Below are positions 1 to 36,582 of a stretch of 36,582 nucleotides of DNA, piece after piece. The stretch is from Deinococcales bacterium (GTDB taxonomy: Bacteria > Deinococcota > Deinococci > Deinococcales > JAAFIG01), in NCBI GenBank assembly GCA_043730305.1, contig JAYTKL010000330.1, forward strand, positions 1 to 36,582. Reading direction: 5' to 3'. Made by a program: the position numbers and the translations under genes. Each line of letters starts with the position of its first letter. Position 1 is the first letter of the stretch. The notes beneath the pieces are model-generated. The model was not told where the DNA came from and made no database searches. It saw only the letters and a program-made list of their open reading frames with translations.

Positions 1-127
1 TTTGAATGGATTGAAGTTTGGTACAACCGCGAACGTCGGCACTCGAGCCTTAGCTTCTTAGCACCAACGGTGTTTGAGGAGAAATATGACTCTCGGAACT
101 CCAAGTCCACAAACTCTTGACATTTCA
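1..127 (+). mobile_element. IS3-family insertion sequence, 3' end (transposase OrfB C-terminus and right terminal inverted repeat); continues off the left edge
   Basis: Frame 1 reads FEWIEVWYNRERRHSSLSFLAPTVFEEKYDSRNSKSTNS* (stop 118-120), the typical IS3 integrase tail (YNxxRxHSxL...P). It is followed by ...gtccacaaactcttgacatttCA ending at 127, consistent with the IS3 TG...CA end. Confidence 0.85.
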
Positions 128-664
128 CTCTTCCGACATCCAAGGTGGCAACCAATTCTTTGGAGACAAAGAAATCATGGCTGTAGGCTCAGACGCAAGT
201 GGGAGCGTTGATCCCATTAACACACGACTTGCAAACGCATTTGCTTCACCTTCAGCAGCATCTGATTCATGGCTGACAGATTTCAGATTGCTCGTACCAA
301 ATCGTTCATTCTGAACAGTGTGTGCAAGTTCGTGCGCCAGCAATCCTTGCCCGTCTCTCGAGTGTGGTTGGTATTCGTTGTCTCCAAAGATAATATTTTG
401 CCCTATCGTAAAAGCTCGAGCGTCGAGTTTATTTGCCAGGTCTGGCGCTTGTCCGTCGGCAAAAACCCGAATGTTTGCAAAGTCATGGGCAAATTTTGGT
501 TCAATGGTTTCTCGAGCGCTGGTGTCAAGCGGTTGCCCTTGGTTTTGTTGCACAAACTCGAGCGCTTGATTTTCGGGCGTGTTGAAGTGAGCTTGATCAG
601 GCTGTTGTGCTTGTCGGTCAGCGCGTTCTCTTGTTTGCGTCACAGTTTTTCCTCCTTCGGTCAT
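125..664 (-). pseudogene. DUF4157 (eCIS core / Zn-peptidase-like) domain protein, C-terminally truncated by the IS
   Basis: Motifs GQPLD..R..EPKF.HDF..IRV, ARAFTIGQNIIFG, LLAHELAHTVQ and E.EA match DUF4157. Its stop codon (TGA, 125-127) is the terminal bases of the IS end. Confidence 0.8.
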
Positions 665-894
665 TGGTTTCTCGAGTGTGGTTTGTTAAGTTTGATTTCA
701 ATTGCTTTTGTCCGAGGTGTTTTGAAGGCATGTTCGCGTTTGCTCAACTCGCGTTCTTGTGCCAGCACGTCTGCCCATTCCTCGAGCGTGCGTTTTCCGC
801 TCAGGACGAGAGCTACGGGTGCATTAAAGCAAGTACCTTGGCAAAAGAGCTTACGGGCGCGTTGGACGTATTTTTTGTTGTTTTGTTGTTTCAT
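661..894 (-). CDS. Small basic hypothetical protein (~77 aa)
   Basis: ORF fills the gap in a co-directional operon, and its stop overlaps the next start (ATGA at 661-664). No recognisable domain; start codon uncertain. Confidence 0.45.
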   Translation of the reverse strand: MKQQNNKKYVQRARKLFCQGTCFNAPVALVLSGKRTLEEWADVLAQERELSKREHAFKTPRTKAIEIKLNKPHSRNQ

Positions 895-924
895 GGTTGT
901 CACCGTAAAGATTGAGATCAATGT

Positions 925-2541
925 TTAAATTCCGCCAGTTGTTGGGATTGTTTGAAAACTTCCTGTGACCATGTTTTCGATTGATTGTTGTTCTGCGTTA
1001 TCGGTTGCAGATGTGCTGATGCTCCAAGTCACAACGCTGCCTGTTGGGTAGGGTGTGCTTGGTGTAAAGGTGACTTGTGTGCAGTTGACCCAGGTCGAAC
1101 TAAAGAAGGTACAGTTTGCATTCCAGGTGATCGTGCCCGTTTTGATAAATCCGTTGACGCGTACCAGGAAAGCATTTTCGGTCAGGATTTTGTGCATTTG
1201 TTCCGAGAAATGAATAACGACTGGGGCGTTGAGGCTCTCGAATCCAAATTTTCCTGTGGGCGAAAAGCTGATCACTTTTGGTGGGGCGTTCCCAACGCTG
1301 AAGTCAAAGCCATAAGCGGTTTGTAAGTTGTTACCAACAAGATCGGTGGCAGAAATACTTAATGTGATCGTGTAGGTTGTGCGTTCGGTTAAACGCCCGA
1401 TTGGTTGACAACTGGCGCTCGAGGGTGTCGTCCAAGTCCAATTGCAAACAATATTCGGGCTGCTCGAGAAAGCACTTTCGACGCTGGTTTTGTTCATGGC
1501 TTTGGAAAAATTGAGAACGATTGCTGCGTCAAAAGTGGTGGCGAACGTTCCAGGGTCGCTTGGGGCATAGCTAGTCAGGGCAGGTTTGATGGTGTCTTGC
1601 ACGGTCGTAAAGTGCAACAAGAACGGGTTGGCTATTGCTATGTCGCTGGCACTTTTGGCACTCGAGGAAACATTGATGGTGTATTCGGTTAGGAATGCCA
1701 GGTTTGCATTTGGGGTACAAGTTGCGGTTTGGTCACTGTCAGTCCAGACCCAACTGCAAGCGATGCTTGGTGTGCTCGAGAAAGCACTTTCGACACTGGT
1801 TTGGTTCATGGGTTTAGAAAAATGCAAAACGATTTTACTGGCGATAGGAACATCAATGGCGTTACTGGTTGGCGTGCTGGTCAGTGTGGGTGCGGCTGGC
1901 ACGCTCGAGAATTGCAGTGTGGTCGCGCCAGATAAACCGTTGCCTGAAGTGTCTTTCCCGTCAATCACAATCATGTACGCAGTTTGGTTTTGTAAGGTTG
2001 GCGTGACAAAACTCACCACCGTATTTCCGGCGCTCCAGGTGGCTGCGCCCAGGGTTAAATTGCTGCTCGAGGTTGTGACGGTGGCAACGTTCATGGCTTC
2101 AGAAAACGTCAGTTGCACTTGGGTGTTTACGGCGATGTTGCTCGAGTTTTTGGCTGGAACACTTGTGAGCAACCGTGGGGCGGTAATGTCAATGAAGGTT
2201 GGTGTTGCACTGACCATAGTTGTGCTGGGCGAAATGTTGCCCGCGTTGTCAATTGCTTGTAAGCCAAAGTCATAGTTGGTGGCGTTGGTCAAGCCTGTCA
2301 CCGAGAACTCTGTTGCGTCTTTGGGAAGGCTGCTCTGGTTGGTCAGTTGGTTGGCGTGTACTCCCCATTTTAGGATGTAATTTGCCAAGTCAATTTCGGT
2401 GTTGGCATTCCATGAAAGGTTGATTTTCGTGTCGCCAACAGTGGCAGTCAAGCCTTGCGGTGTTGCTGGCGGCGTTGTGTCGGAGGGTGGGTTACAAGCC
2501 ATCAGTGCCAGAATTAAAAAACAAGCCATTACAATTTTCAC
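925..2541 (-). CDS. Lipoprotein with fibronectin type III domain and four bacterial Ig-like (Big_5/SbsA-type) domains
   Basis: Lipobox LMAC; FN3 signature (PATPQGLTATVGD..LSW...GLTNATNY.F.LQAID.AGN); four repeats of I.L.FS..MN..SVE.AF...DxxGN. Confidence 0.85.
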   Translation of the reverse strand: MKIVMACFLILALMACNPPSDTTPPATPQGLTATVGDTKINLSWNANTEIDLANYILKWGVHANQLTNQSSLPKDATEFSVTGLTNATNYDFGLQAIDNAGNISPSTTMVSATPTFIDITAPRLLTSVPAKNSSNIAVNTQVQLTFSEAMNVATVTTSSSNLTLGAATWSAGNTVVSFVTPTLQNQTAYMIVIDGKDTSGNGLSGATTLQFSSVPAAPTLTSTPTSNAIDVPIASKIVLHFSKPMNQTSVESAFSSTPSIACSWVWTDSDQTATCTPNANLAFLTEYTINVSSSAKSASDIAIANPFLLHFTTVQDTIKPALTSYAPSDPGTFATTFDAAIVLNFSKAMNKTSVESAFSSSPNIVCNWTWTTPSSASCQPIGRLTERTTYTITLSISATDLVGNNLQTAYGFDFSVGNAPPKVISFSPTGKFGFESLNAPVVIHFSEQMHKILTENAFLVRVNGFIKTGTITWNANCTFFSSTWVNCTQVTFTPSTPYPTGSVVTWSISTSATDNAEQQSIENMVTGSFQTIPTTGGI

Positions 2542-2554
2542 GATTCACCTCGAG

Positions 2555-5011
2555 TTACGGAACGCAGCTAATATTTTTTAGAATCACGGTGTTCGTACCG
2601 TGGTTGTTCTGTGGGTCGGAAGCAACCAAGGTGATGCGGATGTTGACGCTGTAACCGCTGACTGTACATTCGAGTCCGAGTGCCGAAATCACATTGACTT
2701 TGCCACTGGTATCTGGGGTCAATTTGATGTCTGTTCCAAACGGTGTCAGTTGATCTGAGTTTTGTTTGGCCGCAAACCACTCGAGCGTCACAGGGTCGCC
2801 CTTTGGGTCTTCTGCGCTGCCTGTCAACGTCACAATGCCTGCGCTACCAGGGTTAAAACTTGCTTTTGGACTGCTAATGATGACTTTGTGCGGTGGCGGG
2901 TTGGCTGGGGCTGGCAGCACGTTGACATCCACGAAAGTCAGGTGGCTCAGTCCTTGCGGGTCTGTGGCTTGAATGTTTAAAGTACGCATTCCAACGCTCG
3001 AGAAACTAACATTTGGTTCGCAACCCGTTTTTGGAAAATCATCGGTGGCGAGGCTACTGTTCCAAACAATGCCCGAGCAGGCAAGTTGTTCGTTTGGTTC
3101 GTTGATGTCTGTCGCGGTGACTTGGAAGGGGTAACTGAGGTTTTGATAGATCACCAAAGTATTGTTTGGCGAGCTGACCGAGACCAGTGGTGCGTTGTTG
3201 ATGACTCCAACACTAAAATTTTTGCTGCTGGTCATTCCAGAACTGTCGGTGGCGGTGGCGGTAATGGTTCGTAAACCTTCGGTGGCAAACGCATGGTCGA
3301 GGTTTGCAAAACCACCCGTTGTTGTTCCCAGTAAACCGTCCTTGTTCGATGACCAGGTGATGCCGCAACAGGCTTGACCATCTTCTAAATCTTCGACTCG
3401 GGCTTGCAATTGCGTGTTTCGATTTAAGACCAACGGGCTGGTCAGGCTTGTCAATTCCAAAAGCGGTGGTGTGGCATCAAGGGCGCGTCGGACGGCGGCG
3501 TTGGCGTTAAGGTACTTTTTAACTTTGGGGTCAGAACTGGTGTTGGCGGTCTCGAGTAAAATTTGTTCAACCTGATCGGCACTCAAAGACGGTTTTGCCG
3601 CCCAGATTAACGCCGCCACCCCTGCCGCGAACGGACTCGAGACACTCGTGCCACTGACTTCGTTGGCGGCGTTGGCTGGATTGACTGGGTCGGGTCCGAC
3701 ATAGACTGTAAACGGCGCAAAAATATCAACTTGCTGGTTGCCGTAATTAGAATTGGTGGCACGGTTAACCGAATTTTTGCCAAGACCACCGACGCAGATC
3801 ACGCCAGCGTTTTCGCAGGGGGTGTGCCATACTTTTTCGATACAGTGACCAAGCAAACAGTATTCGCTGTCAACGTCTTTTCCGTCATTGCCAGCCGCCG
3901 CAAAAATCAGTGTTCCTGTTGCCCGTACAATGGCGGTGGCTGCCTCGAACGGGTAGATTGACCATGCCAAATACACTGGTACGGGCGCACCAAAGCTCAT
4001 GTTGATAATTTTTGCCCCACCAATTTCGGCTTGAATCAACGCGCCAATGGCTGTAAAAAAATCGTAAGACGTGTAAACCAAAACCAGATCGGCAACCGGA
4101 CCCGCCGGACCCGCCGCGCCAAAGCCGTTTTCTGGAACGCCTGCGGCTGCCTCGGCAACGTTTGTGCCATGCCAGGGGCATTCAGAACCTCCGCAGGACA
4201 GTAAGTTTTCTGTCCCAATCGGGTTTCTGAGTGGCACGTTGGAACGGGCTTGCCAACCTGTCGGAAAATCGGCGTTGGGTGCAAAGCCCATGTCCAAAAT
4301 CGCAAGTTTGACTTTGTTCTGTAATTTTCCTGCCAACTCGAGCGCCCGCCAAGCTTCGGTGACACCAATGTTTTGTGTGCCGCCCAGTTTCATGTAATCC
4401 CAGTCAAAAGCGCTGTCTGTGTAATTCGCATCTGGACTGGTCGGGGCTTCTTTGGTGTTGTAATCGCGGAAGCTGCTTCCCGAACCAACCCAGTTCATGC
4501 CCACTTTTAAACCTTGCAGCGATTCTCGAGCCGCCACCGCCATTAACTGCTCGCCGTCCAAGCTCGAGACCTGTTGCGTGCCAGTTGCATTTGGTTGCAG
4601 TGCCACCAAATCGCTGCTGAGTTTGCCCGTGTCGGCGCTCGAGACTTTGATTCTGACCAGGTACATGGCTACAAAACCAGGCAATTCTTGGGTTGTGGGG
4701 TTCAAGGTTTTTAAGATTGTGCCTTGCCAACGTGTCACGAAAGCATTTAATTGCGTTTGGTCATTGGTCGAGATGACCAGTTCGTTTTCGACAAAATCGC
4801 TTTGATTGCCCTGATCGTCTTTGAGCCTGGCAATGGGTCGAGGGTCTGTCCCGTTAAGGCTGGGAAGCGGTGCTTGGGTTGGTTTAAGGCTTGTATTGAC
4901 TTGAATGACTGGGGCTGGCACTGGTGGATTCTGGGTGTTTCCATCGCCGCAGGCGATCAGCAGCCCGCTAAGACCAACAACCAAGCAGGCATTTCTGAAC
5001 AGATTTTTCAT
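2555..5011 (-). CDS. S8 (subtilisin-like) serine peptidase lipoprotein with C-terminal Ig/PKD-like domains
   Basis: RBS AAGGAG before MKNLF; lipobox LIAC; catalytic triad motifs AILDMG, WHGTNVA, SGTSVSSP; oxyanion motif AAAGND. Confidence 0.9.
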   Translation of the reverse strand: MKNLFRNACLVVGLSGLLIACGDGNTQNPPVPAPVIQVNTSLKPTQAPLPSLNGTDPRPIARLKDDQGNQSDFVENELVISTNDQTQLNAFVTRWQGTILKTLNPTTQELPGFVAMYLVRIKVSSADTGKLSSDLVALQPNATGTQQVSSLDGEQLMAVAARESLQGLKVGMNWVGSGSSFRDYNTKEAPTSPDANYTDSAFDWDYMKLGGTQNIGVTEAWRALELAGKLQNKVKLAILDMGFAPNADFPTGWQARSNVPLRNPIGTENLLSCGGSECPWHGTNVAEAAAGVPENGFGAAGPAGPVADLVLVYTSYDFFTAIGALIQAEIGGAKIINMSFGAPVPVYLAWSIYPFEAATAIVRATGTLIFAAAGNDGKDVDSEYCLLGHCIEKVWHTPCENAGVICVGGLGKNSVNRATNSNYGNQQVDIFAPFTVYVGPDPVNPANAANEVSGTSVSSPFAAGVAALIWAAKPSLSADQVEQILLETANTSSDPKVKKYLNANAAVRRALDATPPLLELTSLTSPLVLNRNTQLQARVEDLEDGQACCGITWSSNKDGLLGTTTGGFANLDHAFATEGLRTITATATDSSGMTSSKNFSVGVINNAPLVSVSSPNNTLVIYQNLSYPFQVTATDINEPNEQLACSGIVWNSSLATDDFPKTGCEPNVSFSSVGMRTLNIQATDPQGLSHLTFVDVNVLPAPANPPPHKVIISSPKASFNPGSAGIVTLTGSAEDPKGDPVTLEWFAAKQNSDQLTPFGTDIKLTPDTSGKVNVISALGLECTVSGYSVNIRITLVASDPQNNHGTNTVILKNISCVP

Positions 5012-5080
5012 ACGTTCTCCTTTTGGCACGGATTAATCTCGAGGATTCCAAGTGTTTTGATTCAATCATCGGTAATGACC

Positions 5081-5119
5081 TGTCCCAATTCCTAGAGGCA
5101 ATGTCCCAAAATGTCCCAA
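5081..5119. promoter_or_regulatory. Three TGTCCCAA boxes, putative transcription-factor binding sites upstream of the S8 peptidase operon
   Basis: TGTCCCAA at 5081, 5102 and 5112 (spacing 21 and 10 bp, i.e. helical phase). Confidence 0.55.
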
Positions 5120-5178
5120 GCGACTGTCACTATTCGTTTGGGTGACGTCTGAGCTACAGTATTGCCGTGTGTGTTTGT

Positions 5179-5391
5179 TTATTGGCTGGTTTCTGGAATT
5201 GCTTGTACCGCCAATCTCGAGAAGTCCAAACCGCAATTCACGCAAAATCTGACATAGGGCGAAGTGATATTGTGGTTGCACCGCAAGCAACGCTCGAGTA
5301 ACCGTGTTCCGTCGTTGGCACAGTAAAGTTCTTTTGATTGTGTTGGCACTGCACGAAAACACTGTGGGCAAAGTCGGTATTGGATTCGCAC
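5179..5391 (-). CDS. Small double zinc-ribbon protein
   Basis: CPQC...CAND...CLRC...CVNCG cysteine pattern; AGGAGG RBS upstream. Start is either GTG at 5391 or ATG at 5397. Confidence 0.7.
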   Translation of the reverse strand: MRIQYRLCPQCFRAVPTQSKELYCANDGTRLLERCLRCNHNITSPYVRFCVNCGLDFSRLAVQAIPETSQ

Positions 5392-5432
5392 GGACATCTC
5401 CTCCTGCATGGTCGCAAGTATCTTGGGCGTTC

Positions 5433-5451
5433 GGTCATAACTTGGTCATAA
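5433..5451 (-). promoter_or_regulatory. TTATGACC direct repeat, 11-bp period (SARP/OmpR-type operator candidate)
   Basis: ggtcataa at 5433-5440 and 5444-5451, in the divergent intergenic region between the zinc-ribbon gene and the STAND regulator. Confidence 0.5.
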
Positions 5452-5468
5452 GAATTTTGGGTCGCAAC

Positions 5469-8400
5469 ATGAAAATCAGAACGGACACTTTAAAAACTTT
5501 GGCGCTGCGTTTAAATCCTGTCGTTTCTAAGCGATTGGGTGTGGTGTTGTGCGTGCAAGGCGGCGCAGGTTTGGGAAAAACCTGGGTGTTGTCTCAACTC
5601 TTGCCCGAACTCAAATGCCGTTCTCAAACACTTCCCGCCACTGCCAGTACCGCGCAGTGGTTGAGAAGTTTGGTGCGTCCCAAAAAGGTATCTGCCAGCA
5701 GCGAAAAAACCTTGCTTCGAGTTGATGCGGGTGAAATGCTCGAGGATTCACTGGTTTTAAAAGTGTTCTCAGAGTTGCTGCGTGAACTCGCACCGTTTGT
5801 CTTGCATCTCGAGGATGTGCATGATGCCAGTCAGGAGCGTTTGGAATTGCTGGCTGGTTTACAAGCCCTTGTTTTAAAAACAAAAGGAGTGGGGTTGATT
5901 TTGACCAGTCGTCACGAATTGCCTTTCGCAGCAGGGCAGGTTTTACTTGATCCTCTTTCTCGAGAAGAATCGAACGCTTTGCTGCTGAATGAACTTGGCG
6001 CAGAGCTACCGGTTGAAGCGCTTGATTACATTTTTATGCGTGCTCGGGGCAATCCGCTTTTCAGTCTCGAGTTTTTACGGTTTTTAACGCGTTTGGGGTC
6101 ACTGTGGTCGGATGGTAAAATTTGGAATTGGCGTACGCCAACCACGGGTTTTATGCCGGTCACCATCGAAGCCCTGCTCGAGAACTTACTGATGACTGCC
6201 AGTAACGATGTTGCAAGTCGTGCCGTACTGGAGGCATTGGCATTTTTAAAAACCCCGCCAAAAGACTTGTGGCGTTTGGTGGCAGGCTTAACACAAACCG
6301 AATTTGAAGCTGCAATCGGTACACTCGAGGCGCAACAGATTTTGCAAAACGCTGCGTTCGTGCATCCCTTGTATCAAGAGGTGATGGCTGGATTACTGAC
6401 CGACGAGCAAAAACAAAATCGGTCACGGTATTTACTTGGTGCGACAAACCCAGATTTGCGAGCGGCTGCGGTCTTGCTCGAGGAATTAACGGCTTTGGTT
6501 TTAACTGCAAACCTATCAAGCCTTGAAGAGCAACGCTGGCTCGAGCGGGTTTGTTTGGTTGCACAACAATCTGGGCAGCTTCGTTTTGCGAGTCGTTGTA
6601 AGGCGTGGTTGGCAGAACGCAGCGATGCTGATTTGGATTCTTTTTATGTTATCGCCGAAGAGGTTGGCGTTTTTGACCCTACCGAATCCATGCGGCTCAT
6701 GCGGCTGATTTTGGGAAGGCAACCCGATCATTTAAAGGCAGGCACAACCCTGAGCAATCTTTTGTGTGACCGTGACGAATTCATCGAAGCTCAGTTGGTT
6801 CTTGATGCGCTGCCCGAGATATTACATTCAAATCCCATTTGGTTGGGTATGAAAATCGTGTTCTTATGTAAATCTGGTCAATTTCAAGAATTGATTTCTT
6901 TTTATGAAATCCACCCAGAAATTATGACCATACCCGCCAGTTACTACGTGGCTTTTGCGTATTATATTTTAGGACAAGATGATCAAGCTCGAGCCATTGC
7001 CGCGACACGTGCCGAGTATCCAATCGAGAATTTTGAAAAATCGGCGTTGTTCAGTATCGAATCGGGTGTGCTATTACGTCAGGGGCGTTTCCTTGAGGCG
7101 TTGGAATTTGCTGATAAGCACGTCGAGTTGGCTCGGGGTTTGAATGAACCCATTGATTTAGCCACGGCTTTACGGTCACGCTCACAACTTTTTCCACGTT
7201 TGTTGCGTGAGCAAGAAGCTTACGCAGATTTACGCGAAGCCCTCGAGTTGAGTTTAGAAATTGGCGATACCAGAAATGTTTTGGGTTGCCAAGTCAGTTT
7301 GTGTCGTGATTACCTCGATTCCATGCAGTACCAAAAAACTGAGACCTTGTTACTCGAGATTGATGCTTTGCAAAGCCAACTTCCTAAAAACGAAAAACTC
7401 TTTTACACAAAATTAAATTTGAGCGAATTGTATGACAAATGGCAGCCCGCGCACGGCAAGGCATTGGCTCAAAAGTATGTTCGTGCCGCTTTAAGCCTGA
7501 GTGAATCGGTGCAACACAAGCGTTTGCGTTTGCTGGCGCTTTGTCGTGCCGCGATGGTCGAAGCCAGACTAGGGCAAGCGGCACAGGCGCTCAAATACGC
7601 CGAGGAAGCTTGGCAGGTGCTCACAGACCGCAACTCACCGCCCGAAGAGCGTGTTCAATGCCTGCAGGCGCTGGCAAGTGCTTTTGAAGTGAACTTGCAG
7701 CCAAAAATCGCGCTCGAGAAGTTACGCGAAGCCGAAGAATTATCCCAAAAGCATGGTTTTGAACGGTTGCTGCATTCGAGCAAACTCGAGATTGCACGGC
7801 TCGAGCATGACAGCGCGGCTGCCAAACAAGAATTGGCTTGGTTTGAAACCCACGGTACGGCATACATGGCGTACTTAACAAAACACTATTTTCCAGTTCT
7901 CGAGACCCAAATCGAACCCATAACCAGCCTCCAAAGCCCAGACGTTTTTCTGAACGTTCTGGGTTCGGTTCAACTTGTCAAGGACGGTAAAAGCATTTTT
8001 TACCGAGGGCGAAAACGTCTTGATTTTTTGCTGATCTTGCTCGAGGCTCGAATTTCTGGTCAGACTGAAGTCAGCACTTTAGGCTTGATTGATGCCCTGT
8101 ACCCAGACTTGATGGAGATTGAGGGCAAAGCCGCCTTAAAACAATTGGTTTACCAGTTACGCAATGGTCTTGGCTCTAATGTGATTCAAAGCACCGCCAA
8201 GGGTTACATGCTGGGGGGCATTGTCAGCGATGCCGAACAATTTTTGCAAACCAGAGACACCGCGTATTGGCGCGACGTGTACATGGCAGATTTACCAGGT
8301 TTTGAACAATCGAACCTCAGAAACAGGCTGGTCAGTACCGTGCAATCACAACTCGAGATATTGATCGAAACCGACACGCTTGAGACTGCACGCCTTGGAC

Positions 8401-8597
8401 AAATTTTACTTGAAATGGAACCTTATGACCGTGACGTGCTCGAGTTGACCCTACGCGCCTTAAAACAATCTGGGCAATCGACACAAATTGTTTACCAAAA
8501 TGCCAAAGAACGATTTGTTGAATTGGGCGAAAAGCTGCCCAACTCGAGCGATGCTTTTTTAGCGTTGAGTCTTCAAAGTAGGCTGCTCGAGGCATAA
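5469..8597 (+). CDS. STAND-type AAA ATPase / TPR / C-terminal winged-helix-BTAD transcriptional regulator
   Basis: Walker A GGAGLGKT, Walker B LHLEDVH, ARGNPLF motif, central TPR-like helices, and C-terminal LNVLGSVQL...LIDALYP...LKQLVYQLR...GY plus EPYD (SARP wHTH/BTAD). Start moved to ATG 5469 to avoid overlap with the zinc-ribbon gene. Confidence 0.85.
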   Translation: MKIRTDTLKTLALRLNPVVSKRLGVVLCVQGGAGLGKTWVLSQLLPELKCRSQTLPATASTAQWLRSLVRPKKVSASSEKTLLRVDAGEMLEDSLVLKVFSELLRELAPFVLHLEDVHDASQERLELLAGLQALVLKTKGVGLILTSRHELPFAAGQVLLDPLSREESNALLLNELGAELPVEALDYIFMRARGNPLFSLEFLRFLTRLGSLWSDGKIWNWRTPTTGFMPVTIEALLENLLMTASNDVASRAVLEALAFLKTPPKDLWRLVAGLTQTEFEAAIGTLEAQQILQNAAFVHPLYQEVMAGLLTDEQKQNRSRYLLGATNPDLRAAAVLLEELTALVLTANLSSLEEQRWLERVCLVAQQSGQLRFASRCKAWLAERSDADLDSFYVIAEEVGVFDPTESMRLMRLILGRQPDHLKAGTTLSNLLCDRDEFIEAQLVLDALPEILHSNPIWLGMKIVFLCKSGQFQELISFYEIHPEIMTIPASYYVAFAYYILGQDDQARAIAATRAEYPIENFEKSALFSIESGVLLRQGRFLEALEFADKHVELARGLNEPIDLATALRSRSQLFPRLLREQEAYADLREALELSLEIGDTRNVLGCQVSLCRDYLDSMQYQKTETLLLEIDALQSQLPKNEKLFYTKLNLSELYDKWQPAHGKALAQKYVRAALSLSESVQHKRLRLLALCRAAMVEARLGQAAQALKYAEEAWQVLTDRNSPPEERVQCLQALASAFEVNLQPKIALEKLREAEELSQKHGFERLLHSSKLEIARLEHDSAAAKQELAWFETHGTAYMAYLTKHYFPVLETQIEPITSLQSPDVFLNVLGSVQLVKDGKSIFYRGRKRLDFLLILLEARISGQTEVSTLGLIDALYPDLMEIEGKAALKQLVYQLRNGLGSNVIQSTAKGYMLGGIVSDAEQFLQTRDTAYWRDVYMADLPGFEQSNLRNRLVSTVQSQLEILIETDTLETARLGQILLEMEPYDRDVLELTLRALKQSGQSTQIVYQNAKERFVELGEKLPNSSDAFLALSLQSRLLEA

Positions 8598-8599
8598 CC

Positions 8600-10759
8600 A
8601 TGAACCTGATTGTTTCGCACAGGTTACTAAAAAAAACCAAACACTTCTTGCCGAAAGCGGCGCTGGGTTTGTCTGTGCTGATCTGGTCGTTGCTGGCAAT
8701 TTTGGTGGTCAGTTTATTGCTCATGTTCACCTGGTTTTTTTGGCATTTTACGACCACAACCCCGTGTTACAAACCAAACTGCACGCTCTTATTTGCGTGG
8801 TTTAACAGCCATCATGTTCCGCTCGAGTTGTACGCGGTGCTTTACGAGATTTCTTTTGTTGTGCCGACCGTTATTTGGATTGCGTTGGCAGTTTGGGTCT
8901 TTCGGGCAAAACCAGGTTGGATTTGGAGTTATGTTTTCGCACTTTTTTTCTTGGTCGGTTGGTACGGCGAAATCAGCGTGCAGTACGTTCGTCGCTCACT
9001 GCCCGAGGCAATTGATTATGCCTTGCAATCTCTTCACTTGACGGGACTTGCCAATCATTTGGCGACCCTCGAGGTTGGTCGGTTTCTTTGCAAATTCTTG
9101 AAAATGCTGGCGGACAACCTGGGGGTATTGGTCATTTTTACTTTTCCAAACGGAAAATTTTTACCACGTTGGTCTTTGGTTTACGTCATTGGTTTTTTCT
9201 TGATTTCGTTGGGTTATTCATTGCCAAGCTTGCACGATACTTTTTGGAATTACAACAATTGGGGCTTCCCGTTTACTTTTTTCATGCATTTGGCTTTGGC
9301 TTTTGGTTTGGCTTACGGCTTGCTGGTGCGTTACCGCTCGAGCGCTAACCTGATTCGTTCTCGGGTGCGTGGTGTGATTCCTGCCATGTTGGTGAATATC
9401 GTGGTGTCCAGTGGAATCACCTATTTTCAAGCGTTGATCATGCCTAAAGTGCTGGTGAGCGATTTTCAGATTCAGGTGGTACAACCTTAGATTTTGTTGT
9501 TTAACAAGTGGCTCAATGGTATTTGCATGGTTTGGTGGGCGCTGGCGGTGGCACAAGCCATCGTGCGTCAGCAATTGTTTGACAGCCGTTTTGTGCTCAA
9601 CCGCGCCTTTGCCTACAGCGCCTTGATTCTCAGTACCGGCGTGTTGTACGGTCTGATCGTTGGTGGCTTGGGAACGTTTTTTCGTTCTGCCAATGTTTGG
9701 TTGTCCGTGCTGGCAACGGGCGTGATTGCCGTGGTGTTTCAACCACTGCTGATATTTTTTAGGCAATCGGCAAATCGTTTGTTTTACGGCGAACGCAACG
9801 ACCCGTACCGTGCCATCAGCAAATTTGGCAAGCAACTCGAGATGGTCTACAAACCCGAAGAGTTGGCGTTGACCATCGTTCATACCGTGGCAACGACCTT
9901 GCGTTTGCCGTATGTGGCATTAAAACCCTTGCCAATTGAGGCTGGGCAGAGCATCAGCTTGGGTGAACCTGTGGCGCAATTGCTCGAGTTTCCAATGGTC
10001 GTTAAGGGAGCAAACGTGGGCTTGTTGATCGTTTCAACGCGCTTTGTTGGCGAGTCGTTTTCGCCAAGTGAAACCAGGTTGCTCGAGGATTTGGCGGCTC
10101 GAGCGGCGGTGGCGGTGCAAGAGGCGCTGTTAAATCAAGAACTGAGGCTTTCCAAGGAAGCCATCGTGCTTGCCCGCGAGGAGGAACGCAAACGCATTCG
10201 GCGGGATTTACACGATGGACTTGGACCGATGCTGGCAAGTTTGTCGTTTCAGTTGCAAGCCACACGAAGTTTGCTGATCTATGACCCAAAACGTGCGGAC
10301 GCATTATTGGAAACCTCAGCCCAGAACGTTCAAGATGCCATCAGTGACATTCGGCGTTTGGTTTACGGTTTACGCCCTCCGGCGCTCGATGATCTGGGTT
10401 TGGAGGGCGCATTGCGTCAACAGGTCGGGCAGATGCTTGGAGTCTACACCGAGACTCAAATTGAGACGCTCGAGCCGTTACCTGCGGCGCTCGAGGTGGC
10501 AGCCTACCGTATCGCGTGTGAGGCTCTGAACAATGTTTCAAAGCACGCCAACGCCAAACACGTCAAACTGAGTTTGAGAATAGAAGACGGTGGTTTAAAA
10601 CGGATCGTGCAAGACGACGGCATTGGTTTAAAAGACACCCAAGTTAACGGAGTGGGAATGCACTCGATGCGTGAACGGGTGCTCGAGCTTGGCGGCAAAC
10701 TCGAGCTTGAATCGCCACAAGGCACTCGGGTTACGGCTTGGTTGCCATTAAGGAAATAA
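8600..10759 (+). pseudogene. Membrane-bound NarX/HisKA_3-type sensor histidine kinase interrupted by an in-frame TAG at 9488-9490
   Basis: ORFs 8600-9490 (multi-TM) and 9494-10759 (TM, GAF-like, EERKRIRRDLHDGLG H-box, EALNNVSKHA, DDGIG, GVGMHSMRERV) are in the same frame, separated only by one stop codon. Confidence 0.75.
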
Positions 10760-11415
10760 TGGAAAAAATTGGTGTTTTAATCGTTGATGACCACCCCATC
10801 ATCCGCAGTGGTTTGCGTTTGCTGCTCGAGCTTGAAGAGGGCATCGAAGTTGTCGCCGAAGCCGAAGATGCCGAAGTTGCGTTGCGGCTTGCCTCCGAAT
10901 TACAACCTGACGTAATCCTGATGGACATTCAATTGCCGTCCATGAACGGGATTGAAGCCACACGGCGGATTAAAACCGAAAATCCTCGGATTCAGATTTT
11001 GATGCTGACCATGTTTCAAGATGACGATTCGGTCTTTGCGGCGGTGCGAGCTGGAGCACAAGGGTACTTGTTAAAGGGCGCAAACCAATTCGAGATTGTT
11101 CAAGCCATTCGCGGGGTGGCTCGAGGGGAGGCGATTTTTGGCGCGGGCGCAGCCGAACGGGTCATGCGATATTTTGCCGCGACCCGTCCAGTTTCTTCCC
11201 CAGCCTTTCCAGAATTAACCCCTCGAGAACACGAAATTCTCGAGTTGATCGCCAAGCGCTGTAGCAACACCGTGATCGCTGGGCGGCTTGACCTGAGTCC
11301 AAAAACCGTGCGGAATTACGTCAGCAATATCATTTCTAAATTGCAAGTGGCAGACCGTTCGGAGGCGATTTGGGCAGCCAAAAATGCAGGCATTGGTGAA
11401 AAAAACGAATTTTGA
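10759..11415 (+). CDS. NarL/LuxR-family response regulator
   Basis: VDDHP, PDVILMD phosphoacceptor, GYLLK, and LuxR HTH LTPREHEIL...LSPKTVRNYVSNIISKL. ATG overlaps the kinase stop (TAATG). Confidence 0.95.
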   Translation: MEKIGVLIVDDHPIIRSGLRLLLELEEGIEVVAEAEDAEVALRLASELQPDVILMDIQLPSMNGIEATRRIKTENPRIQILMLTMFQDDDSVFAAVRAGAQGYLLKGANQFEIVQAIRGVARGEAIFGAGAAERVMRYFAATRPVSSPAFPELTPREHEILELIAKRCSNTVIAGRLDLSPKTVRNYVSNIISKLQVADRSEAIWAAKNAGIGEKNEF

Positions 11416-11460
11416 GCATCAAAAACCCAAGATTGAAATGACTTCATTGCGTTCTGAGCT

Positions 11461-11770
11461 TTATTCAACACCATGTTCTGAAACCGAAATGGCAGCAAAC
11501 ACCGCGCGTACAAGCTCAATAATTTTTGGATCGAACATTTTCCCGCTCTGAGCCTCGAGTTCGCTGATCAATTCTTAACCCCGACATCTGAACTTCGGCA
11601 TTGTGAAGCAGTTTCTTGGCGCTGGCTCGAAAAGCCAGTTGAATGGCTTCTCGGGTTGTGTTGATTGCCTGTGAAATGTCTCCCAGTGACTTTTGAGTTT
11701 GTGCAAGGTCGATAAGGAGTAAAATTTCGCGCTGAAAATCACCTGACTCTCGAGTGTGATGTTCTTCAAA
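11461..11770 (-). pseudogene. Decayed fragment of a TPR + HD-GYP protein
   Basis: One frame reads RESGDFQREILLLIDLAQTQKSLGDISQAINTTREAIQLA (TPR-like). A different frame reads ELISELEAQSGKMFDPKIIELVRAVF...* (HD-GYP C-terminal G.xFDP motif; stop 11461-11463). The HD core is missing. Confidence 0.55.
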
Positions 11771-11897
11771 ACATCAATGTGTTTAGCCCGTCAGGTTTTT
11801 TGGCTTCACTTGGGCAAGAACCAAAATCCCGCTGGAATGAGGTTGCAAAAGATTTCCCTCGAGCCAATATCACCCAAGGGATTCTTGAAATGCAGTA

Positions 11898-12341
11898 TTA
11901 TTGACGTGCAATCAAAGGTTTAAACAAATCCACGCCACCTTTGGCTTCCAACTGTGCCTCGAGTTCGGCGGCTGGTTGCTCGGGTTTGGATTCGGGATCA
12001 CCTGGCAGGGTTTTGGCAAAGACCTCGAGCACGTCTTTGTAACCGTCCTCATCGGAGTCTTTGTCGCGTTTTAAGATCAAGTACAGGGATTCAGGAACGC
12101 GCTTTGCGCCCTCATTTTTAAAGGTGTTTCGCAATTCCAGCCCGAAAGCATTCCAGTCGCTGCCTTCAAGGTCGGTATGACAGTACAGGCAGGTGCTGGC
12201 TCGAGCTTTTTTGTCCTCACGAATACCGTACTGATGTTCCATGATCGCGTTGTAAATGGGTCGTGCCAAAGCGCCAGAACTGAGCGTGGTGGCAACGATG
12301 CCAATGCCTAAAAGGCTGAGGATGAAATGAGCCGGTTTCAT
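11898..12341 (-). CDS. Secreted mono-heme c-type cytochrome-like protein with DSDxDG motif
   Basis: Signal peptide (…SGALA-R), CLYCH heme-binding motif, WNAFG, DSDEDGYKD.LE...TLPGDPES. TAGACT -10 box 7 nt before the ATG. Confidence 0.7.
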   Translation of the reverse strand: MKPAHFILSLLGIGIVATTLSSGALARPIYNAIMEHQYGIREDKKARASTCLYCHTDLEGSDWNAFGLELRNTFKNEGAKRVPESLYLILKRDKDSDEDGYKDVLEVFAKTLPGDPESKPEQPAAELEAQLEAKGGVDLFKPLIARQ

Positions 12342-12401
12342 TCTTGGAAGTCTAGCAAAGGAATTTTGAGGGACGTGTTCAGATTCCGCAGCAAAAGCAA
12401 T

Positions 12402-12428
12402 GGGGCGCACTTGTGCGCCCCAAAAAAA
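12402..12428 (-). terminator. Intrinsic terminator downstream of lysJ
   Basis: GGGGCGCAC-tt-GTGCGCCCC hairpin flanked by A/T tracts. Confidence 0.65.
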
Positions 12429-12443
12429 TCCTGATTTTAGAGT

Positions 12444-13700
12444 TTATTTCGTGTTTTTGCCATCAATTTTCTCGAGTACCTCGGCGGTTTTTGCCACCAC
12501 ACGGTCAATGTCGGCGCGTTCGATGACCAAGGGCGGCAGGTAACGAATGACCGTTGGACCGGCTTGCAATGCCAGAATATGATGCTCATGCTCGAGCGCG
12601 TGAATGTAGGGTGCGCTGTGCTCCTTCAGCTCCATGCCGATCATCAAGCCCAGACCTCGGACTTCTTTGATTTTGCTCGAGTTGATCTTGCGCAATTCTG
12701 AACGGAAGTATTCGCCGTTTTCAAAGGCGCGTTCGGAGAGCTTGGCTTCTTTCATAAAACGAATTGCGGCTATGCCTGCCGCCATCGCCAGCGGATTGCC
12801 GCCAAAGGTCGTGCCGTGACCACCTTTTGGCATGGCGTTCGCCACCGCGTCGGTCATGACGAGCGCCCCAATCGGCACGCCGCCCGCCATCGCTTTGGCG
12901 AGGGTCATCAGGTCGGGTTTGACCGTGCAACCGCCGCCCAGGGCACATGATGTACCCGCGCATTTGGGGTCGCAAAAGTTTTGAAAGCCAAACATTTTGC
13001 CCGTGCGGCAAAACCCGGTTTGAATTTCGTCCAGAATCAGCAACGCGCCGTGTTTGGTGCAAAGTTCTCGGGCTTTGCGAATAAATTCGGCGTGTCCAGG
13101 ACGCACACCACCTTCACCCTGCACGGATTCCATAATCACAGCCGCCGTGTCACCGTCAATGGCTGCCTCGAGCGATGCCAGGTCGTTGTAGGTGACGAAC
13201 GTGGTCTCATGAACCAGTTTGCCGAATGGTTCGCGGTATTTGGGTTCGTAAGTTAACGCCAACGCGCCCAAGCTGCGACCCGAAAAACCACGTTTCATGG
13301 CAACAAACTTCTCGCGCCCTGTGGCAACTCGAGCGAACTTGATGGCGGCTTCGACGGCTTCGGTCCCAGAATTGCAGAGGAACACGCGTTTTAAACCCTC
13401 TGGCGTGACCGAGGTCAGTTCCGCCAGAAACTCGGCGCGTTTGTCATTGGGCAGGGTTTGCGGCAGCATCACCAGGTTTTCGGCTTGAGCCTGAATCGCT
13501 TTGGTGACGCTCGGGTTGCTGTGACCGATGTTGGCAACGCCGTAACCGCCAACACAATCGATGTATTCGTTGCCGTCAATGTCCCAGACTTTCGCGCCCA
13601 GTCCCTTGCTAATCACGATTTCGTGTTTGGTGTACACACCAGAGTCATATTTTAGTTCGGTCTCGAGCAATTCTTTGCTGCGTGATGCGGTAAGTGTCAT
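12444..13700 (-). CDS. lysJ: [LysW]-aminoadipate semialdehyde transaminase / acetylornithine aminotransferase (class III PLP)
   Basis: GGAGG RBS; YDSGVY.K N-terminus, [38 protein letters not shown] (PLP Lys), [11 protein letters not shown]. Resembles Deinococcus-Thermus LysJ. Confidence 0.85.
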
Positions 13701-13788
13701 TGAAATTCCTCCTTCAAACGTGCCCGAACATCTTACTCGAGGCATTGGGCGCTGTGAACCCCAGTCCAAAACCATCAGAAACCCGAAC

Positions 13789-13842
13789 CGTGAGTTAAAC
13801 CCACTCTTCAAACTTGAGTGTCCTTGTATAATATATTAGGAT
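13789..13842 (+). promoter_or_regulatory. dnaJ promoter with HspR HAIR-like operator
   Basis: CGTGAGT-N7-ACTCTTC (13789-13809) and half-site CTTGAGT (13813-13819) versus HAIR consensus CTTGAGT-N7-ACTCAAG. TTGAGT-17bp-TAGGAT promoter, plus TATAAT at 13827. Confidence 0.6.
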
Positions 13843-13876
13843 TCGAGGTTGACCTCGAGCGCGGAGAGAAAACACT

Positions 13877-15013
13877 ATGGACTATTACGAATTACTGGGT
13901 GTCAGTAAAAATGCCGATGCCGACGAGATCAAACGGGCGTATCGTGCGCTGGCATTAAAATTTCACCCCGACAAAAACCCAGGCAACAAAGAAGCCGAAG
14001 AAAAGTTCAAACAGATCAACCAGGCGTACGCCACGCTGTCCGACCCCGAAAAACGCTCCCATTTTGACCAATTTGGTTCAGAGCCACAAAACGGCAGTCC
14101 ATTTGGGCAATCGGGTGGTTTTGCCGGCGGCGATCTGTTCGACCTGTTCAACAGCGTCTTCGGCGGCGGCGATGTCTTCGGACAGCAAACCAGGGGTCGC
14201 GGCGGACGCAACCGCGCCCAGCGCGGCGAGGATTTGCAAGTCGAGACCAAAATCAACCTCGAGCAAGCCCGCTCTGGCGCGGATGTGTTGGTTGAAGTGG
14301 ACAAGCTCGAGCATTGCACGCACTGCAACGGCTCGAGAAGCGAACCGGGCGGCAAGGGATTGCAAAGCTGCCAAACTTGCGGCGGTCAAGGGCAAGTGCG
14401 TCATCAGCAACGCACCATTCTGGGCAATTTTATGACCGCAGCGCCCTGCCCGACCTGCCACGGCACGGGCGAAATCAACCCCGAACCCTGCACGGTCTGT
14501 CATGGTCGTGGACGCACCATCAAAGCCGAAAAAGTCACGGTCACACTGCCCAAAGGCATTGACGGCGGTTACCGCCTGCGCGTTTCAGGCGCGGGCAACC
14601 AAGGCATCAACGGCGGACCCGCCGGCGACCTGTACGTCTTCCTCGAACTCGAGCCTCATGCGAAACTTGAACGTGAAGGCGACGACCTGCATTACGTGTT
14701 ACCGATTGGCATTGCCCAAGCCACTTTGGGCGGAACATTCGCCGTGCCGACCTTGGACGGCGACCAAACCCTCGAGGTACACGCTGGCGCACAACCAGGC
14801 GACACCCTGAAACTGCGCGGCAAGGGAATGCCACGTCTGCAATCTCGAGGCGAGGGCGATTTGATCGTGACGCTCGAGGTCAGTGTGCCGAAAAAACTTT
14901 CAAAACGCGCCCGAGAATTGCTCGAGGAATATGCCAAAGAAGTGAACGAAGACATCTCGCACAAAAAACCTGGTTTTTTTGAGAATCTGGGCAAAGCCAT
15001 TCGCGGCGAATAA
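13877..15013 (+). CDS. dnaJ: Molecular chaperone DnaJ
   Basis: J-domain with HPD, G/F-rich linker, four CxxCxGxG-type zinc-finger repeats, C-terminal GDLYV domain. Confidence 0.98.
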
Positions 15014-15029
15014 AACAATACAATTCGAG

Positions 15030-15058
15030 AAAAGGCAACCCGTGAGGGTTGCCTTTTT
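15030..15058 (+). terminator. Intrinsic terminator after dnaJ
   Basis: AAAAGGCAACCC-GTGA-GGGTTGCCTTTTT. Confidence 0.9.
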
Positions 15059-15137
15059 GATTTCGGATAAACCCGTGCAAAACACTACATTTTACCCTCG
15101 AGCGACCAAAACCCAAAAAGTGCGCTACCGTAAAGCC

Positions 15138-15797
15138 ATGAAACCAATCCTGTTGATTGCCAGCATCGCCGCCCTCAGCTCGAGCGCCTGGGCAGCCTGC
15201 AACCACCCGTACTTCCCATCCGCCGCCAACACCACCTGGCTGTACCAGAGCAGCCTGAAAAACACCGAGCACACCACCAAAATCATTTCGAACAGTGGCT
15301 CGAGTTTTGTGCTGGAAAACAATTTCGGGAAACTTAAAGTGAAAAACACCATCAAATGCGAATCCGATGGCAGTTTGACTCAAAGTGAATACCCAAGCAT
15401 GACAGGGCTATCCGCCAACATGAAAATCGAAACTCTCTCAAGTGAAGGTGTTGCTTTTCCAGCAGCCGCCAAATGGGTGGTCGGGGCAAGTTGGACAAAT
15501 TTGTTTAAAGTCAAAATATCAGTTGCGATGGGAGAACAAACCATGACCCAAAGCGGCACCAAGAAAATCAGCAGCAAAATAGCCGCCGAAGAAACCGTGA
15601 AAGTCCCAGCAGGCACATTCACCGCCTTGAAAGTCATGCAAACCATCAATCAAGACATGATGATGACCATTGCTGGGAAAAGCACACCCGTCAAAAACAC
15701 GATCACCACCACATCATGGTACGCGAAAAACGTTGGATTGATCAAAAGTGTTGCCTCGAGCATCACGACGCAATTGATCAAATTTACAAAACCTTGA
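15138..15797 (+). CDS. Secreted protein, DUF3108/TapB-like beta-rich family
   Basis: Signal peptide MKPILLIASIAALSSSAWA; motif ETVKVPAGTF.ALKV...WYAKNVGLIK. TACCGT -10 box 6 nt before the ATG. Confidence 0.7.
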   Translation: MKPILLIASIAALSSSAWAACNHPYFPSAANTTWLYQSSLKNTEHTTKIISNSGSSFVLENNFGKLKVKNTIKCESDGSLTQSEYPSMTGLSANMKIETLSSEGVAFPAAAKWVVGASWTNLFKVKISVAMGEQTMTQSGTKKISSKIAAEETVKVPAGTFTALKVMQTINQDMMMTIAGKSTPVKNTITTTSWYAKNVGLIKSVASSITTQLIKFTKP

Positions 15798-15849
15798 GGC
15801 TCGAGGTTCAGATGCTGACACAAATCCAGCAATTGAGCTTGCCACCCTC

Positions 15850-15957
15850 TCTTGACCATAAAACGCACCTAACGGGCATGGTCGCTCATCCCCAACCCTT
15901 CTCCCATCTTGACCATAAAACGCACCTACGGGCATGGTCGCAACATCAGGAGAAGGG
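15850..15957. repeat. Two copies of a 35-36 bp hairpin element associated with a REP-like stem-loop
   Basis: TCTTGACCATAAAACGCACCT(A)ACGGGCATGGTCGC at 15850-15885 and 15907-15941. The second copy lies between CCCTTCTCC (15896-15904) and GGAGAAGGG (15949-15957). Confidence 0.85.
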
Positions 15958-16044
15958 AGTTTAGGTTTTTTACACATGTGGCTCGAGGGGTTTAGCTTTC
16001 TTTTGTTTGGTAATTACGCTCGAGAGGCACGTTTTGTGGTCATT

Positions 16045-16833
16045 TCACTCGCCACGGAAATCGGGTTTGCGCTTCTCGAGGAAGGCTTTTGCGCCCTCTT
16101 TCATGTCTTTGGTGGTGGACACCATGCCGAACAGATCGGCTTCGATTTCCAGACCTTGATCGAGCGTGACACCCAAACCACGACGCACGGCTTCTTTGGC
16201 AAGCCCAATGGCGACAGGACCGTTTTTCAGAATCAATTCAGCGAGCTTTTGCGCCTCCTCGAGCGCATTGTCCGCCACACGGTTGACCAAACCCATCTCA
16301 AGGGCTTCTTGAGCGCTTACATGACGTGCTGTCAGGATCAAATCAAGGGCGCGACCTTCGCCAATTAAACGCGGCAGGCGTTGCGTGCCGCCAAAACCAG
16401 GAATAAGCCCCAGACCAACTTCGGGCAGACCCAGTTTGGCATTGCTCGAGGCAACCCGCAAATCGCAAGCCAGCGCAAGCTCCAGACCGCCACCAAGCGC
16501 GAAACCGTTGATGGCGGCAATGGTCGGAATTGGCATGGCAGCCACCGAATTGGTGATGTCCTGCCCGTTGAGTGACAATTCGCGCCCGCCAAAGGCATCT
16601 TCGAGGCTGGTAAATTCAGAAATATCTGCGCCAGCCACAAACGCTTTTTCGCCCTCGCCAGTGATAATCAAAACCTGGGTTTCGCTCGGCTCGAGTGCCA
16701 CCTCGAGCGCCTCGGCGATTTCGCGCAAAGTATCGTTATTCAAGGCATTAAGGGCTTTGGGGCGAGTAATGGTTAAGGTGGCGATGGCGTCGTTGAGGTC
16801 AAGGCGGATGTTCTTCCAATCAAAATCGTCCAT
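16045..16833 (-). CDS. Enoyl-CoA hydratase / crotonase
   Basis: RPKALNALN, AFVAGADISEF, AINGFALGGGLELALACDLR, LGLPEVGLGLIPGFGGTQRLPRLIG. Confidence 0.95.
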   Translation of the reverse strand: MDDFDWKNIRLDLNDAIATLTITRPKALNALNNDTLREIAEALEVALEPSETQVLIITGEGEKAFVAGADISEFTSLEDAFGGRELSLNGQDITNSVAAMPIPTIAAINGFALGGGLELALACDLRVASSNAKLGLPEVGLGLIPGFGGTQRLPRLIGEGRALDLILTARHVSAQEALEMGLVNRVADNALEEAQKLAELILKNGPVAIGLAKEAVRRGLGVTLDQGLEIEADLFGMVSTTKDMKEGAKAFLEKRKPDFRGE

Positions 16834-16878
16834 GCCATAGCATACAACCTGCTTGAGATTCACCTGCGCAGCTCGAGT

Positions 16879-17964
16879 TCAACTTGCACTCAAAAATACT
16901 CGCATTCGTTCAAGTTCAATCTCGAGGGCGGTGTTGAAAATTTTGGTTTTTGGTTTGGTGGTCACAAAGCCAATTTCAGACTCGAGTTTTCCTGCCACGA
17001 CTTTCAAATTTCCCCAGCCAATGATTTTGTCTTGCCAGAGCAGAGGCAACGCGTAATAGCCAAGCTTGCGTTTGGCGGCGGGCGTGTACGCTTCAAAGCG
17101 GTACTCCCAACCGTGCAGATGCTCAAAGCGCCTTCTGTCCCAAACCACAGGATCAAACGGGGCAAGCAGGCGCACTTCGGGTTTGATGTCCGTCTCGAGC
17201 GAATCCGTACCTGACCAAAAGTACCGCAGTCCATCAATTTTTACAGACTCGAGTTCGGTTTTCACGGTTTTTAAAACGTTTTTAATCTCGAGTTTCAAAT
17301 GCGGTGCGCCGAAATGACCCGCGAAAGCGGCGAGTTGATTGAGGGTTTGTTCTGGCAGGGGCGCATACACGCTTAAGATCAACTCAATCAAACCCCTCGC
17401 CATGTCGTGATCGGACAAGGGTTGCTCGAGAAAAGCTTGAATGTGTGGCGCGGCTTCGTAGACTTTGATGCCGTTGTCGCGCCTCGCCACGCGCAGATGA
17501 CCTCGGTAATGCAAACCATCCAACGCCCTGGTGGTGGCTTGCGAACCTCCGCCCCAATAATTTCCAACACGCTGTTTACCAAATTCTTGGGTCAATTCTT
17601 TCGGGTGGGTCGCACCGTTTTGCCGTACAAACTCGAGCACCAGATCGGTCAAGCCTGGGGCTTCGGTTTCAATTTTGAGGGTTCGGTCGTATGTGCGCGG
17701 GTGCATGAACGGCTGGATTTCGCGGGGCATGAAACCGTAATTGACAAAAAAATCTTCTTCGACATTCAGTTTTGAATAGTTGCGCTCGAGATCACCCGCT
17801 TTGTAATCCTTCACGCGCTGCATCAAAATCAAATCTTGCGCTCGGGCTGGGGCGCGAATTGGGTCGGCTTGGACAAAACCCAACCTCGAGATGGCGCTTT
17901 TGAGCTGACGCTCGCGCCACAAAGACCTGTGAACGCTGAAGGCACGAAGTTGCTCGAGGTTCAT
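16879..17964 (-). CDS. YcaQ/AlkZ-family (HTH_42) interstrand-crosslink DNA glycosylase
   Basis: LGFVQADPI..PAR (QxD catalytic motif) and LLAPFDPVVWDRRR..HL.GWEYRFEAYTPAAKRKLGYYALPLL. Confidence 0.88.
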   Translation of the reverse strand: MNLEQLRAFSVHRSLWRERQLKSAISRLGFVQADPIRAPARAQDLILMQRVKDYKAGDLERNYSKLNVEEDFFVNYGFMPREIQPFMHPRTYDRTLKIETEAPGLTDLVLEFVRQNGATHPKELTQEFGKQRVGNYWGGGSQATTRALDGLHYRGHLRVARRDNGIKVYEAAPHIQAFLEQPLSDHDMARGLIELILSVYAPLPEQTLNQLAAFAGHFGAPHLKLEIKNVLKTVKTELESVKIDGLRYFWSGTDSLETDIKPEVRLLAPFDPVVWDRRRFEHLHGWEYRFEAYTPAAKRKLGYYALPLLWQDKIIGWGNLKVVAGKLESEIGFVTTKPKTKIFNTALEIELERMRVFLSAS

Positions 17965-18000
17965 ATGTTTACAGCATAACGCAAATCTCGAGAAACAGAA

Positions 18001-18030
18001 GAACGGCAAGCGCTTAAAGGCTTGCCGTTC
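18001..18030 (-). terminator. Intrinsic terminator after the large surface lipoprotein
   Basis: GAACGGCAAGC...GCTTGCCGTTC 11-bp stem followed by TTCTGTTT on the minus strand. Confidence 0.75.
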
Positions 18031-18060
18031 GGTGTTTAAGGCTGCTATTTCAGTTTGGGT

Positions 18061-21000
18061 TTACGGATATTGTTTCACTACCCATTCATCTTTGTCGAGT
18101 GCATCTTTGTCGGTATAACCGACTGTCATAATCTTTCCAGCAGCAGTCCAAGTAATTCCCCAGCCCGCATCGGCTCGCGGAGCAACGGCTGGCAAAACAG
18201 AACCAAGGTATGCGTTTGGATTATCACTACCATACAAAACCAGTGAGCCGAGCACACCATTGGCGTTTAAAATTCCTGCCATGTAATCCAAACCGGTAGC
18301 CGTGTAATTACTACCACTGACCGCAATTTCGCTGGTCGTTTTATTCACTGAAATACCCGTGCAGGTTTTACCCCCAGTGCTATTAGCAGCCCCAAAGCTG
18401 GTGATGCCGCTGCTCGAGCCGAAGCTTGTGTCAATCGCACCTGCCGTAAGTTCATAGCGAATTACAAAACAACTTTTGTTTGGCTCGGTCTCACCTACGC
18501 AATCGTTTACGCATTGCGTACCCGTACCAACCAAGAATGTTTTTAAGCCTGCGGCAGTTTTGATCGTTTGCAATCCCATTTCGTACAGTTGATTGCCACC
18601 CGTACTTGGAATATTGGTTTGAATCGCACCACCACCAACACCACCCCAAGAATTATCCAAATTGCCAGATACGTCGTAACGGGCTATTGCAGTAATCGTA
18701 CCGCCTGGTCGGATGACCCCACCAGCGTAAATGCGATATGTCGTACCAGATTCTTCGATCAACACGTCGTTCACACCTTGAGAAAACGAACTCAAGCCAA
18801 GCACACTCATCACATCGGTTTCGACTCGCCCAGCAGTGCCAAAAGTGTTGTCTGGCATACCAGCGCTATCAAAACGATGCAGTACAAAACGGTCACGCAC
18901 ACCAGGAGTCCGAGAATCAAAACCACCCGTAACAATATTGTCCTTACGATCAATGGCAACACTTCCAAAGTAATCATACTTTGCGTCGGTAAGCGTACCC
19001 ACAAACTTTGGGAATCCAATAAATGGAGTACCGTTTGGCTGGTATTTCATCAGTACGGCTTGCGTGTTGGTGGTGGTGGGTCCACCTGCATAACCAACCA
19101 CCACGATATTGCCTTGACTGTCAAGTGCAACATCCATTGCGGTGTCGTTGGCAGGACTAAAATTTTGTTCGTCCTGCCAAATTACTATTGTGCCTGTGGA
19201 ATCATAACGTCGCACAAAAAATTGTTTGCCCAGTGTCAAAGTATCACTCGAGCCAACCACGATGAAATCACCAGTGACAGCTTCTTGCACTACCGATTCG
19301 GCATGGTGCAAATCGAATGGCTTGGTTAAGGTTAAAACGTCGCTCGAGGTGTTGTTCTGTAAGTTCGTCTCACCAACAGGTAAGTAACTCGAGACTGTGG
19401 CGGTGTTCGTGATATTGCCTGTGGCGTTTGCATTGGTGGTTGCGGTCACGTTGATTGTGTAATTCGAGCCTGCTGCCAGAGAACTATTCGAGGTGCAAAT
19501 AATCGTTAGGAAACCCGTGCATGTTCCAGCCGAGGATGGTACAAACACTGCGCTTCCGCTCGAGAATGCTGCTGGTAAAGTGTCGGTGATCTTGATTGGA
19601 CCTGGAGCATCACCAGTGCTGGTATTTGTCACGTTTAACGTGTAATTTACAGTGCCTCCAGGTGCAACGGTTACATTAGAATGGGTTTTCGTGATAGCAA
19701 GGTCAAATCCCTCGAGTGCCATGTTTTGGCTGTCAATGCAGCTTTTGTTGTTTTGGTTGTTCGCGTCATTGTAGGCGATGGGGGTAGGGACACCAACTGG
19801 ATTGCCATTGACCAAACTAGCGCAGTTGGTTTCGCCTTGGGCTAGGGCTGGATTTTCTGGTTTGAGCGTGACATTGAGTACCAATGGTGGGAAACTCTGA
19901 CCGGCAGCCACAGGCGCACCCGAGTATGTGCAAGTCAGGGTTGGGAATGTTCCAGTGCAAGTCCAACCTGCGGCGGCGGAAGCTGCGGAAACCAATGGAG
20001 ATGAGGCAGTGAAAGCAATTACTGATCCAACAGGGATATTGGTGAGTGCGTCTTGAATGGTGACGGTGCTCAGGGCTGGTCCAGAATTATTGGTGACAAC
20101 AATTTGATACTGACCAGGCAAACCCCAATAGAAAGAATTGGCAGGGGTTGTTAACGGCGCAATTTGGGTTTTAACGATTCCCAAATCAGTTTTGGTGGGT
20201 TGGTATTTGGTGCATGGTTTGGCATATGGCGCTGGTCCTAAGTGGTTGTTGTTGTTGACCGTATCGCCCAGCAAAGGATAAAGCCAGGGGCAATTTTGTT
20301 GTGTGTTTAAATTCGTTAACCCTGTTACTTTAACGGTCACTTTCAAGGGTGGGTAAGGTGTACCTGCTGTCACAAATGCAGGTTTTAGATTGCACGTAAG
20401 AGTTCCTAGAAATACGGAGCAATTATAGGCAGGGTTGGCAGCGATTATTGCAGCAAGGTCATAGGAGTATCCAGCAGGGAGTGGTGGGTCTTGAATCTTG
20501 ACGTAAGTTGGCAACGGCGTTGGGTTTGCTAGGCTTGCCGTAATCGTAAATTCACCTGTGCCATTACCGCTTCCATCAACCACAAAAGGTTTAGATACGG
20601 TTTTGTCAATGATTAAGTCAAAACCTGATGCCGCAGCCGTGACTGTGCTGGCGGCAAGTACAATTTGGTTTGTCAGCACAGCGCTGTTGATGCTGATTGG
20701 CAGGTTGAGTAAATGTGTTCTTGCTTGTAGTGCCGTTGGGGCATCCACGTTTTTAAAAGTCAGATCAAACAAGGGTTTTAAACTGGTTTGTGCCTGTCCC
20801 TCGAGTTTTGCGCCGTCTTTGGCGGTACAAGTTAACAGCACTTCACTGGTTTGGTCGCAAGCGTAAAGGTTACTCTCGAGGCTTAAAAATTCTAAGTCAG
20901 ACGTGATGTTAAACGAGACTTGTGGCGGCATCCCAGCAACGCTGCTGGTATTTTTGACGATTGCTTCGGCGGGTTGAATGGTCGTGCCGTCCACGAAAGT

Positions 21001-21132
21001 TGTACCGAGTGCGTTACCTGTCACTTCAAAGCTTGCGTCTTGCACTGGACTGGGACACGCGGTTAACGCCCCTGCCATCAGGCTCGAGAGGACAAGCCAT
21101 TTGAGTGTTTTGTATTGCGGGTTGGTTTTCAT
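18061..21132 (-). CDS. Large surface lipoprotein with DUF11-like Ig repeats and C-terminal delta-60-repeat (beta-propeller-like) region
   Basis: GGAGG RBS; lipobox LTAC; repeats DL.I.KT...Y...VTN.....I.D.LP...W.C; C-terminal ARYD.SG.LD.SFG/TFG repeats. Confidence 0.8.
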   Translation of the reverse strand: MKTNPQYKTLKWLVLSSLMAGALTACPSPVQDASFEVTGNALGTTFVDGTTIQPAEAIVKNTSSVAGMPPQVSFNITSDLEFLSLESNLYACDQTSEVLLTCTAKDGAKLEGQAQTSLKPLFDLTFKNVDAPTALQARTHLLNLPISINSAVLTNQIVLAASTVTAAASGFDLIIDKTVSKPFVVDGSGNGTGEFTITASLANPTPLPTYVKIQDPPLPAGYSYDLAAIIAANPAYNCSVFLGTLTCNLKPAFVTAGTPYPPLKVTVKVTGLTNLNTQQNCPWLYPLLGDTVNNNNHLGPAPYAKPCTKYQPTKTDLGIVKTQIAPLTTPANSFYWGLPGQYQIVVTNNSGPALSTVTIQDALTNIPVGSVIAFTASSPLVSAASAAAGWTCTGTFPTLTCTYSGAPVAAGQSFPPLVLNVTLKPENPALAQGETNCASLVNGNPVGVPTPIAYNDANNQNNKSCIDSQNMALEGFDLAITKTHSNVTVAPGGTVNYTLNVTNTSTGDAPGPIKITDTLPAAFSSGSAVFVPSSAGTCTGFLTIICTSNSSLAAGSNYTINVTATTNANATGNITNTATVSSYLPVGETNLQNNTSSDVLTLTKPFDLHHAESVVQEAVTGDFIVVGSSDTLTLGKQFFVRRYDSTGTIVIWQDEQNFSPANDTAMDVALDSQGNIVVVGYAGGPTTTNTQAVLMKYQPNGTPFIGFPKFVGTLTDAKYDYFGSVAIDRKDNIVTGGFDSRTPGVRDRFVLHRFDSAGMPDNTFGTAGRVETDVMSVLGLSSFSQGVNDVLIEESGTTYRIYAGGVIRPGGTITAIARYDVSGNLDNSWGGVGGGAIQTNIPSTGGNQLYEMGLQTIKTAAGLKTFLVGTGTQCVNDCVGETEPNKSCFVIRYELTAGAIDTSFGSSSGITSFGAANSTGGKTCTGISVNKTTSEIAVSGSNYTATGLDYMAGILNANGVLGSLVLYGSDNPNAYLGSVLPAVAPRADAGWGITWTAAGKIMTVGYTDKDALDKDEWVVKQYP

Positions 21133-21234
21133 ACTTCCTCCAATAATTATTTTGTTGCTCGAGGTTGGGGTTTAAAGTCGTTGCTGGTTTTGGGTGGTCT
21201 TATGTGCGCCTCGCTTTCTTCTGTTTGTGCTCAG

Positions 21235-21267
21235 AGCGTAGTGTTTGGGGTCTTAATCGGGTCTTAA
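21235..21267 (-). promoter_or_regulatory. Promoter with TTAAGACCC direct repeats (11-bp period) just upstream of a -10 box TACGCT
   Basis: gggtcttaa at 21248-21256 and 21259-21267. There are 8 nt between the proximal TTAAGACC and TACGCT (21235-21240). Confidence 0.6.
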
Positions 21268-21411
21268 GGGGTGTCTCGAGTTTCGCTGGTCACTGCCCAA
21301 TCTCGAGTTGCCTTGTCCGTGTTCCGCCCTCCCCTGCGGTTAGCTGTTTTGCTGTTGGACTTGTACTGCATTAGGCAAGATGGTCGTCTACCAATTGTCT
21401 ACTTAGATAAA

Positions 21412-21432
21412 TCTGAGTGTTGTTGACTCAAG
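21412..21432. promoter_or_regulatory. HAIR-like (HspR) inverted repeat
   Basis: TCTGAGT-gttgttg-ACTCAAG, 12/14 match to CTTGAGT-N7-ACTCAAG. Confidence 0.5.
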
Positions 21433-21535
21433 TTTAGGGGTGTAAATGATTGATCCCAGATCGAGAATCTCGAGATTAAGGTCAGAATTTTAAGGTGGTA
21501 TTTTTGGTTTCTTGAAACAGTGCTACAATGAAATC

Positions 21536-21847
21536 ATGAAATCTCAAGTCAAAACCATTGGTGCAGGTGGACAAATTTATTTGGGCAAAGAATTCGCGGG
21601 TCAGCATGTACTGGTCACGCAAATAGACAAAGGCGTGTGGCGCATCAAAACAGCCGATGTCATTCCACACGATGAAAAATGGATGCACACCCCAGAGAAC
21701 ATTGCCAAAATAGATGAAGGTCTCAAACGTCTTGAACTGACACCCGCTCGAGCCACCACCCCTGAAGAAATGGAGGCTTTATTCGCTAAAGCCTTTGCCT
21801 TAGCCGAAGAACGTGAGCGAGCCAAAGAAAAGAATTTGCGTACATGA
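21536..21847 (+). CDS. Putative antitoxin (AbrB/MazE-like N-terminus)
   Basis: VKTIGAGGQIYLGKEFAG swapped-hairpin-like N-terminus; extended -10 TGcTACAAT 6 nt before the ATG; ATGA overlap with the downstream small gene. Confidence 0.65.
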   Translation: MKSQVKTIGAGGQIYLGKEFAGQHVLVTQIDKGVWRIKTADVIPHDEKWMHTPENIAKIDEGLKRLELTPARATTPEEMEALFAKAFALAEERERAKEKNLRT

Positions 21848-22119
21848 TTGAACTTGACTTAAACGATTCTGGTTTTCAAAAAGATTTGTTTAAACTTGAT
21901 AAAATCAATTTAGCCAAAGTCATGGGAACTTTAAAAAAATTAGCTCAAATGGCTTGGGAGCAAATTTATCAAGATCAAGGATTGCATTGGGAATGGATCG
22001 AAGACAAAGATTACTACACCATTCGGGCTTCCGATAAAATCAGGATCTCTGCCAGACGTGATGGAAACCTCATGCGTTTCCTTGGAATTTTTACCAACCA
22101 CGATGACGCGTACAATTAA
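21844..22119 (+). CDS. Putative RelE/ParE-fold toxin
   Basis: 91 aa with pattern F.KDL.KL.K......L.......GLHWE.I....YTIR.S...R.......L.....NHDDAY; translationally coupled to the upstream gene. Confidence 0.65.
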   Translation: MIELDLNDSGFQKDLFKLDKINLAKVMGTLKKLAQMAWEQIYQDQGLHWEWIEDKDYYTIRASDKIRISARRDGNLMRFLGIFTNHDDAYN

Positions 22120-22124
22120 AAAAC

Positions 22125-23756
22125 TCAGTTGGCGTTGTTAAACTCTCTAGCCGTCTCGAGCACCCAATTGCTGTAAATCCCTGACAAGAAACCACTGGCT
22201 TTCGTGTTGCGGTTTGCTGCGTCGTAAACCCATTTTGCAGTCTTATCAAGTTGATAGGCGCTTCGTAGGGCAGTGATGGCGTTTTGCCAACCCAAAGCTT
22301 GCCGTAAATCGCGGGTTAATTTCCAAATGGCTTTGCGGGCTTTGTCTTTTTCGGTGTCTTCTATCGCGTCGGGGTACAACGCGTCGGTCAGGACTTCAAG
22401 GCTGGCAGTTCCACCTTGCTCGAGCATGAACACCAGCAATTCACCAACCCGACTGGTGGGTGTTATTGGCACAGAGCGTCCGTTGACTTTGACTTGCAAC
22501 ACGCCCAAAGCGTTCACTTCGACTTTGGTTTGGGTTATGTACTTTAAACGCGTTTGTTTGGTCTCGAGCAGCGCGAACAAACTTGGGAAAGCCCGACTTT
22601 CTTCTTTGGTTTGCAGCGTCTCGAGCGGAATTTTTTGCAGTAATTCGCGGGCGGTGTCGGTGTTGCCAGCGCGTCGCTCGAGTTCGGCTTGAACGATTGT
22701 TGCAAGGTGTTGACTGCTGGCTTCGACCAAAGGCGTGGCAAATTTGAGGTCTTGGTGGGCTTCACTGTTGCGGTTTAATGCCAGGTACGTTACGGCTCGG
22801 ATCACCAACGAATCAGGAACAGCCCCGTGTTTGTGATTGGCAGCTTCGAGCACCTCGAGGGCAGCAGAAGCTTGACCTGAAAGCCGCAAGGTTCGTGCCA
22901 ATCCCTGTCTTGCGATTAAATCGTCATCTGGGTCTATGGCGCACTCAATCGCTTGACGCATCATAAATTCGGCTCGAGAAAACTCGCCTTTGGAACGCCT
23001 GAATGCTGCCAAGCCACGCAAGATCGCTGACCGTAAACCTTTTGCGTGCGGTTTGCGGGTCAGGTATTCGCCAATCAAAAAATGTTGTTCGGCTTCGGGG
23101 TCTTGCAACCGCAAAGCATTTCGACCAAGATTGAAACGCAACCAAGCCAGATGAAAATGATCGTTTGGGAAAAAAGTAAGCGCTTTGGTATTTAGAAATT
23201 GAGCTTGTTTGAGTTGACCATAACTTGACAGGCAATGTGCATAATCTAACAAAGTCAAACCAAGGGCACGACCATCTTGTAACTCAAGTGATTGTTTAAA
23301 AGTAGTCTGCCAGTCTTCTCCAAGCTGAAATTGAGTAAGTCCAAGACGGCGCAATGCTACGCCACGAATATTTCCACTAAGGTATGGCAATGCAGATAAA
23401 AGCGCTTCTTGGGCTTCGTCATTTTTGTCTTGAAGATACAATGCAAAAGAACGGTCAACCAAAATTCGCGCATTTGTTTTTGGATCAAATAGGTTTGCTA
23501 CACAATCGGTAAATTGTAGCAATTCCAGAACCATGCGGTTGCCCATCAGAACATTGGAGTACGCTGTGGCAACTCGAGCGGAGGAAGAGAGAATATCTTC
23601 TGGAATCAATTGTAAGCAGTCAAGTAAGGGTTTCCATTGATCTTGGGATTGAATTTTCAAGATAAAATCTAGAATTTTTTCAGCAGCATCTTCATGACGC
23701 TGTTCAGAAATCAAATGTCGTAGTACAAGTTGAATCCTAGTTACGGAAATTAACAC
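22125..23756 (-). CDS. TPR-repeat protein with C-terminal SARP/OmpR-type winged-helix DNA-binding domain; candidate peptide receptor
   Basis: GGGGAG RBS + GTG; ~400 aa of helical TPR-like repeats; C-terminal VEVNALG.LQVKVNG...ELLVFML...LTDALYP...IWKL..DLRQALG...Y.L. No ATPase motif or TM segment seen. Confidence 0.8.
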   Translation of the reverse strand: MLISVTRIQLVLRHLISEQRHEDAAEKILDFILKIQSQDQWKPLLDCLQLIPEDILSSSARVATAYSNVLMGNRMVLELLQFTDCVANLFDPKTNARILVDRSFALYLQDKNDEAQEALLSALPYLSGNIRGVALRRLGLTQFQLGEDWQTTFKQSLELQDGRALGLTLLDYAHCLSSYGQLKQAQFLNTKALTFFPNDHFHLAWLRFNLGRNALRLQDPEAEQHFLIGEYLTRKPHAKGLRSAILRGLAAFRRSKGEFSRAEFMMRQAIECAIDPDDDLIARQGLARTLRLSGQASAALEVLEAANHKHGAVPDSLVIRAVTYLALNRNSEAHQDLKFATPLVEASSQHLATIVQAELERRAGNTDTARELLQKIPLETLQTKEESRAFPSLFALLETKQTRLKYITQTKVEVNALGVLQVKVNGRSVPITPTSRVGELLVFMLEQGGTASLEVLTDALYPDAIEDTEKDKARKAIWKLTRDLRQALGWQNAITALRSAYQLDKTAKWVYDAANRNTKASGFLSGIYSNWVLETAREFNNAN

Positions 23757-23782
23757 GCAAGTCTCCCCAAATCAGTTTGACA

Positions 23783-23818
23783 TAAAAACAATGACGGGGT
23801 AGAAAACCCCCCGTCATT
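23783..23818 (-). terminator. Intrinsic terminator between the peptide gene and the TPR regulator
   Basis: Minus strand AATGACGGGG-ggttttcta-CCCCGTCATT followed by GTTTTTA. Confidence 0.8.
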
Positions 23819-23832
23819 CACTGCTTTTCTGA

Positions 23833-23988
23833 TTATCCGCCAGTACCGCCCTTTGTTGAATCATCTGCTGCAACAATTTGCATTTTGCTGTTTGTGTGGC
23901 TCGAGATTGCGGTTGTTGCGACCACAACGGTTAAAACGCTCAAGATTACGGCGATCAGGTAACGGTTGAACAATTTAATATTTTTCAT
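23833..23988 (-). CDS. 51-aa secreted pre-pro-peptide (Phr/AimP-like signalling peptide candidate), absent from the ORF track
   Basis: RBS TAAGGAG 7 nt before the ATG. Translation MKNIKLFNRYLIAVILSVLTVVVATTAISSHTNSKMQIVAADDSTKGGTGG*: basic N-region, hydrophobic core, polar C-terminal tail. Terminator immediately after. Confidence 0.85.
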   Translation of the reverse strand: MKNIKLFNRYLIAVILSVLTVVVATTAISSHTNSKMQIVAADDSTKGGTGG

Positions 23989-23999
23989 GGTGGTTCTCC

Positions 24000-24080
24000 T
24001 TAAAAGACTTGTGAGCGGTGTGATTTGCGGCGGGTCACGGTTTGTTTTTTGCGGGTCACATGGTCGTCATCTCGTTTCAT
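24000..24080 (-). CDS. Possible 26-aa basic leader ORF
   Basis: GAAAGAAGGG-ATG; MKRDDDHVTRKKQTVTRRKSHRSQVF*. Its TAA forms part of the peptide gene's RBS (TAAGGAG). Confidence 0.3.
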   Translation of the reverse strand: MKRDDDHVTRKKQTVTRRKSHRSQVF

Positions 24081-24126
24081 CCCTTCTTTCTTTTCTCGAG
24101 CGTGTTGCTTGCTCTTGAATGTCCAG

Positions 24127-24181
24127 AAGGTATAAAAAGACCCCTTAAACGCCTCGTAAGGGTTTTAGGGGTTGGTCTTAA
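24127..24181 (-). promoter_or_regulatory. Putative promoter of the peptide gene with 11-bp-phased TTA(A/C)G boxes
   Basis: Minus strand TTAAGACC (24181), TTACGAGG (24159), TTAAGGGG (24148), then 8 nt, then -10-like TACCTT (24132-24127). Confidence 0.4.
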
Positions 24182-24242
24182 AGGTGCTGCTGGACTTTGT
24201 TTTTAAGAATTATTTTTTTTGGTTTAGGTTTCTCGAGACATC

Positions 24243-24271
24243 AAAAAACCCCGACTTTTTAGGTCGGGGTT
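24243..24271 (-). terminator. Intrinsic terminator after the S8 peptidase
   Basis: Minus strand AACCCCGAC-ctaaaaa-GTCGGGGTTTTTT. Confidence 0.85.
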
Positions 24272-24296
24272 GGGGTGTTGCTCGAGTTTTACTGGC

Positions 24297-26003
24297 TTAT
24301 GGGGTCAGGATGCCTGCAATGTTCAGGATGCCAGCGCCGCATTTTTCGGGCGCACAAGGTTGCAGTTTAGGCATTGGTGTTGGCACGTTGGGTGGTATGG
24401 CGCTGGCAATTAATTTTTGCTTGAACGCGATTGGGTTAATGTCGGGCATTCCAACGTATTTGGCGTAGTACAAACTGGCGGCGGCACTGACTTGCGGGGC
24501 GCTAAAGGACGTGCCTGAAAAAAGTTTTAACGCGTTTACATCTGGGAACAATTGATTGCCTGCCACGGCTTTCACCACGCCAATACCGCTGATGGTGACG
24601 CTGGCGGCGACGCTCGAGAAATCCGAGGCTTGGTAGGTGTTTGCGATTGGTCCAACGAATGGTTCGACACTGGCAACCGAAATCAGTCCTGGTATCGCGT
24701 CGTAACTGCCAACTTCGGACAGTCCAAAATTGGCGGGGTAATTGGCTGGGCGGCTTACATCTGTGCCTTTGTTACCTGCCGAGGTCACAATGGTCATGCC
24801 GCGCTCGCTGGCATCGTTTAAGGCACTTAATAACATGCTCGAGGGGTACTTGCTGCCCAAACTTAAATTGATGACTTTGACAGGGTTTTCGCCTGTGTTG
24901 AGGCTGATGGCATAACACACGCCCAAGATCACGCTCGAGTTGCGGCATCGTCCAGCTTTGCCCTCGCAAACTTTGATTGGCACGACCAGTTTGTCCATTT
25001 GTGGCGTGTAAACGGTGGCGGCTGGTGCGAAGGTGTTCAGGATGGTTGCGCCGACCATTCCAGCCACGGCAGTACCGTGTCCAACGTTGTTCGTTGGACT
25101 TGCTAACGATCCGTCAGCGTTGCGTTCAGTTGCCAGGTCGGTGACATCCGTGGCGTTGCCCTCCTTGGTAAAATTACGGGCTGCGGCAAAGTCAATTAAA
25201 TTACCCGTGCCGCCAATACTAAAAATTGGGTGGTTGACAATACCAGAGTCAATCACGGCAACCCGAGCAAGGTGTAAATCTGCGGGTATGGCTCGAGCTT
25301 GGGCGGGTGTTTGCGAGCTGGTGTTGGACGTGATGTTTTGGCTGATACCTGCACTTGGACTATCAGCCACAAATTTGGCATTCAAATCAAAAACAATGCC
25401 AGGTTCTAAGCTTTCCAAACTTTTTTGCAGGGCATTTAAACCTTCAATCACAGATCGGCTGGCAGTGTTATCTGAAAGCAAGACCATTGCTTGTCCGCAA
25501 ACGCTGGTGCTGCCAGGAACGAGTGGTTCTTGGGTTTGGGTGATGCTAAAACCTGCGGCTGCAATGGCGTCAAGAACCGCGCTGCGATTTGCCAAGTCTG
25601 GTTTGAATGCCAGCAAACCACCACCTTCCAAAATGTATTTGGAACGACTGCTCTCGAGGTCGTAATCACTTTCTGGAAATGTTTCTGCAATGTCCAGCAC
25701 ACCGATTCCAGTTTTGGCTGTGGCACTTAAGTCGCTGTTATCAACCCGAAGCGAGTACGTGCCAGTTTTAAGCGGGTTGGCTATTTTTACTTTGACCCAC
25801 GCGCCTGTTGGGTCATTTTCTAAAATTGAAGCGTTTTGCGTTCCAATCAAGACTTTGACTGGAAACAAGTTCCGTCCTTCAATTCTAAATTCGGTGCTGG
25901 TACTCGAGATCAGGGTGCTGGAATGAAGTTGCGGTGGTGAACTGATTGGGTCAAAACATGCTGTTAGGCATAAAGTCAAAATCAAACTCAGTGTTTTTTT
26001 CAT
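24297..26003 (-). CDS. S8 (subtilisin-like) serine peptidase lipoprotein with N-terminal IPT/TIG-like domain
   Basis: GAGGAG RBS; lipobox LTAC; triad motifs AVIDSG, GHGTAVAG, SGTSFSAP; VINLSLG and SAGN motifs. Confidence 0.9.
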   Translation of the reverse strand: MKKTLSLILTLCLTACFDPISSPPQLHSSTLISSTSTEFRIEGRNLFPVKVLIGTQNASILENDPTGAWVKVKIANPLKTGTYSLRVDNSDLSATAKTGIGVLDIAETFPESDYDLESSRSKYILEGGGLLAFKPDLANRSAVLDAIAAAGFSITQTQEPLVPGSTSVCGQAMVLLSDNTASRSVIEGLNALQKSLESLEPGIVFDLNAKFVADSPSAGISQNITSNTSSQTPAQARAIPADLHLARVAVIDSGIVNHPIFSIGGTGNLIDFAAARNFTKEGNATDVTDLATERNADGSLASPTNNVGHGTAVAGMVGATILNTFAPAATVYTPQMDKLVVPIKVCEGKAGRCRNSSVILGVCYAISLNTGENPVKVINLSLGSKYPSSMLLSALNDASERGMTIVTSAGNKGTDVSRPANYPANFGLSEVGSYDAIPGLISVASVEPFVGPIANTYQASDFSSVAASVTISGIGVVKAVAGNQLFPDVNALKLFSGTSFSAPQVSAAASLYYAKYVGMPDINPIAFKQKLIASAIPPNVPTPMPKLQPCAPEKCGAGILNIAGILTP

Positions 26004-26046
26004 ACATCTCCTCAGAAATTCTCAAAACCAAAAATCCGCGTGTCTT

Positions 26047-28767
26047 TCAACGCGGCAACACGAGTTTGGCAGTGACCTCATCTAAGTTATCACGGAAATC
26101 TTGGCGCACTGGCAGGTTGTTATTTTCGAGCGTCAGAATGGCTTTTTGGTAGTGCATTAGTGCGTTTTGATGTTGACCGAGTTCGTAATAAATCACACCC
26201 AAATTATTTAACGCAATGGCGACACTGGTTGGGTTCTCGAGTTGTTGTTGAAGTTCTAAACTTCTAGTTTGAAATCCAAGTGCTTTCTGGAATTGATTTC
26301 GCTGCCCGTAGTACATGCCAATGTTGGTCAGCACCCGTGCCATACCTTGAACATCACCGAGGGTTTCACGGATGCTCAAGCATTCCAACAGATGGCTTTC
26401 GGCTTTGGAGTCGTTTAACGCCATGTAAACCACACCCATGCCACCAATAGAATCTGCCAGCCCACTTTGATTGCCTGTGGCGCGTCGAATCCGTCCCGCT
26501 TTTTTGTGATACTCGAGCGCCGCTTGGTACTCTTTTTTGTGCTCCGCAAAAAATCCGAGCAAATTGCACGTTTCGCTGATAGCATTTTGAGCTTTTAGCG
26601 TATTTTGGTTTTCCAGAATCTCGAGGGCGTTTTCCAAAATAATTTTGGATTGGTCAAAATCGCGGTATTCGCGTTGCAAAATCCAAGCCCTGGTGTTGAG
26701 CAATCTGGCTTTCAAGACGGGTTCTAAACTGTTGGAAATACTGGCGGCAGTCTCGAGTTCTTCGAGGGCTTGTTGATGTCGTCCAAAATTCTCTAAGGTG
26801 TTGGCGGTTTCCAGGAACACTTCGGCTCTGGCATCGGTGTTTTGTGCGGTGTTCAAGCTGCGCTCGAGCCATTTTAACGCTTCGGTTAAATCTCCGCGCC
26901 CAGCTTGAGCGCGACCAAATTCGAGAAAAAATTGCTGTGCGTGTTGTTCGTCTTTTTCATCCCAGACGCTTTTGGCTTCCCAGTAATGTCGTGCGGTGTG
27001 TTGGTCTTTGATTTGCGCGGCGCGGTAATGCAGTAAAATGCGTCTTGAAGGACTTAATTCGCTTTCGACCACTTCGCGGACAATGTCGTGAACAAAAGTT
27101 ATTTGATTGTTTTCAATGCTCACCAGCGCCGCGTGCTCCAATTCCTCGAGTGCCAAGTTTAGTTCCTCGAGCGAACGTCCTGAGATGCTGCGCAAGTGGG
27201 CGAATGTGGCAAGGTTACGAATGCAGAGCGCCTCGAGCACTTGTTGGGCGGGTTCGCTTAAACTTTGCAAGCGCAATAGCACCATTTCAACGGCTTTGGT
27301 TTCGCCGCTGACAGCAAATTGCAGCAACTCGAGCACAAAGAATGCGTTACCGCCAGAGCGTTTTAACAAAGCGGGAATGTCCACTTGTTTGGCATCTAAA
27401 GACAACGCCAATGTTCTGATTGCGCTTTCGGACAAGGCGTTTAAGGTCAGGTGCTTGGCTTGGTACGGGTTAAGCAGGGTTTCAACTTGGTTGCGTGATG
27501 CTTGCAAGTTGCGTTTGGTCAACATCAATTTGAGCGTACTTTGGGTTGTGCGCTCGAGCAAGAACACCAGAAACTCGAGGCTGGCAGTGTCAATCCATTG
27601 CGCGTCATCAATCACCAGCACGGTGCAAGAATTGGGCAGCAAGCTTTTCACGGCGTTAAAGAGCACCAGAGACTCGAGGGTTATATTTAAACCTACTTCG
27701 ATCAAATCTGGCACTAGGTTTGCCAGGGCGGCTTGTTCACTGACGTTTAAACGTTGCACGGCATCTGGGAATTGTTTGAAATGCTGACGTACCAGTGACT
27801 CGAGCACACTGTAGCGCAAACTTTCTTGATGGCAGCGTAACCATATGATGCTGTGCTGTTCAAGGGCATGGCAAACCTCGAGCGCCAGTCGTGATTTGCC
27901 CGCGCCTGGTTCGCCGTGGATCACCACAACCCGTTCGTTGCGCAGAAAGTCCACAATGGTTCGCAACTCGGTTTCGCGCCCGACAAACGGCACTTGATGG
28001 CGTTCGGTGGGTGTGCTGGTTTTCACACCCAACTCGAGTTGCAAGGCGGCACGACACGCCTCAAATTGCGCAGAACGCACCAATTCGAGGGCATCTTTGG
28101 TGCGTTGGCTGGGTTGAACCCCCAGTTCATCTTGCAAAACTTTGCTTAACGTGTTGTACGCCAGCGCCGCCTGATCGGTTTTGCGACTTGCGCCACATGC
28201 CAGAATCAAATGACGGCAAGCATCCTCGAGCGGGTCGCCGCCCTGGCTTTGTGTCACCTCGAGATAAGTGACTGCCGTTTCGTAATTGCCGAGTTGCAAT
28301 TGCGTCCGCCCCAATCTGGCGGCAAATTCGCGGCGTTCAAAAATCAGGGATTCTCGAGTGGCGTACAACCAATCTTCAAATTCTGCGCCCAAACCCAATT
28401 CCCAATCGGTCAATCGCAAACCCGTCAGAAAACCACCGCGCCATAAGTTCCAAATTGTTTCATCGGTTTGGCTTGCACCGACCCGCCACTCGAGCACATC
28501 ACACGCAATATTTTTCCCCAAAGCCAGCGAATCCGCATCCACCTCGAGCGCGTCTTGCCCAAGGGCTTTGACCACCAGATTTCGCGCCACCGAAATGTTA
28601 TTTAGGGCATTCGGCGCTTCAGACCACAAAATATTGCCCAGCACCCGCCTTGAGGTTCGACCCTCGAGCGCGAGGTAAGCCAGCATCGAAATGTGCTTCA
28701 CACCAAGTTTGACCGCCCGACCAGAAACGGTCAGGTTGGGTGTGCCGAGCAGTTCGAGACGGAGCAT
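26047..28767 (-). CDS. SARP/BTAD-AAA(STAND)-TPR transcriptional regulator (AfsR-like architecture)
   Basis: N-terminal LRLELLG.P...MLAYLALEG..SR..L...LW; BTAD FEDWL...RE and DPLE...L.DELGVQPS; PFVGRETEL, Walker A GEPGAGKS, Walker B VIDDAQWID, SGGNAFF, FVHD; C-terminal TPRs. Confidence 0.9.
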   Translation of the reverse strand: MLRLELLGTPNLTVSGRAVKLGVKHISMLAYLALEGRTSRRVLGNILWSEAPNALNNISVARNLVVKALGQDALEVDADSLALGKNIACDVLEWRVGASQTDETIWNLWRGGFLTGLRLTDWELGLGAEFEDWLYATRESLIFERREFAARLGRTQLQLGNYETAVTYLEVTQSQGGDPLEDACRHLILACGASRKTDQAALAYNTLSKVLQDELGVQPSQRTKDALELVRSAQFEACRAALQLELGVKTSTPTERHQVPFVGRETELRTIVDFLRNERVVVIHGEPGAGKSRLALEVCHALEQHSIIWLRCHQESLRYSVLESLVRQHFKQFPDAVQRLNVSEQAALANLVPDLIEVGLNITLESLVLFNAVKSLLPNSCTVLVIDDAQWIDTASLEFLVFLLERTTQSTLKLMLTKRNLQASRNQVETLLNPYQAKHLTLNALSESAIRTLALSLDAKQVDIPALLKRSGGNAFFVLELLQFAVSGETKAVEMVLLRLQSLSEPAQQVLEALCIRNLATFAHLRSISGRSLEELNLALEELEHAALVSIENNQITFVHDIVREVVESELSPSRRILLHYRAAQIKDQHTARHYWEAKSVWDEKDEQHAQQFFLEFGRAQAGRGDLTEALKWLERSLNTAQNTDARAEVFLETANTLENFGRHQQALEELETAASISNSLEPVLKARLLNTRAWILQREYRDFDQSKIILENALEILENQNTLKAQNAISETCNLLGFFAEHKKEYQAALEYHKKAGRIRRATGNQSGLADSIGGMGVVYMALNDSKAESHLLECLSIRETLGDVQGMARVLTNIGMYYGQRNQFQKALGFQTRSLELQQQLENPTSVAIALNNLGVIYYELGQHQNALMHYQKAILTLENNNLPVRQDFRDNLDEVTAKLVLPR

Positions 28768-28816
28768 TGAAAATCAGTTTACTGGAAAGTTGCGCTTGAG
28801 GTTGTGATGCTCGAGA

Positions 28817-29317
28817 TTAATCTTCAATCTCAACTTCCTCGAGTTGCCAATTTTTGCGCCAATCTTCTAACGCTGTGCGAATCACGCCGCTCGAGAAACC
28901 ACGGCGCATCATGAACCCGTAAGCCTTCTCGTAAGCTCGAGCGCCAGTCCATTTGTAAGATTGTTTTTCCACCAGGGCAAACGCATTCTCGAGTTCATCG
29001 GCGTTTGAACGTTCCATCAGGGCATCTTCGACAATGTGACGGTTCACGCCTCGAGATGCCAGTTTTTGGCTTATTGCAAATTTGCCTTTTGACGTGTCTC
29101 TGGCGGCAGATTCAGCAATGGCTTGGTCAGACAAGAATTTGAGTTCTATTAATTTCTCGAGCGTCTGAAGTGCAACTTCTTCGCTCGCGCCGCGTTGCCG
29201 CAATTTGCGATTCAATTCGTGTTTGGTTAGAGCGCGTGCCGCCAACGCCCGAATCGCGTATTGCATCGCGTCAGGAGCTTTGAGTGAATTGGGTTCTGGT
29301 CTGGCTTTCCAATTCAT
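28817..29317 (-). CDS. recX: Regulatory protein RecX
   Basis: YAIRALAARALT..EL..KL..RG, L.D...AE, G...I.QKL.SRGV, FMMRRGF. Start overlaps the amidase stop (ATGA). Confidence 0.85.
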   Translation of the reverse strand: MNWKARPEPNSLKAPDAMQYAIRALAARALTKHELNRKLRQRGASEEVALQTLEKLIELKFLSDQAIAESAARDTSKGKFAISQKLASRGVNRHIVEDALMERSNADELENAFALVEKQSYKWTGARAYEKAYGFMMRRGFSSGVIRTALEDWRKNWQLEEVEIED

Positions 29318-30498
29318 TTTTTCAGATGCAAGAATTTGAGAATGCCATTCGCAATGCCTCTCGCCACTTTTTGCGAGTAACGTTGCGTGGCTAGGTTGCG
29401 TCCTTCGGTGGGGTGCGTGCCAAAACCAATTTCGGTCAGAATGGCTGGGATTCTGGCAAAACGAATCACCCAAAGCGAGTTTGGGTGTACACCCCTCGAG
29501 CGAGCGCCCGTCTGCGCCAGAAGGTTGGCTTGCACATCTTTTGCCAAGATTCTTGAGAATTTCAGGTTTTCTTGCACCAGTTGGTCGTTGATCAAATCCC
29601 TGGCAGCGTTGCGGGTTTGACGGGTCAGTTCGCGTCCGATGCTGCCGCCACCGTTTTCGCGTTCGGCTTGCGCCAAGGTGCTCGATTCGAGCGGTTCGCC
29701 AAAAACGTAGGTTTCGATGCCTTGAGCGCTCGAGACACCTCCGTTCACATGAATCGAAACAAAAACATTGCGATCTGTGGAAGCCATATTTGCCCGCCAT
29801 GAAAGATCTTTGCGTTTCTCGAGGATGCTTGGGGTTTTTTGCATTGCATAATCGCCAGTGCGGGTCATGACCACGTTGACGCCTGCGGCTTGCAGCAACG
29901 CCCGAACTTTTAAACCAACATCCAGAGTCACTCGCTTTTCGACCACGTAACCAGACATGCCAGAATCAATGCCACCGTGTCCAGGGTCGAGCACCACTGT
30001 GTATTTGCGTTTTGGAGGACTGGCGACAGGTGGTTTGGTTTTGGTCACTACGTTCACAATGGTTGAATTGATGGTTTTGGCGCTTGTTCCCAATTTCGCG
30101 CCAACATCAACCACCACACGGTACGGGTTCTCACCATCGGCATCGAGCGCAAACACGCGGTAGCCTTTGTTAACCCCAAGATCAAAAGTGGTTTTTAAGA
30201 TCAGGTTGGCGCTGCCCGCATCCGGCTGGAGCTTCCAGGTTGCCACCTCACTCGTGTTACTCGAGCCTGAGACTTCGGTGGCGGTGGCGGGTTTTAAGTG
30301 CAGGATCAATGTACGCCCATTGACGTTCAAAAGCCATCTGGGTTTGCTGGGGGCATCCATCACGATTCGGGTGAAACCTTCCTCGGGATGGGCTGCCAGA
30401 CGTGGTGTGCCGACGCCGTTGGCTTGCGCCAGTAAGGGTGAAGCCAGCAGCAAGGAAATGGCTGCAATGATTAAAAGTGGGATAAAACCAAACCGCAT
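29314..30498 (-). CDS. N-acetylmuramoyl-L-alanine amidase (AMIN + Amidase_3)
   Basis: Signal peptide; TRIVMD/RVVVD AMIN-like region; VVLDPGHGGID, EKRVTL, FVSIHVN, PAILTEIGF. TATACT -10 box 6 nt before the ATG. Confidence 0.92.
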   Translation of the reverse strand: MRFGFIPLLIIAAISLLLASPLLAQANGVGTPRLAAHPEEGFTRIVMDAPSKPRWLLNVNGRTLILHLKPATATEVSGSSNTSEVATWKLQPDAGSANLILKTTFDLGVNKGYRVFALDADGENPYRVVVDVGAKLGTSAKTINSTIVNVVTKTKPPVASPPKRKYTVVLDPGHGGIDSGMSGYVVEKRVTLDVGLKVRALLQAAGVNVVMTRTGDYAMQKTPSILEKRKDLSWRANMASTDRNVFVSIHVNGGVSSAQGIETYVFGEPLESSTLAQAERENGGGSIGRELTRQTRNAARDLINDQLVQENLKFSRILAKDVQANLLAQTGARSRGVHPNSLWVIRFARIPAILTEIGFGTHPTEGRNLATQRYSQKVARGIANGILKFLHLKK

Positions 30499-30583
30499 AA
30501 CAACAGTATAGTGCGATTTGGTCATTCTGTCTGCCCAGATGTTGTACGTTGGGAAATTGTTACTGACTCGAGCAAATCCAAAC

Positions 30584-31618
30584 TTATTTTTCAACAAACA
30601 CAAGCCCAGTGGTATCAGGGGCGAATTTCACTTGATTACCAGCAACGTTCAGCAAGCTCGAGAGGCGCACAGTTTGAAGGTTGATTCGAACCAGATCATC
30701 TTCTGAAACGCCAGTGGTTTGGGTGGAAATCATCCAATCTTTGATTGATCCCAGGTTATCGTTTTTGGCTTTGGCGTTCAGGTAACTGATGGCGCGTCTG
30801 AACAATTTGGGCAGAATCAATGCGCCGCGTTCATTCACCGAATCTTTATTCACAAGTTTGAAATTGGCACTGGCATCACGCGCCCAAACGCCCAATTTGG
30901 AGGCTCGAGCTTGCACAGTCAGACCACGCAAGAAACTGCGGTGCGATTCTGGGGTGCTCGAGTAGACGGTCAGGTACGCCATGCCATTTAGAAGTTGTTT
31001 GGCATTCAAAGTTTTTTGCAAGATGGCGTCAGTCACTTTAATTCGTGTTCCATCGGTCAAATTTTTGGCATCATTCTCGAGCAGGACATAACTGATCGGG
31101 CGACCATTGACTTCGGCGGCGTTGGATAAAATCGCGCCCCGCACGGTTTGCACGCTGGCAGAAGTCACGGTTGCCCCGTCGTTTCTAAACTGCGGGTCTT
31201 TAAAACCCATCAGTTTTAACAGCGCATCTCGAGATTCGCTGCCCATAGGTTGGGCGGCTCCCAGGTAATGCAATTCTGGCGCGTCAATGGCTTCAAACCG
31301 CAGTTGCACTGAATTGTCTTTGGAAAGTCGAACCCGCGAGTTGTTTTTGAGTTGACCAAACAAACTTGTGTTATCGGCAACAAAGCGCACGCTGTCGCCG
31401 TCGGGTTGCTTGCCAACAATCACGAACGCACCGCGAATCAACAAAAACCCTGGTGCGTTTGCGGTCTGATTTGAATTCGGGCTGGGTTTGATTTGAGGAC
31501 TTAAAATTGGTGGATTGCTGCTCGGGTTTGAAGCTCGAGGCGCAAGCAGCACCCAAGCCAGAAATGCACCGAGCAGCAAGGTTAAAAGCGGAAATAACCA
31601 CGGGGTTTTCAGAAACAC
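30584..31618 (-). CDS. Membrane-anchored thermonuclease (SNase-like) family protein
   Basis: N-terminal TM segment; PDGDSVRF, LRFEAIDAPE, GRPISY, LN..L.NGMAY, AR..KLGVW motifs. Confidence 0.8.
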   Translation of the reverse strand: MFLKTPWLFPLLTLLLGAFLAWVLLAPRASNPSSNPPILSPQIKPSPNSNQTANAPGFLLIRGAFVIVGKQPDGDSVRFVADNTSLFGQLKNNSRVRLSKDNSVQLRFEAIDAPELHYLGAAQPMGSESRDALLKLMGFKDPQFRNDGATVTSASVQTVRGAILSNAAEVNGRPISYVLLENDAKNLTDGTRIKVTDAILQKTLNAKQLLNGMAYLTVYSSTPESHRSFLRGLTVQARASKLGVWARDASANFKLVNKDSVNERGALILPKLFRRAISYLNAKAKNDNLGSIKDWMISTQTTGVSEDDLVRINLQTVRLSSLLNVAGNQVKFAPDTTGLVFVEK

Positions 31619-31638
31619 GGTTTTAGTGTACTCGAGAT

Positions 31639-33240
31639 TTAAGGCGTAACAGTCCGAATCTGATTCTTGCCCGCACTTTTGCCCGATAAAAGCATCGTGT
31701 CGGCTTTGGCAATCACGGCTTCAACGCTGGTTTCGTCGGTCACAAATGCCACGCCGATGGTTGCCCCCAATTGATGCTCGCCGGCGCTCGAGACAATGGG
31801 CGTGTTGTAAATCGCAAACCGTACCCGCTCGAGAAAACCGCTGGCTTCTTTGGGGCTGATGCCTGGAAGCAATATGACAAATTCGTCACCGCCCAAACGT
31901 CCGATCAAATCGCTGGCACGCAAGGTGTTGCTGATTCGCTGGGCGGCGATGGTCAGCACCTCATCGCCCGCTTTGTGCCCCCAAAAATCGTTGACGCCTT
32001 TAAAACCATCCAAGTCGAGCAACGCCACGGTCACGGGTTGCTGGTTTTTTCTCGAGGCTAATAGTTGCGCATTGGCGCGTTTGATAAATTCGCTACGGTT
32101 TAATAAGCCCGTTAACGAATCGACGCTGGCTTGTCGCATCAGGGTTGAAAGCGGCTTGGTGATCCTGAACGCTAAAGGAATCGCTATCAGCCACGTGAGC
32201 AAACTAATGCCAACCACTTGCCAAACATACCTGGAAGCTCGAGCGTTGATTTCGCCCGTAAAATCATTAACTGGCGCGTGCAAACCGATCAACCATTTTG
32301 TGCCGTAGCCTATCGAGAACGGGCTGAGCATTCCGTACTCGAGGGTACTGCCCGCCTTAAACTCGAAGAAGTTGCGATTGGAATTGAGTGCCGTCAAACT
32401 CGAGCGTTTCAGCAGTGCCTGAACCGCTTGATTGCCAATGCTTTCAATTTTGGGCAGCGCGGGTTTGTCGGTTTTTTTGGATTCCTCGAGCAAAATCTTT
32501 GCCAAATTTGGAAATGCTATGGCACTACTTTCTCGATCCATGATAAATGCCTGCCCGTGTTCGCTGATCGGGATTCGTTCAATAAACTCTGAAAGTTCGG
32601 TGATTTCAACATCAACCCCAACCACGCCCTGCAACTTTCCAGCAGCATTCAAAACTGGGGTTGCCGAGGTGACGCCAGGTTTTTTGGAGGTAAAAAAGAC
32701 GTAAGGTCCAGTCCAAATTTGTTGTTTGGCACTGACTGCCCCCTTGTACCAGGGGCGCGTTCGAGGGTCGAAGGTGTCCATCAAATCGGTTTTCTGCACA
32801 ATTTGTTTTAAATTGCTGGTTCGAGAGGTCAAGCGCACCACCCGCCCACCAGTGACCCGAATGTCTTTGGTCAAAAATCCAGTTGCGTCACGTTTGACGT
32901 ACAAAAACTCGCCGCTGGGCTTTGCCAAATAAATGCCGTTGAGCTGATCTTGACTTTGCAGTTGCGATAAAAAATAACGCTCGAGCTTGGCGTTGTCGTT
33001 TAAATCAAACACGCCCTGCGCCAGCATTCGCATCGTCAGTTGCGCACTGCGTTCGGCGGGTTGGACAAAACGCAACGAGTTCTCGGCGGCACTTTCGACC
33101 AGATGGTGCATGACCACCCGCGCATGATCGCGCAGCACGCCTTCGGTGTTGGCTCGAGATGATGCCAGCACCCCAATGAGCGTCAGGAGTTGAACAACCA
33201 GCAACACGGCGATCAAAATGTAACGCAACCAGGGCAACAT
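31639..33240 (-). CDS. Diguanylate cyclase with dCache sensor domain
   Basis: Two TM segments flanking FDPRTRPWY/WTGPY dCache motifs; DSLTGLLNR, DLDGFK.VND..GH..GD and GRLGGDEF. Confidence 0.93.
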   Translation of the reverse strand: MLPWLRYILIAVLLVVQLLTLIGVLASSRANTEGVLRDHARVVMHHLVESAAENSLRFVQPAERSAQLTMRMLAQGVFDLNDNAKLERYFLSQLQSQDQLNGIYLAKPSGEFLYVKRDATGFLTKDIRVTGGRVVRLTSRTSNLKQIVQKTDLMDTFDPRTRPWYKGAVSAKQQIWTGPYVFFTSKKPGVTSATPVLNAAGKLQGVVGVDVEITELSEFIERIPISEHGQAFIMDRESSAIAFPNLAKILLEESKKTDKPALPKIESIGNQAVQALLKRSSLTALNSNRNFFEFKAGSTLEYGMLSPFSIGYGTKWLIGLHAPVNDFTGEINARASRYVWQVVGISLLTWLIAIPLAFRITKPLSTLMRQASVDSLTGLLNRSEFIKRANAQLLASRKNQQPVTVALLDLDGFKGVNDFWGHKAGDEVLTIAAQRISNTLRASDLIGRLGGDEFVILLPGISPKEASGFLERVRFAIYNTPIVSSAGEHQLGATIGVAFVTDETSVEAVIAKADTMLLSGKSAGKNQIRTVTP

Positions 33241-33354
33241 GAAATCCTCGAGAACACGACCGATTTAAACCATCAGTCACAAACGAGTGTTCGTTAGACT
33301 GTGGCTCAGCTTACGCAAAATGGTGATCAAAACACAAGTTTATTGCAGTCGATT

Positions 33355-34839
33355 TTATTGCAGGCTGTCACGAATAAACGCGCTCAAATCGGTTTTGAGT
33401 TGCGCCAAACTTGGCGCGTGAACGTACATCATGTGACCCGCAGGGTAAAAGGTCATACGAATGTTCGGTTCGAGGCTGGGGTCCAAAGACAGGTGTTTAA
33501 AAGTGTAATCGGTGGCAAAATACGGCGTTGCCAGATCAAAATAACCGTTTGCCACAATGACTTTTAGGTTTGGGTTGCTGCTCATGGCTTTGCGCATGGT
33601 TTCAGAAACATTGACAAAACGATTCTCAAATTCTTTGTATGACCAGGGTCTGACCGCGCCGGTCAAAATGTTGTACGGCAAATCGGATTCAAAACCAAGC
33701 TCACTTCGCACGTAATGGTTGAGCGCCGCAGAATACGCGCCCGTGATCGCGGCATGGCTTGGATCAAACTCAAAATACTGTCCCGCCGCGTCACGGTCAA
33801 TGCCTTTAAAACGGCTGTCGAGCCGCCCCACGGTGCGCCCAGAATCCCGCAGCAATTCTTTGCAAAAGCGCATGATCTCGAGCCTTAAATCGCAACGATC
33901 CAAGAAAGTTTCAGAAATGCCTGTAAATTTTGAGAGTTGCTTCAAGACTGTGGCACGCTCTTTGGCACTCAAACTCGAGCCTTTAAAAAGCGCCGCCGCG
34001 TAATCGCCAGCCGCGAATTCCTCGGCAAGCTTGAGGGTCTTGGACAGGTCTTTTTGCAAGCTCGGCTCGAGTTTCTGGTGATACCAAGCCGTTGCCGTGT
34101 AGGTTGGTACATACAAAATGTAGGGCAGGTCATGCCCAGGCTCGAAAACCGCCGTCGAAAATTCCAGAATACTCGAGATCAACATCAAACCGTTCAGGTA
34201 CAAACCGTGACGGTCTTGAAGATAACCGCTCAAACCCGCCGCTCGGGTTGTGCCGTACGACTCGCCCGCCAAAAATTTGGGCGACAACCAACGCTGATGG
34301 CGGCTGGTGTACAAACGAATAAAATCGCCCACCGATTCGATATCGGCTTGAAAACCATGAAAATCCTTGGCTTTCACACCCTCGCTCGCCCTCGAGAAAC
34401 CCGTGCTGACCGGATCGATAAACACCAGATCGGTTGAATCCAAAATCGAAAACTCGTTGTCTTCAAGACCATACGGCGGCGGCAACAGCGCGTCCACATC
34501 GCCCATGCGCACCTTGCGCGGACCGAGCGCACCCAAATGCAACCAGACGCTCGAGCTGCCAGGACCACCGTTAAACGAGAACGTGATCGGGCGTTTGGTG
34601 ATGTCTTTCACGCCATTCTTGGTGTACGCCGTAAAAAACACGCTGGCTCGAGCCGCCTCGGGTTTGGTCTCAGTCTCGCGGTCGGTGGTTTCGGTTTTTA
34701 AAACCATTGTTCCAGTCGTGACCGTGTACTTGATTTCCTGCCCACCAATTCGCACAGAATGCTTGCTGGTGCTGATGTTGTCCGTCACGGGCGCTGGCGG
34801 GGCGGCTTTGGCATCCTCGGGTTTAGAATTTTCAGACAT
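33355..34839 (-). CDS. S10 family serine carboxypeptidase
   Basis: FNGGPGSSS, FIDPVSTGFS, GESYG nucleophile, GYFDLATP, YPAGHMMY. Confidence 0.93.
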   Translation of the reverse strand: MSENSKPEDAKAAPPAPVTDNISTSKHSVRIGGQEIKYTVTTGTMVLKTETTDRETETKPEAARASVFFTAYTKNGVKDITKRPITFSFNGGPGSSSVWLHLGALGPRKVRMGDVDALLPPPYGLEDNEFSILDSTDLVFIDPVSTGFSRASEGVKAKDFHGFQADIESVGDFIRLYTSRHQRWLSPKFLAGESYGTTRAAGLSGYLQDRHGLYLNGLMLISSILEFSTAVFEPGHDLPYILYVPTYTATAWYHQKLEPSLQKDLSKTLKLAEEFAAGDYAAALFKGSSLSAKERATVLKQLSKFTGISETFLDRCDLRLEIMRFCKELLRDSGRTVGRLDSRFKGIDRDAAGQYFEFDPSHAAITGAYSAALNHYVRSELGFESDLPYNILTGAVRPWSYKEFENRFVNVSETMRKAMSSNPNLKVIVANGYFDLATPYFATDYTFKHLSLDPSLEPNIRMTFYPAGHMMYVHAPSLAQLKTDLSAFIRDSLQ

Positions 34840-34945
34840 GAATAAGCTTAACCCTGGGAACGAAATTCATGCTCGTCTCGTAAAGAGCGTTAGAGTAGAA
34901 CCATGCACCTCGAGCCAAACGCTCGAGCATTCAAGGAGGAAAACC

Positions 34946-35278
34946 ATGAAGCACTTGAAATACTGGGGATTGGCAATCGTGGCAGCAATCGTTTTTACCG
35001 CCTGTAGCGCAGAACAACAAAATACATTCAGACGTGACGTGCTGAACCTGGCAAACGCCAGACATTACATTATCTTGTACGGCGTGAACGGCAGCGAACT
35101 TTTCAGGGGCGAATTGAACGGTAAAGTCACTCGAGCCGAAAAGGGTGAAGGCGGCAATGGTGGCGAGTACGTGTACTGGTTTGACCCTGCCGGAAAATAC
35201 TGGCAAACCGATTTGCCGTACTTGGTGACAACCGACAACAACCGTACCGGTGTGCTGACCAGCCCATTGAAGCGCTAA
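34946..35278 (+). CDS. Small lipoprotein of unknown function
   Basis: AAGGAGG RBS; MKHLKYWGLAIVAAIVFTAC lipobox. Confidence 0.75.
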   Translation: MKHLKYWGLAIVAAIVFTACSAEQQNTFRRDVLNLANARHYIILYGVNGSELFRGELNGKVTRAEKGEGGNGGEYVYWFDPAGKYWQTDLPYLVTTDNNRTGVLTSPLKR

Positions 35279-35303
35279 AAAACTCGAGCTTACCCAAAAG
35301 CGC

Positions 35304-36581
35304 TTAGATTCTTAAGCGCTTTTCTGCGGTCTGCCTCGCCAATGCCGCCTTGGTTATTTCGCCCAGTCCCTCGAGTGCGGCGGCGTGTTTTAACCAGTTG
35401 TACGGGCTTCGCGGTCGCACGCTGATGCGTTCACTTAAAATGGCTTGCGCCAGGTCATAACGCCCACCGCGCAGTGCGGCTTCGATCAAGGTTTTTAAGA
35501 CCGCGTCGCGTTGCGCGTGCGACCCTCCAAATTCGTGAATGCGGCGGCGAATGGGGAACAAATGCTCGATCACCTGTGCAAAATTCCCGCGTCCAAACTC
35601 GAGGATGGCTTTGCAGACGGGCAGCCCAATCTCGCGGGTCATGGCAACGTTGTTCATGCGAGGGTTCGGATTGCTGGCAAGCCATGCCTCACGGCTTTGA
35701 ATCAAGTTTTGCGCCTCGAGTTCAAGACCTGCACCCACAAACGCCATGGTCATGTGCATGTCGTTGAAAGCATAAAAGGCGGGTTCGGTCTTGTGCAACC
35801 AACGGCTTGCCACGGCTTTAAAGCGTTTCAGTTCGTTGTGACCTTCGAGTTTTAAACGCCACAACAACGCACTGGCATCGAGCAATTCCAATGCCAAGTC
35901 GCCACTGGCTGAAGTGAACAGCGCCGTGTCAAAAATCTGGCGCACCCGTTCAATGTTGCCTGCCTCGAGCGCGAACAGGGCATAATGCCACCAGTTGTGA
36001 ATCAGAAAATAATTGTTGGTTGTCCAGTCTTCCGCTCGAGCGTCGTAATAGCCCATTCCATCGTCAAAACGCCCAGTTTCCTCAAAGGTGTGACCCACCG
36101 CATGAAGCGCCCAAACGTCTTTGGGGTTGCGTTGCACCGCGTCCAAACCCAGCTCGAGCGCCCGATCATGCTGGTGGCATTCCTCGAGTCCAAACGCCAG
36201 CATTCCGAGAACATTCGAGTAATTCGGATCGTCTTCAGACCAGGCGGCAATGGCTTGCGCCGGACGATCACGCAGCATTCTCGAGTTGCCCGTAAAAAAA
36301 TCAATTTGATGCCCCACCCCAAGCGCCAGCAAATCCCTTGGGTGCGAAATGGTGATTTCCTCGAGAATTCGTCCAGCACCCAAAAAATCACCTTCAAGCA
36401 AAGATTCGGCGGCGGCAAGATGCAGGCGCTCTCGGGGCTTTAGGGTTGTGGGTTGCTTGAATGCCAAAAATGATTCTCGAGCGGCTTGGGCGTCCTGTGG
36501 TTCTGTGCCGAGCACGCCAATGTAGGCTTGCAATACCCGTGCGAGCACAAAATTTGGATCGGCTTGAAGCGCCAAATTGAT
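35304..36581 (-). CDS. TTC38-like tetratricopeptide repeat protein (5' end outside window)
   Basis: HPRDLLAL, GMLAFGLEE, DVWALHAVGH, HNWWHYALF, DASALLWRL, FNDMH and GGSHAQRD motifs characteristic of the TTC38 family. Confidence 0.88.
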   Translation of the reverse strand: MNLALQADPNFVLARVLQAYIGVLGTEPQDAQAARESFLAFKQPTTLKPRERLHLAAAESLLEGDFLGAGRILEEITISHPRDLLALGVGHQIDFFTGNSRMLRDRPAQAIAAWSEDDPNYSNVLGMLAFGLEECHQHDRALELGLDAVQRNPKDVWALHAVGHTFEETGRFDDGMGYYDARAEDWTTNNYFLIHNWWHYALFALEAGNIERVRQIFDTALFTSASGDLALELLDASALLWRLKLEGHNELKRFKAVASRWLHKTEPAFYAFNDMHMTMAFVGAGLELEAQNLIQSREAWLASNPNPRMNNVAMTREIGLPVCKAILEFGRGNFAQVIEHLFPIRRRIHEFGGSHAQRDAVLKTLIEAALRGGRYDLAQAILSERISVRPRSPYNWLKHAAALEGLGEITKAALARQTAEKRLRI

Positions 36582-36582
36582 C

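Follow-up and report, generated by a model that had tools for sequence, protein, structure and literature searches.

Dense and conserved CTCGAG sites in a family of Deinococcales: a palindrome kept genome-wide

Short-word systems closest to CTCGAG

To our knowledge, three decades of work have produced no agreed mechanism for HIP1, the highly iterated palindrome of cyanobacteria, and the main models presuppose a cognate methyltransferase. Dcm/Vsr very-short-patch repair is another DNA-level process that shifts short-word frequencies genome-wide. In the available parts of the cited papers, HIP1 (GCGATCGC) and the alternate HIPs of cyanobacteria are each described as one hyper-abundant palindrome occurring in all reading frames and in spacers (PMC4390886; PMC5861425), with a cognate methyltransferase in nearly every HIP genome (Elhai, PMC4390886). 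A second group comprises the DUS and USS of Neisseriaceae and Pasteurellaceae, which in the portions available of PMC2817400 and PMC2397512 are asymmetric 9-12-mers at about one copy per kb. Furthermore, the available portion of PMC4752239 (S3 Table) lists active orphan m6A methyltransferases of CTCGAG itself in Marinithermus hydrothermalis, Meiothermus ruber and M. chliarophilus, while giving none for M. silvanus.

The word described here, CTCGAG, resembles HIP1 in being kept between species beyond codon needs and in being clade-wide yet patchy between sister lineages, and the HIP1-like behaviour claimed in the original prediction is borne out: the word is genome-wide, frame-independent, conserved between species and lineage-wide. 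It differs from HIP1 in phylum, in sequence and in density (6,486 per Mb versus 300-2,700 per Mb for HIP1), and from the alternate HIPs in having 67% GC rather than at least 75%, and again in density (theirs being 1,000-2,000 per Mb; available text of PMC4390886). Moreover, the redundancy of neighbouring copies over 20-45 bp has no counterpart in the available parts of PMC4390886 and PMC5861425, and no cognate methyltransferase was found in the family. CTCGAG works as a HIP, although not as HIP1, and the enzyme that marks the HIP class was not found in the genomes searched.

With DUS and USS, as far as the accessible text of their descriptions goes, the word has in common a clade that carries competence genes, an approximate doubling of the matching peptide, persistence against mutation, thinning in low-GC genes and some copies that lie several steps from their orthologues. 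Unlike them, it is a palindromic hexamer about seven times denser, and close pairs are avoided whereas DUS and USS pairs serve as terminators. The Meiothermus and Marinithermus case concerns the same word in the same order, in lineages that appear moderately enriched (observed/expected, O/E, about 7-8 in sampled loci); the matching enzyme families differ in that they were not found in genome G000 or the family, apart from one weak match. Compared with Dcm/Vsr bias, the effect is far larger, Vsr is found in 0/19 family genomes, C5 enzymes are patchy and CTTGAG is enriched. As for an XhoI/PaeR7I restriction-modification system, the XhoI endonuclease (PF04555) was found in 0/19 family genomes and in 6/151 genomes of the order. 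No published account of CTCGAG over-representation in Deinococcota was found in a search that left outside most subscription journals and the supplements of bioRxiv 10.64898/2026.06.24.734251.

Abundance, retention and spacing

The window, that is, the whole stretch of 36,582 nucleotides analysed (Deinococcales bacterium, GCA_043730305.1 JAYTKL010000330.1), contains 210 copies of CTCGAG (5.7/kb) in all three reading frames of genes and in spacers, against 9.0 expected from base composition and 10.9 from a second-order Markov model. The word stands far ahead of all other hexamers, the runners-up being words that overlap it. The excess of about 20-fold that had been claimed is real, and the hand count of 83 copies in the first 15 kb was exact; of the proposed range, 42 to 36366, the start was right but the end was not, as the last site begins at 36476. 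All three spacer sites that had been singled out, at 13854, 21158 and 24232, are present and lie between genes. The features of the window are as follows.

42..36481, no strand: dispersed CTCGAG copies (n=210), from word positions and counts; reading frames were assigned genome-wide
12444..16863, no strand: block syntenic in five genomes, with 37 site places in any genome and 20 of the 37 in all five
12733..12738, no strand: CTCGAG in G001 and TCGGAG in four genomes including this one, a site several bases off its orthologues
13854..13859, no strand: spacer CTCGAG flanked by a LysJ-like aminotransferase gene and dnaJ, its position shared by G000, G001, G002, G003 and G005
21158..21163, no strand: spacer CTCGAG, from word positions, between genes
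24232..24237, no strand: spacer CTCGAG, from word positions, between genes

The best matches of window proteins were Thermus-type LysJ and DnaJ models, with scores below the model cut-offs, and a metagenome scan with the window's DnaJ returned distant relatives only (best 55% identity). Metagenome runs X3-X5 contain relatives of the window among the matches listed.

Genome G000, an assembly of 4.27 Mb in 648 contigs (N50 9.8 kb) in which no 16S rRNA was found, carries 27,690 copies or 6.49/kb, with an O/E of 16.4 under the second-order Markov model. Density ranges from 3.1 to 9.5/kb across its 307 contigs of at least 5 kb, and contig ends show no excess (227 of 1,296 ends, 210 expected). When genes were called with a self-trained codon model (3,956 genes, 84% coding), the density was 6.4/kb in genes and 6.7/kb in non-coding DNA, where the O/E is 13.7 and 4,636 copies were observed versus about 78 predicted with the sites masked. 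The coding copies are read as CTC GAG (14,557), TCG AG (5,120) or CT CGA G (3,385), and together number 23,062 versus 2,894-3,014 in five synonymous shuffles that preserved protein and per-gene codon use, a 7.8-fold excess. The word is exactly six bases, flanking bases bringing mild preferences only, over 1-3 bp. Counts per kb are near Poisson (variance/mean 1.09), and no phasing, helical phasing included, was seen up to 600 bp. The lowest GC decile of genes has 4.9 copies per kb and the upper deciles 6.8-7.0, the longest CTCGAG-free gaps are mostly low in GC, and restriction-modification islands mostly still have 4-6 per kb.

These counts leave virtually no chance that preferred codons or amino acids, or an artefact of assembly or library, are the cause. 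In high-GC Thermus-like genomes the codon pair CTC GAG is indeed frequent, at about 1/kb, the same level as the reversed control word, but here the density in spacers equals that in genes, the excess survives synonymous shuffling and CTC makes up 12.5% of the leucine codons not preceding glutamate. An artefact is likewise refuted by the presence of the excess in 19/19 independent genomes, by positions conserved across species and by the unremarkable contig ends. The original prediction had doubted codon preference because of the several frames and the intergenic sites, and named Markov and codon-shuffled models as the check; the enrichment neither vanishes in these nor is confined to one contig, being present on all large contigs and in every family genome.

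The sites are also retained. In codon alignments of 56 genes from six congeneric genomes (about 86% identical), synonymous differences affect 6.8% of CTC codons within sites versus 43.7% elsewhere, and 5.0% of GAG codons within sites versus 33.8% elsewhere. CTCGAG sites are actively kept, with synonymous change 6-7-fold lower inside the site than in the same codons elsewhere. Among ortholog pairs, 6,063 sites were concordant and 2,489 discordant, and the comparison of orthologues that had been proposed finds site positions common to species beyond codon needs. Around conserved sites, synonymous divergence was 0.83-0.87 of expectation at 1-3 bp and 0.99-1.05 beyond, so that there is neither a protected patch nor a hitch-hiking tract. 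Short conversion tracts or hitch-hiking of flanks had been hinted at by 40 events; with more data the effect was about 1.3-fold versus 1.06-1.19-fold in controls, and it was gone after control for codon and context.

Retention has reached the proteins. Leu-Glu is the most enriched dipeptide of G000 proteins (2.34 times expected) while Glu-Leu is at expectation (8,583 versus about 8,390), and in the available text of PMC2817400 peptides matching uptake sequences are similarly doubled in the proteome. CTC GAG encodes 74% of all Leu-Glu pairs in G000 and 82% of the isolated ones, versus 3.7% expected from codon use elsewhere; the arithmetic on these last two values gives an isolated site an advantage of about 4.8 log-odds units. 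The genes for ribosomal proteins and rpoBC are no exception, with CTCGAG at 33 of their 38 Leu-Glu pairs.

The advantage depends on neighbours. With a neighbour at 6-8 bp, a Leu-Glu pair has a probability of 0.21 of being a site; the value climbs to 0.52 at 15-17 bp, 0.70 at 27-35 bp and 0.82-0.83 at 60-149 bp, and is 0.80 beyond, with no long-range saturation. The curve, obtained from genomes of genus g1, was repeated in G004 and G005, and for control codon pairs it is flat or far weaker. Similarly, nearest-neighbour distances below 20 bp occur in G000 at 0.26-0.53 of expectation, and a site is absent from the partner genome in 87 of 271 cases (32%) with a conserved neighbour at 6-14 bp versus 573 of 3,774 (15%) when isolated. 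Copies less than about 30 bp apart are partly redundant, a pair bringing little more than the advantage of a single one, and a site loses some of its advantage to a neighbour within about 30-45 bp.

Distribution of the word and of candidate enzymes

CTCGAG reaches 4.3-6.8/kb in 19/19 genomes of the family, which span five genera and are all drafts (57-94% complete) except one, the single-contig G011. The phylogenetic comparison that had been called for shows a lineage-wide bias, with other genera lower except for one genome: in a phylum sample of 331 genomes, with densities computed on rounded genome sizes, the family level was attained outside the family by 1 of 316, namely G264 (7.0/kb), and G221 of the same genus has 0.3/kb, a 23-fold difference. 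Genus g7 (106 genomes), which appears to be Deinococcus-like, has 0.009-0.36/kb; g9 (31 genomes), probably Thermus-like, has 0.6-1.6/kb, near the level of the reversed control word; and the seemingly Meiothermus-like g13, g22 and g24 (30 genomes) have 1.4-3.5/kb, and the few g13 loci sampled show an O/E of 7-8 relative to base composition. With these presumed lineage labels, the gradient runs from depleted in the Deinococcus-like (below 0.4/kb) through neutral in the Thermus-like and about 7-fold in the Meiothermus-like lineages to its highest level in this family.

Genome G000 encodes several C5, beta, D12 and gamma-type methyltransferases. Those examined with their neighbours lie in patchy restriction-modification groups, and clustered matches never span the family (clustering covered at most 30 loci of each family-wide search and left out PF02384 matches). 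With the PF07669, PF00145 and PF02384 profiles, no family-conserved methyltransferase was found in the 19 family genomes; searches with PF01555 and PF02086 found no conserved enzyme in 5 of the 19 genomes each (PF01555 also in G000), and methyltransferase motif scans of G000 found no conserved orphan enzyme. C5 methyltransferases are patchy in the family, with none in G008, and single-contig G011 yielded no candidate common to the family. Draft genomes can hide genes, and an enzyme may belong to another family than these profiles cover.

From relatives within the order, two Eco57I-family methyltransferase types were recovered, which probably underlie the published CTCGAG specificities: a PaeR7I-type, 49% identical to an enzyme beside an XhoI-family gene in G031, and a TaqI-type closely related to M.TaqI. 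Neither was found in G000. The search for an orphan XhoI/PaeR7I- or TaqI-like methyltransferase, advised in the original prediction, therefore locates the types in the phylum, and in the family only a single match. The PaeR7I-type occurs in 17/331 genomes and, as that weak match of 32% identity, in 1 of 14 other family genomes. It does not track CTCGAG density: genus g13 averages 2.15/kb in the 6 genomes that have it and 2.19/kb in the 17 that do not, g27 has it in 3/3 genomes yet only 0.7-0.9/kb, and g22 is without it in 4/4 genomes yet has 2.5-3.4/kb. The TaqI-type was found in 0/15 family genomes but in 31/31 of g9, a genus without enrichment. It may be that CTCGAG methyltransferases follow from the abundance of sites, as a protection, rather than bringing it about.

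These findings weaken the methylation-directed repair ratchet originally suggested. In an Elhai-type ratchet, a DNA modification would direct repair so that site-creating mutations are kept and site-destroying ones reverted, here by an enzyme that the profiles missed. The active orphan enzymes of Marinithermus and Meiothermus (PMC4752239, as far as available) speak for it, as do the draft state of all family genomes but one and the prediction of fewer gains beside an existing site (section 3.4 in the available part of PMC4390886), which matches the data. Against it, density is independent of the PaeR7I-type, the TaqI-type is missing from the family genomes searched and so is Vsr, flanks are unprotected beyond 3 bp, and the model levels off near one site per kb, well below the 6.5 here. 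Moreover, no depletion of one-mismatch words was found, and CTTGAG, the would-be T:G precursor, is enriched rather than depleted in spacers (O/E 1.6). We regard the ratchet as distinctly unlikely.

Origins of sites and a possible reader

In spacers, transition variants of the word are 1.6-2.7-fold enriched and transversion variants stand at 0.8-1.2; the former turn over fast, mostly by exchange with CTCGAG itself, and could reflect partial recognition or decay. Of the discordant ortholog pairs, which all share G000 and are not all independent, 27% differ by 3-5 bases versus 11% in control words, and 25 of 55 singleton gains lie at least two steps from every other genome (control 17%). When stepwise change under selection was simulated, multi-base distances made up 6-12%. 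Some neisserial DUS copies, in the available text of PMC2397512, are likewise too unlike their orthologues for single steps. Such distances could mean that a mutational or micro-recombination process writes sites several bases at once, after which they are shielded from mutation, and an exchange between CTCGAG and C-N-AGG-G words in the Arg frame, seen 61 times versus 9 expected from a fitted stepwise model, points the same way. The multi-base excess remains in the Arg frame despite matched controls, but not in the synonymous Leu-Glu class (0.68/0.27/0.05 versus 0.66/0.29/0.05), amino-acid divergence in the simulation was about double the real one, and a control context without possible sites also held four times too many three-step pairs (32 versus 7.7 expected); the Arg-frame residue is therefore no proof of one-step creation. 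Template switching, a candidate for such writing, is countered by the depletion of 8-mer palindromes in G000 (0.25-0.84). Direct writing, partly explained away by the matched controls, appears highly doubtful.

Other palindromes have been nearly purged. Among palindromic hexamers, 24 of 64 have an O/E below 0.15 in G000 genes, versus 6 of 2,654 filtered non-palindromic words; GGCC stands at 0.02 and CGATCG at 0.05 in G000, and the reversed word GAGCTC occurs 0-25 times per genome in 16/19 family genomes. Competence genes, which DUS and USS hosts have, are present as well, with ComEC in 18/19 family genomes and an intact comEA-comEC pair in G000, a ComEA-type gene lying upstream of comEC. As ComEC is also found in 10 of 14 control genomes, including Deinococcus radiodurans and Thermus thermophilus, its presence does not discriminate.

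At roughly one copy per 150 bases throughout the genome, CTCGAG behaves as a signal that is actively kept. The exact word, the similar advantage of each isolated copy and the redundancy over some 30 bp would best fit a bound protein. On sequence comparison, it is quite possible, if short of probable, that a factor bound to the sites skews uptake or recombination of DNA. The reader would be a protein of natural transformation or recombination that binds DNA sequence-specifically, with a putative footprint of some 20-30 bp; the palindromic word makes a dimer probable. Alleles bearing the site would win in DNA exchange between relatives, a molecular drive as proposed for uptake sequences, and the near-purge of other restriction-type palindromes would be the negative side of the same frequent exchange. 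This placement is suggested by the proteome effect, the multi-base origins of some sites and the low-GC thinning, which recall uptake sequences, and by strong avoidance of restriction sites, which suggests frequent DNA exchange between strains. It is suggested, too, by HIP1, which raises transformation efficiency (10.1101/2024.09.10.611283; PMC13756078, as far as available).

Several points count against the uptake reading. The transformation effect of HIP1 depends largely on methylation, and no such enzyme was found here; known uptake sequences are longer, non-palindromic and about 1 kb apart (available part of PMC2397512) rather than 150 bp; restriction-modification islands mostly retain 4-6 copies per kb; and the non-discriminating ComEC, the vanished flank hitch-hiking and the Leu-Glu multi-base excess lost with matched controls offer no help. 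Drive and ordinary selection cannot be told apart by sequence comparison alone. The original prediction had named an uptake signal and a chromosome-organising site beside the ratchet, and both stay candidates. An architectural or chromosome-coating protein that binds CTCGAG genome-wide, with ordinary selection keeping as many non-overlapping sites as proteins tolerate, fits all of the features shown equally well. The equal densities of genes and spacers, a redundancy of steric range without long-range saturation and sites even in the ribosomal-protein and rpoBC genes favour it, and such a role was argued for HIP1 by Xu et al. (available part of PMC5861425). However, counts near Poisson without phasing do not recommend it, the 23-fold gap between G264 and G221 is hard to reconcile with an essential structural role, and the purge of other palindromes is left unexplained. 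We consider this protein an unlikely answer.

To summarize, the family offers an independent and denser HIP-like case in another phylum, in which the methyltransferase was not found and the known enzyme is uncoupled from density. It also provides natural contrasts, namely the 23-fold gap within one genus and the gradient from Deinococcus- to Thermus- to Meiothermus-like lineages to the family, and the neighbour-redundancy curve sets a physical length scale for which any mechanism has to account. A bolder form of the uptake reading, which is conceivable though on balance somewhat unlikely, is that these Deinococcales have a methylation-independent 'self' signal, in which a protein with a 20-30-bp footprint would read unmodified CTCGAG and bias uptake or allele replacement, so strongly that the word became several times denser than HIP1 and proteins were rewritten. 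Genetic work in Meiothermus and relatives would gain a practical handle if the word does bias transformation. Should the 'self' signal be real, cultured Meiothermus-like species, in which it takes a weaker form, would allow the HIP problem to be tested with word and methyltransferase uncoupled.

Arginine-frame sites and palindrome avoidance

In orthologue alignments between species, CTCGAG sites read in the arginine frame (xCT CGA G) exchange with xCN AGG G far more often than is predicted by the stepwise model, which is a fitted model of site change one base at a time (61 exchanges seen compared to 9 expected). Furthermore, AGG makes up 15% of arginine codons in the arginine-frame site context, but only 4% elsewhere before G. 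Examples of this alternation in orthologue alignments of window genes are as follows:

10759-11415, gene with an alternating site at position 361
12444-13700, gene with alternating sites at positions 367 and 628

Word counts over the 4.27 Mb draft assembly from which the window comes (G000) have shown that restriction-type palindromes are extremely avoided across the genome, with GGCC at an observed/expected ratio (O/E) of 0.02 and several hexamers reduced to a handful of copies (GCGCGC, 6; GGGCCC, 3; AGGCCT, 5; CCGCGG, 11; GAGCTC, 15). On a qualitative reading of the phylum table (331 genomes), GAGCTC is also very scarce in several site-rich genomes. Among the 8-mer palindromes centred on CTCGAG, CCTCGAGG has an O/E of 0.25 in G000, 4-fold below the prediction from its flank frequencies, and the remaining three lie at 0.75-0.84 genome-wide. 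The scarcity of CCTCGAGG possibly reflects avoidance of an 8-base restriction site.

Repeats, regulators and site-poor genes

Several other features of the window were recorded:

1-135, contig-end sequence present in multiple copies, holding the first CTCGAG (at 42)
5304-8597, large AAA/STAND-type regulator
15815-15990, multi-copy intergenic repeat of two similar units of ~35 bp each
16879-18009, AlkZ-like DNA glycosylase
26047-28767, large AAA/STAND-type regulator with BTAD and TPR domains

The intergenic repeat, which is REP- or MITE-like, matches dozens of places in all five congeneric genomes and is covered at very high depth by sequencing runs. The contig end resembles the terminal part of an IS3-family transposase gene. 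Neither the two regulators nor the glycosylase showed any link to the motif. Elsewhere in G000, many of the long genes nearly without sites resemble ABC-transporter substrate-binding or membrane proteins, as judged by eye from their N-termini, and these have ordinary GC content; low-GC foreign genes are also found among the long genes almost free of sites.

Methyltransferases and site density in relatives

An M.TaqI-like methyltransferase (loci L415-L421) is present in 31/31 genomes of the probably Thermus-like genus g9, in both g30 genomes and in genome G025, a distribution that is the pattern of a conserved housekeeping gene and not of a mobile R-M gene. Seven of the eight genomes of genus g5 share a C5 methyltransferase that is followed by a conserved ORF of ~430 aa (loci L042, L044-L048 and L050).

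In the phylum table, the otherwise CTCGAG-depleted family f3 includes G264 at 7.0 sites/kb, its congener in genus g43, G221, at 0.3 sites/kb, and G220 (genus g42) at 3.6 sites/kb. As such, G264 against G221, together with G220, provide natural contrasts for tracing the cause of site abundance.

What the first reader, a model, noticed from the sequence alone, without database searches (positions are those of the whole stretch)
22125..23988. Candidate peptide-receptor cell-cell signalling system: hidden 51-aa secreted pro-peptide next to a TPR/winged-helix regulator
Seen: a small gene missed by the ORF track (23833-23988, minus strand) with a strong RBS and its own terminator. It encodes MKNIKLFNRYLIAVILSVLTVVVATTAISSHTNSKMQIVAADDSTKGGTGG, a Sec-type signal sequence plus a short polar tail ending A-A-DDSTKGGTGG. 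76 bp downstream, on the same strand, is a cytoplasmic TPR protein with a C-terminal SARP/OmpR-like DNA-binding domain and no ATPase or kinase domain. Established: RRNPP systems of Firmicutes and their phages (Rap-Phr, NprR-NprX, PlcR-PapR, AimR-AimP) pair a TPR receptor with an adjacent ~40-60 aa secreted pro-peptide, often with the mature signal at the C-terminus released after an Ala. Inference: this is an analogous quorum-sensing/communication module in a probable Deinococcota host. The architecture differs from canonical RRNPP: peptide gene upstream, separated by a terminator, and a C-terminal winged helix rather than an N-terminal HTH. I do not know of such a system being described in this phylum.
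Basis: partly seen in the sequence, partly recalled or inferred. Interest (0 to 1): 0.92.

Follow-up and report, generated by a model that had tools for sequence, protein, structure and literature searches.

The report
Secreted-peptide and TPR regulator gene pair
A tiny gene for an exported peptide sits next to a peptide-sensor-like DNA-binding regulator, and the same pair recurs across the Deinococcus-Thermus group, often at the head of CRISPR-Cas immunity operons, so it may be a cell-to-cell signalling switch.

Summary
The 51-aa ORF (23833-23988, minus) has an AAGGAG ribosome site and its own terminator. It lies 76 nt upstream of a 543-aa cytoplasmic TPR protein whose C-terminal domain folds as a SARP/OmpR-type winged helix.

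The pair is a conserved module. Of 43 homologous loci in Deinococcales with enough upstream DNA, 40 carry an intact small ORF on the same strand, 2 a degraded one and 1 none. Each ORF has a hydrophobic N-terminus and a 9-12-residue acidic-Lys-Gly/Cys-rich tail. The ORF is under purifying selection (pN/pS 0.11-0.27), and the tail motif is almost confined to receptor neighbours.

New here: 64 of 150 listed receptor genes lie within 6 kb of cas3, mostly heading type I-C, I-E or III-B operons together with a WYL regulator. PADLOC and one 2018 paper already list the receptor as a CRISPR accessory "TPR protein" of unknown role.

The window copy has no cas genes nearby. Its conserved neighbour is an S8 lipoprotein protease.

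Peptide signalling is well supported by comparative genomics. Secretion, processing, uptake and binding remain untested.

The parts
23833..23988 (-). 51-aa pro-peptide gene. It has a basic N-terminus, a 19-residue hydrophobic stretch, a polar linker, an aliphatic-aliphatic-Ala site and a 10-11-residue acidic/Lys/Gly-rich C-terminal tail.
   Evidence: pN/pS is 0.11-0.27. Homologous ORFs occur in 40 of 43 loci. The conserved tail block is visible in alignment A4.
23996..24001 (-). Shine-Dalgarno AAGGAG, 7 nt before the ATG
   Evidence: Read directly from the sequence.
24030..24059 (-). Two copies of GTGACCCGC, 21 nt apart start to start, 41-71 nt upstream of the peptide ATG. This is a candidate operator for a winged-helix protein, but the evidence is weak.
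   Evidence: The repeat is kept with one mismatch in orthologue L008 and is not kept in L009, L010 or L032.
23784..23818 (-). Intrinsic terminator or attenuator hairpin with T-run, between the peptide gene and the receptor gene
   Evidence: Hairpins with different sequences stand at the same place in most family-f1 loci (intergenic sequences).
22575..23756 (-). Receptor, residues 1-394: TPR-type helical repeat domain, the putative peptide sensor
   Evidence: Pfam TPR_19, TPR_12 and TPR_14. AF2 model. Foldseek matches to TPR superhelices.
22125..22544 (-). Receptor, residues 405-543 plus the stop codon: SARP/OmpR-type winged-helix DNA-binding domain
24297..26003 (-). S8 subtilase with a lipoprotein-type N-terminus, directly upstream of the peptide gene. 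It is a candidate processing protease or a regulated target. Its own terminator lies at 24247-24271.
   Evidence: Pfam Peptidase_S8, E 1.1e-25. Terminator. The same gene stands upstream of the peptide gene in the 3 orthologous loci that have upstream DNA: L008, L010/L044 and L032.
26047..28767 (-). 906-aa SARP-type STAND regulator (winged helix, BTAD, AAA_16, TPR). It is a recurrent neighbour of cassette copies that are not linked to cas genes.
   Evidence: Pfam. Relatives stand near the paralogous cassettes on contigs C484 and C400 and in L067 and L071.

Best explanation
This is a two-gene peptide-receptor regulatory module. It works like the RRNPP quorum-sensing systems of Bacillota but is built from different parts.

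Inferred mechanism:
- The small gene makes a pre-pro-peptide that is exported through Sec.
- Signal peptidase and/or an extracytoplasmic protease releases the conserved C-terminal 9-12-mer. In the window's orthologue group the protease could be the adjacent S8 lipoprotein. The cut would fall after an aliphatic-aliphatic-small site.
- The peptide accumulates outside the cell and is taken up by one of the many oligopeptide ABC importers.
- Inside, it binds the TPR domain of the 543-aa protein.
- Binding changes how the C-terminal SARP-type winged helix acts on nearby promoters.
- The terminator between the two genes keeps peptide mRNA high and receptor mRNA low.

In a large share of family members the controlled genes are most likely the adjacent WYL-cas3-Cascade or Cmr operon, which would couple CRISPR-Cas expression to a secreted signal. 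The window copy is a paralogue without cas genes. Its likely targets are its own peptide gene and the conserved S8 protease and/or the STAND regulator next to it.

Shown: the gene pair, its conservation, the folds and the genomic linkage.
Inferred: export, cleavage, uptake, binding and regulatory targets.
For: 1. The ORF is a real gene. It has an RBS and a terminator. pN/pS is 0.11-0.27 at pS 0.34-0.62, the same range as the receptor at 0.20-0.22.

2. Linkage is tight. 40 of 43 evaluable loci from three families of Deinococcales carry an intact peptide ORF on the same strand. 39 of them lie 11-158 nt upstream and one lies 483 nt upstream. 2 loci have a degraded ORF, and in one of these the receptor itself carries a stop codon. 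1 locus has none. All 4 paralogues in the window's genome have one.

3. Control. 240 of 1357 long ORFs in the genome have some upstream small ORF with a hydrophobic N-terminus, but only 2 of 1357 also have the tail motif, and both are receptors. Genome-wide, 48,944 small ORFs give 7 strict tail hits. Three of these are the receptor-linked peptides, and the fourth linked peptide passes only the looser criterion.

4. Only the tail is conserved in the peptide alignment. 26 of 39 peptides match an aliphatic-aliphatic-small-acidic pattern, against 37 of 4011 control ORFs. In those 26 the distance from the first acidic residue to the C-terminus is always 9-12 residues. In two loci (L016, L031) a canonical Ala-x-Ala signal-peptidase site directly precedes a 10-residue tail.

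5. The receptor is cytoplasmic, with a TPR domain and a SARP-type winged helix.

6. Tail type (Cys-containing or Gly-only) follows receptor clades: 5 changes on the tree against about 13 when labels are shuffled. Shared descent alone would also give this.

7. The genome has uptake capacity: 17 SBP_bac_5 genes.

8. A plausible output exists. 64 of 150 listed receptor places have cas3 within 6 kb: 44 on the same strand downstream, 9 divergent and 11 convergent. Gene identities were confirmed by Pfam and by the annotation of named plasmids of Allomeiothermus silvanus and Deinococcus gobiensis, both of which also carry the small ORF.

9. The S8 protease upstream of the peptide gene is conserved in all 3 evaluable orthologous loci.
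Against: - No experiment or RNA data bear on export, cleavage, uptake or binding.
- The window peptide's hydrophobic stretch is 19 residues long and is not followed closely by a classic Ala-x-Ala site, so it could be a membrane anchor rather than a cleaved signal (sequence). No signal-peptide predictor was available.
- Nearly the same tail pattern recurs in different genera and families whose receptors are only about 30-35% identical. RRNPP pherotypes usually diverge, so the conservation could instead reflect a shared processing or modification step.
- No dedicated exporter, importer or modifying enzyme is conserved next to the pair.
- A candidate operator is not conserved even among the closest orthologues, and the DNA targets are unknown.
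- These bacteria have an outer membrane that the peptide would have to cross twice.
- In the window itself no cas gene or CRISPR array is present, so the output of this copy is a guess.
Confidence: 0.55

Rival explanations
1. The small protein and the regulator are functionally coupled, but the peptide is not a diffusible ligand. The small gene would be the regulator's first target, or a membrane-anchored or periplasmic accessory with a role of its own. The TPR domain would sense something else, for example a protein partner such as the WYL regulator or a Cas protein.
For: - The hydrophobic stretch of the window peptide is long enough for a membrane anchor.
- Tails are similar across genera.
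- TPR domains commonly bind proteins, and the best fold matches are protein-binding TPR superhelices.
- A WYL regulator gene is the receptor's commonest direct neighbour.
Against: - The only conserved part of the small protein is a 9-12-residue polar tail of fixed length at the C-terminus. That fits a short recognised epitope better than a structural membrane protein.
- With a basic N-terminus the tail would lie outside the cell, away from the cytoplasmic regulator.
- Pairing is kept through many duplications, including copies with no WYL or cas gene nearby.
Confidence: 0.2
2. A secretion or envelope-stress monitor. Normally the pre-peptide is exported and lost. If export fails, for example during phage infection or membrane damage, the uncleaved pre-peptide builds up in the cytoplasm. 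Its C-terminal tail then binds the TPR receptor and switches on neighbouring defence genes. No re-import would be needed.
For: - It shares the structural evidence of the main model: a Sec-type N-terminus, a conserved C-terminal tail and a cytoplasmic TPR receptor.
- It explains the link with cas operons.
- It explains why tails need not diverge between species.
- It explains why no importer gene is linked.
Against: - It is purely inferential, and I recall no precedent for this logic with TPR regulators.
- The conserved aliphatic-aliphatic-small site before the tail and the conserved extracytoplasmic S8 protease in the window's orthologue group point to processing outside the cell.
Confidence: 0.12
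3. The small ORF is a precursor of a ribosomally made, modified peptide or bacteriocin, and the TPR/winged-helix protein is its pathway-specific SARP-like activator.
For: - Many tails carry two Cys residues, adjacent or spaced by two or three residues.
- SARP-type domains are classically pathway-specific activators (recalled knowledge; the fold match is).
Against: - No modifying enzyme, immunity gene or dedicated transporter recurs in the 20 neighbourhoods examined.
- The precursors have Sec-type N-termini rather than leader peptides.
- The Gly-only tails have nothing obvious to modify.
- Genomes hold several copies made of these two genes alone.
Confidence: 0.05
4. The 51-aa ORF is a chance open frame or only a translated leader that controls read-through into the receptor gene. 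Its amino-acid sequence would not matter.
For: It is short and is followed at once by a terminator hairpin, as in leader-peptide attenuators.
Against: - Selection acts at the protein level.
- The same two-part protein design is kept in 40 of 43 loci at receptor identities down to about 25-30%.
- Control rates are very low.
Confidence: 0.02

Closest known systems
RRNPP/RRNPPA peptide quorum sensing of Bacillota and their phages (Rap-Phr, NprR-NprX, PlcR-PapR, PrgX, Rgg-SHP, AimR-AimP)
   Same: - A small gene for an exported pro-peptide lies adjacent to a cytoplasmic TPR-type receptor that is a transcription factor.
- The likely active part lies at the peptide's C-terminus.
- One genome holds several paralogous pairs with different peptides.
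- An extracytoplasmic subtilase is available for maturation. Maturation of Phr peptides by subtilisin-type proteases is recalled knowledge, not from a call.
   Different: - The DNA-binding domain is a C-terminal SARP/OmpR winged helix, not an N-terminal XRE-type HTH.
- No RRNPP structure appears among the listed fold matches, and there is no RRNPP family hit.
- The peptide gene lies upstream with a terminator in between.
- The host phylum is Deinococcota. Two large RRNPP surveys do not mention this phylum; I searched passages only.
- Tails are similar across genera.
CRISPR accessory 'TPR protein': cluster C3a198 of Shah et al. 2018 (PMC6546367, representative Mrub_1490) and PADLOC models PDLC01092 and PDLC01171
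   Same: It is the same protein family. The window protein matches both models over their full length (E 2.1e-86 and 1.3e-111). The paper's table lists the cluster as a 3-member, subtype III-B-associated 'TPR protein' (passage seen).
   Different: In the passages I saw, the catalogue entry gives no function, no DNA-binding domain and no partner peptide. Here the family is much larger: 274 representatives at E <= 1e-30. It is linked mainly to type I-C and I-E cas3 and always travels with the peptide gene. The window copy is not next to cas genes. The paper's supplements could not be read.
SARP regulators (AfsR, EmbR)
   Same: The winged-helix DNA-binding fold is the same. The best structural match is AfsR 8hvr_I (TM 0.72), and the profile matches EmbR and AfsR. 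TPR repeats are combined with this fold, as in large SARPs.
   Different: The domain order is reversed, with TPR first and winged helix last. Pfam detects no BTAD and no ATPase. The protein is paired with a secreted peptide.
Quorum-sensing control of CRISPR-Cas in Serratia and Pseudomonas aeruginosa (acyl-homoserine lactone systems; recalled, no paper read here)
   Same: The proposed logic is the same: a secreted density signal sets the expression of cas operons.
   Different: Those are global LuxI/LuxR circuits encoded far from the cas genes. Here a dedicated peptide-receptor pair is encoded inside the CRISPR-cas locus, beside a WYL regulator.

Membership tests
RRNPP/RRNPPA | Cytoplasmic receptor with a TPR-type helical-repeat sensor domain | tested here: met
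   Pfam TPR hits. The AF2 model is a helical repeat for residues 1-394. TPR superhelix fold matches. No membrane-like stretch.
RRNPP/RRNPPA | N-terminal XRE-type HTH (or the Rap N-terminal helix bundle) preceding the repeats | tested here: not met
   The repeats start at the N-terminus. The only DNA-binding domain is a C-terminal winged helix.
RRNPP/RRNPPA | Adjacent small gene encoding an exported pro-peptide | tested here: met
   The gene is present in the window and in 40 of 43 homologous loci. Export is inferred only from the basic-plus-hydrophobic N-terminus.
RRNPP/RRNPPA | Homology of the sensor domain to Rap, NprR, PlcR, PrgX or AimR | tested here: not met
   None of these appears among the listed Foldseek matches. 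No such family appears in Pfam or NCBIfam. A remote relationship among TPR folds cannot be excluded.
RRNPP/RRNPPA | Mature peptide re-imported by an oligopeptide permease and bound by the receptor | not testable with these tools
   17 SBP_bac_5 genes show capacity only.
SARP | OmpR-type winged-helix DNA-binding domain | tested here: met
SARP | Winged helix at the N-terminus followed by a BTAD domain | tested here: not met
   The winged helix is at residues 405-543, the C-terminus. No BTAD hit in Pfam.
CRISPR accessory TPR protein (C3a198, PDLC01092, PDLC01171) | Full-length match to the family model | tested here: met
   E 1.3e-111 (residues 18-540 against 2-502 of 504) and E 2.1e-86.
CRISPR accessory TPR protein (C3a198, PDLC01092, PDLC01171) | Encoded next to cas genes | tested here: not met
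   For the window copy there is no cas gene or array in 36.6 kb. For the family, 64 of 150 listed places are within 6 kb of cas3. One paralogue in the same genome heads a type I-C operon.

The most novel reading that the evidence does not exclude
Deinococcota carry a dedicated, non-RRNPP peptide communication circuit: an exported 9-12-residue peptide and a cytoplasmic TPR/winged-helix receptor. The circuit is built into CRISPR-cas loci and sets the level of adaptive immunity according to a secreted signal. In some lineages, including the window's, it has duplicated and been rewired to other outputs such as secreted proteases. This would be the first peptide-receptor signalling family of this design outside Bacillota, and the first locus-encoded signalling input to CRISPR-Cas.
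Probability: 0.35. Interest if true: 0.9.

Novelty: new variant of a known kind. Interest (0 to 1): 0.8.

Why it matters
Genetically encoded peptide signals read by cytoplasmic TPR receptors are regarded as a hallmark of Bacillota and their phages. A convergent system in an outer-membrane-bearing phylum would widen that picture. It would also provide a new receptor scaffold: a TPR sensor joined to a SARP-type winged helix.

The module sits at the head of type I-C, I-E and III-B cas operons in cultured, harmless Deinococcus, Meiothermus and Allomeiothermus strains. That makes an open question directly testable: how cells decide when to express CRISPR-Cas.

The result also gives a role and a partner to an accessory 'TPR protein' that CRISPR catalogues list without function. 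Finally, it shows that a conserved 40-60-aa gene is missed or left as 'hypothetical' in annotations of these loci.

Tried and rejected
- Complex prediction of the receptor with residues 22-51 of the peptide (collected) gave no answer (score 0.00, controls not run). It counts neither for nor against binding.
- The sequencing-run search listed no RNA holder, only DNA metagenome runs. Read laying was therefore not used, and nothing can be said on expression.
- The search for related loci with the diverse alignment failed. A single-protein query found only two close MAG records.
- The search for homologous proteins found 13 relatives named at most 'TPR repeat protein'.
- A whole-protein PDB sequence search found nothing useful.
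- Pfam and NCBIfam give nothing significant for the peptide.
- There was no match in phage records.
- The direct repeat upstream of the window's peptide gene is not conserved beyond one orthologue, so I do not rely on it.
- The GACA-N5-TGTC palindrome found upstream of 11 of 39 peptide genes is absent from the window.
- I considered testing co-variation between tail and TPR groove. I dropped it because there are only about 5 independent tail-type switches among 36 pairs, which is too few.
- The tree is the quick IQ-TREE search. The careful search did not finish in the time allowed.
- The 20 neighbourhoods were picked by me for long contigs and family spread, not at random.
- The lists compared are truncated: 30 receptor matches and 95 cas3 matches were not listed. 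The linkage counts are therefore lower bounds.
- Supplements of PMC6546367 and of bioRxiv 10.1101/270033 could not be read. They may list more members or neighbours of this family.
- Claims that something is 'not in print' rest on searches, and on passages read.
Full report
**What is in the window.** AAGGAG stands 7 nt before its ATG. Eleven nt after its stop lies a 10-bp GC-rich hairpin with a T-run. The intergenic RNA folds at -23 kcal/mol, z = -2.45. Seventy-six nt downstream, a 543-aa ORF starts with GTG (22125-23756). Upstream, a separate terminator at 24247-24271 closes the preceding S8 protease gene, so the small gene is a transcription unit of its own.

**The 543-aa protein.** Pfam finds only TPR families, and NCBIfam finds nothing above its cut-offs. 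The protein has no membrane-like stretch. An AF2 model built from 35 homologues has pLDDT 93.7. It shows about 24 helices in a TPR-like superhelix (residues 1-394) followed by a compact beta/alpha domain (405-543). The whole model matches generic TPR superhelices such as OGT and APC subunits, and no RRNPP receptor appears among the listed hits. The C-terminal domain modelled alone (pLDDT 94.7) is closest to the DNA-binding domain of the SARP AfsR (8hvr_I, E 1.1e-4, TM 0.72), then EmbR, CadC and PhoP-type domains. A profile of this domain finds EmbR (E 0.0024), CarR, CadC and AfsR by sequence.

**Host and spread.** The closest records are 'MAG: Deinococcales bacterium'. The window's genome (82.75% complete) has four paralogues of the receptor. 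Among 41 relatives, 22 genomes have the family, usually in several copies. Among 364 genomes of the phylum, 120 have it. By family the counts are 17 of 18 in the window's family, 65 of 125 and 37 of 68 in two other families, and 0 of 128, 0 of 23 and 0 of 1 in the remaining three. An exhaustive profile search of 1.84 billion representatives gives 274 proteins at E <= 1e-30, and most of the 150 best are 500-600 aa long and match the profile end to end (the rest are shorter fragments and one 2559-aa protein). Named plasmids of Deinococcus (7 records), Thermus (6) and Allomeiothermus (1) carry it, annotated as 'tetratricopeptide repeat protein' or 'hypothetical protein', with one match lying under no annotated feature. 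No phage record matches.

**The decisive test: is the small gene kept?** I examined 45 distinct homologous loci, and 43 of them have at least 200 nt of upstream DNA.
- 39 have a small ORF on the same strand ending 11-158 nt before the receptor. Each has a hydrophobic N-terminal stretch (usually after a few basic residues) and a related C-terminal tail.
- One more (L058/L076) has the ORF 483 nt upstream.
- One (L057) has it with a frameshift.
- One (L035) keeps only a tail remnant, and its receptor carries a stop codon.
- One (L034) has none anywhere in 4.6 kb.

Alignment of 35 peptides shows no conservation except in the tail: an acidic pair, usually Pro-Lys, then four to six residues rich in Gly or Cys (consensus block DDPK...GG). 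In the 26 of 39 peptides that match a strict aliphatic-aliphatic-small-acidic pattern, the distance from the first acidic residue to the C-terminus is always 9-12 residues. The pattern occurs in 37 of 4011 control small ORFs. In L016 and L031 a textbook Ala-x-Ala site directly precedes a 10-residue tail. That suggests the tail itself is the product.

**Controls.**
- In the window's genome, 240 of 1357 long ORFs have some upstream small ORF with a hydrophobic N-terminus. Adding the tail criterion leaves 2 of 1357, both receptors.
- Of 48,944 small ORFs genome-wide, 7 pass the strict tail test. Three of them are receptor-linked, and the fourth linked peptide passes the looser test. The other hits look unrelated.
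- Between orthologues the small ORF has pN/pS 0.11-0.27 with pS 0.34-0.62, like the receptor at 0.20-0.22.

The ORF is a real, constrained protein-coding gene, and it travels with the receptor.

**Tail types and the receptor tree.** On a quick maximum-likelihood tree of 42 receptors, Cys-containing and Gly-only tails cluster: 5 changes each, against 12.7-13.5 with shuffled labels. This shows stable co-inheritance through many duplications. It does not by itself show co-evolution.

**Where the family sits: CRISPR-Cas.** I fetched about 17 kb around 20 further loci, chosen for long contigs and family spread, and clustered their ORFs. The results were as follows.
- In 11 of 20, the gene directly downstream of the receptor on the same strand is cas3. 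It is either fused to an HTH-WYL-WCX module (about 1080 aa) or preceded by a separate 330-aa HTH-WYL-WCX protein.
- Behind cas3 come Cse1, Cse2, Cas7e and Cas5e (type I-E) or Cas5d, Csd1 and Cas7c (type I-C).
- Two more loci have a WYL gene directly adjacent. Two others have one nearby: about 2 kb away in L083, and in L070 shown by the annotation of a named Deinococcus plasmid (L088) whose length and receptor coordinates match it.
- One locus is followed by Cmr2, Cmr3 and RAMP genes (type III-B).
- In L068 and L086 a CRISPR array with a 37-nt repeat abuts the peptide gene.

A cas3 profile was then searched in the same 364 genomes. Of the 150 listed receptor places, 64 lie within 6 kb of a listed cas3: 44 on the same strand downstream (median gap 1165 nt, the size of the WYL part), 9 divergent and 11 convergent. 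Outside the window's family the share is 58 of 105, and inside it 6 of 45. Both lists are truncated, and many contigs are short. With about one or two cas3 genes per 2-5 Mb genome, chance adjacency would be rare.

Named examples confirm the pattern.
- On Allomeiothermus silvanus pMESIL01 the 'tetratricopeptide repeat protein' precedes Cas3, Cas5c, Cas8c, Cas7c, Cmr1 and Cas10. A 57-aa ORF with the typical tail lies in the unannotated gap upstream.
- On Deinococcus gobiensis plasmid P5 the receptor and a WYL gene head the casA-E operon, divergent from cas3. The small ORF lies in the intergenic region.
- On a Deinococcus sp. plasmid the small gene is annotated as a 57-aa hypothetical protein.

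**Prior knowledge.** PADLOC holds two models that the window protein matches end to end: 'TPR repeats containing protein' (E 1.3e-111) and 'C3a198, TPR protein' (E 2.1e-86). The name traces to Shah et al. 2018 (PMC6546367). Its table lists cluster 198 (3 members, representative Mrub_1490, subtype III-B) as 'TPR protein' with no further comment in the passages I saw. Searches for that label and locus tag return only this paper. The CRISPR classification update and the 'CRISPR-linked genes' preprint mention TPR only in other contexts. Two large RRNPP surveys do not mention Deinococcota or winged-helix receptors. Searches combining Deinococcus or Meiothermus with RRNPP, quorum sensing and CRISPR gave nothing relevant. 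So the receptor family's CRISPR link is catalogued. Its nature as a transcription factor, its obligate peptide partner and its breadth appear undescribed. Supplements could not be read.

**The window copy.** No cas gene or tandem array is present in the 36.6 kb. In the same genome a paralogue on contig C240 heads WYL, Cas3, Cas5d, Csd1 and Cas7c. The window's orthologue group instead keeps an S8 subtilase with a lipoprotein-type N-terminus directly upstream of the peptide gene. This holds in all three orthologous loci that have upstream DNA, at 58-71% identity. A 906-aa SARP-type STAND regulator lies beyond the protease. Similar STAND genes lie near the two other copies in this genome that are not linked to cas genes. 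An extracytoplasmic subtilase is in the right place to mature an exported pro-peptide, but it could equally be the regulated output.

**Mechanism proposed.** The pre-pro-peptide is exported. The 9-12-residue tail is released after the aliphatic-aliphatic-small site and taken up through one of 17 oligopeptide-type binding-protein systems. It binds in the TPR domain, and the winged helix changes its action on nearby promoters. The terminator between the genes sets a high peptide-to-receptor ratio. Hairpins of different sequence stand at the same place in most loci of the window's family. All steps after 'the genes exist and stay together' are inference. I put this model at 0.55. The rivals are a non-ligand accessory or target role for the small protein (0.20), a secretion-failure sensor in which the unexported pre-peptide is the ligand (0.12), a modified-peptide precursor (0.05) and a non-functional ORF (0.02).

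**Verdict.** The system works like RRNPP signalling, but it fails the family's defining tests for domain order, DNA-binding fold and homology. It is best filed as a new variant of peptide-plus-cytoplasmic-TPR-receptor signalling, and it coincides with a catalogued but uncharacterised CRISPR accessory family. It is testable in cultured strains.

Noticed in passing
window 1-36582: The palindrome CTCGAG occurs 210 times in 36.6 kb at 50% G+C, about one per 174 bp. The next commonest palindromic hexamer occurs 40 times. It is found in genes and between them. The CRISPR repeats of related genera also contain it. This recalls highly iterated palindromes such as HIP1 of cyanobacteria.
   Followed up: no
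L074, L075, L076, L077 and 11 of 39 peptide-upstream regions (for example L018, L023, L033, L056, L059-L061, L063, L066): A palindrome of the form GCGACA-N5-TGTCGC lies upstream of the peptide gene in 11 of 39 loci. The genome background is 0.01 per 200 nt. It occurs once per locus in the type I-E-linked group. It is a likely operator for the WYL or the TPR regulator, and it is absent from the window.
   Followed up: partly
L016, L031, L026, L054, L062 (upstream of the peptide genes): A conserved GC-rich hairpin-like element with a shared loop sequence lies about 25-45 nt before the ribosome site of the peptide gene. It is found in loci from two families (sequences printed). Its function is unknown.
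   Followed up: no
L068, L069, L079, L080 (cas3 genes): Cas3 of the type I-C loci is fused at its N-terminus to an HTH_11-WYL-WCX regulator module, giving about 1080 aa. In type I-E loci the same module is a separate 330-aa gene between the receptor and cas3.
   Followed up: partly
window 5304-8597 (+): A 1097-aa protein with an AAA_16 domain. Its C-terminal part weakly resembles residues 380-503 of the receptor, the junction and winged helix (E 3.3e-4). A histidine kinase and a LuxR-type response regulator follow at 9494-11415.
   Followed up: no
window 125-5029 (-): This stretch holds a small protein with eCIS-core and M78-peptidase-like domains, a secreted Big_5/fn3 protein and a second S8 subtilase of 824 aa. 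Together with the DUF11 surface protein at 18061-21132, the window is rich in secreted proteins and proteases.
   Followed up: no
window 21512-22119 (+): Two overlapping small genes (111 and 91 aa) lie convergent with the receptor and have no significant family hit. The paralogous cassette on contig C484 (L002) has two overlapping small genes of 92 and 113 aa at the same position, which look like a toxin-antitoxin pair by sequence. No family search was run on those two.
   Followed up: no
L073 and plasmid records: Several cassettes are plasmid-borne. One lies next to ParA and ParB genes. 14 named plasmid records of Deinococcus, Thermus and Allomeiothermus match the receptor. The Thermus plasmid matches cover only residues 135-448, so they may lack the winged helix.
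   Followed up: no
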